Positions 1-64,000 are shown, numbered from the stretch's first letter. The stretch is 64,000 bases of DNA from an uncultured Solirubrobacterales bacterium (GCA_963757995.1 CAVWTS010000011.1:1243-65242), one strand, 5' to 3'. The notes: generated by a model not told the origin, from the sequence alone. Numbers and translations: made by a program.

Positions 1-919
1 GCGGATAACCGCGCTGGTCCGTCGCGGGACACTTTGCCGTGTCACCGGCATCGATCGTCGGGCTGCCGGCCTTCTCGGAATAGAGCGTCGTGGAACCACC
101 ATCATTGAGCAGAGACGTCTGCAGGAGCGGCGTCTTCTTCTGGAGTTTTGCTTCACCGCCACAGCTAGCGTCGGAGGTAAGGCTGTGATCGTTTGTGATC
201 GTGTTGCTCCCGCACTGCGGTGCGCCGTTGAGGCCGACGACCGTGTTCGTCAGACTTTACCGTGCCCGAGCCGGTGCCCCCAACGCCGCCAGAGGCGTTG
301 TGCACGATGGGACCATTCAGGAAGCTTGCCGTGCCTTCGTCGACAAGACCGAATTCGTGGCCGTCCGAGAGCGTCGAGTTGGTCAGATTGGCCGTCGCGC
401 CACTCTCAACAAAGATCTGGGTACCGAGGTTGCCGGAGATCGTCGCGTTTTCGACGTTCGGGTACCCCGATCTTCGATGCCAGGGTTTCCTCCCGCTTCA
501 CCGCCACTGGTGACAACGACGTGCTTGAGCAAGACCGTCACGCCTTCATTGACTAGAAATAGTTCGCGTTCAGATACCCCTCCAACCGGTGTCACGCTGC
601 CTCCATTGCCAACCTGCACGCCGGGCGTAGCCACGCCGACCGTGCCTACCGGCCCCGCCACTGTCTGCACACCGGCCGTGTTGGTGAAGACCAACGATTT
701 CGCTGGGCAGATACGCGCCAGCCGCAAGTTCAATCGTGTTCGCAACGCCGTTTGCGTTGGCTTTGGTGACTGCTTCTTCGAGTTGTTTGGAGGTGCTCAC
801 CTTCAAGGTTTCGGCGCTCGCGGCGCTGGCACTCAGCATACCAAGACGCCACTGCGGCCGTCAGCTTCAGCACGCTGCGGCAACCGCAAAACAGATTTGA
901 TCTTCATCCCCATCTTCAT
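1..919 (-). CDS. Secreted beta-helix-like protein with choice-of-anchor-Q-like region; runs off the window edge; several apparent frameshifts
   Basis: Signal-peptide-like start after AGGAG. Fragments ..ASAETLKVSTSKQLEEAVTKANANGVANTIELAAGAY.. (570..839) and ..LFLVNEGVTVLLKHVVVTSG.. (383..745). Bases 1-140 reverse-translate to PLLQTSLLNDGGSTTLYSEKAGSPTIDAGDTAKCPATDQRGYP, a typical choice-of-anchor Q motif. Confidence 0.65.
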
Positions 920-1010
920 CTTCACAGGCTCCTTTTCTACCAGAACGCTCGCCAAAGGAAGTCGCCTGGGATGAATATTCACACTTTAGATACACAACCT
1001 CTTCCACATA

Positions 1011-1045
1011 AACGGGGGAACCGACCCAGTGCCGGCTCCCCCGTT
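1011..1045 (-). terminator. Stem-loop downstream of the PstS-like gene
   Basis: AACGGGGGAACCG..CGGCTCCCCCGTT inverted repeat, ending TTTAT on the minus strand, about 50 nt after the stop at 1098. Confidence 0.6.
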
Positions 1046-1097
1046 CTGCAGATCCATTGCCATGGACTGATTGCTTATGCTCCTTGCAACCTAGTGT

Positions 1098-2573
1098 CTA
1101 GAAGTTTTCCTGGAATCCCTGCTCGAGCTTTGGCAGCCAGCTCGACGGCAGCGGTGCGTAGTCGATTTTGCCGGGTACTTCCTGCCCGGCCGAGGAGAGG
1201 ATGAACGTGAAGAACGAGTACATCGTCCGCCGCTGGTCGGCTGTGAGCCGGCTGATGGCGCTCTTTCCTTCTCCGTTGTTGCTGTTCATGCCCGTGTACA
1301 CCAGGTCGAACGTGAGTCCGCAGATCGGGTACTTGCTGCCCAGGTCCGTGGCGTTCTCGTGGTTGGCGGGCGCGCTTGCGTACCCTTCGTTGTTGTTGCT
1401 CCAGTTATCTTCGGCGTTCAGCCCGACAGCGTCGCTGTTGCTGCTGCCCGGAGGGGCCGGCAGCGCGCTGTAAAGGCAGTTGGCGACTGCCCGCCGCCGA
1501 TGCTTGGCGCTTCGAATTTGGTCCCCGTGGCGTTCTGGACGCTCGCGAGCACAATTCCCGGCTGGCCTATGGCTTCGGCGAGGTCGATATAGCCGACACC
1601 GCCCGCCGTTCCTTGAGCTTTGCGATCAGTTCGGGGCCACCGTTTGCGGCTCCCGTGGTAATCGCGCTGCAGGTGCCTTCTTCGCCGACTTTCTGCTTGC
1701 CGGGCCATTCGGTGTTGGTCGTGAAATACGCTTCCCAGTTCTGAGTCACGCCCGATATCACGCCGCAGGTCGCACTGGTCCGTTCGTTGTCCACGCGAAT
1801 CAGATACTGCTTCAGAATGTTCGTAGTCCCAGATGAGTCCTACGCACGACTCGCGTGACCGGTCCCGTGCATTCTTTCAACGTCGGATTGGTCGCTACAA
1901 GTTCGGCGTCATTCCAGTGCGTAACATCTCCACCATAGAGACGCGAAACCTCCTTCGGGGTGAACTTCAGGCTCGTTGGCAACGCACCGTCGGGCAGCTA
2001 CCTCCAGCCCCACTCGTTAGGTGCATCGCGACCGTCACTGAGGAACCACCGACCGGGAACGACATGACGTCGTCCTGGATGTCGTTGGCGGCGGGAAGGG
2101 CGCTGACTTGGGTTCGAAGGGCGGTTCGAAAGTGATCGAGCAGCCACCCATCGCGCCCGGTGCCCCGTCGAGCTGTTCAAGCTGCAGCCGGCTGTACGGG
2201 GTGTCTGTGCCCGCGAACGCATCCGTGCGGCAGCTCGCGGCCTTCAGCCCATTGCCCGATCCGGTGGCGCTGGCTGTAACGGCCTTCGGGTAGTTGTAGG
2301 CAATCATATTGTTGCCGGCTGGGTCTCCCGCGAACTGTCTGCAACGCTGCCGCAGAAGTCTTCGCCGTAGACTTTGGCGTATTCTTTCAGCAGGATATTC
2401 TGATAGGTCGAGCCGCGTCCACTGATCTTGCCTTCGGAGGACTGGCAACCGAGGCCTGCCGGGACGGCTGCGGAGCTTGTATCCGCAAGCACCATGCAGC
2501 AGATCGCGCTGAGCCCGATCAGCAGTGCGGCAAACGGGGCCAAGATGAATCGTTTCCGAACTGCGATGTCCAT
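1098..2573 (-). CDS. Extended, Cys-containing PstS-like phosphate-binding protein (split over several frames)
   Basis: Signal peptide, ISGRGSTYQ, GSGNG, FAGTDTPY, DSSGTT (~1825-1845), GGVGYIDL, YPICGLTF..YAPLP across ORFs 2304..2642, 2035..2448, 1567..1794, 1418..1708 and 1098..1301. Confidence 0.75.
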
Positions 2574-2890
2574 ATATTTCTTCCCCTTGCTGGAAGTCGA
2601 GGTAACGATGATCACTGACCTAGTTGCTCCGAACTGGTACACGGTCGTCCGCCTCTCAGTGACATAACACCAGTGACGAGCAAGAGACGCCCGCCCTGGT
2701 TGCGAAGCTTTCCAGGCTTGAGGCCAATTATTCAGTTGGAGCGAGGCCGGTGTTGCCCCCCGGTGAAGATCCTTGTGTCTTATCGGTGAACGTCGTTACG
2801 TCACGGTGAAACGCGTGTCACTACAACGTAAACATGAACCAAGAGACTGCAACAGGTGACTATCGGGCGCAGGTAAGATATTCGACTCGC

Positions 2891-2912
2891 CGATCGTGAA
2901 CTTCCTGTGAAC
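2891..2912 (-). promoter_or_regulatory. PHO-box-like direct repeat GTTCACAGGAA-GTTCACGATCG
   Basis: GTGAAC at 2896 and 2907 (11-bp period) in the divergent intergenic region; further GTGAA half-sites at 2763, 2786 and 2806. Confidence 0.65.
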
Positions 2913-2954
2913 GTTGGATGTCCGGGATCGGCGGTCCGGTTAGCATCGTCCGCC

Positions 2955-4945
2955 ATGCTCCGCCACTTCAGGCGGCTCGCCCTGCCGTCAAGCATCCTTA
3001 TCCTCGCCCTGGCCGGTGCCCCCAAGGCCGCCGCCGCCGAATCTGGCTCGACGGTTGCCTGCACGCGGAGCGCGACCACGACGACGACCACCCCTGCGGG
3101 AGTCGAAGGCACCCCGACGTCACCTCCCCCAAGCCCGTCACACGGCAGCCCGTGCTGGGCGGACGTCAACCCGTATCCCTTCGGCAGCGAAGGCACCCCC
3201 GTCGAGACCCGCCAGCCCAGCCGTGCTCACTCGTCTTTAGCGGAGTAGCCCCACTTGGTAGCCAGTGTGCGCTCACGGTGACGTCGATCGCGTTCAGGGC
3301 CTGGAATCGCGGGCTTGCGGCTACCACCACCAGCGAAGGACCGGCGGACAATCCCTACGGAGTCTGGCTATTCAACGGCGTCACGTGGCTCCCGAGCCCG
3401 GGCTTCCCCGGCTACAACGTCTGCCCGGGCCACACCGTCGTGTGGGCGGGCAAGCTCGACTACTGGCTGATCGGCGGACCCAGCGACCTTGGTTGGAGTC
3501 GCTTGTGCCGTTTCGACGGCGCCACTCTCGAATGGGAGGCGCTGGAACTTCCCGCGGCGACGAAGCAGCACGTGACCGTGGTCGCGGGCAAAGAAGAAAG
3601 GCGCAGGCCCGGAGGGATCACCTCAGCCGCCTGTCTGGCCTGGAACGACTGCTGGTTTTTCGGCACCTACGGCACGGTCGTGCACTGGGACGGGACGCAG
3701 CTCAGCGATGCCTCGCCTGAACCATCACTGAAGTGGCTCCAGGGTGAATACACTGCCGCGGTCGCCCGCCAGGATCCGCAGAGCGACCCGTTTGGCGTGA
3801 CCGTGGGCGCCACAACTGAATTCCATGGCGCCACATCGATGAGCGAAGTCCTCTCAGAACACGAAGGGGCGCCCCCGCCCGAGATGCAGGCCTCGAGCGG
3901 TGGGCTCTTCGCGCCGGTCCTGTTCACGCCGCCCACGAGCCCGCAGGAACATGATCCCTACAGGACAGACCTCGTTGCGGTCGACTTCGACGCTACGGGT
4001 CAGGGTTGGGTGGCCGGCAACCCAACCGGGTTGCGTGTTGCTTCCAGGTATGAATTCCGGCCGGCCTCGCCGCTACTCCCGCCGCCGCCCTCACCGCTCG
4101 TGCCGGTGTCGACATCCGGGGCGAGCACAACCTGCACGGGCCCACCGGAACGCCGTTTCACCTTCACGCCCCTCACCTTCAACGCTGCCCAACCGACCGA
4201 CTCCTTCCTGTGGTCTTCGATCGCGGTCATCCCAGGCTCGGGCGCAGCGCTGGCCGGCGGCAGCTTGCTCCCCCACAAGGAAGGTGCGGTACAGGACCCA
4301 AATGCGAGACCGGTAGAAGGTGAACCCGTCATCGCCCAGGCGGCCTGCGACGGGACCACCACCATCACGCGTTTTCACGTCGAAGACCCAACCTACAAAG
4401 GCTCCCTGCCCAAGTCGCCGCTCGTGCCCGCCGACCGCGAAGGCTACGTGAGCGCCGTTGCCGCCAACGCCCCCAACGACGCGTGGGTCGCAACCACCAC
4501 GGGCAGCGTTTTCAACGAAACCGGTAACTCTGTGCTACAGCCGCCCCACCTCTACAGGCTGACTGATGGATCCAAGCCAGATGCCCCGGAAGGCGACGAC
4601 TTCGAAGAACGGCCGCTGGAACTCAACCTCGATCCGCCGATCATCGTGCTCGAACCCCCACCACCGCCGCCACCACCAGTTGCCCCGGCGACTGTCACCA
4701 AGACGCATAGGATCAAGCTACCGCCGGCTATATACGGTGTCAAAGCAAAGCTGCACGGCAGACATGACCTAAGTCTCTACCTGAGTTTTCGGATACGCCG
4801 TCCGGTCACGATCGGCGCACAGGCACTCCGGCACGGGCGCGTCGTCAGCGAGGCCCGGCCGCGGCGATTCGCGGGCCACCTAGGACTGCTGATCCTCAAG
4901 CTCGATCGCAAGCGCTGGCCGACAAAAGTGCGTTTCGTCGCGTAA
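2955..4945 (+). CDS. Secreted beta-propeller-like protein with Pro linker and basic C-terminal Ig-like domain (frameshift near 3230)
   Basis: Signal peptide MLRHFRRLALPSSILILALAGAPKAAAA in ORF 2907..3248 continues into frame 2918..4945 (AACLAWNDCWFFG, HWDGT, NDAWVAT); paralogous to 20586..22304. Confidence 0.75.
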
Positions 4946-5084
4946 GTAACGGCTTCTTCACTACACACCTGCGCGAGGACTTCAAGATGCCCGCTTCTGC
5001 GTGGCGTGATCCGCGAACGGTTCGCTTTACATCAACGGGCATGACCCAGACACTTGTGAGATCTCAGATGACGACGGTGCTCGC

Positions 5085-8000
5085 GTGAGGAGGTTCTTCC
5101 TTCTTGCGCTCGTCTTCGCAGGCACCATCGCCACTTCCCCGCCCGACAGCGGCGCATCGACGATCACCGAAACGCAGCCGGGGCTTGCTGCCTCCGTCTC
5201 AAGACAAGAAGAAGGCTTGACGTCCAGCAGCAGCTCAGCTTCCTCGGCCATGCCCTCTCTGCCTCCATCGACTCCAGCCTCCACCTCAGCTTCACCTCCC
5301 TCTCCAGCCTCCACCTCAACTTCACCCCCATCTCAGTCCTCGACGACACCCGAGGCATCAGAAACCACACCGACGGCCGCCACGCCCCCGACAGCTCCGC
5401 CCCCCGTCGTGGTCTCACACAGCCAGCAGCCGACCGAGGCCGCCCCAAGGCGCCATTCGTCGCGGACCCGTGCCAAGGGGCAACCAGCTGTAGTCGGAGA
5501 AACCGGCGGCGCGATATCAGGGAGGCCCTCGCTGTCCCGCCCCGCTGGAGCGCCAACTCTTGCACCCAACCCAGGCGCGCTCGAACCGCTCATACCCTCG
5601 CCCGCTCTGATGCTCCCGGGCACAAGCCCGTTGCTGAGCTTCTTCATCCACACCTACCGCACACCGCCGTTCCTGCTGCCCATCTACCTCGCGGCCGCCG
5701 AGCGCTACGCGGTTCCCTGGCAGGTACTGGCCGCGATCAACGAAGTCGAGAGCAACTACGGCTACGACCTCGGCATCTCGAGCGCCGGCGCGGAGGGGTG
5801 GATGCAATTCTTGCCGGAAGAGTGGTCCACCTACGGCGTGGACGCCAACGGCGCGGGCGTGCGCGATCCCTACAACCCAGCCGACGCGATCTTCGCGGCT
5901 GCGCGCTACCTTCAAGCAGCCGGCGCCGCTCACGATTTGCGTGCCGCTATCTACGCTTACAACCACTCCTCGGGCTACGTCGAATCGGTGCTGCTGCGCA
6001 CCCGGCTGCTTGAGAAGATTCCGCGGTCGATGATTGGCGGCCTGGCCGCGATCGTCGATGGACGCACTCCCGTTGAGAGCACAGGTGAGCTCACCGTCGC
6101 GCCCGCGTGGGCCAAGGTGGCCGCTGTCCCTGGCGCCCGCTCCTTGAGGCCCACCGTCGTGGGGGCGAACATCGCTACCGCTCCAGGCGCACCTGTTCTC
6201 GCCGTTCAGAGCAGCGAGGTCATCCGCATCGGGCACAGCGCGAAGCTGGGTCGCTTCATAGAGCTTCGCGACGGCTACGGCGACGTCTACACCTACGCCA
6301 GACTTGGCCGGGTCCTCAAGCGCTATAGGCTCCCGCCGCAACCACGGCATACCGGCTCGGTGACGGCGCCGAGCCGGCGTGCGACCCGGTCCGCCGGCAT
6401 GCGATTGGCGCCGCTGCTTAGGGGCACATGGGTCGCACCCGGGACTGTGCTCGGCAACGTGGCTGGTCGCTCGCATGACAGGCGAGCACGCTTCTTCTTC
6501 AAAGTTCAACCGGCGGGCGCCGGGGCGATCGATCCGCGCCCGCTGCTTGAGGCATGGCGTCTGCTGGGCCAAGCGCAGGGCCACCCCCAACGGGGCACTC
6601 AGCCGCTCTTCGGTCCGAACGCCCACGACGAGCTCATCGAGGAGATCCGCTTGATGAGCAAGCCCCAGCTGGAGGCCCGCCTGCTGTTCGATCCGGCACT
6701 ACGCAGGGTGATCTCCACGTTGGAGGGTGTTCCGGTCCGCGGCAACCATTCTCCGGGCTTGCTCGCCAGGCTGGCGACCGCCGAGCTTTCCTCGAGCGCG
6801 GCCCGGCCCGGCCCGGTATTGGGCCGAGCGCAGTGGCCAAGGCTGATCGCTCGCATATCGCGACTGCCACAACCGCACGTGCCGCGGCGACCGACCAGCG
6901 CCGCGCTGGCCGACACCCCAAGCTCGCCCGCGCCGGCTGCCTCACTGCCCGCCTGGCTGACGCCGCCCGCGCCCAGCGGCCCTACGCCCGCAGAGCAGGC
7001 GGGTGCGCCTGTGGGCCAGGGCATGCAGCCCAGATCCAGTGGTGGCCAGCCGAATCTCGCTTCCCCCTTTACCGGCCCGATCGTGCCGACGGCGGCGCTG
7101 CTTGCCCCGGCATCCCTGCAATCCGAACCGACCGTCACCCTGGAAACCGGACCGGCGGGGCCCGACTTTATTAATGAATCCCTCGTCACTCTCAGGCTCA
7201 ACACAACGCTGGCCTCCGGATCGATCGAATCGATCGTGTTCGAGATTCGACCGGATGAGAGCACAACCTGGCAGGAAGTCGAAAGCACGAAGAGCCCAGC
7301 CCAGCCGTACGCGTTCTTGCATCCGGAAGAAGAAATAGCGCAGGACGGTCCGTATGAACTGCGTGTCGTCGTCACTGAAAAGACAACGCACACCCAATAT
7401 GAATCGCCGACGATCGAACGGCTGATCGTCGTAGGGGAATCGCCGGTCGTGAAGCTCGCCGTCCCCGAATCGCCGCTCCGCGGCGTTATCAAGCTCCAGG
7501 CCGAAGTCCCTCACGGCGCCGAAATCCAGCCGATCCGCTTCGAATGGGCTCCTTCGGGCACCGGCGCATGGAGACCGGTACCCACCCTGTCCAGCGGAAG
7601 CGAACCCACGAGTTGTGCCACCACGGCGACGACGGCCTGCCTCGATACCGCGACGAGCGAAGCGCCGAACGGTCGCGACGACTTTCGCGTCGTGCCGGCC
7701 GGCGGGGAAGACCTCAGCTTTGTCTCGCTCCCGGTGCGCGGTCGGCTGGTGGACAACACCCCGCCCGAAGCCGGAAAGGTCGAACTGGAACCACCCGGCT
7801 CGCCTTTGAGCGGCGATGTCACCCTCAAGGTGACGGCCAACGATCCCAACCTCCCCAATGGAGAACAGGCTTCAGGCGTGGCATCTGTGATCTTCGAACG
7901 GGCCCGGGCCGGCAGTGCGGCCTGGACGCGGCTTCCTGGAGGCGAAGTGACGGTGGCCTCCTCCTCAAGCTCCAGTTATATCCACCGGCTACACACCGAA

Positions 8001-11000
8001 ATCCTTGAAAATGGCCACTACATGCTCCGCGCGCGCGCCCTTGACGCCGCCGGCAACCAGGCGACCTCGCGGGAAACGGAAGTCGAAGTAGCCAACGCGG
8101 TGTCAGCGGCCGCGGTCTCGGCGTCGATCACCGGCGTGGTGGCGCCCGCCGAAGACATCACGATTCTCGGTGCCGTCTCCGCTGATGCCAGCCCGCGGCA
8201 CGAAGCGGAAACCTGGGCCTACGGCTTTACGCGCGCGCCACCCGCGGCGGCAGGTGCGGGCCGGCTCGAATACACCGCCGAAGGCCACCAGCTCGTGCTG
8301 TTGCGCTATGCGCAACAGCACGGCTGGCAGATAGCTGATGTTCCGCGCGAAGCCGGCGGCGCGAAGGCGTTCCAGTTGGTGCCCGCCAACGAGCTCGACA
8401 TCAACGCCGGCGGCGGGATCAAAGTAACAGGCGCTATGGCGCCCTCAGGCGAGGCGTGGCTGGGTCTGGTCGAGACCCCGCGCGAAGGGCCTAAGACGAT
8501 CGGCTTTTTCCACAGAAGTCCCGGCGGTCAGTTCGAATACGACAAGAGCGCCACTGAAACCACGCTGCCCCTGCTGGAATCGGATAAAGCGCAGCTGCGC
8601 CTCGGCCAGGATCCCGAAGGGCATGTATACGGCATGCTGAGCGCGAGCACCTCGGAATACGCGCTTCTGAAGGAAGGCTCGTGGACGCGCGAAGCACCTC
8701 TGCAGCGGCCCTCCAACATCCCTAGTGGCGAACCGATGACCCTTCGAGTCGGCGACGTCCAGGGTCCGGACGAAGCCTGGGGCGCGTTCTCGCTCCCCAA
8801 TCCTCAGGGACATGGGCTCATCCTGGGCCATCTCTACAACCACGAATGGCACTTTCCCCCCAGCGGGCTCGGCCTCGATGCGCTCGACCTCAGCGGCGCC
8901 CTGGCAGGTCACAGCAACTACGTCGAACCGACAGCGCTGAAGGTCGAGCCTGGCGGCGGCGTCTGGATCGAAGCGAAGCTCTATCTGAACAACCATGAAA
9001 GCGGCCACGTGGTGGCGCGCTACGACGGCAATACCGGCAAGGTCACGAACTCGTGGTGCACACTGCCGTTGGCCGACTCCTGCGAAGAACCGCTCGGCTC
9101 GGCGGCGGTGCCCGACGCGTTCTTCGCGACCGAAGGCGGACCAGTCGCGCTCTCGCTGCATGAAGGAGTCGTCGACGTCTACGCCCGCGGTCGCTGGACG
9201 AGCGTCCTGGCACCCGGCCACGGACCGGAAAATGGGGATGCGTTCACACGGCCAAACGCCGGCTGGCTCGGCGGCACGAAGGCGCTCGGGCAGTGGTCCT
9301 CAGAACAGAATTCGAGTCTGCTCACACCGTGGCCACTGCCCGACCGCTCGCCATTGACAAGCATCGCGCTGGCACCGGGCAGCAGCGCGGGGGCCGACGA
9401 ATCGGGTGCGCTGGCGGTCGGCCTGGACGGCGCCACGTTGCGCTACGACGCTTCAACCGGCTGGCAGGTCGAGCCAGCCGCCCCACGCGCCCATCACCTC
9501 AACCTGCTCGGCGTCGCCTTCAATGGGCCCTCGAGCGCCTTCGCCGTCGGGCAGTTCGGTGTCATCCTGCGCTGGGACGGCACGTCCTGGTCTGAAGATC
9601 CGCAGTCGCTCTCACTCACACCGTCGCAGCTCAACGCCGTGGCCTTCGCCACCGACGGCGAAGGCTGGGCCGTGGGAGCCAACGGGACGATCCTTCACTA
9701 CGACGGACAGCGCTGGAGCATCGAAGATCCTCCGCCCGCCGAGTCTGGGGAGAACATCAGCTCGGTCGCGGTAGCCGGCTCGGAAGCCTTCGCGATCGCG
9801 GGCGGCAACCTGATCGTGCGCCGGCCCGGGGGCGGTTGGGAAGCACTCGAAGAATCGCTGGTACCGAACAACCCGAGGCCCGCACCGGGCCAGTTGCGCC
9901 TGGTCGCCGGCCTGCCCGACGGAGGGGTGATCGCGGCCGGACGCTCGATCATGCTCGTTCGCGAATCGGCCGGCCGCGGCTTCGAATACGCCGAACAGCC
10001 GCTGTCAGGCGTCGCCGTCGCGCTCGCACCATTCCGCGAAGCCTCCGGCAAGCTGCGAGCCTACGTTTCGGTCGCGCCGCCGGTCAACCTGTTGAGCGGT
10101 GAAGTCGGCGGCTTTCCTCCCGGCGACGGCGAGCTGCTGCGCCAGAGCGAAAGCGGCTGGCAGGATCTGAGCCGCTCGCAGTACGCGGGGAACGTAATCG
10201 GTGGCGATGGGGCGGTCAAGAGCGATCCGGTGTTGGCGGTCGCCACCGACCCGGCCGGCGAGCACGCTTGGGCCGTCGGCGGCTACGACGGCACTGAAGA
10301 CTCCGCTCACCAAGGGACCACCGAAGTCCTCTCCGCCCGCCCAGCCGGCTGGAGGACCGCGTCGATCTGGCGCTATGACACGACAGGCAACGCACAGCCC
10401 TCCGGCCTGACCTCCACGGCCCCCAGCCTCCCGGCCAGGCCGGGGGTCGTCTCCTTCGCCTTCTTCACAAGCCCCGAGTGCAAGGTGCAGTGCTCGGCGG
10501 TGCCCAATGCCCAGCCCGACGTGAATCTGAGCGCGGCGGCCAAGCAGATCGCGACCTACGCCGCGCAGCCGGGGGGTCCGGCGTTCGCCATGCTCGGCGG
10601 CAACACCGTCGGACCGCTGGAACACGAAAAAGGCGCCGAACCGGCGGCTGACTTCGCCCGCCTGCCCGAACTGCTTGCGCCGCTCGGTGGCCTGCCGACG
10701 TTCGCGGCTATCGGCCGCTCCGACCAGCCCTATGAAACCCCCTTCTCGGAAGCATTCGCGGAAGCCCCGGAGCCGTTCGGCACAGGGTCGCCGGCCAGCA
10801 GAATCGCGCCGGTCTCCTCGGGATCGCCGACGCCGAACGGAGACATCCATCGCTACTACAGCTTCGACGCCAACCAGAATGGCGCGACATTGCGCGTGAT
10901 CGTGCTCGACGACGCCGAGGGCCAGCTCGAAGCGGGTGCGCCGACAGCGGGGCAACGGGGCTGGCTTGAAGAACAACTCGCCGCCGCCCGTGGGCGGGGG

Positions 11001-12311
11001 CTCCCGGTGGTGGTGATCGCCGCCACGCCACTGCAAAGCGTCAAGGAAGGCGAATCCGTCGCCGCGCTGCTCGCGAGCTCGGGCGTGCTGGCGGTGTTCA
11101 CGACCAGCGAACGGCGACTTGACGAACGCCGCCTCATTCCCGAAAACCCTGGCCCTGGGGCGCCCCAGATCCCCGAGTACGAGGGCGCCTCGCTCGGCTA
11201 CCAGAAGCCCCAGAACAATGGAGTGAAGTGGTACTTCGTATCGGCCGACACGCACGCGCGCGAAGTTCACGTCGCCGCCGTGCCCGTGATCGAGTCGCTC
11301 GCGCTCAAGCCGCTGGATGGGCTGAGCGTCGCCAGGAGCCTGACGCTGCAGTTCGAAGCGATCGCCCGCCGCCCTCAGGGCACGCTGGCGACGATTGCCG
11401 GGCGTCCAGAAGAACCGAGTGAACCGGGCGAACCGTTTCCCGGCTATGACAACTACGTCGAAATCCCAGCGCCTAGCTGCGGCTCGAGACCTTGCGTGCA
11501 GCCCAGCTACGAATTTACGAGCTCAGAACCGACGATTGGCGCCTTCGTGGAACCCAGTGGCCCGGGCTCGCCGCTCCCCAAGTTGGGCGCCGACGGGCAT
11601 CCGATTGCCTCCTCCACTTCGAACCTCTTCTGCGCTTATAACTCGGGCACGACCGTCGTCTCGATCACCACCGGCCTCTTGAGCTACTCGCTACCGGTCA
11701 CGGTCAAGTCGGGCGGCTTCGGGTCACCCTGCGGCACAGTCTCCCGGGCCGGCGTCGGCGAAGTGATCAGAGTCCATACTTCCCAGTCCCAGGGCAGAGT
11801 GGCTGGGGCTGCGGCGCCGCCTCCACCTTCCCCGGCGCCCGCTGGAACATTCCCAACGGCGCTCACTGCAATTCCGCCTGCGCCGGCCGCGCCGCCCGCG
11901 CCACCCACGCCAGCGGCCAAACCGCTCGCGCCGCCCGCGGCCAAGCCGATACCGGCAGAACCGCCCTTGCCGGCGCCGATCGAAAACGTGGTTCCCCCGC
12001 TGGCGATCCTGCCGGCCGCCACTCCTCCGGTCGAGCCGATACCACCGGGCGCCAGCGGCTATGCCCAGAGCCCCTCGGCGGCCGAGCGCAAGGAGAAGGC
12101 GCGCAAGCAGGCAAGCCAGTCGGCATTCTCGACACGACCCTCTGGCGCGAGTGATGCAGCGTGGTTCTATGTAGCCGTCGGCGGCGCCACGCTGCTGGCT
12201 CTGCTATTTGGCGCGCAAGCGTTGCCCGCGGGACCTCGGCCCCGCCCTGTCTTGCTCGAGCACACTGCCAGCGAGGGCCGGCGTCGACAAGCCAGATCGA
12301 GGTTTCGGTAG
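5085..12311 (+). CDS. Giant 2408-aa anchored protein: lytic transglycosylase (SLT) + degenerate M23-like + Ig-like + beta-propeller + degenerate metallophosphoesterase fold + Pro-rich stalk + C-terminal TM
   Basis: Uninterrupted ORF. VPWQVLAAINEVESNYG..GAEGWMQF..AIYAYNHS (SLT); DNTPP..DAAGN (Ig); repeated AVGxxGxILRWDG (propeller); YYSFD..LRVIVLD..QRGWLEEQL (MPE fold); hydrophobic C-terminus with Arg tail. Confidence 0.85.
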   Translation: MRRFFLLALVFAGTIATSPPDSGASTITETQPGLAASVSRQEEGLTSSSSSASSAMPSLPPSTPASTSASPPSPASTSTSPPSQSSTTPEASETTPTAATPPTAPPPVVVSHSQQPTEAAPRRHSSRTRAKGQPAVVGETGGAISGRPSLSRPAGAPTLAPNPGALEPLIPSPALMLPGTSPLLSFFIHTYRTPPFLLPIYLAAAERYAVPWQVLAAINEVESNYGYDLGISSAGAEGWMQFLPEEWSTYGVDANGAGVRDPYNPADAIFAAARYLQAAGAAHDLRAAIYAYNHSSGYVESVLLRTRLLEKIPRSMIGGLAAIVDGRTPVESTGELTVAPAWAKVAAVPGARSLRPTVVGANIATAPGAPVLAVQSSEVIRIGHSAKLGRFIELRDGYGDVYTYARLGRVLKRYRLPPQPRHTGSVTAPSRRATRSAGMRLAPLLRGTWVAPGTVLGNVAGRSHDRRARFFFKVQPAGAGAIDPRPLLEAWRLLGQAQGHPQRGTQPLFGPNAHDELIEEIRLMSKPQLEARLLFDPALRRVISTLEGVPVRGNHSPGLLARLATAELSSSAARPGPVLGRAQWPRLIARISRLPQPHVPRRPTSAALADTPSSPAPAASLPAWLTPPAPSGPTPAEQAGAPVGQGMQPRSSGGQPNLASPFTGPIVPTAALLAPASLQSEPTVTLETGPAGPDFINESLVTLRLNTTLASGSIESIVFEIRPDESTTWQEVESTKSPAQPYAFLHPEEEIAQDGPYELRVVVTEKTTHTQYESPTIERLIVVGESPVVKLAVPESPLRGVIKLQAEVPHGAEIQPIRFEWAPSGTGAWRPVPTLSSGSEPTSCATTATTACLDTATSEAPNGRDDFRVVPAGGEDLSFVSLPVRGRLVDNTPPEAGKVELEPPGSPLSGDVTLKVTANDPNLPNGEQASGVASVIFERARAGSAAWTRLPGGEVTVASSSSSSYIHRLHTEILENGHYMLRARALDAAGNQATSRETEVEVANAVSAAAVSASITGVVAPAEDITILGAVSADASPRHEAETWAYGFTRAPPAAAGAGRLEYTAEGHQLVLLRYAQQHGWQIADVPREAGGAKAFQLVPANELDINAGGGIKVTGAMAPSGEAWLGLVETPREGPKTIGFFHRSPGGQFEYDKSATETTLPLLESDKAQLRLGQDPEGHVYGMLSASTSEYALLKEGSWTREAPLQRPSNIPSGEPMTLRVGDVQGPDEAWGAFSLPNPQGHGLILGHLYNHEWHFPPSGLGLDALDLSGALAGHSNYVEPTALKVEPGGGVWIEAKLYLNNHESGHVVARYDGNTGKVTNSWCTLPLADSCEEPLGSAAVPDAFFATEGGPVALSLHEGVVDVYARGRWTSVLAPGHGPENGDAFTRPNAGWLGGTKALGQWSSEQNSSLLTPWPLPDRSPLTSIALAPGSSAGADESGALAVGLDGATLRYDASTGWQVEPAAPRAHHLNLLGVAFNGPSSAFAVGQFGVILRWDGTSWSEDPQSLSLTPSQLNAVAFATDGEGWAVGANGTILHYDGQRWSIEDPPPAESGENISSVAVAGSEAFAIAGGNLIVRRPGGGWEALEESLVPNNPRPAPGQLRLVAGLPDGGVIAAGRSIMLVRESAGRGFEYAEQPLSGVAVALAPFREASGKLRAYVSVAPPVNLLSGEVGGFPPGDGELLRQSESGWQDLSRSQYAGNVIGGDGAVKSDPVLAVATDPAGEHAWAVGGYDGTEDSAHQGTTEVLSARPAGWRTASIWRYDTTGNAQPSGLTSTAPSLPARPGVVSFAFFTSPECKVQCSAVPNAQPDVNLSAAAKQIATYAAQPGGPAFAMLGGNTVGPLEHEKGAEPAADFARLPELLAPLGGLPTFAAIGRSDQPYETPFSEAFAEAPEPFGTGSPASRIAPVSSGSPTPNGDIHRYYSFDANQNGATLRVIVLDDAEGQLEAGAPTAGQRGWLEEQLAAARGRGLPVVVIAATPLQSVKEGESVAALLASSGVLAVFTTSERRLDERRLIPENPGPGAPQIPEYEGASLGYQKPQNNGVKWYFVSADTHAREVHVAAVPVIESLALKPLDGLSVARSLTLQFEAIARRPQGTLATIAGRPEEPSEPGEPFPGYDNYVEIPAPSCGSRPCVQPSYEFTSSEPTIGAFVEPSGPGSPLPKLGADGHPIASSTSNLFCAYNSGTTVVSITTGLLSYSLPVTVKSGGFGSPCGTVSRAGVGEVIRVHTSQSQGRVAGAAAPPPPSPAPAGTFPTALTAIPPAPAAPPAPPTPAAKPLAPPAAKPIPAEPPLPAPIENVVPPLAILPAATPPVEPIPPGASGYAQSPSAAERKEKARKQASQSAFSTRPSGASDAAWFYVAVGGATLLALLFGAQALPAGPRPRPVLLEHTASEGRRRQARSRFR

Positions 12312-12438
12312 ATGCCAGAACCAGACCCTGCCATGGGACCAAATCGTATTGAAGAGGAGTCCCCGTCGCAGAATCATTTGCACTCTCAGAGCACAGCAAA
12401 CGCTTTGTGCGACTAAAGCACAACCTTTGGCCGACGGC

Positions 12439-13899
12439 CTAGAACAGCGAAGCGCTGAAGGGCTTCACTTCCGCGCCTCCGGCGTATCCAAGCGTGCCCA
12501 ACCCGAATACCTCCTCCACTGTGGCCAACAGCGAGAAGTGGTTATAGGTTTCCTGCACCAGACCGCCGCCTTTCTTGACAAACGGGGACAGCAGCAGCAG
12601 CCCAACCTGGCCGCCTCCAGACCCCGAGAGCTTGGCAACCCCCGTCGGCGCTGGCAAATTGGGGAACTTCGGCTGTCCGCAGCAGGAGCTCGAATCCGCG
12701 TATTCGCCTGTTGCGGGAGCGTCATCCACGGTGATCGCGAGTAGCCCATTCTGCTTGTAGGCCTTTGAGGCAAGGATCTCGGGAATAACCTTTTGCAGGA
12801 ATCCGTTGGCCGCAACCATCCCGTCTGTCTTGCCGGGCGCACACGGCGTGGGGTTGCCGTCGTCGCATGGACCGGGGGCGATATAGGAGAAGCTCGCCGT
12901 GAGCTTCTCGCTTGCCAGATCGCCCTTCAAGGCACTCATCCCAACATCCTTGGAGGCGCATACCGAGGATCCGGTGATCGAGCTGAAGTAGACGAACGGG
13001 TTGCGCCACGTCTGATAGTCGGGCGTCGTCGCCCCGGCGGCCGGCGCGCTGGCCGCCGGGTCTGCCGCACCGCTTGCCGGATGCGCACAAGCTGCCGGTG
13101 TCCCCGAGCCTTCGTCGATCCCTTCGACGTAGGCCTTCCAGGTGAGGTGCTTTGTGCTGAGCTGGCTCATCAGCGTCCGCGTCGATGACGAATAGACACA
13201 GCCGCTACCAAGCACTTGACCGTCGCTGCCGCCGCTCGCGGGTGAGATGTTGCTGTACGTCGGACAGTTGGCGGCGGTGGCTTCCGTCGGCCCCTGGCCA
13301 CTGAGCAGCGCAATTCCATCGGCGAGACCTTCGTGTGCGACGGCGTAATAGCGCAGCAGCAACTCGCCCTGCTTCTCCAGGGTCCCCGTCAAGTACTTGG
13401 CGGGCGAGGCCGGCCCGAAGGCGCTCGCATACGGCTGGTTGTCAAGCATCACAACGAACACGTGCTTTATCGCCGGCAGCTTGGCGGCAGCTTTGGACGA
13501 AGAGCCTTCGCCGCTACCTAGGGATTCTTTCGCGCCGCTCGAGGATTTCGAGGGGGCCGGGGACGTGGAGGATGCTTTGCTCGGCGCACTGGGCGTCGAG
13601 GATTCGGTCGATTCGGCCGGCGTCGACGACGGTTCCGGCGTCGCTTCTTCTGATGCGGGCGGTGGCGTCGGGACGGGTGCTGAGCTGGTAGCGGCGCCAG
13701 CGCCGCTACCTTGAGCGACAAGCACCTTCAACGGCGCGCGCGAGGACGCGAGCGCATCGGTTGCATTGTGCCCGGCGGCCCGTCCCATCAGCACTCCAAA
13801 GCCAAGGAACGCCGCCACGAGCGCAGCCCAGATCAGCGGTGATGGCAGTGGCAGCGCGCCGAAGCGCTGCTCCCAGCGGCGCAGCGGATCGAGGCTCAC
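12439..13899 (-). CDS. Membrane-anchored phosphoesterase-family (AcpA/PlcH/SapM-like) protein with degenerate active site
   Basis: N-terminal TM, Ser/Pro linker, IKHVFVVMLDN, LTWKAYVE, NPFVYF, FSYIAP, ITVDD, YNHFSLLATVEEVFGL. Confidence 0.8.
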   Translation of the reverse strand: MSLDPLRRWEQRFGALPLPSPLIWAALVAAFLGFGVLMGRAAGHNATDALASSRAPLKVLVAQGSGAGAATSSAPVPTPPPASEEATPEPSSTPAESTESSTPSAPSKASSTSPAPSKSSSGAKESLGSGEGSSSKAAAKLPAIKHVFVVMLDNQPYASAFGPASPAKYLTGTLEKQGELLLRYYAVAHEGLADGIALLSGQGPTEATAANCPTYSNISPASGGSDGQVLGSGCVYSSSTRTLMSQLSTKHLTWKAYVEGIDEGSGTPAACAHPASGAADPAASAPAAGATTPDYQTWRNPFVYFSSITGSSVCASKDVGMSALKGDLASEKLTASFSYIAPGPCDDGNPTPCAPGKTDGMVAANGFLQKVIPEILASKAYKQNGLLAITVDDAPATGEYADSSSCCGQPKFPNLPAPTGVAKLSGSGGGQVGLLLLSPFVKKGGGLVQETYNHFSLLATVEEVFGLGTLGYAGGAEVKPFSASLF

Positions 13900-14417
13900 G
13901 AGTTGGTCTGGACGGGCCGGCCGAGATTCTCGGTCGGCTGGGTCTCTTCCCCGTTGTCAAGCGCCGACCAAGTCCCACCATCATTGCTCGGCTCAGTTGC
14001 CGCGTCACTGCCCGATTCCGTGGCGCCCGCAAGTAGATCGATCGGGTGCGAGGCCGGATGACGACCATTGCCGTTGTCAGTCGATCGCTCCATGACCTGT
14101 GAGCCGCACTGCCAGCAGAAGACGGCGCCGCGACTGCGCACCGCACCGCAGCTCATGCAGTTACCGGCAGAGCCACTCTCCTGCATGTGCAGCATGCGCT
14201 CGACCTCAGCCAGCTCCGCGTCGCGCTCTTGCAGCATCGCCGCGCGGCGGATCAATACGTCGAGGCGGAAGTGGTCGCGAATCGCCATCTCATAAGTGAG
14301 TCCACCGAGGTTCCAATGCAGCTCGGCCACCTCCTCCGCCAGCTGGTCGCGGCGGCGACGCAGCTGCGAGTCGGGCTGCTGCGAGCCAAGTTGGTGCGCG
14401 TCGAGGGCGTTCATCAT
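13896..14417 (-). CDS. Coiled-coil + zinc-ribbon protein
   Basis: Helical N-terminal half, then CMSC..CWQCG; 4-nt overlaps with both neighbours. Confidence 0.75.
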   Translation of the reverse strand: MMNALDAHQLGSQQPDSQLRRRRDQLAEEVAELHWNLGGLTYEMAIRDHFRLDVLIRRAAMLQERDAELAEVERMLHMQESGSAGNCMSCGAVRSRGAVFCWQCGSQVMERSTDNGNGRHPASHPIDLLAGATESGSDAATEPSNDGGTWSALDNGEETQPTENLGRPVQTNS

Positions 14418-15160
14418 CCTGTTTCGACCACGTCTGGAAGGTTCTTGGATTTCTGCTCATAGCTTGAGCCGCTCTGGCCTTTGCTGACGCTTTTCAGCAC
14501 GGTCGGCGGCGCCGGTTTGTTGATCGAAGAACCCGCACCCGAGGGCGAGGCCGCTTTCGCTTTGGCCGCTTTCTTCGCGGAGCTCGCGGCCGGAGTTTCG
14601 GTCGTCGGCGTTGTCCGGGTCGTGGCCGGCGCCACGCTACCGGCGGCCGCGCCACCGACTGAGATCACCTGCGCCGGCGGCACCTTGGTGGTGCCGGTGC
14701 TTGCGCGTCCGATCAGCACCCCCACGCCCATCGCCAGCAGCAGCACACCGACTCCTGCCAAGAGCGCGAGCGTGTTGTTGCGGCTCGCCGGAGAGGCTGC
14801 ACTCAGTCCAGGGGGAGTACCCGGCGGCACACCGGGTACTCCCGGCGGCGGACTTAGCGGGATTCCCGACGGCGTTGTCGCCTGTGAGGAGGAGGCAGTC
14901 TGCGGCGGCGGCCCACCGGGACGGCCACCGGAGATCGGCCCGTTCACATGGGCGCGAGCAGCACCACAGTGCAAGCAATAGCGCTGATCGGGCGCGAGCG
15001 GAGCGGCGCACTGCGCGCACCGCTCGCTCGTCACCACCGGGATCGGCTGGGTCACGGCCGTCGCGGACTCCTCCCCAGATGCCGGTGACGGCTGTCTTAC
15101 AGCGGTCACCGACTCGCTGGTCGCAGCGGGCTCGGTCACGCTGAGATCGTCCACCTTCAC
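14414..15160 (-). CDS. Zinc-ribbon, Pro-rich, single-TM membrane protein
   Basis: CAQC..YCLHCG, TM LALLAGVGVLLLAMGVGVLIG; GTG start at 15160 after GAGGGGG. Confidence 0.75.
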   Translation of the reverse strand: MKVDDLSVTEPAATSESVTAVRQPSPASGEESATAVTQPIPVVTSERCAQCAAPLAPDQRYCLHCGAARAHVNGPISGGRPGGPPPQTASSSQATTPSGIPLSPPPGVPGVPPGTPPGLSAASPASRNNTLALLAGVGVLLLAMGVGVLIGRASTGTTKVPPAQVISVGGAAAGSVAPATTRTTPTTETPAASSAKKAAKAKAASPSGAGSSINKPAPPTVLKSVSKGQSGSSYEQKSKNLPDVVETG

Positions 15161-15168
15161 AACCCCCT

Positions 15169-15190
15169 CACTCGTGACAATTCTGTGAAC
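15169..15190 (-). promoter_or_regulatory. PHO-box-like repeat GTTCACAGAAT-TGTCACGAG
   Basis: GTGACA at 15174 and GTGAAC at 15185 (11-bp period), just upstream of the 15160 start. Confidence 0.55.
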
Positions 15191-15200
15191 AGGAGGCGCC

Positions 15201-15989
15201 TCACCCTTCTTCGTTCGTGTTGGCGCCGGGCTTCTCATTGAACGCACAGCGGAAGCTCTGCGGTTCGGAGACCGGCTGCGAGCCGGCGAAACCGCCCTTT
15301 TGGCCATTCGAGTAGACCGTCACGTACTGCAGCGTCGAGGGGGCTGGGACAGCCGGCAGCGGCACCGGGTTCGGTTCGCCGGTGCGTGGATCGCCGGTCG
15401 AGCCGACGCTCACACCCTCCGAGCCCGCCGCATCCGAGCCGGCCGCAGTCGTAACAAGCGTGGCACTCATCTCGCGCTGGTCTTTGAGACCGACGCTCGG
15501 GTCGAGCGGGATCGTCGCCGTCAGCTGCGAATCGTGAATCGTGGACTCGAGCTTGACGCGGTTGGCGGCGCCGATCAGCTGCGCCGCCGTCGGCAGATAG
15601 CCGCCCTCCTTGACGCACGCCTGCGAGGCCCAGAAATAGTTGTTTTGACCAGCCTCCGCATTGGTCAGCGGATAAGGCGAGTCCATCAAGCACCAGGTGC
15701 CGAGGTTGACGGTCGCCGGTGGGCAGCTCGGTTCGATGTCGGTCAGCGTCTTGCCGCTGATCTCAGAGGCATTCTTCACCGTCGGTATCGCAGCCGCTGG
15801 GAACTTCTTGTTTTTGCCCAGCAGCAGGATGCCTCCGGCGCGTGGCTTGGCGCTGATCTGATGCCCGGCGATCGCACTGACGACCGCATGACGGGCAGCA
15901 TTCGCCAGCCCGGTGCTCGAGCCGACGAGCGCGACGATCGAGATCACCAATGCGGCCTGGCCGCTGTGGCGGGAGATGCGCTCTCTCAT
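15201..15989 (-). CDS. Secreted protein with C-type-lectin/FGE-like Cys pattern
   Basis: Signal peptide; CPP..WCL..YFWASQACVKEGGYLPTAAQL..FRC pattern. Confidence 0.7.
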   Translation of the reverse strand: MRERISRHSGQAALVISIVALVGSSTGLANAARHAVVSAIAGHQISAKPRAGGILLLGKNKKFPAAAIPTVKNASEISGKTLTDIEPSCPPATVNLGTWCLMDSPYPLTNAEAGQNNYFWASQACVKEGGYLPTAAQLIGAANRVKLESTIHDSQLTATIPLDPSVGLKDQREMSATLVTTAAGSDAAGSEGVSVGSTGDPRTGEPNPVPLPAVPAPSTLQYVTVYSNGQKGGFAGSQPVSEPQSFRCAFNEKPGANTNEEG

Positions 15990-18900
15990 GTTCGCCTCCT
16001 TGAGGACGATGTTGAAGTGGGCTGCTGCATATAAAGACGGGCAAAGGCCGCACGCCGTGACCGGCGGCGACCGCGACCGATCGAGGCTCCGGCGCCGGCC
16101 AGCAGGATCAGGACGGCGAGCGGCGGCCCGTATACCGCGAGCCGCGGAGAGCCACCCGAGGTACCTGCGCTCGCGTAGGCACGCGCCGGCACTGACGTTG
16201 GGTAGCGCGCAAATGCTTGCGACTGCTCGGGCGCGGCCTCCTCTTCGCGTTTTTCTTCAAACACACGTACGGTCGCTCCCCCGGGCGGAATCGTGTCCGC
16301 GAAGGAAGCAGCGGGTGGTGGTGGGACGACCCGAACGCCGCCGGCCGCCGGCACCTGCACAATCGGCAGAAACGCCAATGGCAGCGCCACCTTCGGCGCA
16401 GGCTTGGGCACGACTTTCGTGACTGCAGCGGGCACGACCGACGGTGGAGGTGGCGGCGCGATCGGCGCTGGCGCAGGGGCAGGCGATGGTGGAGGTGCCG
16501 TAGGCACCGCGGCTGCCGAGGACGCGGCGACTTTGAAATGGCTTGGGCTGAGCGGCACCGTGCCACACGGTTGCTCGACACTCCCCCCCTGCACTGTCAC
16601 GGGAATTGAGTAGGACAGACCTCCAGCAGAAACTGTGACGATCGTCGTGCCGGGGTTGAACGCGCACAAGATGCTGGAGCGCGAATCGGGGATCACGTGC
16701 CCTTCGGCGTTCTGCAGCGGCTTGCGCAGATTCGTCGAGTTGGGATCCTGCTCGACGAAATTGGCGATTTCAGGTTCGGAAGAGGTGAACGTGTATTCCG
16801 GTTCGATCGCGCTCGAGCAATCCGATTGGCGGCATAGCGCTGGTGGGAATTCGGCGTAGGGATCCGAGCCGGGAGGGCTGGGGCTGCCGCTGGAGGCAGA
16901 AATTGGGCCCCAGCGATCGCCGGCCAGCGGTCGCCGCCCGAGGCCGGTGAACAGTGCGGGCGCGCTGCGTCGCAAGAGCGCGCCATCGACCGGGTCGAGC
17001 GAGACTTCCTGGACGAGCGGGATCAGGCGTGCGGCTACAGGGGCGACGTTGGTGGCGGGGTTGCGCTTGGCGACTTCGACGCTGACCAGCAGATAGCCGT
17101 TTGTGCCGAACAGCGCGTCAGGCTGGCCCGGAGTAAACGAATCCGAGACCGCTGAGCGATAGCCGAGCGAGCCCGTGCCGAACTCGGGGATCGTGACCGC
17201 GCCGCCGGAGGGAATCTGACTCGTGCGGCTTTCTTCGGGGCGTTCGTACAGATAGGCGGAAGCGCCGCCGGCGACCATCATCTGCGCCTCTTCGGCGGTG
17301 TCGGCAGCGGCGTTCAGCGCCGGCGGAAGGTTGGGGTTCAGCTCGCGGCTGCCGACGACGATTGCGGGGATACCGCGTGCCCTCGCGTCCGCGAGCATCC
17401 GTTCAAGCCACGGCGCTTGCGGTTCCGCTGGGTTCTGATACGGATCGCTCGCGGCCAGCGAGCCGCGCGAGTTGTCGATCACGATCACGCGCACGGTCCC
17501 GGCGGAGCCGGTGCTGTCGAAGGCGTAGTGGGTGCGCGCCCCAGGCCTCACCGCACCAGTCGGCGGTGGGATGTTCGTGGTGCTCACCCCGGTGGGCGTA
17601 CCGCCTTCGCCGAACGGAGCGTTGGAGCCCGCGAAGGCGGCACCGAACGCGGAGTCTTCGCTGCCTTCGCTATCGCCGGCAGACAGCGCCGGGTACACGG
17701 GCAGACTGCCGCCGCCGGACATCAGCTGCGCATAGCGATTGGCCTCCGCGGGCGACTCGGGTCCCTCTCCCGGGGTCTCGCGCCCACCGGTGTAGAGCAG
17801 CATGCGCGGGCCGTTCGGCTGTGCCGAGAGGCCGGCGATCTCGCCGAGCGCGGCACTGAGGTTGCGATCGGGCGCGATTCCCTCATCGGCAAGCGCAGCG
17901 CAGGCTTCAATACACTCGGCGTGTCCGCCGACGGCAAAGGTTGCTACCCCAGGCTGCATCGGGATCGGCGCCACGGTCTCGCCTGTCGGTGCTGGTGGAT
18001 TCCCCGCTGCGGCGTAGCTGTATACACCCGCTGTTTGCACATTTTCACGGGCGGCCTGGCCCGAGCCACCGCTGGCGTCACTTCCCCGCCCAGCGTCATC
18101 CGACTCGCCGCTCCAACCCCCAAGCGCCCAGCCGGATCCATTCGTGCCGATATCCAGGGCGGCGATCGAGTCGACCTTCAGTGGCTTGTCCTGACTGTCG
18201 CCGGCGTAAGCGGCTCGCTCCTCGTCCTCCCAGCCGTCAGGCGTTTCGCGCAGCAGGTAGCCATCTCCGGGCAAGGGATATGGAGGGATCAAGGGAGGCG
18301 GTGAGTTTGGATCTACCTGGGGAAGAATGAATGGCGGCGGGTATGTGAAATCGGGAACGACCGACAGCAGCGCGCGCACCGTCTCACCTTCGAGCAGTGG
18401 TACGGCCGCGATGGCCGTCTCGTTCACGATCGGCTCATCAGAGAAATGCCACGGAGCTCCCGCACTATCGCGCTCCAGCACGACATCGTGCCCAGCGAGC
18501 ACTGCGCCACCGTTCGGGAGACCCGCGACGACGTTCAGCGACGGTACGCTCGGCAGACTCGCCAGCAGCTCGTGGACTTCCGGTTCGACTTCCCAACCAG
18601 AGCCCTTGTTGACGAGCAAGTCATGTTCGGCTGTGACCATCGCCTCGGAGCCGGCAAACGTGACCGAGCTGAAGTTGGTTTCCGCAAAGCCACTCGGCAG
18701 GCTTTCTTCCTGCGTCCAACTCTTGCCATAGGAGAGCAACGCGCCACTCTGACCGACGGCGTAACCGATACCCGGGTCCCTCGGATCGAACGCGATCCCG
18801 TCGAGGTTTCCCTGGAAGCCGTCGAGCGGCGCCGCCGGGTCCTTCTCCCACAACCCGGTTTCTGCGCGCCAAATCCACATCGCGCCGAGGTCTCCGACGG

Positions 18901-20593
18901 CAAACGCGCGGCTCGGTTCTGGCCAGGCGACCGCGCGCAGCGTCGGCGAGCTGACCGCGCCACTGCTCGTTTGCAGGAACTCTCGTTCCCAGCCGTGCCC
19001 GGGCGTGTAGCGCGCCACGACGCCGTCTGCGCCCACGGCCAGCGCCTGGGCGCCGAAGTCGCCTGCTGGACTTCCAGGCGCAGAGGCCACAGCGGTGAAC
19101 GGCGCGCGCGCGGCGACCGGCCAGCCCACCATCCGCGCAGGCTGCTGCGTGGTTGTCACCTGCACCGGGCCTTCGAGCCATCCGTCGGTGGGGGCATAGA
19201 AGGCGCCCCCGGGCGCATTGTCGGCTCCAGCCCCCGGCATCCGCGTAAAGGTCGCGCTTTCGAAGCTCAGGTAGCTGCCCATGTTCGTCGTATCGCCTCC
19301 ACCAGGCACCAGTGGATTGGTGACGATCCGCATGCCGTAGCCGGGGCCTTCGAAGGCGAAGCTGCGGTAGCCGGCAATCCGCCCGAAACGCGCGCCAAAC
19401 GGATGTTCGCAGATCGCGACATCGGAGCCATCGCGCGCGTCGCACCAGCTGCCTGTGACCTTAGCTTCGGGGATGTCGTAGTAGAGCGTGAAGTCGTATC
19501 CGTCCGGGCCGCCATTGACCGTCTGCATATTGCCGTCGACCCACACGCCTTTTTCGGTAACAGTCAACGGCTGTGCCTGACCGGTCAGCGGGCCGAGCTT
19601 CGAGATACCGCGCGCAGACGTTTCCGCAGCCGCGAACAGCGATGAACCGAGCGATGCTGCTTCCCAGCGAAATTCGCCGGCCTTGACTTCCTTACGCTCA
19701 AAAAGCAAGATCCCCAGGTCGCTGGCGGCTTCGGCCTCTCCCAGCAGCCACAGGTTCTTGGGCGAGGTGCCGGCGATCGCCACGATTGTGAAGCTGCCCG
19801 TGTAACCAGCGGGCAGCTCAACCGGCTCGCGCGTCCACTTTTCCCCATTCCAGCGCGCGACGCCCAGGTCGCGCGTGCGCCCCAGTGCTCCGAAATAGGC
19901 TTCGGTGTGACCTTCGTTTTCAACCGCCGCGTCGGCGACCGCGCCAGAGCCTTCCTTTTCGGCGAGTGCCTCAGTGTTCGTGTCGCTGCTTTCGCCCGGT
20001 TCGTCGGGTTCGCCGGCGCTCAGCAGTACACCGGCAGGCGGTTCGGACAGAACGTGAAAGCGCCCGCCGGGGTCGCGCTCGAGTACGACCGTCTGCTTGC
20101 CGCTGGGACGGGTCGAGTCATTGCCGACGAGCAGCCCGCCTCCGTGCGGCGCGATCCGCGCCGAGAGGCGGTTCGGTTCCATGCCACGGTATGACTGCCC
20201 CGCTTCGTTCAGCGGTGTTTCCGCGATTGACCAATCGGGGGCGGCGTCGGTTGCACGCTCGAAAACGAGTTGGCCCTGCGGGCTTGTCTTGGCGGCGGGC
20301 GCGAACGCCGCAGCTTCGGGGCCCCTGGGAGGAGGCACATCGAGTGGCAGCAACCGATAGGCCCACGCTTCACCCGGTGTGCCGGAGGTTGCGGCGCCCA
20401 TCAGCACGGTGCTTGCGTCGGCAGTGCCGAGCGCCGGCTGCGGCGTGGGGGCAACCTCGCTGGAGGCGGCCGCGCGCGCCCCGTGACCGGCGATCTGCGA
20501 TACACCTAGAGCCGTAAGCGAAATAGCGGCCAGCAGCGCTGACACGAGGCGCCGGCTACCCAGCCGCGGCGCTCGGAGCTGGGTGTCATCCAC
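15986..20593 (-). CDS. Giant (~1535 aa) anchored beta-propeller + degenerate metallophosphoesterase-fold protein; paralogue of the C-terminal part of 5085..12311
   Basis: Shared motifs with the 2408-aa protein (EAWAY, WSIAETP, ALAVGADG, GDGYLLRE, HYAFD..VRVIVID, YTFTSSEP, CAFNPGTT, PCGTV); GTG at 20593 overlaps the upstream stop. Confidence 0.85.
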   Translation of the reverse strand: MDDTQLRAPRLGSRRLVSALLAAISLTALGVSQIAGHGARAAASSEVAPTPQPALGTADASTVLMGAATSGTPGEAWAYRLLPLDVPPPRGPEAAAFAPAAKTSPQGQLVFERATDAAPDWSIAETPLNEAGQSYRGMEPNRLSARIAPHGGGLLVGNDSTRPSGKQTVVLERDPGGRFHVLSEPPAGVLLSAGEPDEPGESSDTNTEALAEKEGSGAVADAAVENEGHTEAYFGALGRTRDLGVARWNGEKWTREPVELPAGYTGSFTIVAIAGTSPKNLWLLGEAEAASDLGILLFERKEVKAGEFRWEAASLGSSLFAAAETSARGISKLGPLTGQAQPLTVTEKGVWVDGNMQTVNGGPDGYDFTLYYDIPEAKVTGSWCDARDGSDVAICEHPFGARFGRIAGYRSFAFEGPGYGMRIVTNPLVPGGGDTTNMGSYLSFESATFTRMPGAGADNAPGGAFYAPTDGWLEGPVQVTTTQQPARMVGWPVAARAPFTAVASAPGSPAGDFGAQALAVGADGVVARYTPGHGWEREFLQTSSGAVSSPTLRAVAWPEPSRAFAVGDLGAMWIWRAETGLWEKDPAAPLDGFQGNLDGIAFDPRDPGIGYAVGQSGALLSYGKSWTQEESLPSGFAETNFSSVTFAGSEAMVTAEHDLLVNKGSGWEVEPEVHELLASLPSVPSLNVVAGLPNGGAVLAGHDVVLERDSAGAPWHFSDEPIVNETAIAAVPLLEGETVRALLSVVPDFTYPPPFILPQVDPNSPPPLIPPYPLPGDGYLLRETPDGWEDEERAAYAGDSQDKPLKVDSIAALDIGTNGSGWALGGWSGESDDAGRGSDASGGSGQAARENVQTAGVYSYAAAGNPPAPTGETVAPIPMQPGVATFAVGGHAECIEACAALADEGIAPDRNLSAALGEIAGLSAQPNGPRMLLYTGGRETPGEGPESPAEANRYAQLMSGGGSLPVYPALSAGDSEGSEDSAFGAAFAGSNAPFGEGGTPTGVSTTNIPPPTGAVRPGARTHYAFDSTGSAGTVRVIVIDNSRGSLAASDPYQNPAEPQAPWLERMLADARARGIPAIVVGSRELNPNLPPALNAAADTAEEAQMMVAGGASAYLYERPEESRTSQIPSGGAVTIPEFGTGSLGYRSAVSDSFTPGQPDALFGTNGYLLVSVEVAKRNPATNVAPVAARLIPLVQEVSLDPVDGALLRRSAPALFTGLGRRPLAGDRWGPISASSGSPSPPGSDPYAEFPPALCRQSDCSSAIEPEYTFTSSEPEIANFVEQDPNSTNLRKPLQNAEGHVIPDSRSSILCAFNPGTTIVTVSAGGLSYSIPVTVQGGSVEQPCGTVPLSPSHFKVAASSAAAVPTAPPPSPAPAPAPIAPPPPPSVVPAAVTKVVPKPAPKVALPLAFLPIVQVPAAGGVRVVPPPPAASFADTIPPGGATVRVFEEKREEEAAPEQSQAFARYPTSVPARAYASAGTSGGSPRLAVYGPPLAVLILLAGAGASIGRGRRRSRRAAFARLYMQQPTSTSSSRRRT

Positions 20594-22304
20594 GGCGATG
20601 CACGCTCGTGCTGACCGCATTGGGGCCCGTTCCGACCGAGCCTTCGGAGCCGGTCGCGGGCACGGGCTTTGGCTTTGTCAGCTCCTTGGTCACAAAGCTG
20701 AGGCCACTCGGCCACCGCTTGCGTTGCAGCCGCAAAGACAGCGAATGCCGACCCGCCTGCAAGCGCTCGTCGGGCGTGCGCGCTACGACCTTGCCGTGCA
20801 GTTTGGCCACCAGCCGCACGTCGGCGAGACGCGTCAGATCGAAGCCGATCGTGACGGTCAATCCATGGCGCGAGACTTTGACGTCCTTGAGCAGCGCCGG
20901 GATCACCTCAGGGAGTGGTTCGGCAGTCCCATGCGTTTCAATTGCCACCGGCGGCGGCGCGAACAATTGCGAGTCGTCCGGCGGCGGTGTGTCCGCGACG
21001 AACTGTTCGATCGACTCGTTGGGGCGCACAGTGATCGTGCCGGACCAGCTGGGATCGCTGTCTTCTGGGAGGACGGTTCCGTTCGTGAAGTGGAAGAGCC
21101 ACCCCGCCGAAGTGGCCAGCCACGCTTCTTCGGGCCCGGTGGCCGCGACGAGCTGCGCACTGCCTCGTCCGGCGCCCGACGCCGGCAGCGTCTGTTGGGT
21201 CGCGCTTCCATTGGCTCCGATCAACGCGACCTTCGCATAGTCGGTGGCGCTGCCACGTTCGGAGAGCATTTGGTCGGCAACCCAGGCATCTTCGCTTTCT
21301 GGCACCGGCGCGATGTCGACAAAACGTCCTTCGTCGCCGAATAGTGAGATTTCGAGCGGCACCTGGTTGAAATACGAGCCTGTGTAGCGAATTGCGACCG
21401 GCGGAGCGTGGACCGAGCCTTCCTTGGGCGCATTTGGGCCGGATGCGGCTCCACCGCCCGAGAACCATAGGTTGGATCCGTCGGCTTTGGCCGCTAGCAG
21501 CTCAGTCCCTTCACTGGGCACGCCAGGGTATGGGAACGGAAGGAACCCTGTATCAAGGAACGTTTCGCCCACGAGCTTGTGAATCAGGACCGGACCATTG
21601 GGCTCGGGCGTGGCAAGCGCAACTGGGTCTGTCCTGTCTCCCTCCTGTGTGCCAACAAGTGCGCTCTCATAGAACGCCCCGTCAAAGTAAGCAAGCGCAC
21701 TGACACCACGACCCTGCGGCTGGTAGGAGCTGATCAAGTTTGTGCCGTCCCAGTGCAGATGAAAGGCGCCGATGTGCTGACCGGAGGGATCCTCGCTGCC
21801 AATACCGGCGAACCAGCAGTCATCGGGCCCAGAACAGGCAGCGGCATCCATTGGACGGAAGGGTTCGGGCGACTGGTAGGGAGTGGAGTACGAGCCCACG
21901 ACTACCCCGTCCTCGAAGTGGCACAAACTGAGTCCCGATCCGACGCGCGGCTCACTCGGTTCGGTAATTACCCAGAACTCGTCTGCGCTTGCCCACGCAA
22001 TTCGTGAGACTTCCCCAGAACCACCACACACCGTTGAGAGTTGGTGCCAGCTGCGCCCGTTCCAGAAGAGCAGCCCGGTCGGCACGACAGCGTTACCCTC
22101 GACGCTCAACAGCCCCTCATTGGGTGCATAGAACTCCATATCGTCGGGGACGCCCAGCGGAACCTTGAAGGCGGCACCGGCAGGCGGCGGCGGCTGTTCC
22201 AATCGCCACGTCGCTTCGCCGCGAGCTACTCCCGGAGCGGCCGAGACGAGCGCCGCGACGACGGCGACCCCAGCCAGCAGAGTCCCGGTCGCCCGCGAGA
22301 TCAA
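20586..22304 (-). CDS. Secreted beta-propeller-like protein with basic C-terminal Ig-like domain; paralogue of 2955..4945
   Basis: Signal peptide; AACSGPDDCWFAG, HWDGT, EAWLAT; C-terminal LRLQRKRWPSGLSFV versus LKLDRKRWPTKVRFV. Confidence 0.8.
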   Translation of the reverse strand: MISRATGTLLAGVAVVAALVSAAPGVARGEATWRLEQPPPPAGAAFKVPLGVPDDMEFYAPNEGLLSVEGNAVVPTGLLFWNGRSWHQLSTVCGGSGEVSRIAWASADEFWVITEPSEPRVGSGLSLCHFEDGVVVGSYSTPYQSPEPFRPMDAAACSGPDDCWFAGIGSEDPSGQHIGAFHLHWDGTNLISSYQPQGRGVSALAYFDGAFYESALVGTQEGDRTDPVALATPEPNGPVLIHKLVGETFLDTGFLPFPYPGVPSEGTELLAAKADGSNLWFSGGGAASGPNAPKEGSVHAPPVAIRYTGSYFNQVPLEISLFGDEGRFVDIAPVPESEDAWVADQMLSERGSATDYAKVALIGANGSATQQTLPASGAGRGSAQLVAATGPEEAWLATSAGWLFHFTNGTVLPEDSDPSWSGTITVRPNESIEQFVADTPPPDDSQLFAPPPVAIETHGTAEPLPEVIPALLKDVKVSRHGLTVTIGFDLTRLADVRLVAKLHGKVVARTPDERLQAGRHSLSLRLQRKRWPSGLSFVTKELTKPKPVPATGSEGSVGTGPNAVSTSVHRRG

Positions 22305-24511
22305 GGTCCGTGCCCCGGGTCCTTGTGCGAGGCCCCTCCGGTGACATCGCGCAACTCGTTCAGATCGGTCTCATGGACTGTCGAGAGCACCGCGTCAAGC
22401 GCGACGCCCGACAGCGTCTCGTGCTCGATCAGCGCGTGCGCGGTCTCCTCGACCGCCTGCCAGTTGCGATCGAGGATCACGGCCGCCTTCGCCTCGGCGT
22501 CGCCGACGAAGCGCTCGACTTCGCGGTCGATCGTGTCGAGCGTCGAAGGGCCAACGGAACCGAGGTCCTGCAGCGAGGCGCCAAGGAACACCTCGCCGCC
22601 CTTCTCGCCGATCGTCACCGGCCCAAGCGCGTCGGACATGCCGAAGGAGGTGACCATCGTCCGCGCGAGGCTCGTGGCGGCGTGCAGGTCGTCGCTGACG
22701 CCGGATGACAGATGGCCGAAGGCGATCCGCTCGCCGGCGGTACCAGACACGATCACAGTCAACTGCGCCTGCAGGTCGGGTTCGGTCTGGATCAGCTGAT
22801 CACGGTCGGTCAGCATGTGCGCGGCCGTGCCGAGCGTGCGCCCACGCGCGACGATCGAGACCTTGCGACTGACTGAGGCTTGGCCAAGCGCCTCGGCGAC
22901 GACTGCATGGGATGCCTCGTGGATCGAGATCAGCCAGCGCTCCTGCTCGGTGAGGATGTGCTTCTTGGCTGGACCAGCGACGACCCGGTCGATCGCCTCC
23001 TCGAGCGTCGCCTGATCGATCAGCTCGTGTGAATCGCGCACGCTCAACAGTGCCGCCTCGTTGATCACGTTGGCGAGCTCGGCGCCACTGAAGCCCGGCG
23101 TCAAGCGCGCGATCTCCTCAAGCGACACGTCGTGGCCCATCGGTCGCTTGTTGCCGTGCAGACGCAGAATCTCCAGGCGCCCGTGCACGTCGGGCACGTC
23201 GATCGTGACCTGACGGTCGAAGCGTCCCGGGCGCAGCAGCGCCGGGTCGAGAATGTCCGGGCGGTTAGTGGCGCCCATCACAACCAGGCCACCGTCGCCG
23301 CCAAAGCCGTCCATCTCCACCAGTAGCGCGTTGAGCGTCTGCTCGCGCTCGTCGTTGCCCTGCCCGATACCGGCGCCGCGCTTGCGTCCCGCGGCGTCGA
23401 ACTCGTCGATGAAGATGATCGCCGGGGCTGTCTTGCGTGCCTTGGCGAACAGGTCACGCACGCGCGCGGCGCCGACGCCGACGAGCGACTCGACGAAATC
23501 AGAGCCCGACAGCGAGAAGAAGGCAGCGTCGGCCTCGCCAGCGACAGCCTTAGCTAGCAGCGTCTTTCCCGTTCCGGGGGGGCCCACAAGCAGCACTCCC
23601 TTGGGGGCCGCGGCGCCCACCGCGAGGTACTTGGAGGGGTCGGCCAGGTAGTCGCGAATCTCACGCAACTCGGCAACCGCCTCGCCCGCGCCTGCCACGT
23701 CAGAGAACGTGATCTGGTGCAGCGTGCCCTTTCCCTTGCGCTTGCCCTTGCCCGTGAACTTGGAGAAACCGGCGATCCCACCGGCGCCACCGTCGGCACC
23801 GAAGCGCATGAACAGGGCAAACAGGCACACGAGCAGCACGATCGGTATCAGGAACTGCACGAGGATCGCACGCTGTGCCTTTCCCGGCTGCTGGTCGACC
23901 GTCACAACCGTGCCAGCCGCAGCCAGGCTCTGAAGCAGCTGCTGGGTCTGCACACCTGAGGCCGGATAGGCAGCCCAGTATTCAAGCGGGGCCGGGATTG
24001 CTGTGCCGGTCGTCGTCGCGGTACCCGTGGTCGTAGCGGCGTCCGTGGTCGTAGTCCCTGTGCTCGCCCCGCTCGTGGCCGTAGTCGCCCCACTCGTGGC
24101 CGTTTTGTTGCTCGCACCACCCGGGTTGCTCGCCGACTGCTTGAGCGTTACCTCGACGCGATTGTCATGGTCGTACAACGTCGCAGTCGCGATCTGCTTG
24201 TGCACAGCCAGCTCGAGCACCCTGCTGATCGGCAATTCCGAGCCGTGAGTGTTGGGCCCGATCGCTCCGAGCAGCGAGAAGAACGTGATCAGCAGGCCAG
24301 CTGAAGCGACGACCAGGAACAGCGCGATCTTGTCGCGGAAGATGACGCGCCGTGCACCAGTGCCGAAGTCACCGAGCGCGACCAGCGCAGGGTTGCGCTT
24401 GTGTGCCAGGCCCGAGCGTACCTGCCCGCCCTTGGGCGGACGGATCGGTGCCGGGGGACGGCCGTTGCCCTGCGAAGAGGGGGGCGGAATTGTGTCTTCG
24501 TCGTCTGTCAT
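22301..24511 (-). CDS. ftsH: FtsH-family ATP-dependent zinc metalloprotease (divergent copy)
   Basis: Two TMs; GPPGTGKT; IIFIDE; [20 protein letters not shown]; HEASH; GVSDDL. Start 24511 follows GAGGGAG (24532 is the alternative). Confidence 0.92.
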
Positions 24512-24549
24512 GTCTCCCTCAGGGGCGCTCAACCGCCGCTCAGACCAAA

Positions 24550-24586
24550 GGCGACGCCCGGCACCGATGAGATGCCGGACGCCGCC
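24550..24586 (-). terminator. GC-rich stem-loop between the PstS-like gene and ftsH
   Basis: GGCGACGCCCGGCA..TGCCGGACGCCGCC imperfect inverted repeat; no U-tract. Confidence 0.4.
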
Positions 24587-24622
24587 GAGGGCCCGAGGGT
24601 TTGGGCTAACTGCCCGCTTGTC

Positions 24623-26677
24623 TTATTTCTTCTTGCCTTTTTTGCTTGCTTTTTTCTTAGGCGGTGTTACCGCTGCCTGCGTGACGGTCAGCGTCTTGGT
24701 CTGAGTCGCCGCCGTGCCGCCGGTCGGGGTGAACGTCACCGTTATCTTCACACTGAGCTTGTGCCCCTTGGCTTTGGCGAGCTTGCTCAACGCCGATTTC
24801 GAGATGGCAAGCGTCACCGTCCCTTTACCACCGGAGACATTGGCGCTCTCGCTTCCAACCGTCACGCCACCGCCGGTCGCCTTGACCTGCACGCTGCCTG
24901 CGTCCGGAAGCACGAGCGACAGGACGATGTTCTTGCCCTTGACCTTCGCACTTGCAATCGAGAAGGCGTTGCTTGGGATTGCCGGAGGGACAATGGATGG
25001 GGGCACGGATGGGGGCGGCGTTATCGGGCTGGCTTTTTTTTCTGGTTCTTTGCTGCCGCCAGAGCCCGCTTCCTTTTTCCAACCGATCGCTTCGACACCG
25101 ATACGCGCGATGTCGATGATGCTGACCGGCAGCGTTCCGTAGTCGTGCAGTGCCAGCTGGTACTGACCGTGGTCGGACTCCATAGCTTCGAAGTAGTCCT
25201 TTACCGTCCTTGCCTTTGCCTGTTCTTCTCCGGCTTCGCCGTACACCTTTGCGTAGTCGTCCCAGGCGAAGTCATACGTCAGACCGCACACTGGATACGC
25301 ATGTGTCGGTTCATTCGCGATTGCCGTCGCCGTCGAACCCGTGGCAATTGACTTTTCCCAGTCGCCGAGGGTCGGATCCGCGCCTTCGGTCGGGTAACCC
25401 CGATAGTCGGCGTCGGTGCAGTTCGCCCCTTCAGGCGAGGCGCTCAGATTCGACGTCGAGACTTCGGCCGGTTCCACGTAGGTAGTACCGACTTCATTTC
25501 CTTTTTCCGGGCTGACCGTTTGCATCGGGACCCAGTAGGTGTGGTCGTCTTTTTTCTTTTCCATGTAGAAGCCGTGCTTACGCGACGTAGCCAGGTCGGC
25601 ATAGCCGATCGATCCGTTGGTAGCCGCGACAGCTTCAGCAAGCGGCCCACCGCCTTTTTCAAGCGCTGTACAGATGTCGTTCGCCGATTCGCACACCTTC
25701 GTGCTTCCATTGACCTCGCTCGGCTGTTTCTTTTCGCCGTTGAAGGTTTCGGGCCAGTTGTGATTGTCGCCGGCGACAGGTGCTTCGGTCCACAGTCCGG
25801 TCGGTGCACCTGGAAGCAGGCTCAGGAACGCCTTGAAGTTGTAAGTCGTACCGGAGCCGTCAAAGCGCACGATGCGCATGACCGGCAGTTTTCCGCATTC
25901 TTCAGGTGTCGTCGGTTTGGCCGATTTCGCGTCTGTTTCCATGTCTGTGATGGGCACGATGTCTTCCCAGGTCTGTTTTGTGCCGTCCCAGATCTTCTCC
26001 ATCTCGGCATCGGTGACGTGCACGCGCAATGTTTCTTCCGCGTTGCTGTCGCCGGTCGACCCGCCGACCGGGTCATTGGGGCCACCAGTGCTCATGTCTT
26101 CGTTGAGGCTTCCGGCGCCGTTGGCGGCAGGCCCTGTTCCCGGTTCCTTCAGCTTGCAGCCTTCGGGGAAGTGGACGATGATCGCAGTGGCAAACGCCGC
26201 CACCGGGATCTGGTGGATTACACCTGGATGTTCTCCTCCCGCCGCATCCGCGTTGACCTGTTGCGTGACCGTCAGCGGTGCATCACTCCCGCCGAAGCGG
26301 GTCGATTCAGCCCGCTTGCCCGGGCCTGTTTCGCTGATCTTGAAGTCAAAGCATTCGGCCGAGCTCGCTTCGCCTCCGATCGAGGCGATGCCACAGCCGC
26401 TGCCTTCGGGTGCGTAGGTCACGGTCGGCGCGGAGCTGCCGCAGCCGTCCGAGCCGTGCCACAGCGTGGTCGACCAGAATTCCTGCTGGGCTTCCTTCTG
26501 CGCCGAAGAGCCCTGGCCGGCGACGGGAGCCCCGTCGCACTTGGCAATCGTGAATTCGGCTTGCGCCGGCGTGGGCAGCGAGACGGCGAGCAGCATCAAT
26601 GCCGCCACCGCGCATAGTGCCGCCACGGCAACGCGGATGCGACCGCCCTCAGCGGTCATGGGGAGGCTTACGCGCAT
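24623..26677 (-). CDS. Extended PstS-like protein with Pro linker and Lys-rich C-terminal Ig-like domain
   Basis: VAGQGSS, GSGCG, FGGSDAPL, RFDGSGTT, GSIGYADL, YPVCGLTY, YGTLP; many Cys; C-terminal ..LSVKITVTFTPTGG..KKGKKK. Confidence 0.85.
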   Translation of the reverse strand: MRVSLPMTAEGGRIRVAVAALCAVAALMLLAVSLPTPAQAEFTIAKCDGAPVAGQGSSAQKEAQQEFWSTTLWHGSDGCGSSAPTVTYAPEGSGCGIASIGGEASSAECFDFKISETGPGKRAESTRFGGSDAPLTVTQQVNADAAGGEHPGVIHQIPVAAFATAIIVHFPEGCKLKEPGTGPAANGAGSLNEDMSTGGPNDPVGGSTGDSNAEETLRVHVTDAEMEKIWDGTKQTWEDIVPITDMETDAKSAKPTTPEECGKLPVMRIVRFDGSGTTYNFKAFLSLLPGAPTGLWTEAPVAGDNHNWPETFNGEKKQPSEVNGSTKVCESANDICTALEKGGGPLAEAVAATNGSIGYADLATSRKHGFYMEKKKDDHTYWVPMQTVSPEKGNEVGTTYVEPAEVSTSNLSASPEGANCTDADYRGYPTEGADPTLGDWEKSIATGSTATAIANEPTHAYPVCGLTYDFAWDDYAKVYGEAGEEQAKARTVKDYFEAMESDHGQYQLALHDYGTLPVSIIDIARIGVEAIGWKKEAGSGGSKEPEKKASPITPPPSVPPSIVPPAIPSNAFSIASAKVKGKNIVLSLVLPDAGSVQVKATGGGVTVGSESANVSGGKGTVTLAISKSALSKLAKAKGHKLSVKITVTFTPTGGTAATQTKTLTVTQAAVTPPKKKASKKGKKK

Positions 26678-26798
26678 GAGCGTGAAGTGTCCTTTCGAGA
26701 GAGTCGAGGTTCGTTCACGGATATGGGACCGATGAACTGGAGATAGAGCGGATGAACGAGTCCGAGTCTCACAGCGCACACGGTCGAGCGCAATCCCT

Positions 26799-26902
26799 GT
26801 TTACAGAAGCGACACATCCTGGTCACAGCAGTGAAACATGTCCGTCAGTGCCCATGGGAAATATTTCACGAGTTAGTATCTCGGCGGTAACAAGTCGGTA
26901 AC
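26799..26902. promoter_or_regulatory. Two PHO-box-like arrays upstream of the PstS-like gene
   Basis: TTTAC/GACAC/GTCAC at 26800/26811/26822 and GGTAAC at 26886/26897, all with an 11-bp period. Confidence 0.45.
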
Positions 26903-26962
26903 TAGATGCTCATGCGTGCCGTGTAACAAGGCGACCTCCGACTTGGGAATGAGAGCACAGGC

Positions 26963-29164
26963 TTACCGTTCTGTCGCCTTGCGGTTCGTCTTCGAGGACC
27001 CTTTCGCCGCTTTCTTCGTGCCCAGCGCGAGGAACGTCGAGTCGGCTTCTGCCGAGAGTGCTTCAGCTGGAGCGGGCGGGCTGTAGTCGACCGTGATCGC
27101 GACCTTGAGCTTGCCGGCACTCTTGAGATCCTTCGCGTACTTGGACGCCAAGCGCAGAACGAGCGTGGCGGTACCCTCCGCGTGCGTCGCACCCGAGGCG
27201 CGTGCCAGTACTACCTTCTTCTTGCGCGTCTTCTTGCCGACCTTCGTCGCGATCATACCCTGCGCCTCTGCGCTTAGCGCGCCTGCACCGGGTGTCTCGA
27301 CGAGCAGGATCAGAGCACCGTCAGCGGCCCGCTTGACGCCGACACCGAGTTCGGGAGAGTTTGTGCCGATCAGCGAGAAACCTACCTGGGGAGCGTTGAC
27401 TTCCGCCGATGGCGCGGCCGTGCCGGTAGGCGCCTGCAGCGTCGCGGTGAACGCATCGGAAACCTGGTTCGCATCACCGAAGGTGAGATTCGGAGAGGAG
27501 GAGGCGAACGCAACGGTCGAACCATTCTGCGTAAGCGTGGGGTTGACTAGAGTGGAGCCTTCAGGTTCGCCGGCTTCGTAGCTGACCACTGCTCGTTCGA
27601 GCGCGTCTTCGGCGAGATGGACTACATACAGTTCGCTCGTCTTGGGGAACGAGCTGAAGCTGCCCACCAGTCGCGGTTCGGGCAGGACGAAATAGTCGCG
27701 CAGCGACGTGAAGGCGATCGTCGAGCCGTCAGGAGAAAGCGCGAGCGATTCGATCGAGGGAGTCGAGCCGACGTTGCCCGACCGGACCGCCAGCGTCAAC
27801 TCACGCGTGCCGGCCTTGCGTGTGACGCCGGGAGCCATGCTCGTGAGAAAGAGGTCGAGCCCGGAGGACTTCGTGATGTTCGGGCGTATTGCGGCGCCCG
27901 CCAGAAATGCAACCGTGTAGCCGTCTTCGCTCAGGCCAGGCGCCGTCAACGCAATGCTGGCAAGCTCCGACTCCGGCTCGCCCAACGGCCCGTAGCATGG
28001 CCCTTCGGCCGTTTGACTGAGTGTCACGCCTTCGCCCGCGTGGCATTCTGGGTCTTCGGGGTCGGCGATGCCGGTGATTCGTCGTGTCCTGGCTTCGGTT
28101 TCCTGCCAGCGTTGCCACAGGTAATAGGGCTCGCTGATGTTTTCCGACTCGCCCGGTAGGAAAGCGGTCTGCGTCGGGGCATTGGTCGAGACCCACGCGA
28201 CGGTCGAGCCATCACCGCTGATGGTTGCCGGACCGATCGCACCGCACGCCGGTTCTCCCCCCAGCTTGTTACCGCCCGCGCCACACTTCGACGCGGGTTC
28301 CTGTCCAGCCATCGTGCGACTGATCAAGGTGGTCGTCTTGCTCTGCAGGTCGCGGACGAAGAGCTGTTCGGGCGGTGTGTCGACCGATATGCTGTCCGGC
28401 AGGTTGGATTCGAGTTCGGTCGTACGGAACACGACGTAGCGCCCGCCGGCACTGATCGAAGTGTTGGGCCACACTTCGGCCCCTGGTTCGGCGCCGGGGA
28501 GCGCCGGAATGCGCGGAGCGTAGGCGGCCGGTTCTTCGCTCCCGCTCTTGGCCGATACGAGCGTATAGGCACCCGAGTCGGCACGATCGGGAGTGAGTGG
28601 TACGTCCATGTCGCGTACGTACACCTGGATCCGTCCAACAGGTGCCTGCGGAACCAGATGCTCGGCGCTTGAGAAAACGACATAGCGCCCATCTGCGCTG
28701 ACCGATGGGCTCCGTGCTCCCTGGAACACCTCCTTGCCCTTTTCCGGACCCTGGGTATCTACCTCGGTTCCGTCGGCGACCAGCTGAATTTCGCCGGTGG
28801 TACGGTCGTAACGGAAGATGCCGCCTTCGCGCAACGTGCCGGGTGGTTCTATGTCGGGTTCGACACCGTGCGGCCCCACCACGCCACCGTCGTTTTCAAA
28901 GAAGTTGGTCGATCTCGTCTGAAAGACGACGTAGCGCTCGTTCGCCGAGATGTCCGCGTCGCTCGTCGGTGCGTTCCCCTGTTCGTCAGAGGCGTTGTCC
29001 ACCGAGACGAGTTCCGCGCCGAGCCCGCCCGAGACAGGACCGTAAATTGCACGCGCCGGAGACGCAAGCAAGAACATGAGGCCACACGCCAGCGTCAATG
29101 TGGCATAGACAGAAGCCAGAGACCGTAGCGAGCGAGACTGCGTAGTCGCCGAGAACGCCCTCAT
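26963..29164 (-). CDS. Secreted TolB/PD40-like beta-propeller protein with Lys-rich C-terminal Ig-like domain
   Basis: Repeats ISANERYVVF, VSADGRYVVF, ISAGGRYVVF, ISGDGSTVAW, LSEDGYTVAF, LSPDGSTIAF, LTQNGSTVAF. Confidence 0.85.
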   Translation of the reverse strand: MRAFSATTQSRSLRSLASVYATLTLACGLMFLLASPARAIYGPVSGGLGAELVSVDNASDEQGNAPTSDADISANERYVVFQTRSTNFFENDGGVVGPHGVEPDIEPPGTLREGGIFRYDRTTGEIQLVADGTEVDTQGPEKGKEVFQGARSPSVSADGRYVVFSSAEHLVPQAPVGRIQVYVRDMDVPLTPDRADSGAYTLVSAKSGSEEPAAYAPRIPALPGAEPGAEVWPNTSISAGGRYVVFRTTELESNLPDSISVDTPPEQLFVRDLQSKTTTLISRTMAGQEPASKCGAGGNKLGGEPACGAIGPATISGDGSTVAWVSTNAPTQTAFLPGESENISEPYYLWQRWQETEARTRRITGIADPEDPECHAGEGVTLSQTAEGPCYGPLGEPESELASIALTAPGLSEDGYTVAFLAGAAIRPNITKSSGLDLFLTSMAPGVTRKAGTRELTLAVRSGNVGSTPSIESLALSPDGSTIAFTSLRDYFVLPEPRLVGSFSSFPKTSELYVVHLAEDALERAVVSYEAGEPEGSTLVNPTLTQNGSTVAFASSSPNLTFGDANQVSDAFTATLQAPTGTAAPSAEVNAPQVGFSLIGTNSPELGVGVKRAADGALILLVETPGAGALSAEAQGMIATKVGKKTRKKKVVLARASGATHAEGTATLVLRLASKYAKDLKSAGKLKVAITVDYSPPAPAEALSAEADSTFLALGTKKAAKGSSKTNRKATER

Positions 29165-31092
29165 GAGATTTTTACTCGCCTGCGAATAGTCGTCTTGTTG
29201 CCGGCCTTGTCAGAGGCAGAGACAACAATCGTGTAGGTCCCCGCACGCGGATATATGTGCTCGAGCGTAGTGGACCCGTGCGCCGATACACCGTCTCCGA
29301 AGCCCACCTTCACCGAGCTCTTCTTGACTCCGGGACTTTCCCCCTTCGGCCGGTCGGAGAGGCGCACAGTGACGCGCGCGCCGCGCGCTCTCATGCTCAC
29401 GCTCGGACCTGTGCGGGCCACCTTTAGAGTGGCAGGGGCACTGTCGACGACCTGGCCGAGCGCGTCGGTCGCCTCGATCTGGATCGAGTGCACACCGTTG
29501 CCGACCTGTTCGGAGTTCAGCAGGTATTCGTTACCGGTGACGCCTTCCACGGCTTCGCGGTCGTCTACCAAAATCGAGTAGGTGATCTTGCCGGCACCCG
29601 CCAGCGGCACTTCCCACTGCAACGGGATCCGCTTCGCTTTGACCCAGCCATTGGGCGTGTCGGCAACGAACGAGCCCGGGGGTGCTCGTACGACAACCGC
29701 GGCGATCTGCGCGTTCGCGCCGCTACCCTGCAGAAAGCCGAATATCGCGTCACCGCGATGCGAGCCGCCCATCGCGAGCTGCCCCACCGCGCCGCCATGG
29801 GGGGCGGCTACGATCGCGCGGTTGGGAGTGCCGTCGGCACGACGTTCGAGCACGGCGACCGCGCCTGCGCCGTGGATCTGCACCTTCCAGGCGGCCGCCA
29901 GCGCGCCGTCGTCGGCGCGGGTTAGCACCGGGTTGCCGGGTACTTCCGAGCCGGTGTCGAGCCTGATCGGTGTGCCGACCGTCGTCTCCGAGCCGTTGCC
30001 GTCGAAGCTCTGATCGCCTGCGCAGTAGCCGACGTCGAAGCCGCCTTCGGCGTCGACGGCCATGCTCAGCGGCCCAAGCGCTTCCGCGGGCCCTTCGCCA
30101 CCGGGGGGACCTTCGACAGGCTTGGCGGGACCGAAAGCAGCGCCCTTCGGCGAGAACGAGGAGGGAACCTCGCTGACGAACACGCGCGGGTGGCTAAAGC
30201 CCGAGCCTGACGACGGTTCCTGGCGCCATGCGATCGCGCCCTCACCGAAGCCGGCGAAGTCGAGTGAGAGCTCGGCGGCGGCACCGTTGAGCGGGTGCCC
30301 GTTATAGGTGCTCGGACTGACGTCGAGCAGGTTGCCCGGCACCAGCCCGAAGATACGCCGCGCATAGATACGGTTGATGAAATTGTCGTCGGGCTCCTGC
30401 CAGGCAAGCAGTCCTTCGCCACTGACATCGATCGCGACCTGGGGGGAGTTCAGCGCTGTCGGCTGGAGCACCGGCTGATTCACGTCGCGGTTGAGTGGTT
30501 CCCCGAAGGTCGACCAATACTGGCCGTTGTAGTGGGCCATGCGGATTTCGCCCTGCACGTAGCCAGGCGGGATGTTGGGCGTCGACGGGCCGCTGACGGC
30601 CGTGATCACGCGGTAGGAGACGTAGGCGTCGCCGGAGAGGTCCATCGCTACCGACGGATAGGTGCCGGTCGCCTGACCGATGTTCAGGTCCACCGGGACG
30701 GGAGGCTGAAAGCCGGCCGAGCCGGGATCCATCGTGGCCGAGAACAATCCGTCGGTTGTCGAGGAGTAGTGGTTGGCCCACACCACCACCAGCCGTCCGC
30801 CTTCACCGGCCGCGATCGCCGGGAAGGAGGATTCGAACTTCTCCCCCACGTCCACGCGCTGCGGCGCTTCCCATTTGTCTCCTACGTATTGCGAGGCGAA
30901 GATGTGGGCGCGGCCTTCCACGCGCTTGCGATAGACGATTCCCCCCGTGCCGTCGGCGGCCATCGCCGCGCCGCCCAGTTCGACGATTTCAGCGGATGGC
31001 CCGTCGATCGGCGCGACAGGCGAGATTTCGGCTTGGGCCGTGGCCGCGCACAGCAGCAGCACGGCTATCGAGACGCACGACGCACGAAGCAC
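29161..31092 (-). CDS. Secreted propeller + Ig + C-terminal PKD-domain protein
   Basis: Repeats PxxAxxxxGxxxxxW; C-terminal FGDG..HIYPRAGTYTI (PKD). GTG at 31092 gives a proper signal peptide (the ORF track starts at 31182). Confidence 0.8.
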   Translation of the reverse strand: MLRASCVSIAVLLLCAATAQAEISPVAPIDGPSAEIVELGGAAMAADGTGGIVYRKRVEGRAHIFASQYVGDKWEAPQRVDVGEKFESSFPAIAAGEGGRLVVVWANHYSSTTDGLFSATMDPGSAGFQPPVPVDLNIGQATGTYPSVAMDLSGDAYVSYRVITAVSGPSTPNIPPGYVQGEIRMAHYNGQYWSTFGEPLNRDVNQPVLQPTALNSPQVAIDVSGEGLLAWQEPDDNFINRIYARRIFGLVPGNLLDVSPSTYNGHPLNGAAAELSLDFAGFGEGAIAWRQEPSSGSGFSHPRVFVSEVPSSFSPKGAAFGPAKPVEGPPGGEGPAEALGPLSMAVDAEGGFDVGYCAGDQSFDGNGSETTVGTPIRLDTGSEVPGNPVLTRADDGALAAAWKVQIHGAGAVAVLERRADGTPNRAIVAAPHGGAVGQLAMGGSHRGDAIFGFLQGSGANAQIAAVVVRAPPGSFVADTPNGWVKAKRIPLQWEVPLAGAGKITYSILVDDREAVEGVTGNEYLLNSEQVGNGVHSIQIEATDALGQVVDSAPATLKVARTGPSVSMRARGARVTVRLSDRPKGESPGVKKSSVKVGFGDGVSAHGSTTLEHIYPRAGTYTIVVSASDKAGNKTTIRRRVKIS

Positions 31093-31120
31093 CGCGCAAG
31101 GCTGACTGTCCGGAAGGGCA

Positions 31121-31142
31121 GACTTGTGAACGAGCTGAGAAC
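31121..31142 (-). promoter_or_regulatory. PHO-box-like repeat GTTCTCAGCTC-GTTCACAAGTC facing the surface-protein operon
   Basis: GTGAAC at 31126 and GAGAAC at 31137. Confidence 0.55.
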
Positions 31143-31173
31143 TCGCGCGGTCGCACACACCGCTCCCAGCGAT

Positions 31174-31217
31174 GTTCACCAATTCTTCTCAACTTGAAAA
31201 CGTCCTGTTCACGTTGG
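31174..31217 (+). promoter_or_regulatory. PHO-box-like array upstream of pstS (operon 1)
   Basis: GTTCAC at 31174, CTTCTC at 31185 and GTTCAC at 31207 (multiples of 11). Confidence 0.55.
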
Positions 31218-31317
31218 GATGGAAGCGGCCCTTGACACTGCGCTGACGTCCCTCGGGCTCGGTATGTCCGCGGGCGTCCGCACTTGCCGCATCCACCCAG
31301 CAAAAGGAGTCCCCCAC

Positions 31318-32130
31318 GTGCGACGACCCACCCGCACCCTGACCGTATCGCTGATCGCCGTGCTCGCGCTGGCTGTTCCGGCTGTCGCTGGGGCGCGTGC
31401 CCTGCTGATCGACGGCTCGACCTCTGTCTTCCCGCTGATGACTCAGCTTGCCGCCGCTTACCACAAAGCGACCAAACAACCTACCCCGAAAATCAACCAG
31501 GGCACCTCCGACGTCGGCGTCTCCGACGTGGCCGCTGGGCGCGTCGACATCGGCGACGTGTCGCGCAACCCCGAAGAAGGCGACCCCAAAGGGCTCGTGT
31601 TCACGAAGATCGCGCGCGACGGCGTGTGCATGATCACCAATCCCAAGAACCCGATCGCGAACCTCAACCAGCAAACGGTGCAGGCGATCTTCACCGGCGA
31701 CGTGCGCGAATGGAGCGAAGTGCCCGGGGCCAAGATTTCAGGTCCGATCGACCTCGTCGACCGCATCGCCTCCTCCGGTACGCAGGCCGCCTTCCAGGAC
31801 ATCTTCCTTGGCGAATCGCTGAAGATCTCCCCCAGCGCCGAGGCCGAGGAAAGCAACGGCCTCGTGCAGAACAAGGTCAAAACCGACGAAGACGCGATCG
31901 GCTTTGTGTCGTTTGCCTTCACCAGCGGCGTCAACCCTGTCGGCTACCAGGGGATCCCCTGCACACTGCAGAACGCCAAGTCCGGCCAGTACCAGGGCGT
32001 TCGTAACTTCTGGATGGTGACCAAGGGCGCTCCCAAAGGACCCGCCAAGAAGTTCATCGAATGGATCGTCAGCTCGAAAAACGCTACGGCCCGCAAGATC
32101 ATCAACTCCGAGTGGATCGCGGTCCACTAA
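31318..32130 (+). CDS. pstS: Phosphate ABC transporter substrate-binding protein (short type)
   Basis: IDGSTSVFP, VDIGDVSR, IARDG, SSGT, AIGFVS; GTG after AAGGAG. Confidence 0.92.
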   Translation: MRRPTRTLTVSLIAVLALAVPAVAGARALLIDGSTSVFPLMTQLAAAYHKATKQPTPKINQGTSDVGVSDVAAGRVDIGDVSRNPEEGDPKGLVFTKIARDGVCMITNPKNPIANLNQQTVQAIFTGDVREWSEVPGAKISGPIDLVDRIASSGTQAAFQDIFLGESLKISPSAEAEESNGLVQNKVKTDEDAIGFVSFAFTSGVNPVGYQGIPCTLQNAKSGQYQGVRNFWMVTKGAPKGPAKKFIEWIVSSKNATARKIINSEWIAVH

Positions 32131-32173
32131 CACCCCTCGCCCGACCGGGTCGCCCTAAAGGCGGCCCGGCGGC

Positions 32174-32254
32174 GCGTTCGGGCATCTCCTCGGCGGCGGC
32201 ATGTTGAAAGGTCTTCTCAGTGGCCGCACGTTCGGGCATCTCCTTGGCGGCGGA
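32174..32254 (+). repeat. Three degenerate 27-bp units at the pstS/pstC junction
   Basis: CGTTCGGGCATCTCCTYGGCGGCGG at 32175 and 32229, with a diverged unit between them. Confidence 0.7.
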
Positions 32255-33220
32255 GCGGCCTCCGCCGAGCGACGCACCGAGCTTTTGTTGCGCACGCTCG
32301 CAGTCGGTGTGCTCGTGGTGATCGTCGGCATTGCGATCACCGTCTTCTCGAAAGCCTGGCCTTCGTTCTCACACAACGGGCTGGCGTGGTTCGGTAGCGG
32401 CGGCGACGTCGATACGCAGTTTGAGGCGATGATCAACGGGCCCCGCGATCCCGCCAACTACGTCTACCACTTCAAAGCCTGGCCGCTGATCTGGGCGACG
32501 ATCTTGACATCCGGACTGGCCGTGATCTTCGGCATGGTCATCTCGATCCTGGCGGCCGTGTTCGTCGTCGAGCTCGCCCCGGCTCGCATCAAGCGAGCGA
32601 TCGACCCGACGATCCGTCTGCTAGCAGGAGTGCCGTCAGTCGTCTACGGACTGATTGGGATCCTCGCGATCGCTCCCTGGGTGGAACACAACCTGATCTC
32701 CCAGCAGCGCAAGCGCTCGGTTGAGTATGTGGTGCAGTTGACAGGGGCCAATCTGAGTGTGGCCGTCTTGATCCTGACGGTCATGATCGTGCCGATCATG
32801 GTGGCGATCATCGCCGGGGCGCTTGAGTCCGTGCCGCGCTCGTGGACGGAGGGCTCGGCGGCGCTGGGGGTCAACCGCTGGCGCACGACCTGGCGCGTGT
32901 CGCTGCGCACCGTGCGCCCCGCGATCGTTGCGGCGGCCGTGCTCGCCACCGCGCGTGCTCTGGGCGAGGCGATCATGCTCGCAATGGTCGCCGGCTCTCG
33001 CGGCTTTTCGCCCAATCCTCTCGACGGGACGACCTTCTTCTTCGAGCCGGTGCGGCCACTGGCCGCGACGATCGTTCACTACGTCGAGGATCTCAACGTC
33101 GTGCCGGTCGAACATACGCTGTACGCGATGGCGGCCGTGCTGCTCGTGTCCTGTGCGCTGCTGTCGCTTGCCGGCTGGGCGGCGAAGCAGCCGATGAAGC
33201 GCTACGGGGTCAGGACGTGA
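32201..33220 (+). CDS. pstC: Phosphate ABC transporter permease PstC
   Basis: LLAGVPSVVYGLIG, EGSAALG, RALGEAI. Confidence 0.92.
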   Translation: MLKGLLSGRTFGHLLGGGAASAERRTELLLRTLAVGVLVVIVGIAITVFSKAWPSFSHNGLAWFGSGGDVDTQFEAMINGPRDPANYVYHFKAWPLIWATILTSGLAVIFGMVISILAAVFVVELAPARIKRAIDPTIRLLAGVPSVVYGLIGILAIAPWVEHNLISQQRKRSVEYVVQLTGANLSVAVLILTVMIVPIMVAIIAGALESVPRSWTEGSAALGVNRWRTTWRVSLRTVRPAIVAAAVLATARALGEAIMLAMVAGSRGFSPNPLDGTTFFFEPVRPLAATIVHYVEDLNVVPVEHTLYAMAAVLLVSCALLSLAGWAAKQPMKRYGVRT

Positions 33221-33347
33221 GCGTGACTTTGCCAGGAGACCAGGACGTGAGCATGGCTTTGCCAGGAGGCCAGGACGTGAGCATGGCTTTGCCAGGAGGC
33301 CAGGACGTGAGCATGGCTTTGCCAGGAGGCCAGGACGTGAGCGTGGC
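33211..33347 (+). repeat. 30-bp tandem repeat, about 4.5 copies
   Basis: CAGGACGTGAGCATGGCTTTGCCAGGAGGC at 33241, 33271 and 33301 (identical); variant at 33211; partial at 33331. Confidence 0.95.
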
Positions 33348-33400
33348 GTTCTTCCAAAACAGGCGATGCCTCGCGCGCGCGCGCGTGGCATAGGCGTTTT

Positions 33401-34465
33401 ATGGCAAGCGCATCCCCACCCCTCGCGCCGACGCCCGGCACGACCCGAGTCCTCACGCCTCCCGCCGGCTCGATCCGCGCCACCAAGCAGCGCGACTCGA
33501 TCCGCAGCTGGCCGCTGGCCGATCGCGTCGCCTACGTCCTCTGCTGGACCGTGGGGATTGGCCTGTGCGCGATGGCCGCCGCGATCGTGCTGTTCATGCT
33601 CGTGAAGGGGGTTTCCTACCTGCGCCCCAGCCTGCTAATCGAACACCCGAGCGCCTCGCAGGATCAGGCGACATCCGGGGGGTTTCTTGACCCGATCGAG
33701 GGCACGCTGATACTGACCGCGGTGGGCATGGCGATCGCCGCACCGCTCGGCGTCGGGTTGGCGGTCTGGATGAGTGAGTATCAGCGGCCCGCCTGGCTCG
33801 CACGGCTGGTCGAGTCCGGCGTGGAGATGATCGCAGGCGCACCGAGCGTGCTGCTGGCAATGTTTGGCCTTGCGCTGTTCGCGCGCCCAGCGCTTGCCTT
33901 CCTCTCGCAGACCTCAGCCGGCGGATCTGTCTTCGGGCGCTCCTTCCTCACCGCGGGCGCAATGATGTCGCTGCTGGCGCTGCCGCTCGTTGTCGCCTCC
34001 ACGCGCGAGGCGCTGCTGCAGGTACCGGCGCACGTGCGCGAGGCTTCCTATGCGCTCGGCAAGACTAAGGCGACAACGATCCGCAAAGTGCTGCTGCCCT
34101 CTGTGCGACCCAGCATCGCCAACGGCATCACACTCGGCGTCGGGCGCATCGTCGGCGACACCGCGATCGTCGTGATTCTGCTGGGCGCGACGATCCGTCT
34201 GGAAGGCGCCGGCGGCGCGCCGCTGCTCTCGACGCTGCGCGGCACCGGCGGCACGCTCACCAGCTACGTGCTGTTCAACTCGCCCGCCGGCGAAGGCAAC
34301 GCGCACGAAAAGGCCTATGCCGCCGCGTTCGTGCTGCTGCTGATGGTGCTGGCGCTGAATGTGATCGTGATGCGGCTCAACTCCAGTCGCGCCGGCACTG
34401 GCCAGAGCCTCGGCGCCTCTAGCCGCTGGCGCGTAATGACGGGAGCCCTGCCGTGGATCCGCTGA
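33401..34465 (+). CDS. pstA: Phosphate ABC transporter permease PstA
   Basis: REASYALG, GRIVGDTA, multi-TM. Confidence 0.92.
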   Translation: MASASPPLAPTPGTTRVLTPPAGSIRATKQRDSIRSWPLADRVAYVLCWTVGIGLCAMAAAIVLFMLVKGVSYLRPSLLIEHPSASQDQATSGGFLDPIEGTLILTAVGMAIAAPLGVGLAVWMSEYQRPAWLARLVESGVEMIAGAPSVLLAMFGLALFARPALAFLSQTSAGGSVFGRSFLTAGAMMSLLALPLVVASTREALLQVPAHVREASYALGKTKATTIRKVLLPSVRPSIANGITLGVGRIVGDTAIVVILLGATIRLEGAGGAPLLSTLRGTGGTLTSYVLFNSPAGEGNAHEKAYAAAFVLLLMVLALNVIVMRLNSSRAGTGQSLGASSRWRVMTGALPWIR

Positions 34466-34550
34466 TGTCAATGCCCGCATCGACCGATCCCGTGGCCACT
34501 CATGTAAAGCCGAGAAGCCCACGAGCGATGTCCGGCAATGACGAGACGAG

Positions 34551-35519
34551 GTGCCCATGGACCCGCTGATGCCACCGCCTGTGCGGCGGATCGTGCTCGA
34601 GCGCGAGCCGACCGTCGTCAGCCCGCCGTCCAACGGCTCGGGCACTACAACCGCCACGGTGGAGCGGCCCAACCACGCGTCCCTTGCGAGTGCCCCCCAT
34701 CGCGGGACGCACGCCAGTGAGCACGCGCCAGGCGTGGTGGGCATCCAGGAGCGCATGCGCATCGAAGGCGTGTGGCTTGCTTACGGCGAGAAGTGGGTGG
34801 TGCGCGACGTCAGCCTGCCCGTGCGCAAGGGCGAGGTGCTCGGGCTGATCGGCGCCTCTGGCTCCGGAAAGACAACGCTGCTGCGCTCGCTCAACCGTCT
34901 CACCGAGATCACCGCCGGCGCCGCGCGTGCCGGGCACGTCACGCTCGACGGGCAGGAGATCGGCGAGATCGAGGTCAACTCGCTCAGGCGGCGTGTGTCG
35001 ATGGTCTTCCAGCAGCCCAACCCCTTCCCGATGAGCATCTTTGAGAACGTCGCCTATGCGCTGCGCGAGGAGCACGGCGAGCGCGGTGCGCGCAGGCGCA
35101 AACGGCGCTCGCGCGACGATCTCATGCCGGCCGTGGTCGATGCTCTACGCCGTGCCGGGCTCTACGACGAGGTGGCGGGCAACCTCGACCACCCGGCGCT
35201 GCGCCTTTCCGGCGGCCAGCAGCAGCGGCTCTGTATCGCCCGCGCGCTTGCCGCCGGCCCGGAGGTGCTGCTGCTCGACGAGCCCTGCTCGGCACTCGAC
35301 CCGATCTCCACCGCGACGATCGAGCAGCTGATCGTCGGCCTGCGCGAGAGCGTGGCGATCGTGATCGTCACACACAACCTGCAGCAGGCGATGCGCGTGG
35401 CCGACCACGTTGCCTTTATGCACCTCGGCGAGCTGGTCGAGTACGGGCCCAGCTCACAGATCTTCGACAACCCCCGCGAAGCGCGCACGCGCGAGTACGT
35501 GAGCGGGGCATTCGGGTGA
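34551..35519 (+). CDS. pstB: Phosphate ABC transporter ATPase PstB (start uncertain)
   Basis: [56 protein letters not shown]. Confidence 0.93.
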   Translation: MPMDPLMPPPVRRIVLEREPTVVSPPSNGSGTTTATVERPNHASLASAPHRGTHASEHAPGVVGIQERMRIEGVWLAYGEKWVVRDVSLPVRKGEVLGLIGASGSGKTTLLRSLNRLTEITAGAARAGHVTLDGQEIGEIEVNSLRRRVSMVFQQPNPFPMSIFENVAYALREEHGERGARRRKRRSRDDLMPAVVDALRRAGLYDEVAGNLDHPALRLSGGQQQRLCIARALAAGPEVLLLDEPCSALDPISTATIEQLIVGLRESVAIVIVTHNLQQAMRVADHVAFMHLGELVEYGPSSQIFDNPREARTREYVSGAFG

Positions 35520-36241
35520 GATACGTGCTTGCGGGGCTTGGCGCCGTCGCCACGGCGCTACTGCTGTGCGGCTGTGAGAGCACACAGGAACGCAGCGCCG
35601 AACTACAACATCAGGCAAAACACGACGTGCTTGTGGCACAGAGCGCGGCCGTGACCAAGGAGAGCCCAAGCGTGAAGGTATTGCAGAGCACGGTGATCCA
35701 TTCGAGCTCTCAGAGCGCGGTCGTCGTGACGCTACGCAATACCTCCACGCACACGCTCGAGAACGCGCCGATCGAGGTGACGGTGCGCGACGCGCACGGG
35801 AGCGTGCTCTACCAGAACAATGCCTCGGGGCTCGAGCCATCGCTGAACACCGTCTCGCTGCTTCCCGCAGGCCAGGAAACGATCTGGGTCGACGATCAAG
35901 TAACTGCAAGCGGCATACCCGCAAGCGCGAGCGCGCTTGTCGGAGAGGGCACGCAGGCATCAGGAGACATTCCCCAACTGAGCATCTCGGGCACGCATCA
36001 GAACGCTGAAGCCGGCGCTGAGACGACCCTCTCCGGCAGCGTCACCAACCACTCGCAAACGGCTCAGCAGAACCTCGTCGTATACACCGTCGCACGCCGC
36101 GGGGTGAAGGTCGTGGCGGCGGGACGCGCGGTACTGCCGGAAGTACCGGCACAAGGCACGAACGTTCCTTTCCAAATCTATTTCGTCGGCGATCCCAGTG
36201 GGGCGCAAATTCAGACGAGCGCGCCGGCGAGCACCTTCTAG
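35516..36241 (+). CDS. Lipoprotein with two FxLYD-like Ig domains
   Basis: Lipobox LLCGC; two segments of pattern V.N.S...L....I.V...D..G; GTGA overlap with pstB. Confidence 0.7.
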   Translation: MRYVLAGLGAVATALLLCGCESTQERSAELQHQAKHDVLVAQSAAVTKESPSVKVLQSTVIHSSSQSAVVVTLRNTSTHTLENAPIEVTVRDAHGSVLYQNNASGLEPSLNTVSLLPAGQETIWVDDQVTASGIPASASALVGEGTQASGDIPQLSISGTHQNAEAGAETTLSGSVTNHSQTAQQNLVVYTVARRGVKVVAAGRAVLPEVPAQGTNVPFQIYFVGDPSGAQIQTSAPASTF

Positions 36242-37516
36242 GGCACCTCGAGCACGCTCCGGCACCTGAGAACACGATCACTTAGGAGATCGAGCAGTCT
36301 GCCGGGCAACTCGCGTTTGAGCGCAACGACATTCCGCGCCTTGGCAGCATCGGCGAATGCGTCCAACACCACATCAGTCAACTCATACACACGCGTCATC
36401 AGCGCCTCACGGTTAAGGCCAAGGTCGCGGGCAACCGCCGGCCACCTGTTGTGCTGCGGATACACGCGATAGTCGCCCCCAAGCTTCATCGCAAAGCGAA
36501 GCTTTCGCTCATGGGTTCTGTAGGGCAGCGCCGAGGCGATGTCGTAGAGCGGCGCCAGACGGATTTGGTTGCCAGCCAATAGCAGCGAGTAGTTCTTGGC
36601 GTGGGCATCTGTGCCGGCGATCAACCAGTTCCAGATCAGCGCATCGGCGAACCGCCAGACGGCGTCCTCGGCTATGCCGGGGGCCATCACCTCGCGCAGC
36701 AGCTTGCCCACGCTCGCCACACCCGGCCCGCCTTCGTTCTGGTACTTGCGGATCGGCGGGACCCCAAGCGCTTGACAGAGATCCTCCTGGTGCACACGCC
36801 GCACCCTGTCCCCTGTGACACGGTCATAGCGCGCCACAACAACGGCTGTCTCATCCACGAAACGAGCGATATCGGTGCGCACAGCGATCAGGCCGGAGCG
36901 GCGCGCTGCGTCGAGGCACAAGTGCTCGTTGAGGTCGTGATCGTCAAGGCCAGCAACCGCTGGCTTGAGCATATGGGTGGTGGGCGTCGAACCCGACGGC
37001 ACGCCCCAGCGCCCGTCCTTGAAGAACAACGCCGTCTTCGCTTGAGCGCCGGCAAGACTGAACTGCCCGGTGAAGGATCGACCGAGCCAGTCGGTCGAGT
37101 CCTCACACAGCTCCCGCAGGCGCTCGGCCACCTGCTTGTCGCTGAGCCAAGTGATCTCTCCGGATAGACCCAAAGCTCGATCCAGTCCCGCCGGCGCCAC
37201 GAAGCGCACAGCGCCGGCGCAGTCCTCGCCAACCGGTGTCGACAGAAGCGAGAAGGGCGAAGACGCCGAGACATGGAAGTGCCTGGCCCAACGACGCAAC
37301 ACAGCCTCGTTGTCCGGGAGCAATCCCCATAGCCACGGCGTCACGACACGATCGCCGTGCGATGCCGACCTGGAGAGGCATCGACAGAGACAGTGCAGTG
37401 GCGTTTGCACGCGCGCGGTACTCCTGGTCGTAGTCGAAACTGAGCCTGCCACTGCGAGCGCGCGACAGCGTGCCGGCGACGGCATCCTCCAGGATCACGA
37501 GCAGCGTGTCCGTCAT
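36238..37516 (-). CDS. hipA: HipA-family toxin kinase (frameshift near 37360)
   Basis: N-terminal coupled domain in 37103..37516 (LSFDYD..LSLSMP). Kinase domain in 36238..37485: GLLPDN, FSLAGAQAK, HQEDLCQALG, DAHAKNYS, LAPLYD. Confidence 0.9.
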
Positions 37517-37818
37517 GCCCCGCGCTTGCGTCCAGCCGGGCGGTATTCCTCGAGCAGAGCGTCGAGATCGACTGACCCCCGCTCAGGAGGCCGACGATCG
37601 CTGTCGCGCTCGACCAACTCGAAACGCAAATCGAGCGCGTGGAGCAGGCGAATCACGAGGCCGAGCTCGGCCCTGGGCCTCCCGCCCTCAAACGCGCCGA
37701 TCCACTGCCGCGAGACGCCCATTCGCGCCGCCAGCTCTTCCTGGCTCAGGCCAAGATCCAGCCGACGCGCGCGAACGGCGGTTGCGAGGTCGCGTAGTGA
37801 ATCTATTTGCTTGCTCAT
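37513..37818 (-). CDS. hipB: HipB-like XRE HTH antitoxin
   Basis: VRARRLDLGLSQEELAARMGVSRQWIGAFEGG; overlaps the hipA start. Confidence 0.85.
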   Translation of the reverse strand: MSKQIDSLRDLATAVRARRLDLGLSQEELAARMGVSRQWIGAFEGGRPRAELGLVIRLLHALDLRFELVERDSDRRPPERGSVDLDALLEEYRPAGRKRGA

Positions 37819-37820
37819 GT

Positions 37821-37912
37821 TGTCGGCGCCGGAAGACATCTGTCAACGTACGCCGACAATTCTATCATGTCAGCGTACGATTACAAGCACTATCTGTCGG
37901 CGTACGCTGACA
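37821..37912. promoter_or_regulatory. Four 18-bp palindromic operators (consensus TGTC-N10-GACA, core CGTACG)
   Basis: Copies at 37821, 37841, 37868 and 37895, directly upstream of hipB. Confidence 0.8.
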
Positions 37913-37916
37913 CGAG

Positions 37917-38555
37917 TCAGTGACGTTTGCCGCGTTTGAGCATGATCCCCTCAATCACGTGGGCAACCGTCTCGCAAGAATCCACGGCAGCCTCGAGCGA
38001 CTCGAAGATGTCCTTCCAACGAATTACAAACATCGGATCGGCCGCGCCACCGGCGAATAGCGAGGCAACGCCGTCGCGCAACAGGCGATCGCCCTCGTTC
38101 TCCAGGCGATGGATCTCCACCAGATAGGGCCCCGGCTCGCCGCCGGCGCAGAGCTGCTGTAGAGCCTTGACGATCTGCTCGTCGGCGCCAACGAGTACGT
38201 CGGCCAGCTCGACGGCCTGCTCCATCGGCGCTTCCACCCCGTACAGCTGCAACAGCGCCGCCGTCTGCTCGGTGTGGTCGATCACGTCGTCGAGCGCCGT
38301 GGCCAGCGCATAGCCGTCGGCGGAGTCAAACGGCCGGCGCAAGCGCCGTCCGCCGCCGTTGAGCCTGTGGATGATGTCGTGGGTGATGCGGTCGCCCTCC
38401 TGCTCGAAGGACTTGACCTCCTCGGCCAAGCCGGAGCGCTCAGGCAGCTCGGCCAGCAGCTCGCGCAACAGCAGGCCGGAGCGCAAAATGTTGCTGGCGG
38501 CGTTTTCGACGAGCGTGACAAGCGTCGGATCGGCCGCGTGGCGCAGGATAGGCAT
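37917..38555 (-). CDS. DUF47 (PhoU-like) phosphate transport regulator
   Basis: FEQEGDRITHDII..LDDVID..IHRLENEGD..IRWKDIFESLEAAVDSCE. Confidence 0.9.
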   Translation of the reverse strand: MPILRHAADPTLVTLVENAASNILRSGLLLRELLAELPERSGLAEEVKSFEQEGDRITHDIIHRLNGGGRRLRRPFDSADGYALATALDDVIDHTEQTAALLQLYGVEAPMEQAVELADVLVGADEQIVKALQQLCAGGEPGPYLVEIHRLENEGDRLLRDGVASLFAGGAADPMFVIRWKDIFESLEAAVDSCETVAHVIEGIMLKRGKRH

Positions 38556-38594
38556 CCGACAAGGGTATGCATAGGACCGCGTCGGCGTCATCCT

Positions 38595-38627
38595 CTTCAC
38601 GAGTTCTTTACGAGTCGATCACGACTT
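38595..38627 (+). promoter_or_regulatory. Three-unit PHO-box-like array CTTCACGAGTT-CTTTACGAGTC-GATCACGACTT
   Basis: 11-bp period at 38595/38606/38617, between divergent DUF47 and winged-helix genes. Confidence 0.7.
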
Positions 38628-38662
38628 TGCAACTCCCGAAGGAGCCAACGGCGCCAACCTAG

Positions 38663-39052
38663 GTGCCGGTGGCCGTGCACCAGGACAGCTCCAGCACCCT
38701 GTATGCAGGCGAGCTTGAGATCAGGCTCGGCGAGGGTCTGGTGCTCGCCAACGGCCGTGCGTTGACATTGTCGGTGCGCGAGTTCGAGCTGCTCGGCGCC
38801 CTGGCCGGCCGGGCCGGCGCGATCGTCACGCGCGAGGATCTGTACGCGGCCGTGTGGGGTGGACAATTGCGTGCCGGCGACCGCTCTGTAGACGTCTACG
38901 TGAGCAAGCTGAGAGGCAAGCTGGAGCAGGCGATGCCCGACCGGCGCTTCATCCACACCCATCCGGGATTCGGCTATCGCTTCCAGCCGCAGCCGTGGGG
39001 ACATCCCGCTGAGCTTTCACGAGATGTTCACAACGGGGCACCCATCGATTGA
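38663..39052 (+). CDS. Stand-alone OmpR/PhoB winged-helix DNA-binding protein (no receiver domain)
   Basis: LSVREFELL..TREDL..VWG..RSVDVYVSKLRGKL..IHTHPGFGYRF. Confidence 0.85.
   Translation: MPVAVHQDSSSTLYAGELEIRLGEGLVLANGRALTLSVREFELLGALAGRAGAIVTREDLYAAVWGGQLRAGDRSVDVYVSKLRGKLEQAMPDRRFIHTHPGFGYRFQPQPWGHPAELSRDVHNGAPID
39015..39036 (+). promoter_or_regulatory. PHO-box-like repeat TTTCACGAGAT-GTTCACAACGG upstream of pstS (operon 2)
   Basis: Half-sites at 39015 and 39026. Confidence 0.7.
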
Positions 39053-39131
39053 AGAGACTGAGCTTGAACTGAGCCGGCGCAGGGGCCTGTTCGCCTGCTC
39101 GCCGTCCAAAAATCCAGTCATAGGAGACGTT

Positions 39132-40223
39132 GTGAACAAGAACAAGATCGGCGTGCTAGCAAGTTGCGCGCTGCTCGCAGTCACCCTCGCCGCGTGCGGG
39201 AAATCGAGCTCGAGCTCGACCGGCACCTCGGCGAGCTCCTCGTCCGCGACCATCTCCGGTGCCGGCTCGACGTTTGCCGCCCCGGTCTATCAGCAGTGGG
39301 GCTCGGGCATCTCAGGTCTGACCGTCAACTACAACCCAGTCGGCTCGGGTGCCGGCATCACGGCCCTTGAAGGCAAGACCGTGGACTTCGGCGCAAGCGA
39401 CCCGCCGCTGAAGCCGGCCGAATTCGCGACGCTTGAAAAGGTCGGTCCCGTCCAGCAGATCCCGATGTTCCTGGGCGCGATCACCGTCTCCTACAACCTG
39501 CCGGGCGTCAAGAGCGGTCTCAAGCTCGACGGCCCGACGATCGCCGAGATCTTCCTCGGCAAGATCAAAACCTGGAACGACCCGGCGATCGCCGGCCTGA
39601 ACCCGGGCGTGTCGCTGCCGAGCACCCCGATCACGGTGATCCATCGCTCCGACTCCTCCGGCACGACCTCCGGCTTCACCGGCTTCCTGGCCTCGGTGAG
39701 CCCGGAATGGAAGAGCAAGGTCGGCGAAGGCAAGACCGTGCCGTGGCCCACGGGCACCGGCGCCAAGGGCAACGCCGGCGTCGCCGGCGCCGTGCAGCAG
39801 ACGACCGGCTCCGTCGGCTATGTCGAGCAGTCCTACGCGCTGGAGCACAAATTCACCTACGCCAGCGTCAAGAACAAGGCAGGCAACTACGTCGAACCGA
39901 CGCTCGCCTCGACCAGTGCGGCGGCCGAAGGGGTCGAAGTGCCGGCCAACCTCGGCATCAAGATCAAAAACCCGGCCGCGCCGACGGCCTACCCGATCAC
40001 CTCGCAGACGTTCGTGGTGGTCTACAAGGACATGTGCAAGGCCGGCGTGCCCGGTGGCGAAGCGGCCGCCAAGGGCGTCGTGAAGTTCCTGGAATACGGT
40101 CTCGGCTCCGGCCAGAGCATCCTCAGCCAGGCCGACTACGCGGCCCTGCCGACGGCGATCCTGACCAAGTCCAAGGAAGCGGTCACCGCCCTGCAGTGCA
40201 ACGGAGCCCCGATCGCGGGCTGA
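39132..40223 (+). CDS. pstS: Phosphate-binding lipoprotein PstS (classical type)
   Basis: Lipobox LAAC; GAGSTF, GSGAG, DFGASD, RSDSSGTT, YPI. Confidence 0.95.
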   Translation: MNKNKIGVLASCALLAVTLAACGKSSSSSTGTSASSSSATISGAGSTFAAPVYQQWGSGISGLTVNYNPVGSGAGITALEGKTVDFGASDPPLKPAEFATLEKVGPVQQIPMFLGAITVSYNLPGVKSGLKLDGPTIAEIFLGKIKTWNDPAIAGLNPGVSLPSTPITVIHRSDSSGTTSGFTGFLASVSPEWKSKVGEGKTVPWPTGTGAKGNAGVAGAVQQTTGSVGYVEQSYALEHKFTYASVKNKAGNYVEPTLASTSAAAEGVEVPANLGIKIKNPAAPTAYPITSQTFVVVYKDMCKAGVPGGEAAAKGVVKFLEYGLGSGQSILSQADYAALPTAILTKSKEAVTALQCNGAPIAG

Positions 40224-40336
40224 GATGACTCACGGCCACCGGCCAAATAGAGTCCCGCCCATCGTGGATGTGACGGCGACGATCAAGTCAAGCCACGCCA
40301 AGCGCGTGACTCGACGGCCGGCGGCTGGATAGTCAT

Positions 40337-41362
40337 ATGGAGGCGGCATCCGTAGCCAACGGCGAGCACTCGATTCTCGAGCGCTCGCCGTTGGCACGCC
40401 TTCCGGATCGAGCGTTGCGTTGGGGCCTGACAGCCCTAGCGGCGTCAATCCTCGCGCTGATCGTCTACTTCTTCGTCAAGCTCGTCGGTGAAGCGGGCCC
40501 GGCGTTCTCGAAGTTCGGGGTGCTCGGCTTCACCTTCGGCAACAACTGGGACGTCAGCACCAACCACTTCGGCGCGCTCGCGCTGCTGGTCGGGACCCTG
40601 ATCACCTCAGGTATCGCGCTGCTGATCGGCGTGCCGGTGGCGGTCGCGACCGCGCTGTACGTGACCGAGCTGTGCCCGCTGCGCATCCGCGGCCCCGTGA
40701 CGATCCTGATCGAGCTGCTGGCCGCCGTGCCTTCGGTGGTCTATGGCCTGTGGGGCATCTTCTTTCTCGCCCCCAAGCTACTGCCGGCAGAGCAATGGGT
40801 CGCCGACCGTTTGTCCTTCGTCCCGTTCGTCGGCGGCGGCCTGGCGACGATCCCCAACTACTTCGTCACCGGACTGGTGCTGGCGATCATGATCCTGCCG
40901 ATCGTCTCCTCGCTCTCGCGCGAGGTGATGAGCACCGTCCCGGCCGACCACAAGGAGGCGGCGCTCGGTCTCGGGGCCACCCGCTGGGAGATGATCCGCA
41001 CAGCTGTGCTGCCCTACTGCCGCAGCGGCATCTCCGGCGCGGCTATGCTCGGCCTCGGCCGCGCGATCGGCGAGACGATCGCCGTGACGATCCTCGTCGG
41101 CAACGATCCCAAGCTCGGAGGCCACCTGTTCGGTCAGGGCTACAGCCTCGCCGCGGCGATCGCCAACGAGTTCGGCGAAGCCCAGGAACTGCACCGCTCG
41201 GCGCTGTTCGCCGCCGGCCTCGTGCTGTTCGTCTTGACGCTGCTAGTCAACGCGATCGCGCGCCTGCTGGTATTGCGCGCGTCGCGCTCGACCAGGCCGA
41301 AGCGCACGGCGGCCGATTTCGTCCAGTCCGGCCCAGCCGTTGGAGCGGGAGCAGGCGTATGA
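40337..41362 (+). CDS. pstC: PstC permease
   Basis: ELLAAVPSVVYGLWG, EAALGLGATRWE, GRAIGETIAV. Confidence 0.95.
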   Translation: MEAASVANGEHSILERSPLARLPDRALRWGLTALAASILALIVYFFVKLVGEAGPAFSKFGVLGFTFGNNWDVSTNHFGALALLVGTLITSGIALLIGVPVAVATALYVTELCPLRIRGPVTILIELLAAVPSVVYGLWGIFFLAPKLLPAEQWVADRLSFVPFVGGGLATIPNYFVTGLVLAIMILPIVSSLSREVMSTVPADHKEAALGLGATRWEMIRTAVLPYCRSGISGAAMLGLGRAIGETIAVTILVGNDPKLGGHLFGQGYSLAAAIANEFGEAQELHRSALFAAGLVLFVLTLLVNAIARLLVLRASRSTRPKRTAADFVQSGPAVGAGAGV

Positions 41363-41468
41363 GAGCGACGTATAGAAGTCAGATTCTCATGCGCATACTG
41401 CTGCCCCGACGCTGGCATGCCTGCCATTCGCGTGCCCGTCAGGCGTGCTCCCAGCGCGAGACCGCCCA

Positions 41469-42356
41469 ATGAGCACTCCCCCGCCAACCTTCGAGCGCTT
41501 CTCGCTGAGCCCGAGCCGGCGGCGCAAAGACCGCATCGCACGCGGCGCCGTGGTGGCCGCCACCGTCGTCGCGCTCGTGCCGCTCGTCCTGATCGTGTAC
41601 TACCTGCTCAGCAAGGGGCTTGGCTCCTGGAGCATCAAATTCTTCACGACCGACCCGACCGGCAACACCTTCTTCGCGGCATCCTCGATCGGCGGCATCA
41701 AGAGCGCGATCCTCGGCACGATCGAGATGGTGGCGCTCGCTTCGGCGATCGCCGTGCCGCTCGGCCTCGGCGTGGCCGTATGGCTGGTCGAGTACGGCAA
41801 GTCCAGTCGCTTTGCGCACACGGTGCGCTTCTTCATCGACGTGCTCACAGGCGTGCCTTCGATCATGTTCGGGCTGTTCATCTACATCGCGCTGATCGTG
41901 GGCACCGGCACTTCCTACGCCGCCTACAAGGGTGCTTTCGCGCTTTCGCTGCTGATGCTGCCGGTGGTCACGCGCGCGGCCGAGGTCGTGCTGCTGCTCG
42001 TGCCGGGCTCGCTACGCGAGTCGGCGCTTGCGCTCGGCGCGCCGCGTTGGAAGGTGATCTTCAGGATCGTGCTGCCGACCGCGCTGCCAGGCTTGCTGAC
42101 CGGCATTCTGCTGGCGATCGCGCGCGCCGCCGGCGAGACCGCGCCGCTGCTATTCACCGCCGGGGCGACGATGAAGACCGGGTTCAACCTCAACGGTTTC
42201 ATGAACTCGCTACCGATGCAGATATACACGGATGTCACATCTCCGACCACAGCAGTGGTAAACCGTGCTTGGGGAGCGGCCTTGACGCTCGTCGTCATGA
42301 TCCTCCTGCTCAACCTCTTTGCGCGGCTACTGGCGCGTAGGAGCAGCCTTCGATGA
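41469..42356 (+). CDS. pstA: PstA permease
   Basis: [30 protein letters not shown]. Confidence 0.95.
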
Positions 42357-42436
42357 GTGCTGATGAGCCAACCATGAGCGTAGAGAAGCCCACGATCAGT
42401 CCGGGGGAGCCCACGATGAGCGCAGATGAGTCAAGT
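42353..42436 (+). repeat. Four degenerate 21-bp units at the pstA/pstB junction
   Basis: Encodes [28 protein letters not shown]. Confidence 0.75.
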
Positions 42437-42463
42437 CCCCCGTCTCCAACACGGAGGACTACG

Positions 42464-43330
42464 ATGAGCCTCGAGGACCAGCACGCACAGATGCTCGACC
42501 CCAGCCGAAGCCAATCTCCCAAGAGCCCGCAGAGCGCTCCGTCCGTCGCTGCACAGTCGCGCGCGAGCCTCGGCGACGGGCTTGCCGTAAAGCTCGAGCA
42601 GCTACGCGCCTTCTACGGCGATGTCGCGCAGGTCAAGGGCATCGACCTCGACTTCCACGCCAATGAGGTCACCGCGATCATTGGCCCCTCAGGCTGTGGC
42701 AAGTCGACGATGGTGCGCTGCATCAACCGCATGCACGAGGAGGTGCCGGGCGCACGCGCCGAGGGCAAGGTACTTCTCGACGGCTTTGACATCTATGACT
42801 CGAGCGTCGACGTCGTGGCCGTGCGGCGTGCGATCGGCATGGTCTTTCAGAAGCCCAACCCGTTCCCCACGATGTCGGTTTTCGACAACGTCGCGGCCGG
42901 GCTGCGACTGGCTTCGCGCGGGCGTGGGGACCTGCACAACAAGGTCGAGACCGCTTTGCGCGGCGCGGGCCTGTGGGAGGAGGTAAAGGACCGCCTCTCA
43001 GAGGCGGGCGCCGGTCTCTCCGGTGGCCAGCAGCAACGTCTGTGCATCGCGCGCTCGCTGGCGGTGGAACCGGAGGTGATCCTGATGGACGAGCCTTGCT
43101 CGGCGCTCGACCCAATCGCCACGCTGAAGATTGAGGAGCTGATCGACCAGCTCAAGAGCAAGGTCACGATCGTGATCGTGACCCACAACATGCAGCAGGC
43201 CGCGCGCGTTGCCGACCGCACCGCGTTCATGCTCAGCGGCGAGCTAGTCGAGGTCGGCCCGACGCGGCAGATCTTCACGAACCCGAATGATTCGAGGACC
43301 GAGGAATATGTCACCGGAAAGTTTGGTTAG
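42464..43330 (+). CDS. pstB: PstB ATPase (alternative in-frame start at 42353)
   Basis: [41 protein letters not shown]; GGAGG before ATG 42464. Confidence 0.95.
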
Positions 43331-43411
43331 AGGATTTCGTGTGATCCAGACTCTTCACAGCCGCCCGGCGGAGTGCAAGCGGCGCCGCCCGAGCCACACG
43401 ACGGATCGACC

Positions 43412-44140
43412 ATGAGCGCTGAGGTAAACGCCGGACAAACCGTGCGGCTGAGCGCCCAGCAGGGGCGCCAGCACTTCCAGCAGCAGTTGCAGGAGCTAGA
43501 GAATCGTGCCCTAGGCGGACTCGACGTCGTGACCGAGCAGCTCGACCGCACGCTCGAGGCGCTAGCCCACCAAGACGTAGAGCTGGCCCAGATGGTGATC
43601 GCCGACGACGACCGTGTCGACGGGCGCTACCTGGAGGTCCACCAGGGCATCCTCTCGCTGCTTGCCACACAGGCGCCAGTTGCCGGCGACCTGCGCCTGG
43701 TCGCGGCGCTCTTGCACGTGATCGTGCATGTCGAGCGGATGGGCGACCAGTGCGTGAACATCGCCAAGCTGATCCCCCTGTCGGGTTATGAGCCACCGGT
43801 GCGCCCGGAGGTGCTCGAGCTGATCTTGAAGATGGGCGCGTACGCCCGCTCTGAGATCGTGCAGTGCAAGGCATCCTTCTCCGGTCGCGACGTCGGTCTC
43901 GCCGAAGACCTCGCCCGCCAGGATCGCGAGATCAACCGCCTCAACCGCGAGATCTTCCGCCACGCACTTGAGATCGGTGACGACGCTGACACGCGCGAGT
44001 GGGCGATGCACATGATCCTCGTGGCACGGGCGCTCGAGCGCATCGGCGACAACGCGGTGGATGTGGGCGAGCAGGTCGCTTTCGTGGTTACCGGACTGTT
44101 CCGCGAGTTCTCCGACCAGACCAACCCGCTCGGCAACTGA
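43412..44140 (+). CDS. phoU: Phosphate signalling protein PhoU
   Basis: QAPVAGDLR..ERMGDQCVNIA..LERIGDNAVD. Confidence 0.93.
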   Translation: MSAEVNAGQTVRLSAQQGRQHFQQQLQELENRALGGLDVVTEQLDRTLEALAHQDVELAQMVIADDDRVDGRYLEVHQGILSLLATQAPVAGDLRLVAALLHVIVHVERMGDQCVNIAKLIPLSGYEPPVRPEVLELILKMGAYARSEIVQCKASFSGRDVGLAEDLARQDREINRLNREIFRHALEIGDDADTREWAMHMILVARALERIGDNAVDVGEQVAFVVTGLFREFSDQTNPLGN

Positions 44141-44199
44141 GAACGTTTTTTCAAAACGACCGGTGAACTGGGGCGTTTGTGGTCATGCAAGTTGGGTGT

Positions 44200-44336
44200 G
44201 GGCTCATCTTTTTGAACGATCTGCACAACACCCCCCTTTTGCGAAGGCTCGGATAAAGGTTGGGTACCAATAAATCCCCCCTCCCACAAAGGGGGTATCG
44301 ATACGTGCAGATCGTTTTGAAAGACCTTCTGAGCCC
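44200..44336. repeat. Long imperfect inverted repeat (~137 nt hairpin)
   Basis: GGGCTCA/TGAGCCC, AACGATCTGCAC/GTGCAGATCGTT and ACCCCC-TTT/AAAGGGGGT nested pairings. Confidence 0.75.
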
Positions 44337-44351
44337 GTCCCCCGTCGCAAA

Positions 44352-44384
44352 CAGCGGTAACACGCCTGTGAAGATCCTGTGACT
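44352..44384 (-). promoter_or_regulatory. Three-unit PHO-box-like array upstream of the response regulator (reverse orientation)
   Basis: GTAACA/GTGAAG/GTGACT at 44357/44368/44379; just upstream of TTGCCA (44399) and TATACACT (44422), close to ATG 44438. Confidence 0.6.
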
Positions 44385-44437
44385 ATCGTCTGCGCCTCTT
44401 GCCATTCGCGCGCAAAGCGCCTATACACTGCGCCTAG

Positions 44438-45424
44438 ATGACCACGGGCATCCTCTCCACGGATGAAGGGGTCGCTTCGAGCGCAGGGGGCACGTCCTCG
44501 TTGCGCATCGCGGTGCTCGACCGCGATAGCGGCTTCATTCAGGTTCTCGGCAAGCGCATGGACCGTCTCGGCTGGGAGCATCGCGTGCTTGCCAGCCCCG
44601 TGCCGACCGACGCCATCGCCTCGATGCGCCTCAGCGCGCTGGTCGTCGATCTTGCCGTGCTCGGACCGCCCGCCTGGGAATGGCTGGAGCGCCTTTGCGG
44701 CACACTGCCCGAGCTCGGGATCGTCGTCTGCACTGGACCATCGACCGTCGCCCAGCGGGTTCGCGGGCTCCGCCTTGGAGCTGACGACTGGATCACTAAG
44801 CCTTGCCATCCCGAGGAGGTGATCGCCCGCGTCCAGGGCCTGGTCAGGCGCCGTCGTCGCGCCACCGCGCGGACCGAGTCAAAGCCTGTGTCCGCCGGCG
44901 AGGTGCAGATCCGCTCCGACCGCTTCCAGGCGTTCGTTGCCGGGCGCAGCCTTGAGCTGACGCGACGCGAGTTCGAGCTGATCGAGCTGCTTGCCGGCGG
45001 CGAAGGCCGCGTGCTCGAGCGCGAGGAGATCTACTCGCGCCTGTGGGGCTATGCGATGGTGCGTGGTGACCGCTCGGTCGACGTGTTCGTGCGCAAGCTG
45101 CGCCAGAAGCTCGAGAAGGCATCACCGCAGTGGCGCTACATCCACACTCACTTCGGGATCGGCTATCGCTTCGCCGCCGAACGCCACGACATGCAACAAG
45201 AAGAGGACGCGGAACCTGCTGAGCAGGCAGAAGCGAGCATCGACGAGCAGCTCACACGCATTGACACCCGCGAGGGCGTCGCCCCGAGCAGCTCGGTCGC
45301 TGACGGAGAGCCGCACAGCCCGCGCGAGGCCGACGGCCTAGATGCCGGCGGAGGCGATCTCGGCGATCAAGGCAAGCTCGGCGGGGCGCATCAGGAGTAC
45401 GAGCTCAGCACCACCGGCGCCTAG
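44438..45424 (+). CDS. OmpR-family response regulator, probable Pho regulator, with acidic C-terminal tail
   Basis: Receiver (VVDL, CTG, GADDWITKP) plus winged helix (GDRSVDVFVRKLR, GIGYRF). Confidence 0.9.
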   Translation: MTTGILSTDEGVASSAGGTSSLRIAVLDRDSGFIQVLGKRMDRLGWEHRVLASPVPTDAIASMRLSALVVDLAVLGPPAWEWLERLCGTLPELGIVVCTGPSTVAQRVRGLRLGADDWITKPCHPEEVIARVQGLVRRRRRATARTESKPVSAGEVQIRSDRFQAFVAGRSLELTRREFELIELLAGGEGRVLEREEIYSRLWGYAMVRGDRSVDVFVRKLRQKLEKASPQWRYIHTHFGIGYRFAAERHDMQQEEDAEPAEQAEASIDEQLTRIDTREGVAPSSSVADGEPHSPREADGLDAGGGDLGDQGKLGGAHQEYELSTTGA

Positions 45425-45838
45425 CCGTACGACGGCGAGGCCACCCTTCTTCAGGTCGACGCGACCGCCGGTGAGTTCGCTGACGATTCCCGAGAGATCG
45501 GGCTCATGAGCGACGAGCAGCACCGGACCATCCGCGCCGACGCCGGCCACCAGCTCGAGCGCTTCGCGTGCGCGGATGCCGCCGGCCAGCAGCGGGTGCA
45601 GCTCAAGCAGCGCGCGCTCGCGCTCGCCCATCTGCTCCAGCGCCAGCTCTGCAGTTTCACGTGCACGCGCCTTCGGGCTCGCGAGGATCGCGGCGAACTC
45701 CACTTCAGCTGCCGTCAGCGCGACGCCAGCGCTGTAGGACTGGCCCTTGCCGCGATCGGTCAACTGCCGCTCTGCGTCGGGGCGCGTACCGTGGGGCTCT
45801 GCGTCGGCGTGACGGAGCAACCAAAGCTGGCGGGCCAT
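45338..45838 (-). CDS. sixA: SixA-family phosphohistidine phosphatase
   Basis: LLRHADA..ASP..RARETA..VAHEP..LKKGG. Confidence 0.88.
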   Translation of the reverse strand: MARQLWLLRHADAEPHGTRPDAERQLTDRGKGQSYSAGVALTAAEVEFAAILASPKARARETAELALEQMGERERALLELHPLLAGGIRAREALELVAGVGADGPVLLVAHEPDLSGIVSELTGGRVDLKKGGLAVVRLGAGGAELVLLMRPAELALIAEIASAGI

Positions 45839-45879
45839 AGCCATAAGGTTCTGCGAGCATAGAAGAGTTGAGCCAAGAG

Positions 45880-48142
45880 ATGAGCAACGAGCATCAACCC
45901 AACGATCACGAGCGCCCGCAAGCCGACCGCCGGCTGGACGATCCCTCCCTGTACATAAACCGCGAGCTCTCGTGGCTGGACTTCAACGAGCGCGTGCTGC
46001 AGCTGGGCGAGGACGAGTCGATTCCGCTGCTCGAGCGCGTCAAGTTCTGCGCGATCTATACAACCAATCTCGACGAGTACTACATGGTGCGCGTGGCAGG
46101 GCTGCACGACCAGATCGACGCTGGCGTGGAGAACCCCAGTCAGGACGGACGCACACCCTCTGAGACGATCGGCGGAATCCGCGAGCGCGTACTGGAGCTC
46201 GGGGGTCGCTTGAGCGACTGTTTCGAAGCCCACCTGCGCCCAGCGCTGGCCGAGCACGGCGTGAGCGTCGTCGGCTTCGAGCAGCTTGACGACGAGCAAC
46301 GCGCTTACCTGGCACAGCACTTCCGGCGCGTGATCTTTCCGGCATTGACACCGCTCGCCGTCGCACCGGGTCGCCCCTTCCCCTATATCTCGAACCTGTC
46401 GCTCAGCCTGGCGGTGCTAGTGCGCGACCCTGCGGGCGGCGAGACTGTGTTCGCGCGGGTGAAGGTGCCGACCGAGATCCTGCCGCGCTTCGTGGCGGTG
46501 CGCTCTGCCGGCCACACCATCGTTGCCGGGACCAACCCTGGTGCAGAGGTGACTACGGGACATCCCGAGAGGCAGTCCCCGGCCGCGGCCGGCGCCGCCT
46601 AGCGGTAACGCAGCCGCGGCGAGCATTACGCTCGTGCCGCTGGAGGACGTGATCGCCCACCACCTCGATGCTCTGTTCCCGGGCATGGAGATCGTCGACT
46701 ACGACGTCTTCAGAGTTACCCGCGACGCCGACCTGGAGGTCTCCGACGACGCCGCCGACCTGCTGCAGGCCGTCGAGGACGAGCTGCGCCGGCGCCGCTT
46801 CGGCGAGATCGTGCGCGTCGAGCTCGGCACCAGCTGCTCTCCTCGTCTGCGCGAGGAGCTGATCGGTCTGCTCGGCGTGCGCGAGGACGAGGTCTATCCA
46901 GTCGCGGGACTACTCGACATGGGAGCGTTGTGGCAAATCGTGAAGCTTCCGGGTATGCCCGAGTTGCGCAATGCGCCGTATGCGCCAGTCACCCACCCGC
47001 GCCTGTTGCGCCACGAGGGCGAGCGCCCAGACGTGTTTGCCGCGATGCGCGAGGGCGATGTGCTCGTGCACCATCCCTATGACTCCTTTGCCACCTCGGT
47101 CGAGCGCTTCGTCGAACAGGCGGTGGCCGATCCGAACGTGCTTGCGATTAAGCAGACCGTGTATAGAACGAGCGACGACTCGCCGCTCGTTCCCGATCTG
47201 ATCGCAGCGTCTGAGCGCGGCAAGCAGGCGGTCGCGCTTGTCGAGCTGACGGCACGCTTTGACGAGCGTATGAACATCCATTGGGCAAAGGCGCTGGAGG
47301 AGGCAGGCGTGCATGTCGTCTACGGACAGCCGGCCCTAAAGACGCACGCCAAGTGCGTGCTCGTCGTACGCAGGGAGGGTGATGGCGTACGCAACTACGT
47401 ACACGTCGGCACAGGCAACTACCACTCAGCTACCGCGCGCCTGTACACCGACTTCGGCCTGTTCACGATCAACGAGGACATCGGCGCGGACGTAGCCGAC
47501 ATGTTCAACAACCTCACCGGCTACGGGCGTCCGTTGCGCAATCGCAAGGTTCTGATCGCCCCCGCGCATCTGCGCGAGGGACTTATCGCCGAGATCGACG
47601 CAACAATCGCCTCCCACTCGCCCGCCTCGCCCGGGCGGATCGCGATGAAGATGAACGCACTGGTGGACGGCCACTGCATCCGTGCGCTCTACCGGGCCTC
47701 ACGCGCCGGCGTGCGCGTGGACCTAAACGTGCGCGGCATCTGCTGCCTGCGCCCGGGGGTTCCCGGCATCTCGGAGAACATTCGCGTCGTGTCGGTCGTC
47801 GGGCGCCTGCTTGAGCACTCGCGCGTCTACACATTCGAGCGCGATGGAGAGCGCACCGTGTACATCGCCTCGGCCGACCTGATGCCGCGCAACCTCGACC
47901 ACCGTGTGGAGCTCGCCGCGCCGATCGACTCGCCTGAGCTGCGCGCCGAGCTGATGGACACGCTGGAACGGGCTTTCGCCGATAACCAGAGCTCCTGGGA
48001 ACTGCACGCGGACGGCGTCTGGCGCAGGCAATCGCCAGGGCCAGGGGAGCGCCCGCGCAACATGCAGCTGGAGCTGATGGAGCTACACGCGCGTCGTGCG
48101 GCCGAAGCGCGTCCGGCCGAGCGCGAGGCTTCAGGCGTCTAG
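45880..48142 (+). CDS. ppk1: Polyphosphate kinase 1 (frameshift near 46600)
   Basis: YINRELSWLDFNERVL, HHPYDSF, IKQTVYRT, KTHAK, GTGNY, SADLMPRNLDHRVE. Confidence 0.95.
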
Positions 48143-48272
48143 GGGCCGCATGCGCCCTCTACCCAGGCTTCGGACGTCTGGCGTGCGTAACCCCTCACGC
48201 CAAGCGTGAGACTTCAGGCGCGTGAGTGATCTCTCAAGCCAAGCGTGAAAGCTTCAGGCGTCTGACGTGCGT
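48127..48272 (+). repeat. Degenerate ~40-bp repeats at the ppk1 3' end
   Basis: GCTTCAGGCGTCT-like units at ~48128, 48167, 48211 and 48251; CTCA(C/A)GCCAAGCGTGA twice. Confidence 0.6.
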
Positions 48273-48372
48273 GCAAGCTGTGCAAGCTCTTCATAGCCTT
48301 GTTTCGCAAAACGTCTAGACGATTTGCGAATGCCTACAAAGCTTTGGTACTAAACATCCCCTCTCGCATCAC

Positions 48373-48404
48373 AAAAAGGGGGCTTTTGCGAACAGCCCCT
48401 TTTT
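48373..48404. terminator. Probable bidirectional intrinsic terminator between convergent ppk1 and bcp
   Basis: AAAAAGGGGGCT-TTTGCGAAC-AGCCCCTTTTT. Confidence 0.7.
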
Positions 48405-48451
48405 GATGACACTCCCCCGCCTCAAATGGCGAGGGCTCAAGCCAAGGGGCC

Positions 48452-48922
48452 TCAGCCGGCGGAAGCTGGAAGCCGCCCGAGAGCTTCGCGCAGCTCGTCC
48501 ACCGTTTGGTAATCGAGCCCCAGCCGATGGTCGTGGCGATCGCGCACCACTCCCTGCTCGTCGATCACGATCACCGCACGCGCGGTCGAGCCGATCCCCG
48601 GCATCACAGCACTGTAGGACTTCGCCACGGACTTGTCGACGTCTGCGAGCAACGGCACGTTGAGGCCGTGCTTGGTGGTGAACTGCTCGTGCGAGGCGAG
48701 GTCTTGAGAGGAGATGCCCACGACTGTCGCATCGAGCGAAGCAAAATCCTCGGCGCGGTCGCGATAGGAGCAGAACTGCTTTGTGCAGACCATCGTATTG
48801 TCGCCCGGATAGAACAGCAGCACCACCCGCTCGCCATGATGGTCTGAGAGCTTGAACGGCCCGCTGGTCCCCTGCAATTCAAAGTCCGGCGCCTGCTCGC
48901 CCACACGGGGGGTCTTGGCCAT
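48452..48922 (-). CDS. bcp: BCP/PrxQ peroxiredoxin
   Basis: APDFEL..FYPGDNTMVCTKQFC. Confidence 0.88.
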   Translation of the reverse strand: MAKTPRVGEQAPDFELQGTSGPFKLSDHHGERVVLLFYPGDNTMVCTKQFCSYRDRAEDFASLDATVVGISSQDLASHEQFTTKHGLNVPLLADVDKSVAKSYSAVMPGIGSTARAVIVIDEQGVVRDRHDHRLGLDYQTVDELREALGRLPASAG

Positions 48923-49074
48923 AATGCCCTCACTCTCGCTCGCCGATCGCTATTGGCCGTTGAGCATAGCCCTACCACCGTGAGAAAGCATCGTCGCGCG
49001 GGCGCGCCATAGTCCCATTGGCCAGTAACGTCCTGAAGTTCAAGATCTGCGACCGAACGGCCGAATAAATCGCC

Positions 49075-49872
49075 GTGACCACGTCCTTGAACCCGAACGA
49101 GCGACGAGAGCTCAGCAACAAGGCTCGAACGGCAACCCTCCAAGCCTTGCATGCCCTTGGAGGCGAGGCTCAACGCGGAGTAATTCGGGAATGGGCGCTG
49201 ACTCATGGCGGCTTCACCCAACGCGAGCTGGAGGCGCCCCCACCGGAGCCCGCGATTGGGAAGTACCGGTGTGCGGTCGATCACCGTCTGTCATGGACGC
49301 TGACCAACCTGAAGCGAGAAGGGCTACTCGAGAACCCGAAGTGGAGCATCTGGAGAATGACGAGCGCCGGGCTCGCCGCGACCGCTACCGAGGTGGCCGA
49401 GCACATCGGGCCTGAGCGTCTCATCGGGCCGGTTGACCCGAAACGGCTCGATGAACTTCGGACGATGCCGTATCAGCGCTACTTGCAATCGTCCGAGTGG
49501 AACCGGACCCGCAAAGCCGCACTGGCGCGCGCCGGCAACGCGTGTTCGCTGGACGCGGCCCATACCGAGAACCTGGAGGTCCACCATCGCTCCTACGAAC
49601 ATCTCGGCGCCGAGCTCGCTAGTGACGTCCTGGTTCTATGCCACTCCTGCCACCTGCTGCATCACAAGCAATACGGCCGTCCACGGCGAGAGCGTGCGGT
49701 CTCCCCGATGCCCTCGACGGCAGTGATGCGCGCAGCGGCGACATCCTCCACAGCTACTGAAGGCCTTACGATTGCGTCGAACAACCCAGAGATCCCCAGC
49801 AGGCGATCGCGGCTTTCGCGCCTGCTGGCATTCTTGATGCCAGCCGCAACCCTACGAGGCACTCGCTCGTAG
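49075..49872 (+). CDS. Mrr N-terminal-like winged helix fused to an HNH endonuclease domain
   Basis: HRLSWTLTNLKREGLLENPKWSIWRMT; YLQSSEW..LEVHHRSY..LVLCHSCHLLHH. Confidence 0.75.
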   Translation: MTTSLNPNERRELSNKARTATLQALHALGGEAQRGVIREWALTHGGFTQRELEAPPPEPAIGKYRCAVDHRLSWTLTNLKREGLLENPKWSIWRMTSAGLAATATEVAEHIGPERLIGPVDPKRLDELRTMPYQRYLQSSEWNRTRKAALARAGNACSLDAAHTENLEVHHRSYEHLGAELASDVLVLCHSCHLLHHKQYGRPRRERAVSPMPSTAVMRAAATSSTATEGLTIASNNPEIPSRRSRLSRLLAFLMPAATLRGTRS

Positions 49873-50044
49873 GGACTGATGTCGGCCACAACCCACGAGG
49901 CACTAGCTCGGAGGGGACGTGGTGCCAAGCGCCCCTTTCCATGAAATAATCGGGCTCACACGCCGAGCGTCGTAAGCTGGGCGAAAGCATCCCTCTGCCC
50001 TCTGTCACCCTAACTCCGCGGTGACTCCTCCCCGCTAGGTTCTA

Positions 50045-52358
50045 ATGATGCTCAAGTTCGCCCGCTGGTCCACGACGCACCGCCTGTACATCGCGATCGG
50101 CTGGGTGATCCTGCTGATCGGCGTCAATGTCATCTCCCAGTCGAGTGGAGGGGCGGCCTACTCGAACAACTTCACGCTGCCCAACTCCGACGCGCAGCGC
50201 GCCTCGGACCTGCTGGCGCATAGCTTCCCAACGCAGGCAGGCGACCGCGACACGATCGTCTTCAAGGTTGCGCACGGCAATGTGCGCGAACCAGCCGTGC
50301 AGAGCCACATGACCAAGCTGTTTGGCGAAGTAAGCCGCCTGGCGCACGTGACAGGCGTGATCAGCCCTTACGCAGCCAGCCAGGCCGGCAAGGCCATATC
50401 CGCCAATGGGCAGATTGCCTTTGCCACCGTTGTGTTCAACGAAAAGGCCAACGAACTGCCCAAGAGCGCGGGCGAAGGCGTGGTCAAAGCGGCCGAGGCG
50501 GCACGCACGCCGGGCCTGCAGATAGAGCTCGGCGGACAGGCGATCGAGCAGACCGAGCAGGAAGGCTTCGGGATCACCACCGCTGTCGGGCTAATGGCCG
50601 CGATCGTGGTGCTGCTGATCACCTTCGGGTCGCTGGTCGCGATGGGCCTGCCGATCATCACGGCGCTGCTCGGGCTCGGTACCGGGCTGGGGCTGATCGC
50701 TCTGTTCACGCATGTGGTCGATACGCCTAACTTCTCCTCCGAGCTCGCAGCGATGATCGGTCTGGGCGTGGGAATCGACTACTCGCTGTTCATCGTGACG
50801 CGCTTCCGTGAGGCCTACGCGACGCCCGGGCCCAGCTTTGGTGACGTGCGTGAGTCTGTCGTGCAGGCGATGGACACCGCCGGGCGCGCAGTGCTGTTCG
50901 CCGGTTGCACGGTCGTGATCGCGCTGCTGGGCATGATGCTGCTCGGCGTCGACTTCCTCTACGGCGTTGCGATCTCCGCCTCGATCGGCGTGCTGCTGGT
51001 GATGCTCGCCTCGCTGACGCTGCTGCCGGCGCTACTCACGATCGCAGGCAAACGCGTGGTGCGACCCAGCCGTCGTGCACGCCGTCGCGGCGTGGAGGCC
51101 ACAGACGCGCGTCAAGGAAGAATTGGCTGCGCTGGAGCGAATTCGTGCAGGCCCATTCGTGGCCGATCGCGCTTGCCGCAACACTCATTCTGCTGGTAAT
51201 AGCGGCGCCCGCGACCGCGCTGCGACTCGGGTCCAGCGACGCAAGTAACGACCCAGAGAGCTACGACCTACAAGGCCTATCAGTTGCTTGCCGAAGGGTT
51301 TGGACAGGGGTTCAACGGACCGCTACAGGTCGTCGCACAGGTCCCTGGCGCGAGTAATCCCGCTAAGCCGGCAGCAAAACAGGGTGTCCTGCTCACCACA
51401 CCTACTTCATCCGCGGGCAAGGCCGCGGTCGAAGATCTGCGCGTCGCGATGGCCAGTGTCAAGGGCGTAGCCTCGGTCGCACCAGCCAAGTTCAATCCCG
51501 CGGAGATGTGGCGACGATCTCCGTCTATCCGAGCTCGTCACCCCAGGCTTATGCCACGACCCAACTCGTCTCGCAACTACGCAACGAAACGATTCCTCCT
51601 GTAGAGGCAAGCACCAGAATGCATGTCTACGTCGGCGGCGTCACCGCCGGAGCAGTTGATTCGCGGCCGTGCTCGGCAAGAAGCTGCCGCTGTTCATCGG
51701 TGTAGTGGTGCTGCTCTCGGCGCTGCTCTTGATGATCGTGTTTCGCTCGCTGGTCATCCCACTGCAAGCGGCGTTCATGAACCTGCTGGAGCATCGTTGA
51801 TCTCGCAGGCGGTGATCGTGGTCGTCTTCCAGTGGGCGGCTGGTCGACTCGATCACTGGCGTCAAACCCGGCCCGATCGAGTCGTTCGTGCCCGTGATGC
51901 TCTTCGCGATCGTGTTCGGACTGTCGATGGACTACCAGGTCTTCCTGATCTCGCGCATCCATGAGCAGTGGACTCGCGTAGGCGACAGCCGCCGCGCGGT
52001 CAGCGAAGGACTGGCACTGACCGGCCGCGTGGTGACGGCAGCCGCGGCGATCATGATCTGCGTGTTCCTGTCGTTCATGTCGGTGAAAGCAGGGTCATCA
52101 AGGAGTTCGGACTGGCCTTGGCCTCCGCTGTATTCCTCGACGCGATCATCGTGCGCTGCCTGTTGCTGCCGGCGGTGCTGCACATCCTTGGCGACGCCAC
52201 CTGGGCGATCCCAGCCCGCCTCGATCGATTGCTTCCGCGCATCAACATCGAGGGCAGCGCGTCGCGCCTCAGCGAGGCTGACGAAGCCTGAGTCCGCCAC
52301 GTTCGCCTCCGAGGAGAAGCCAGTGCCGGCCGGCACGCGCGGGGGGACAGAGGGCTGA
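50045..52358 (+). CDS. MMPL-family (RND) transporter, several frameshifts
   Basis: FGSLVAMGLPI, GVGIDYSLFIVTRFRE, GLSMDYQVFLISRIHE, TGRVVTAAAAIM. Confidence 0.9.
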
Positions 52359-52363
52359 GCAGT

Positions 52364-54502
52364 ATGCGCGCGGGGCTGCTTGCGGCCCCGCTGTGCATGG
52401 CTCTTGCCAGCTGCTGCGCGGCAGCTGCGGCAGCCGAACAGCACGATATCCACGGGGCCGCCTCACCGGCACCGGCCGTTTCGGTATTGAAAGCCCCGAG
52501 TCAGGCCACTTCGAAGCAAGCTGTGCACACGGAGGCGAGCGTCGAGCCTTCGGCGCTTGTCGTGTTCCTTCCCCCGGGCCCCTCACGCGATAGGGACCAA
52601 TCCGAAGACGATGCGATTGAGGCCGAGCTGAGCTCGATCCCAACGCTCTCGATAGGCATCTTGAGCGCCACCCAAGGTACGTACAACGCAGACCAGATGC
52701 TGCTCGACATGACTCAGGGCGCGCGGGTCTCCTACTCGGCCTATAGCCCGGCTGATCCACCGAGCCTGTCCTCCCTGAACCTTGACCTGCCTGCCGAGCA
52801 TGGGCTCCCCGCCAGTGCGCACATCACTTCGTGGCCAGCGGCCCTGAGACGCGCGCGAGGCGCCCCTCAACTACTGAAGCCAGGGCTGCTGGCCACATCG
52901 ATCCCCGGTGGGGAAGCGTATGCCGCTCCGTATTTCTCCAACCTGCCAAACAAGGGCAACATAGAAATTGAAATCGCCAAGCCCCTAACCAGTCCCGCGA
53001 CGGTCGACTGGCCCCTTGCAGCCAATCGTTCCGGGCGAATCGCCGCGCTCTCCTTCGGATCTCCTGGGACGCTTGTCTCTCGCATTGACAAGCTGCGCAC
53101 CACACATAGCCTGGTGGTTGCAGATTTGCCCCAGGGAGCAGGCGGCCACAGTGACCTACGCCGCTGAGCGCAGGTCGCTCGCCCGCAGCCGCTGGTTGTC
53201 CTACAGACCGACCCGACCTCCCCGGGCCCGAACTGCTGCGGGGCGCCTTCGCCGGACTCCCCCCCGCGCGAGGAACAGGTGGCAGCGAGACACCACCTCC
53301 CACACCACCAACCAGCACGGCATGATCGCCGCTATCTCATCGGCCCGACGACCCTCGACCATCCTGCACTCCCGATACCTGCCGACATGCGCGGTAAGCC
53401 TGTACGTCTGGACGGCGCCCTCGACGGCGCCAGCTTGCGCGGACTGAAGGCGCGCCTGGTCGTGATCGATCCACGCAGACTGCCCGCGCTCGGCTGGCTC
53501 GTGCTCGCATGGGTGCTGCTGCTCGCCACGACCCGGTTACCGATCCAACGCAAGGACCGTCCCAAACGGACCGCATGGGCAGCCCGAATCGGAGCGATCG
53601 CCATGCTCTGGACCCCCGTTGCAGTACTGCTCCCGGCTGCCCTCGAGCCGAGTCGCACGGTCGAGTTCGCTCTGATCGTGGCAACTCGCTTTGCACTAGG
53701 CGCGCTCACCGATCTGCTTATGCCGTGGCCGCGAGCGCCACTCGTGCCCGCGGTGGTAGCGGTCGTCGCTTTGACCATCGATGCACTCGCCGGCACCAGC
53801 TGTTGATGCGCTCGCTTCTCGGGCCCAGCCCAGCTTTTGGGGCGCGTTCTACGGGATCGGCAACGAGCTGAAGTCGGGGCTCGCCGTGCTCGTCTTCACA
53901 GCAGTGGCGCAGCGCTGTATCCCTGCCTGCGCAGCCGCGGCGCCGCGGCGACGATGGCCGGCGCGGGCATCGTGCTCGCGATCGTCGAGGGTTCGGCGCG
54001 CATTGGCGCAGGCGTCGGCGGCGTGATTCGGTGAGCGCGGGAACCGCCGCGGCCACCGTGATGCTGCTGCCGGCACGCTCAACCGAAAGCGCGCGCTGAT
54101 CGTGATGGCCGCGCCCGTCCTTGGCTTGATCGCACTGGCCGCGATCGATCTCGCCACCGCCCATGGCTCGGGGCACTTCACCGGCAGCGTGCTCGACGCG
54201 CGCTCGCGGGAGACATCCGCGACATCATCGTGCGCCGCTATTCGGCCGCTTGGGACGAGCTGAAGAACCATCTGATGCCGCTCGCCACGGCATTTGCGCT
54301 GATCGTCTCGTTCATCGCGGTCCGTCGCCGCGATCGTGTGCTCGCGCCGGTCGCTTCTGATCCGGTATGGCTTGCCGCATTCGCCGGCGGACTCACCTCG
54401 GGCGTGATCGGCGCGCTCACCGAGGACTCCGGCCCAGTCCTGCTGGTGGTCGCCGTCGGGACGCTCGGATGTGACTCAGCTACCTGTGGGGCAAGCCGGT
54501 GA
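52364..54502 (+). CDS. Multi-TM membrane protein with extracellular N-terminal domain, several frameshifts
   Basis: Signal peptide; fragments with FYGIGNELK and TEDSGP motifs and many TMs across frames. Confidence 0.6.
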
Positions 54503-54645
54503 GAGCACAGCCCTTCAGCCGGCGCGGTCCGAGCACTCTCCCCGAAGCACGATCTCGTTCTCGGACCAGTCAGCGGCACCCTCCGGCTGAGACTCACGAT
54601 CGCCTGCTCCAAGCGGCCTCAGAGAATGGCGTCACAAGGCCGCAG

Positions 54646-55120
54646 TCAGGGGGCGGTGCTCTCCCCCGGGGCCCTCGGTCCCTCCTCGGCGAGCGCTCTG
54701 CGCCTGCCGATCAACAGCACGATCAAAACTACAATGATCACCACGATCAGGATCCCGCCCGCGATGTAGCGAAGTTTGTGTTTGACTGGCGCGGTTTTTT
54801 TGACCTGGACGGCGGCGATCTGCACACGTGCGTGACCGGCTTGGGCTTCGGCCACGAGCTTGCCCTGTTCAGATGAGATATACGCAACCGTGTAGTGCTT
54901 GCCGTTGTCCATCGAGACGTGCAGATGACCGTCGTCGCCCCTGGATGGAACGTCAAAGCATGCACTTCGCCTTTGTGTAGCTGCACTTCGTATGCCGGCA
55001 CGCTCTCTTGCTGGAAATGAATCACCGTTGCCGCTCCGGCCGGCACGGCAATCACGGCCGCGACCAGCACGCGCACGCGGCCGCCAGCGCGACGTTCAAT
55101 CGTCTAGTCGATCTGTTCAT
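54646..55120 (-). CDS. Small two-anchor membrane protein (frameshifted; start approximate)
   Basis: Signal/TM, then AYEVQLHKGEVHALTF..HYTVAY.., then C-terminal TM IAGGILIVVIIVVLIVLLIGRRR. Confidence 0.6.
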
Positions 55121-55165
55121 GGCCCGCACCTTATAGGCACAGCCCGTCGCGTGAGCAAGCAGGCC

Positions 55166-55898
55166 CTACACGCGCCCCGTATCGCGACGGTAGGCGCGGC
55201 GCGCCACGGCCAGCACCACAGTCCAGGCGACGATCACGATCCATCCCTTGGTGCCCAGCGGATGCCCGCCAAGCGCGATGTGACTGGCCTGCACCAGCCA
55301 GTAGGACGGCAGTAGCTGGCCCATCGTGCAAGAAGCCGTGGCTAGGGATCGGGAACCAAGTGCCCCCGAGGAACGCCAACAGCGCCACCCCGCCACCCAT
55401 GGCTGGGCCGATCGAGTCAGGAGTCAGCATGTGCCCGATCGCGATACCAAGCGCAGCAAACGGCACCAGGCAAGCGAGGATCAGCACGGTCATCTCAAGC
55501 GAGTCGCCGGCGGACATGCTGACACCAAGCCAAAGCCCCGACGCGAACAGCACCACCATGCTCAACAGCGCCATCAGATAGGCGGTCAGCACCTTCGCAC
55601 GAAAATAGGAGCGCGTCGAGAGTGGACTGATGCGCAATTGGCGGTTCCAGCCAACGGCCCGCTGGGCCGCGATGCGTGCGCCGCATGAGAGCATCGAGCT
55701 CATCGTGCCGAACGCGACCATCCCAACCATGAAATACATCGGGGCGGGGATGCCCGTGCCGTCCAGGTTGTGCACGTTGCGGTTAGGGCCCGCGATCAGG
55801 AAGTACAAAACCAGCGGGAAGCCAAGGGAGAGGATGAAAAACCGCCGGTTGCGAACAGTGCGCAACAACTCATAGCGCGTGTACGCAAGGGCGCTCAT
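55166..55898 (-). CDS. ABC-2 type exporter permease (frameshift near 55325)
   Basis: YELLRTVRNRRFFILSLGFP..GWNRQLRISPL..LPSYW. Confidence 0.85.
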
Positions 55899-56802
55899 GA
55901 GAGCGCCCCGGCCAGCTGTGCCGTGCCCCCGTCGCCCGTCAGCTGGAAGAACGCCTCCCGAGACCGGCCGCCGCTATCTCGATGTCGCGCGCCTCGGGTT
56001 GCGTCGCTAGTAGTGCGCGGATTGCCGCGTCGGAATCCGCGCACGCCAGCACGACCGCCTCGCCACGTCGCTCCGCGGCGCTTACCCCAGGCAGACCCGC
56101 AAGTGCATCAAGGTCGGCCCCCGGCAGTGTCGCGCGAATGGTTCGCTTACCCACGATCGCCTTGATCTCGTTCGGCGGCCCATCGGCGATTATCTGCCCG
56201 TGTGCCATCAGCACCGCCCGATCGGCGTACGCGTCTGCCTCCTCCAGGTAGTGGGTGGCAAACAGGATCGTCCTGCCGCGCGCCGCCTCACTTCGCATCG
56301 TCGTCCAAAAGGAGCGCCTTCCCTCGACATCCATCGCGACCGTCGGCTCGTCGAGCACAAGCAGCTTCGGGTTGCTGACAAGCGCCACCGCGAAGCGCAC
56401 CCGTTGCGCTGCCCGCCGGAGAGCTTCTGCGTGCGCTGTCCGGCGATCTCGCTCAGACCCGTAAGTTCGGCGTCTCTCCTACATCCAGCGGCTCGGGATA
56501 TAGCGAAGCCACCATCGCAATCAGCTCCCCCACGAGAGATCGCGAATCAATGCCCCAGTCTCAGCATCGCGCCGATCCAGCCTGGTCCATCGCCGCGCTC
56601 GGCGAGCCGCCAAGTACAACACCGTGCCTGCGTCCGGCTCGGCCAAGCCGAGGATCATGTCGATCGTCGTGGACTTGCCGGCGCCGTTAGGTCCAAGTAG
56701 CGCGACCGTTTCGCCGGCCTCGATCGAGATGTCGATGCCGCGAACCGCCTGTATCTCCCCGTAGTTCTTGCGCAGGCCGCTGGCAACAATCGCGTCCGTC
56801 AT
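55895..56802 (-). CDS. ABC exporter ATP-binding protein (frameshifted)
   Basis: GPNGAGKST, LSGG, LVLDEPT, ATHYLEEA. Confidence 0.88.
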
Positions 56803-56921
56803 ACGTCCTTCACACTATCCGTCGCCGCCACCGGCCAAACCCGGAACTAGAAGAATGCTCGCCTTGCCTTCGCAACGGCTCAGAACAGTTCCGAGCCCGC
56901 GAGCGTCTCGCTCCGCGTCGC

Positions 56922-58757
56922 TCACCGCCGCTGGCGAGCCGCCTTCAAGCGATCGGTCTTGCCAAGCGAGACCTTGCGCAGACGCACAGTCTCAGGCGTG
57001 ACCTCCACGCACTCGTCGTCGCGCACGAACTCCAAGGCCTGATCGAGCGTGAGCTTGCGATGTGGCTGCAGACGCTCGTACATATCTGAGTTGGAAGAGC
57101 GGATGTTCGTGAGGTGCTTCTCCTTGACCGCGTTGACGTCCAAGTCGTCGGCGTGTGAGTTCTCACCGACGATCATCCCCTCGTAGACCTCCTCGCCGGG
57201 CCCGACGAACAGCGTGCCGCGCTCGCCCAGACTCATCAGCGAGTACGTGGCGGTATTACCGCTACGGTCGGCCACAAGCACACCCGTGATGCGCGTGCGC
57301 AGCTCACCGGCCCAGCGCTCCCAGCGCTCGAACACGTGGTGCATCAAGCCCGTGCCGCGCGTCTCGGTGAGGAACTCCGTGCGGAAGCCGATCAGGCCGC
57401 GGGCAGGCACGATGTACTCCATTCGCACCCAGCCGGTGCCGTGGTTGGTCATGTGCTCCATGCGTCCCTTACGCAGCGCGAGCATCTGCGTGACAACGCC
57501 GACGAAGTCCTCGGGCACGTCGATCGAGAGTCGCTCGAAGGGCTCGTTGCGATGCCGTCGATCTCGCGAATCAGCACGTGCGGCTGACCGACCGTCAGCT
57601 CGAAGCCTTCGCGGCGCATCATCTCAACGAGCCCGCCAATTGAAGCTCGCCGCGCCCCTGCACCTCCCAGGCGTCGGGCCGATCGGTATCGAGCACGCGC
57701 AAGGAGACGTTGCCAACGAGCTCGCGCTCCAGACGCTCGCGCACCTGGCGTGCGGTGAGCTTGGAGCCCTCCTTACCCGCCAGGGGGGAGGTGTTGATGC
57801 CGATCGTGATCGAAAGCGAGGGCTCATCGACGGTGATGACCGACAGCGGACGCGGGTCCTGGAGATCGGCGAGCGTCTCGCCGATCGTGATCTCGGCGAT
57901 GCCAGCCACCGCGACTATCTCGCCCGGGCCGGCTTCGGGCGCATCGACGCGATCGAGGGCGTCTGTGACGTACAACTCGGAGACCTGGGCGCGCTCGATC
58001 GAGCCATCGGCACGGCACCATGCCACCTGCTGGCCACGCTTGATGGAGCCGTTGCGTACACGACAGATCGCAAGACGTCCTACATACGGGGAGGCATCGA
58101 GGTTTGTGACGAGCGCCTGCAGAGGATGGTCCGGTTCGTAGGTCGGCGGCGGAAACGCTGCACAAGCAGGTCGAGCAGTGGCGCCAGCGTGCCCTCGGTG
58201 GGCGTCGGTGCCCCGAGCGTCGTACTCAAGTGTGGCGATGCCCGCGCGTGCGTTGCAGTAAACGATCGGGAACTCGATCTGCTCCTCGTCGGCGTCGAGG
58301 TCGAGGAACAGCTCGTATACCTCGTCGATCACCTCGGCCACACGCGCATCGGGACGATCTACCTTGTTGACGACGAGGATCACCGGCAGGCGCGACTCCA
58401 GTGCCTTTCGCAACACAAAGCGCGTCTGCGGCAACGGGCCCTCGGAGAGATCGACAAGCAGCAGCACCCCATCGACCATCGTCAGGCCGCGCTCCACCTC
58501 ACCACCGAAATCCGCGTGACCTGGGGTGTCGACGAAGATGAGCTTGACGCCCTCGTAGCGCAGCGAGGTGTTCTTGGCGAGGATCGTGATGCCCTTTTAG
58601 GCAGAAGGTCCATCGAATCCATCACCCGATCGGCCACGTCCTGACCGGCACGAAACGCGCCCGATTGCCACAGCATCGCGTCCACGAGCGTGGTCTTGCC
58701 GTGGTCCACGTGGGCCACTATCGCGACGTTGCGTATGTCATCTCTAGGAACGAGCAT
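56922..58757 (-). CDS. typA: Translational GTPase TypA/BipA (frameshifted)
   Basis: [42 protein letters not shown]. Confidence 0.95.
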
Positions 58758-58820
58758 CGGCCGGACAGGCTAGAGACTTGCCGCCTATGAAGCCGATCCG
58801 AGGAGATGATGCGGCGATCC

Positions 58821-58936
58821 GGAGGGGTGGGAGTCTGTATATATTTTTTATGTAATTTACGATAGTAGCTACAGATTGTAGTCACAATAGTGAATCGAGC
58901 CAAAAACAGTACATAAGCACTGAGCTCCCGCCCTCC
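58821..58936. repeat. AT-rich segment bounded by imperfect inverted repeats
   Basis: GGAGGGGTGGGAG..CTCCCGCCCTCC with inner TGTATATATTTTT..AAAAACAGTACA. Confidence 0.55.
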
Positions 58937-58988
58937 AAGCGCCACCGGAATTCACCGGCTCACACTTAAAAAAAAAATCAACTCATAC

Positions 58989-60410
58989 TCACCGAGAAAC
59001 GCGGAAAGCCCCTACCGGCGTGCCGCGAAAGCCCGTCGGCTCGTACTCGCCGAGAAGCGCAGGAACGCTCGTGGGAACTCGCTCTGCGCACGCCACCACG
59101 TCCTCCAGGGCAGCGGCAAAGCGGCGGATCTCATCCTCCTCGACCACCAGCGCCGGCAGTGCCTTGACGACGTTCATACGGTGCCCCGCGACCTGACAGA
59201 GAATGCGGTGCTCGTGGAACAGCGGGCCGACGATCAGCTGCGAGAAGATGCCCGGCGACACACGCTCGGCGGCATTCCAGATCGAGCGGCGCGCGCCGCC
59301 CTTGGGCGCGCCGAACTCGATCGCCCACATCAAGCCGAGTCCGCGTACGTCGGAGACAACCTCGTAGCGCTCGACCAGCGGGCGATGTCAACTCCAGCAG
59401 CAGCGACCCCAAAACGCTCAGCGCGAGTCACCAGACCCTCGTCGTCGAGCACACGCAAGGTCGCGAGCGCCGCTGCCGCGGCCAGGTCGTTGCCGCCGAA
59501 AGTGGAGCCGTGACGCACCGCTCGCTCCATGCCATCGAATACGGCGTCGAAGGCAGAACGAGAGACCAGCACGGCGCCCACGGGCACCAGACCGCCCGAG
59601 AGCGCCTTCGACAAACAGATCAGATCGGGTTCGAGCCCCCAGTGTTCCAGCGCCAGAAAGCGTCCTGTGCGGCCGATGCCCGTCTGCACCTCGTCGCATA
59701 CCAGCAACGCGCCCGCATCGCGGCAGAGACGCTGCGCGGCGGCCAGATAGCCGTCGGGCGGTAGGTTGACCCCCTTGCCTTGCACCGGCTCGATGACAAA
59801 CGCTGCCACGTCGCCGCGTTCGAGCTCTTGCTCCAGGCGCGTCGACATCGCCAAACGGGAATGGCCTCGCAGCCAGGTAGCAGCGGTCCAAAGCCATCGC
59901 GAAACTCGTCGTTGCCGTTGAGCGAGAGCGCCCCAAGTGTGAGCCCATGGAAGGCGTGTTCGGCGAACAGCACACGCCCTCGTCCGGTGGCCGCACGCGA
60001 GATCTTCATCGCGCCCTCGACCGCCTCAGTGCCGCTATTGGCCGGCACCATCGCCGCAACCGAGTCCGGGGCACGCGCGAGTAGCTGCTCGGCCAGCACG
60101 CCGCTAAGCAGCGTCACCCCGAGCTGAGGCAGGTTTGCCGTGTGCGCGTCCATCGTGCGCTGACCGGCAGCGATCGCCTCGGGATGGTTGCGGCCGATCG
60201 CGAACACGCCGTAGCCCGAGAGCAGGTCCAGGTAGCGATTACCCTCCGCGTCGATCAGCTGGGCGCCCTCGCCTGATACCCACCGCTGTCGAACCCGAGC
60301 GTGCGTAGGATCCGCCCGAGCTTCGGGTTCAGATGCGCATCGTTGAGCGCCATCTCCGCACCGGCCCGCTGCGCGAGGATCTCACGGACGGGCGGGAGCG
60401 GATCGGCCAT
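58989..60410 (-). CDS. Class III PLP aminotransferase, HpnO-like (frameshifted; 3' end approximate)
   Basis: YLDLLSGYGVFAIGRNHP, NSGTEAVE, AFHG, IEPVQG, DEVQTG, LSKALSGG, HGSTFGGN. Confidence 0.85.
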
Positions 60411-60462
60411 ACCGCAAGGGTACGCCGAGGCGAATTAAGAAGCGACGGCCTACGCGGGTGAT

Positions 60463-61691
60463 CTAGGAGCCGACTCGCGTGCGCGAGCGGCGCGAGTTAC
60501 GGTTGCGCGGTGGGCGTCCCGACGGCCGTCCCTGATTGCTCCGCGAGAAGTCACGACCGCGCGTGGCGTCGCTCGGGAAGCCTCCCAACTCCAGCTCACG
60601 CTGCAAGCCCAACGCGCCGACCATGCCTGCGAACTCGCGTGCTTGGTCGTTCAATACGAACGTGACGCCGACGCCGGAGGCTCCGGCTCGCGCGGTGCGC
60701 CCGACGCGGTGGACGTAATCCTCGCGCGTGGCGGGCATGTCGTAGTTGATCACGTGGGTGATACCCGAGACGTCGATACCGCGTGCGGCAACGTCGGTGG
60801 CGACCAGCGTGTTGACGTGGCCCGACTCGAAGCGGGCGAGCGCCTTCTCGCGCTGGGCCTGGGACTTATCGCCGTGCATCGCAACCGCCGGCACGCTGCT
60901 TGCCGCAAGACGCTTGACGAGACGGTCGGCGCCGCGCTTGGTGCGGACGAACACAAGCGTCAAACCGCGCTCGGGCTCGGACAACTCGGCGACGAGCCGA
61001 TCGACCTTACCCTCGTGGGAGACGGTGATGAAGCGATGCTCGACGTCGCCCTTGCGCTCCTCGGAGTGCGCATGCTCGTGACGGGCGGGATTGCTCGTGT
61101 AGGCGGCAGCGATCTTGCCCACCTCGCCTTGCAGCGTGGCCGAGAACAGCAGCGTCTGGCGCTCGCGAGAGCAACATCTTCACGATCCGATCGACGACCG
61201 GCTTGAAGCCCATGTCGAGCATGCGATCGGCCTCATCAAACACGTAGATGCGCACCTGCTTCAGCGACACGTCGCGGCGATCGATCAGGTCCAGCAGTCG
61301 CCCGGGGGTGGCCACGAGGACGTGTGCGCGTGCGGCGATGCGCGCCTGCTTGACGATCCCGGCGCCGCCGTAAACGGCGGCGATCGAGAGCGCACGGGCG
61401 TGAGCGATCAGGCGCAGGTCCTCGACGATCTGCAGCGCAAGCTCGCGCGTCGGTGCCAAGAACGAGTGCGGAAGGTCGCGGGTCGCTGTCACGCAAACGC
61501 GAGACGAGCGGCACGCCGAATGCCAGCGTCTTGCCGGAGCCGGTGGGCGACTGGGCGAGCACGTCGCGGCCGGCGAGCACGTCCGGAATCACCATCTTCT
61601 GGACGGCAAAGGGCTGCTCGATGCCGCGCTTTGAAAGCTCGCGGGTGACGGCCTCGGACACGCCGAGGTCGGCGAAAGTTTCGGACTTCAT
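60463..61691 (-). CDS. DEAD-box RNA helicase (frameshifted)
   Basis: SPTGSGKT, PTRELA, DEADRMLDMGF, SAT, ARGID, HRVGRTARAG. Confidence 0.93.
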
Positions 61692-61833
61692 GTTGTGATG
61701 CTCCTTTTGGCGGCCCTGTGGCCGCGGTGCGGAAGGGAGATTCGTACTGGCCCCATCCGCGCCTTTAGAGCACCAACAAAGACAAGAACCTCGCGGATGA
61801 CATTTGTCATCCGTGCCCTGCACCGTAGCAGGC

Positions 61834-62852
61834 TTAGCTTGCGAAACTCTTCGTTGCGCGCCGCTCTGGCGTGATCCTCACGACGTCCCACGCAAGTCCC
61901 AAGAGACTCCATGCCGCGGATCACCAAGGCCGAGATGTCGAACTGGCGCCAGGAGAAGCCATGGAAAGCGGAAGTGGGGAAAGCGTGGTGGTTGTTGTGC
62001 CACGCCTCACCAAGCGAGAACGGCGCTAGCCAGGCGAGGTTGCGTGAGTGATCACCGGTCTCATAGCTGCGTTTGCCGAAGAAGTGACAGAGAGAGTTGA
62101 TCGAGTAGGTGACGTGGTGCAGCACCAACATACGCACGGCCCCACCCCACAAGAGGCCGGTGAGACCGGCCGTCCAAGTGCCGCCAATGGCATATCCGAG
62201 CCAGAATGCTGCGACCAAGCCGCCGATCGCCCACACAAAGAAGGTCTTGTCCACAAACGAGACAACCGGATCAGCGCACAGGTCCGGGGCATAGCGTTCG
62301 CGATGACCGCGGGCTGTGTGGATGAACAGCCAGCCGACATGCGCGTGGGCCAAACCCTTCAGCGCGCCGCGCAAGCCGCTGCCATGGTCCACGTGCGGGC
62401 TATGCGGATCGCCCTCGCGATCGGAGAATGCGTGGTGCTTGCGGTGGTCGGCTACCCAAGAGATCACGGGGTCCCTCAATCGCGGCCGAGCCGAGCACGG
62501 CGAAGACAAAACGAAGGAAGGGGAATGCTCCAAAGAGCGGTGGGTAAAGAGGCGGTGAAAGCCGACCGTTACCCCCAGCGCCGTGGAGATGTACATGATC
62601 GCGAACACGACCAAGTCCGAGCCGTGAAGCAGGCCGTCCCACAGCTGCCAGCCGACGAAGCCAAGCGCAAGAATCGGACCGACGGTGATCAGGCCCGTCA
62701 AGAAGCGGTCCAGGTTTTCGAAGACTGGCGGCTGAACGTCGTCTGGCAGTAGGGCCATCGAGCGCGGGGCCGTCGAGGGCGTGACGCGGGACCGCAGCAT
62801 CGCCAGAACCCTGCCGGGCGGCCGCGGGGCGCTGGATAGAATCGGTGCTCAT
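61834..62852 (-). CDS. Delta-9-type acyl-CoA/acyl-lipid desaturase (frameshifted)
   Basis: His boxes HRLFTH, HRKHH, HNNHH. Confidence 0.92.
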
Positions 62853-62958
62853 CGGTGTGCTCGCAACGGGACGCTAGCACGCCCAGACGACACGAGAGAC
62901 ACCACGGAGCCTGTGAGATACCCCGCTAACACCAAGCTAAACACTGGCTGGAGGGCCA

Positions 62959-64000
62959 ATGCCATTCGCTAACACCGAGCCACTCCGCGCCGTGAGCTGG
63001 CCACCGCACTGCCCAAGCGTGGCTTCACCGTGCGCTTTTGGGACGGCACAGAACTGCCTGCTACGAGCACCAACGGCGCTAGCCCGCCTAATGGCAACGT
63101 CGACCCAGGTCCGATCTTCACGGTGCGCTCGCCCAAGGCGGTCGCCCACGTCGTGCGCGCTCCCGGCGAGCTGGGGCTTGGGTGGGCCTATGTTGCCGGC
63201 GAGTTGGAGGTCGACGACCTCGACCGCGTGATCGGGCTGATCGACGACTTCGAGGAGCCCCGAGATCGACAGGGCAACGCGCGCACGCCTTGCTGTCGCG
63301 GCGCTTAGAGCCTGCGGACTCACGATCCCCCCGCGCGCACCCAAGGGCGAGCTGCGCTTGAAGGGCCGCAGCCACAGTAAGGAACGCGACGCCAAGGCGG
63401 TACGCCACCACTACGACGTGTCGAACGAGTTCTTTGAACTGTTTCTCGACAAGTCGATGACCTACAGCTGCGCGATCTTCTCGCGTGGGGCCAAAACGCT
63501 CGAGGAGGCGCAGTTCGCAAAGCTCGACCTCGTCTGCAAAAAGCTCGAACTTCAAGAGGGCTAGGGTGTGCTCGATGTCGGCTGCGGCTGGGGCGCTTTC
63601 GTGATCCACGCGGCGCGCGAGTACGGCGTCAAAGCCGTCGGCATCACGTTGAGCCCACCCCAGGCCGAACTGGCGCGCCGGCGGATCGCCGAAGCCGGGC
63701 TAAGCGACAAGCTGGAGGTTCGCGTGGCCGACTACCGCGACCTGCACGGTGAGCGCTACGACGCGATCGCGAGCATCGGCATGGTCGGACACGTCGGCGA
63801 AAGCAACATCGACGTTTATGCACAGAAACTGAGGAACCTGATTGGGCCAGACGGGCGCCTGCTCAACCACGGCATCGCCCACCTCTATACAGACGTCGGC
63901 TATCACGGTGACTTCACTCAGCGCTACGTGTTCCCCGACGGAGACCCGGTGCAACTCTCGCGCGTCCAGCTTGCATTGGAGCGTGCGGGCTTCGTGAGCG
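62959..64000 (+). CDS. cfa: Cyclopropane-fatty-acyl-phospholipid synthase family methyltransferase (frameshifted, truncated by the window)
   Basis: [38 protein letters not shown]. Confidence 0.88.

Follow-up and report, generated by a model that had tools for sequence, protein, structure and literature searches.

A Leu-pore-loop FtsH as a candidate tail-processing protease for a giant surface protein in a Pho-linked gene cluster of an uncultured Solirubrobacterales bacterium

Introduction

FtsH is a protease with an established general role in quality control, and GAP50, Vps29 and the DNA polymerase B subunits are inactive scaffolds with a metallophosphoesterase fold. The conserved pore loop of FtsH is given as FVG (PMC10850787), and helices with a Leu:Ala ratio of 3:1 or less are reported to be extracted by the m-AAA protease, with related proteases carrying out partial processing (PMC5438985). 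In protein sorting, one-to-one enzyme/target pairs shown by gene adjacency fit the criteria of Haft (10.1101/2023.06.07.544157), and an FtsH-type ATPase is described near vWA and propeller genes in the vWA-MoxR FtsH ternary conflict systems (PMC7159879). Among phosphate-linked surface systems, Pseudomonas aeruginosa displays PstS/DING appendages under low phosphate (PMC3949141), and the LapA/LapD/LapG system of Pseudomonas fluorescens releases a giant surface protein proteolytically under phosphate control (PMC3032545). The PHO box is defined as two 11-base direct repeats, of GTTCAC type in Streptomyces (PMC4415409).

Here, we describe a locus within a 64,000-nucleotide stretch of DNA (the window) from an uncultured Solirubrobacterales bacterium. 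Its gene linkage, a distinct FtsH clade, a shared tail architecture, promoter repeats and a metal-free phosphatase fold lead us to propose, with a probability of roughly 0.45, that the FtsH K may be a protease dedicated to processing the tail of its neighbour, the giant I, in a Pho-regulated surface complex.

Results

Organization of the locus

The 47 kb comprise four units rather than one, and all the genes are genuine (Table 1). The genes listed in the first-pass annotation are present over the span claimed, including the PF04185 protein E and FtsH K, two long PstS-like genes (B and L), two giants (D and I, 32% identical across ~1000 aa) and a double Pho locus of two pst operons with DUF47, phoU, an OmpR-type regulator and ppk1. 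The first unit is a seven-gene core (15201–31182) that is intact in 25/25 loci of relatives, spanning five Solirubrobacterales families and at least three gene orders. The second is the second, pstSCAB-type transporter, which adjoins the core in 24/25 loci; synteny with pst holds. The third consists of the zinc-ribbon and phosphoesterase-fold genes, which travel with this transporter and usually follow a pst1-type operon. The fourth is a satellite (1098–12311), a separate paralogous copy comprising the SLT giant D, its propeller and the second PstS-like gene. It is unlinked in two close relatives (G032 and G034), in both of which A adjoins B at the same position, and it has moved to its present position recently. 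The initial view that 12–14 genes make up one apparatus is not supported.

Table 1. Features of the locus (window coordinates).
Feature	Position	Strand	Description
A	1..919	-	Secreted IPT-repeat-like protein (label from reading repeats); runs off window; satellite
B	1098..2573	-	Secreted PstS-like satellite paralog of L; frameshifted in assembly
Pho-box-like repeat	2896..2913	-	Between B and C; p=0.008 vs 500 shuffles
C	2955..4945	+	J paralog, 27–29% identity; assembly frameshift near 3210
D	5085..12311	+	2408-aa I paralog with extra N-terminal SLT and M23-like domains; satellite
E	12439..13899	-	Membrane-anchored PF04185 phosphoesterase-fold protein without catalytic motif; accessory
F	13896..14417	-	Coiled/zinc-ribbon protein; normally behind pst1-type operon
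G	14414..15160	-	Zinc-ribbon and membrane-segment protein; true start ~15139–15160
Pho-box-like repeats	15154..15191		Upstream of G-F-E; 15154 plus strand, score 15.4; 15174 minus strand, 18.3
H	15201..15989	-	Secreted, 262 aa; tail-fibre-like segment, C-lectin-like Cys pattern
I	15986..20620	-	1544-aa giant: YCF48-like repeats, pseudo-metallophosphoesterase (~885–1275), beta-rich domain, tail; core
J	20586..22304	-	Secreted protein; core in Solirubrobacterales
K	22301..24532	-	FtsH, Leu-pore-loop clade; Walker A/B and HExxH kept; core
L	24623..26779	-	Secreted long PstS-like; phosphate-site motifs, basic C-terminal domain; core
M	26963..29164	-	Secreted PD40-repeat propeller; core in Solirubrobacterales
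N	29161..31182	-	Secreted, C-terminal PKD domain; true start probably near 31091; core in Solirubrobacterales
Pho-box-like repeats	31126..31212		Back-to-back in N/pstS1 divergent promoter; 31126 minus strand, 12.8; 31173 plus strand, 17.2
pstS1-C1-A1-B1	31219..35519	+	Divergent second Pst-type ABC transporter
O	35516..36241	+	FxLYD-domain lipoprotein behind pstB1
hipBA	36238..37839	-	Toxin-antitoxin insertion, outside system; missing here in G032, G034
DUF47 (-) and winged-helix-only OmpR-type gene (+, ~38660–38998)	37917..38998		Repeat at 38594
Pho box, pstS2-C2-A2-B2, phoU	39014..44140	+	Canonical; PstS2 is a lipoprotein
OmpR/PhoB-type regulator	44438..45424	+	Atypical acidic pocket; no adjoining kinase
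ppk1	45868..48142	+	Split at 46591 by assembly error

Several structural claims of the first-pass annotation survive in part. Four-base stop/start overlaps occur at 5/9 junctions from N to E, and other junctions differ (J/I overlap by 35 bases on first-start calls; L/K and M/L are separated by 90 and 183 bases). The N/pstS1 promoter is divergent as described, but C and D are plus-strand genes that run towards E, and the block is therefore not a single divergent unit. Of the four supposed propellers, only M (PD40), together with the YCF48-like portions of I and D, is backed by family matches, whereas no propeller-family or PDB match was found for C, J and N. The zinc-ribbon genes F and G exist, with weak family matches. 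The SLT domain is present but is confined to D, in the satellite and outside the core; a core role for it was rejected, as the SLT-M23 portion of D has stand-alone paralogs on C9 and I lacks it.

The frameshifts in B, C and ppk1 and near the hipA start are missing from independent short-read contigs and are thus assembly errors, and the intact contigs rule out pseudogene status for B, C and ppk1. An identical contig bridges the D/E junction at 12172–12821, so that this junction is real and misassembly is ruled out.

The locus also takes insertions of hipBA, arsenic-resistance and glycosyltransferase genes, which, together with the recent arrival of the satellite, would suit an accumulation of unrelated secreted genes at a pst hotspot. 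The survival of the core through reshuffling in all of the loci above and the retention of a three-gene subset across classes (see below) make this very improbable; it is largely refuted for the core and is true for hipBA and the satellite position.

Conservation in relatives

The oldest minimal set is three genes, encoding a secreted PstS-like protein (L), the 1544-aa anchored giant (I) and FtsH (K). This L-I-K triad also occurs outside Thermoleophilia, sometimes inside a pst/phoPR gene run, as in G414 (phoP-phoR-L-I-K on one strand) and G372 (pstSCAB-phoU-L-I-K). Across 80 I loci, L lies within 10 kb in 67 and K in 57; for several I copies, K is missing from the examined locus (e.g., L142, L147, L148 and L151). 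Among 61 Solirubrobacterales genomes, a Leu-loop FtsH is present in nine, and H is found in 8/9 of these versus 0/52 of the others. The FtsH match in one genome (G089) carries Phe rather than Leu at the pore residue.

Two covariation groups emerge, one of K and H with pstS1 (rho 0.83–0.89) and one of I, J, M, N and L (rho 0.66–0.83), with rho of 0.29–0.53 between them. H follows K in Solirubrobacterales, and in Svornostia a distance of 1.9 Mb separates the K-H pair from N-M-J-I-L. The H gene of Svornostia abyssi J379 is frameshifted in the deposited sequence. The shared history of K and H fits a K-H partnership at least as well as a K-I partnership.

The FtsH clade and its tailed neighbours

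K scores above the FtsH TIGR01241 cut-off (640.6 versus 600) and has two membrane helices and a single AAA + M41 arrangement. Every readable copy (57/57) has SLV or ALV at the pore, the aromatic pore-1 loop being absent, and 46/46 Leu-loop cores fall in one group (FastTree support 0.986). The suggestion that the locus has its own AAA protease is borne out, in that this FtsH belongs to a dedicated clade moving with the surface genes.

The tail of I consists of a Pro-rich stretch, an acidic Glu/Gln region, a weak membrane helix and an Arg cluster, and D has the same tail architecture. Defining a tailed neighbour as a large secreted protein ending in a Pro-rich stretch, Glu/Gln, a weak membrane helix and an Arg tail, a rule drawn up after the tails were inspected, we found one within 7 kb of 29/46 (strict) or 34/46 (relaxed) Leu-loop FtsHs, the 46 tips including kin and some repeated loci, and beside none of the control set of seven other FtsHs (0/7). 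In the bacterium's own genome, the strict rule selects 1/1213 ORFs (I itself) and the relaxed rule 3/1296 (I, D and one other). The strict form was found in 15/16 I tails, 8/9 distant I tails and 9/14 tails of other cargo, and the helix has a Leu:Ala ratio of 3:1 or less in 41/41. Other clade members adjoin vWA or BNR cargo that is unrelated to I and bears the same tail; three (L263, L265 and L277) have no tailed neighbour despite room on both sides. The Pro-rich and Glu/Gln region has no invariant column and no LPXTG-like short signature, and comparing the profiles of the two tail classes gave a weak match that is biased by composition (best E 0.002–0.004, most worse).

These features are consistent with K acting on the tail of I. 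Alternatively, K could be a structural or quality-control partner of a Pho-regulated envelope complex, its outside domain docking H or the propellers, much as HflK/C are docked by FtsH, and unassembled subunits being removed, in which case the I tail would simply anchor the protein in the membrane. The absence of a sharp motif from that tail would agree with such a role, as would the covariation of K and H (rho 0.84) and their continued adjacency when the cassette moves (G014, G025 and Svornostia). We nonetheless regard it as unlikely: H was not found in G720 (the one non-Thermoleophilia triad genome searched) nor in the non-Thermoleophilia triad loci, K persists beside tailed cargo even where that cargo is unrelated to I, and the K-H correlation may merely reflect species descent, since pstS1 co-varies equally (0.83–0.89).

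The giant I and the secreted proteins

The phosphatase-fold domain of I is modelled with a pLDDT of 94 (Foldseek E 4e-8) and superposes on a calcineurin-like phosphoesterase with Z 22.9 (rmsd 3.8, 276 aligned); the fold is detected by structure only and not by profile search. The metal ligands DxH, GD, GNH, H and GHxH are not kept in I in an alignment of 96 sequences, the motifs having been located by sequence position from the consensus rather than by residue-level superposition. What we take to be the PF04185 catalytic motif is absent from E. Both phosphatase-fold domains thus look catalytically dead, a point against enzymatic capture by either of them.

An organic-phosphorus scavenger, in which J, M, N or the N-terminal part of I would be a phytase- or PhoX-like phosphatase and K would only turn the complex over, is improbable on these grounds, the phosphatase folds present here having lost their ligands and no Pfam, NCBIfam or PDB match to a phytase- or PhoX-like enzyme having been found. 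Propeller phosphatases do exist, distant I copies (L118 and L124) retain several metal ligands, and both the link to a second transporter and the repeats of Pho type would suit scavenging.

L scores 36 bits against PstS TIGR00975, below the family cut-off of 205, and its profile aligns to PstS structures. The phosphate-site motifs GSGxG and RxDxSGT are present in 88/105 and 87/105 L-like matches, which include some ordinary PstS. Single-sequence PDB searches with E and L gave no match, and profile searches of J, N and the C-terminal part of I against PDB sequences and Pfam gave nothing significant. H has no Pfam match, and its C-lectin likeness consists of Cys pattern motifs only (fold model pLDDT 33, 13 sequences). 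Among homologues of H and J, the ESM Atlas held only unnamed clusters above 0.9, without stored models. Apparent K-H, I-H and H-N fusions among the matches look like frameshifted read-throughs and were left out.

Promoter repeats

The promoters are marked by TGTTCAC 11-base repeats that fit the PHO-box definition, with a consensus of the Streptomyces type. Repeats beat shuffles at p≤0.05 in 23/28 pstS1 promoters, 7/10 for short L and 4/7 for the PKD-protein Q, versus 0/18 (H), 1/26 (J) and 1/25 (pstC1) for internal-gene controls; K promoters were left out of these counts. The B/C repeat recurs in G032 (p 0.006) and G034 (p 0.022), G carries a repeat of its own, and in G014 and G025, where it lies far from pst, the I/N promoter has one too (p=0.002). 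The L promoter of the window itself has no significant repeat (p=0.55), and most ppk promoters are without one (3/16 positive). From these promoters we predict that phosphate starvation induces the proposed surface complex. A different regulator of the OmpR type could also be the one that recognizes the repeat.

The second acidic-pocket Asp is missing from the Pho-linked regulator in 18/18 aligned copies, with no kinase adjoining, and winged-helix-only genes often flank H or I. Along with the dead look of both phosphatase folds, this would suit a phosphate sensor in which L and I report outside phosphate to K, and K in turn breaks down a regulator in the cytoplasm, be it PhoU, the zinc-ribbon F, the winged-helix-only protein or the atypical response regulator. 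We give such a sensor a low probability: K is missing in 52/61 Solirubrobacterales, while a pstC homologue is present in 60/61 of the relatives' genomes; OmpR-type regulator genes beside the triad in G414 and G358 have an intact acidic pocket; and other clade members neighbour non-phosphate cargo.

Discussion

Proposed mechanism and significance

If K is a tail-processing protease for I, a PhoP-like regulator would bind the TGTTCAC repeats and induce the core and pst1. L, J, M, N, H and PstS1, which lacks a lipobox and would be non-lipidated, would then be exported, with I held by one weak Ala/Gly-rich C-terminal helix. As the FtsH active site is cytoplasmic, release of I requires membrane dislocation; K would grip the Arg tail, extract the helix and degrade it, and would stall or slip at the Pro-rich and Glu/Gln stretch to leave a matured or released ectodomain. 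The dead phosphatase domain of I and the propellers may bind instead of hydrolysing, so that secreted PstS-like L would be collected by I and the propellers and phosphate passed to PstS1-C1-A1-B1.

The processing step may generalize, given that other clade members adjoin vWA or BNR cargo that is not related to I and carries the same tail. More tentatively, and with odds against it, the Leu-pore-loop FtsHs could be a new protein-sorting class that uses ATP to draw a three-part C-terminal signal across the membrane and so free or mature one cognate giant, the Pho-linked version deploying a pseudo-phosphatase/propeller receptor for secreted non-lipidated phosphate carriers. If true, a clade paired with tailed surface proteins would add a new path by which proteins reach the surface of bacteria, and would be an experiment of nature on the function of the aromatic pore residue. 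Its Pho-linked version would be a phosphate counterpart of hemophore relays, showing phosphate gathering without lipid-anchored binding proteins in abundant, mostly uncultured soil actinobacteria. A cultured carrier, Svornostia abyssi J379, exists, and the idea is thus directly testable.

Comparison with known systems

The first-pass annotation knew of no described system of this composition, and in the papers within reach of our literature search we found no matching description. LapA/LapD/LapG shares no components that we could see with this locus, LapG being a periplasmic cysteine protease that makes an N-terminal cut under c-di-GMP control. The vWA-MoxR FtsH systems have two AAA domains, the first inactive, together with MoxR, whereas K has one AAA domain, M41 and membrane helices, and no MoxR was noticed. 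The phosphatase-fold domain of I shares its fold with GAP50 (Z 19.3), an inactive metallophosphoesterase-fold scaffold; unlike such scaffolds, it is predicted to be extracellular, within a 1500-aa bacterial surface protein. Like PstS/DING proteins, L is a secreted phosphate-binding fold encoded outside a transporter operon. It is nearer to PstS (E 6e-30) than to DING (5e-9), has conserved cysteines, occurs in a monoderm lineage where it is linked to FtsH and a giant anchor, and lacks the DINGGG N-terminus given as the DING signature (PMC7922408).

As in sortase/LPXTG, exosortase/PEP-CTERM, rhombosortase/GlyGly-CTERM and myxosortase/MYXO-CTERM systems, the C-terminus of the putative target has a membrane helix and an Arg cluster behind a motif region (here the Pro-rich and Glu/Gln stretch), and, as in dedicated one-to-one sorting systems, the endopeptidase gene adjoins that of its putative target (10.1101/2023.06.07.544157). 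In contrast to these tripartite systems, K is a protease of the AAA+/M41 type, driven by ATP and with its active site in the cytoplasm, the tail has a longer basic part, and no short invariant motif is seen; the sorting enzymes considered here include no AAA+ protease. K resembles FtsH TIGR01241, a group that includes the mitochondrial m-AAA and i-AAA proteases with their partial processing and dislocation, in its membrane helices, Walker A/B motifs and HExxH. It departs from the usual FtsH in its LVG pore loop and in forming a separate clade that stands beside housekeeping copies and usually adjoins a tailed surface protein.

Four units in place of one apparatus

Gene calls and family searches confirmed every gene of the first-pass annotation in the source genome (a 3.19-Mb assembly, 74% complete). 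The window corresponds to C11:1243-65242, and databases label its close homologues Solirubrobacteraceae. The window copies of B (PstS-like), C and ppk1 are frameshifted; the indels are absent from short-read contigs of public runs, so the three genes are intact. The stop/start overlaps described for the block occur, as 4-base overlaps, at N/M, K/J, I/H, G/F and F/E and give way to gaps at L/K and M/L. C, a paralog of the secreted core protein J (27–29% identity), and D, related to the 1544-aa anchored giant I (32% identity over ~1000 aa), face the phosphoesterase-fold gene E, which rules out a single transcription unit for the block. The single Pho-regulated apparatus proposed is likewise not supported; the block divides into four units, namely a seven-gene core (H, I, J, K, L, M, N), the second phosphate transporter pst1 with lipoprotein O, the zinc-ribbon genes G and F with E, and a satellite, A-B-C-D. 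hipBA is an insertion, and the CGTACGCTGACA-type repeats before hipB are likely an operator.

The expected synteny with pst in relatives was borne out for the core and a pstS1-type gene and failed for the satellite in G032 and G034, where it lies on a different contig from the core. All seven core genes fall within ~30 kb in 25/25 loci with enough contig (14 + 3 + 8 from three readings, picked by I or H matches; G018, G031 and G053, cut by contig ends, were left out), in at least three gene orders, and a pstS1-type gene lies within 7 kb in 24 of these; beside such counts, chance clustering of the genes is very improbable. I is present in 28/36 same-genus genomes and, with one weak match excluded, in 5/24 from outside the genus. 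Of these 24, the 5 genomes with I all carry the pstC1 type, vs 1/19 of those without I. A lipobox is found in 4/53 PstS1 vs 16/16 PstS2 proteins, and O is a candidate tether for PstS1. The G/F/E unit, which has a promoter repeat of its own in the window, usually lies downstream of a pst1-type operon, also where the core is absent (G056, G003, contig C22 of G038 and our genome's contig C7).

DNA past E in G032 and G034 matches our genome's contig C17 from ~7400. C17:1-7400 carries a second FtsH with Leu in the pore loop (Leu-loop FtsH) and further secreted genes, and its G032 counterpart continues into A-B-C-D. From this layout we conclude that the satellite is a second copy of the K-L-J-I set, relocated beside the core; the junction is real and not misassembled. 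Contig C12 probably stems from another, related strain or species that was binned with this genome.

Features by location (window coordinates unless a contig or locus is named)
Feature	Location	Observation
L	26779-24623	C-terminal beta-strand domain rich in Lys/Arg, absent from short L copies
M	29164-26963	Same C-terminal domain
J	22304-20586	Same C-terminal domain
H, residues ~27-79	~15750-15910 (listed at 15279-15431)	Past signal peptide; matches a repeat present six times in P0395, which also has an endosialidase-chaperone (S74) domain
PstS1	31219-32130	No lipobox; lineage is monoderm
O	35516-36241	FxLYD lipoprotein; nearly always closes PstS1 operon
Upstream of hipB	37840-37920	Recurring repeats of the CGTACGCTGACA type, inverted and direct
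Pho-linked OmpR-type regulator	44438-45424	D-R-D or D-T/S/A-D replaces double-acidic pocket in 18/18 aligned copies; no adjacent kinase; winged-helix-only paralog precedes pstS2
Pho-box-like repeat	62544, minus strand	Strong (19.2); inside ORF called fatty-acid desaturase
Third pst operon	G000:C7:88692-95775	pst1 type with F and E paralogs; in most same-genus genomes, some core-less
C17 genes	G000:C17:1998-6551	Beside second Leu-loop FtsH: IPT-like surface protein, Ig-like protein, and two genes that we take to resemble WxL and DUF916-type cell-surface-complex proteins
C12 segment	C12:143-8202	Duplicates window from ~44300 onward; ~90% identity to G032 copy
H of Svornostia abyssi J379	L217:16124-17497	Reads frameshifted
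Arsenic-resistance-like genes	L057:5743-9116; L046:7259-9068; L030:13851-18239	Insertions within or next to cluster, three genomes: methyltransferase, ArsC-like, aquaglyceroporin, metallophosphoesterase (named from their sequences)
Q	L079:13972-16644; L076:3867-6722; L053:17239-19740	Additional PKD/fn3 surface protein, variable, 830-950 aa, with a separate Pho-like repeat; in one gene order it stands between I and a single short L gene or a pair of them

An ancient L-I-K triad

Residues 885–1365 of I have a predicted fold (pLDDT 94) that, in structure comparison, matches purple acid phosphatase, GpdQ and Rv0805. At the five metal-ligand motif positions, whose consensus we assume, the window protein reads GGHA, TGGR, SAGD, GSRE and YERP, and the conserved D/H set was not found there in a 96-row alignment. 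Because certain distant copies retain several metal ligands, the domain appears to be a decayed enzyme. What we take to be the family nucleophile motif of E is likewise absent from 24/24 alignment rows, and hidden enzymes among the propeller proteins are an improbable account of the system. The long PstS-like protein L keeps its phosphate-site motifs and is nearer PstS than DING. K passes the FtsH model TIGR01241 with Walker A/B and HExxH kept; its pore loop reads LVG where the family has FVG. The segment match in H hints at a trimeric fibre.

Full-length H occurs in 8/300 class genomes, every one Solirubrobacterales. A profile of the I C-terminus matched at least 6/400 phylum genomes (a lower bound under a stricter filter), from two other families, in which an FtsH and a shorter version of the PstS-like gene accompany I. 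One genome (G372) reads pstSCAB-phoU-L-I-K; another (G414) reads phoP-phoR-L-I-K, these five on one strand, with the kinase assigned by position and C-terminal sequence. A signalling role for the system is unlikely. A genome-collection scan found 205 relatives; among the best 80 of the 205, whose loci were analysed, an L gene occurs in 67 and a K gene in 57 at distances of up to 10 kb. Carriers include genomes labelled by their submitters as Microthrixaceae, Candidatus Dormiibacterota and Candidatus Angelobacter. The ancient minimum of the system is thus L-I-K.

The isolate Svornostia abyssi J379 is also a carrier. Its K-H pair adjoins pst1, pst2 (the canonical transporter) and phoU. The N-M-J-I-L genes, which have a repeat upstream of L, are 1.9 Mb distant, and a further operon of the pst1 type, together with an I-like gene, adjoins a second K. 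Across 22–24 genomes, whose kinship makes them non-independent, distances co-vary more inside {K, H, PstS1} and {I, J, M, N, L} than across them. A scaffold or quality-control role of K with H is a rival that we give about half the weight of the tail processing proposed below.

A Leu-loop FtsH clade with tailed neighbours

The Leu motif occurs in 9/61 Solirubrobacterales genomes, and H in 8/9 of these vs 0/52 others. Across the phylum the pattern matched 24/400 genomes, including one false match (Phe) and two unpublished genomes (G349, G393) outside the loci read. In 15 of 20 loci read, mainly from families without clear I, a large secreted protein gene adjoins FtsH; two of the 15 are I-like, and among the others family scans gave a BNR/Vps10 propeller with vWA, or vWA alone (such hits in 7 of the 9 scanned out of the 15). 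All 15 end as I does, in a Pro-rich stretch, a Glu/Gln cluster, a single weak helix and an Arg tail; two loci were negative and three are cut by contig ends.

With a tail rule fixed for the count, but tuned on tails already seen, a tailed ORF lies within 7 kb of 29/46 Leu-loop genes under the strict version and 34/46 under the relaxed one, vs 0/7 other FtsHs, a small control; 9/12 Leu-loop genes missing a tailed neighbour sit <5 kb from a locus end. In our own genome the strict rule returns I alone and the relaxed rule I, D and one other. The 46 FtsHs form one clade in the tree. Sequence similarity between tail classes is weak, and the helices are Ala-rich in 41/41 examined.

In family f14 (L253, L254, L255, L258, L259, L260), after FtsH and its tailed cargo of ~900 aa come one or two genes encoding secreted proteins of ~400 aa, with LVIVD repeats confirmed in the L253 copy. 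Judged from sequence, this arrangement appears to represent a second form of the system, of non-Pho type.

Promoter repeats

Trained on 16 pstS2 promoters only, the motif consists of two TGTTCAC units at 11-base spacing and matches the Streptomyces PHO box as given in PMC4415409. The repeat beats shuffles at pstS1 (23/28), N (14/24, mostly common with pstS1), L (7/19), short L (7/10) and the surface protein Q (4/7), in the B/C gap of three genomes, and in the I/N gap of G014 and G025, where the nearest pst gene is ~20 kb off. H (0/18), J (1/26), pstC1 (1/25) and M (2/19) are not marked by it; ppk reaches 3/16, and the window L promoter is not significant. Seven sites in 1098-48142 score ≥14 (one being a training site) vs 1.8 per 100 kb genome-wide. 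A PhoR-type kinase may be dispensable for phosphate signalling in Solirubrobacterales.

Proposed mechanism and known systems

We infer, with a probability of about 45%, that K processes the tail of I, and that this would mature or free I as a platform on which L, secreted and phosphate-binding, would dock, feeding pst1. The reading draws on the Ala-rich tail helices, on mitochondrial FtsH relatives, which according to PMC5438985 dislocate weak helices and halt at folded domains, and on the adjacency of enzyme and target that marks dedicated one-to-one sorting systems in Haft (10.1101/2023.06.07.544157). No published description of this system was found in the open-access literature searched. 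The FtsH ternary systems of PMC7159879 differ in architecture from K; the dedicated sorting systems share its gene pattern, the enzyme here being an AAA+ metalloprotease.
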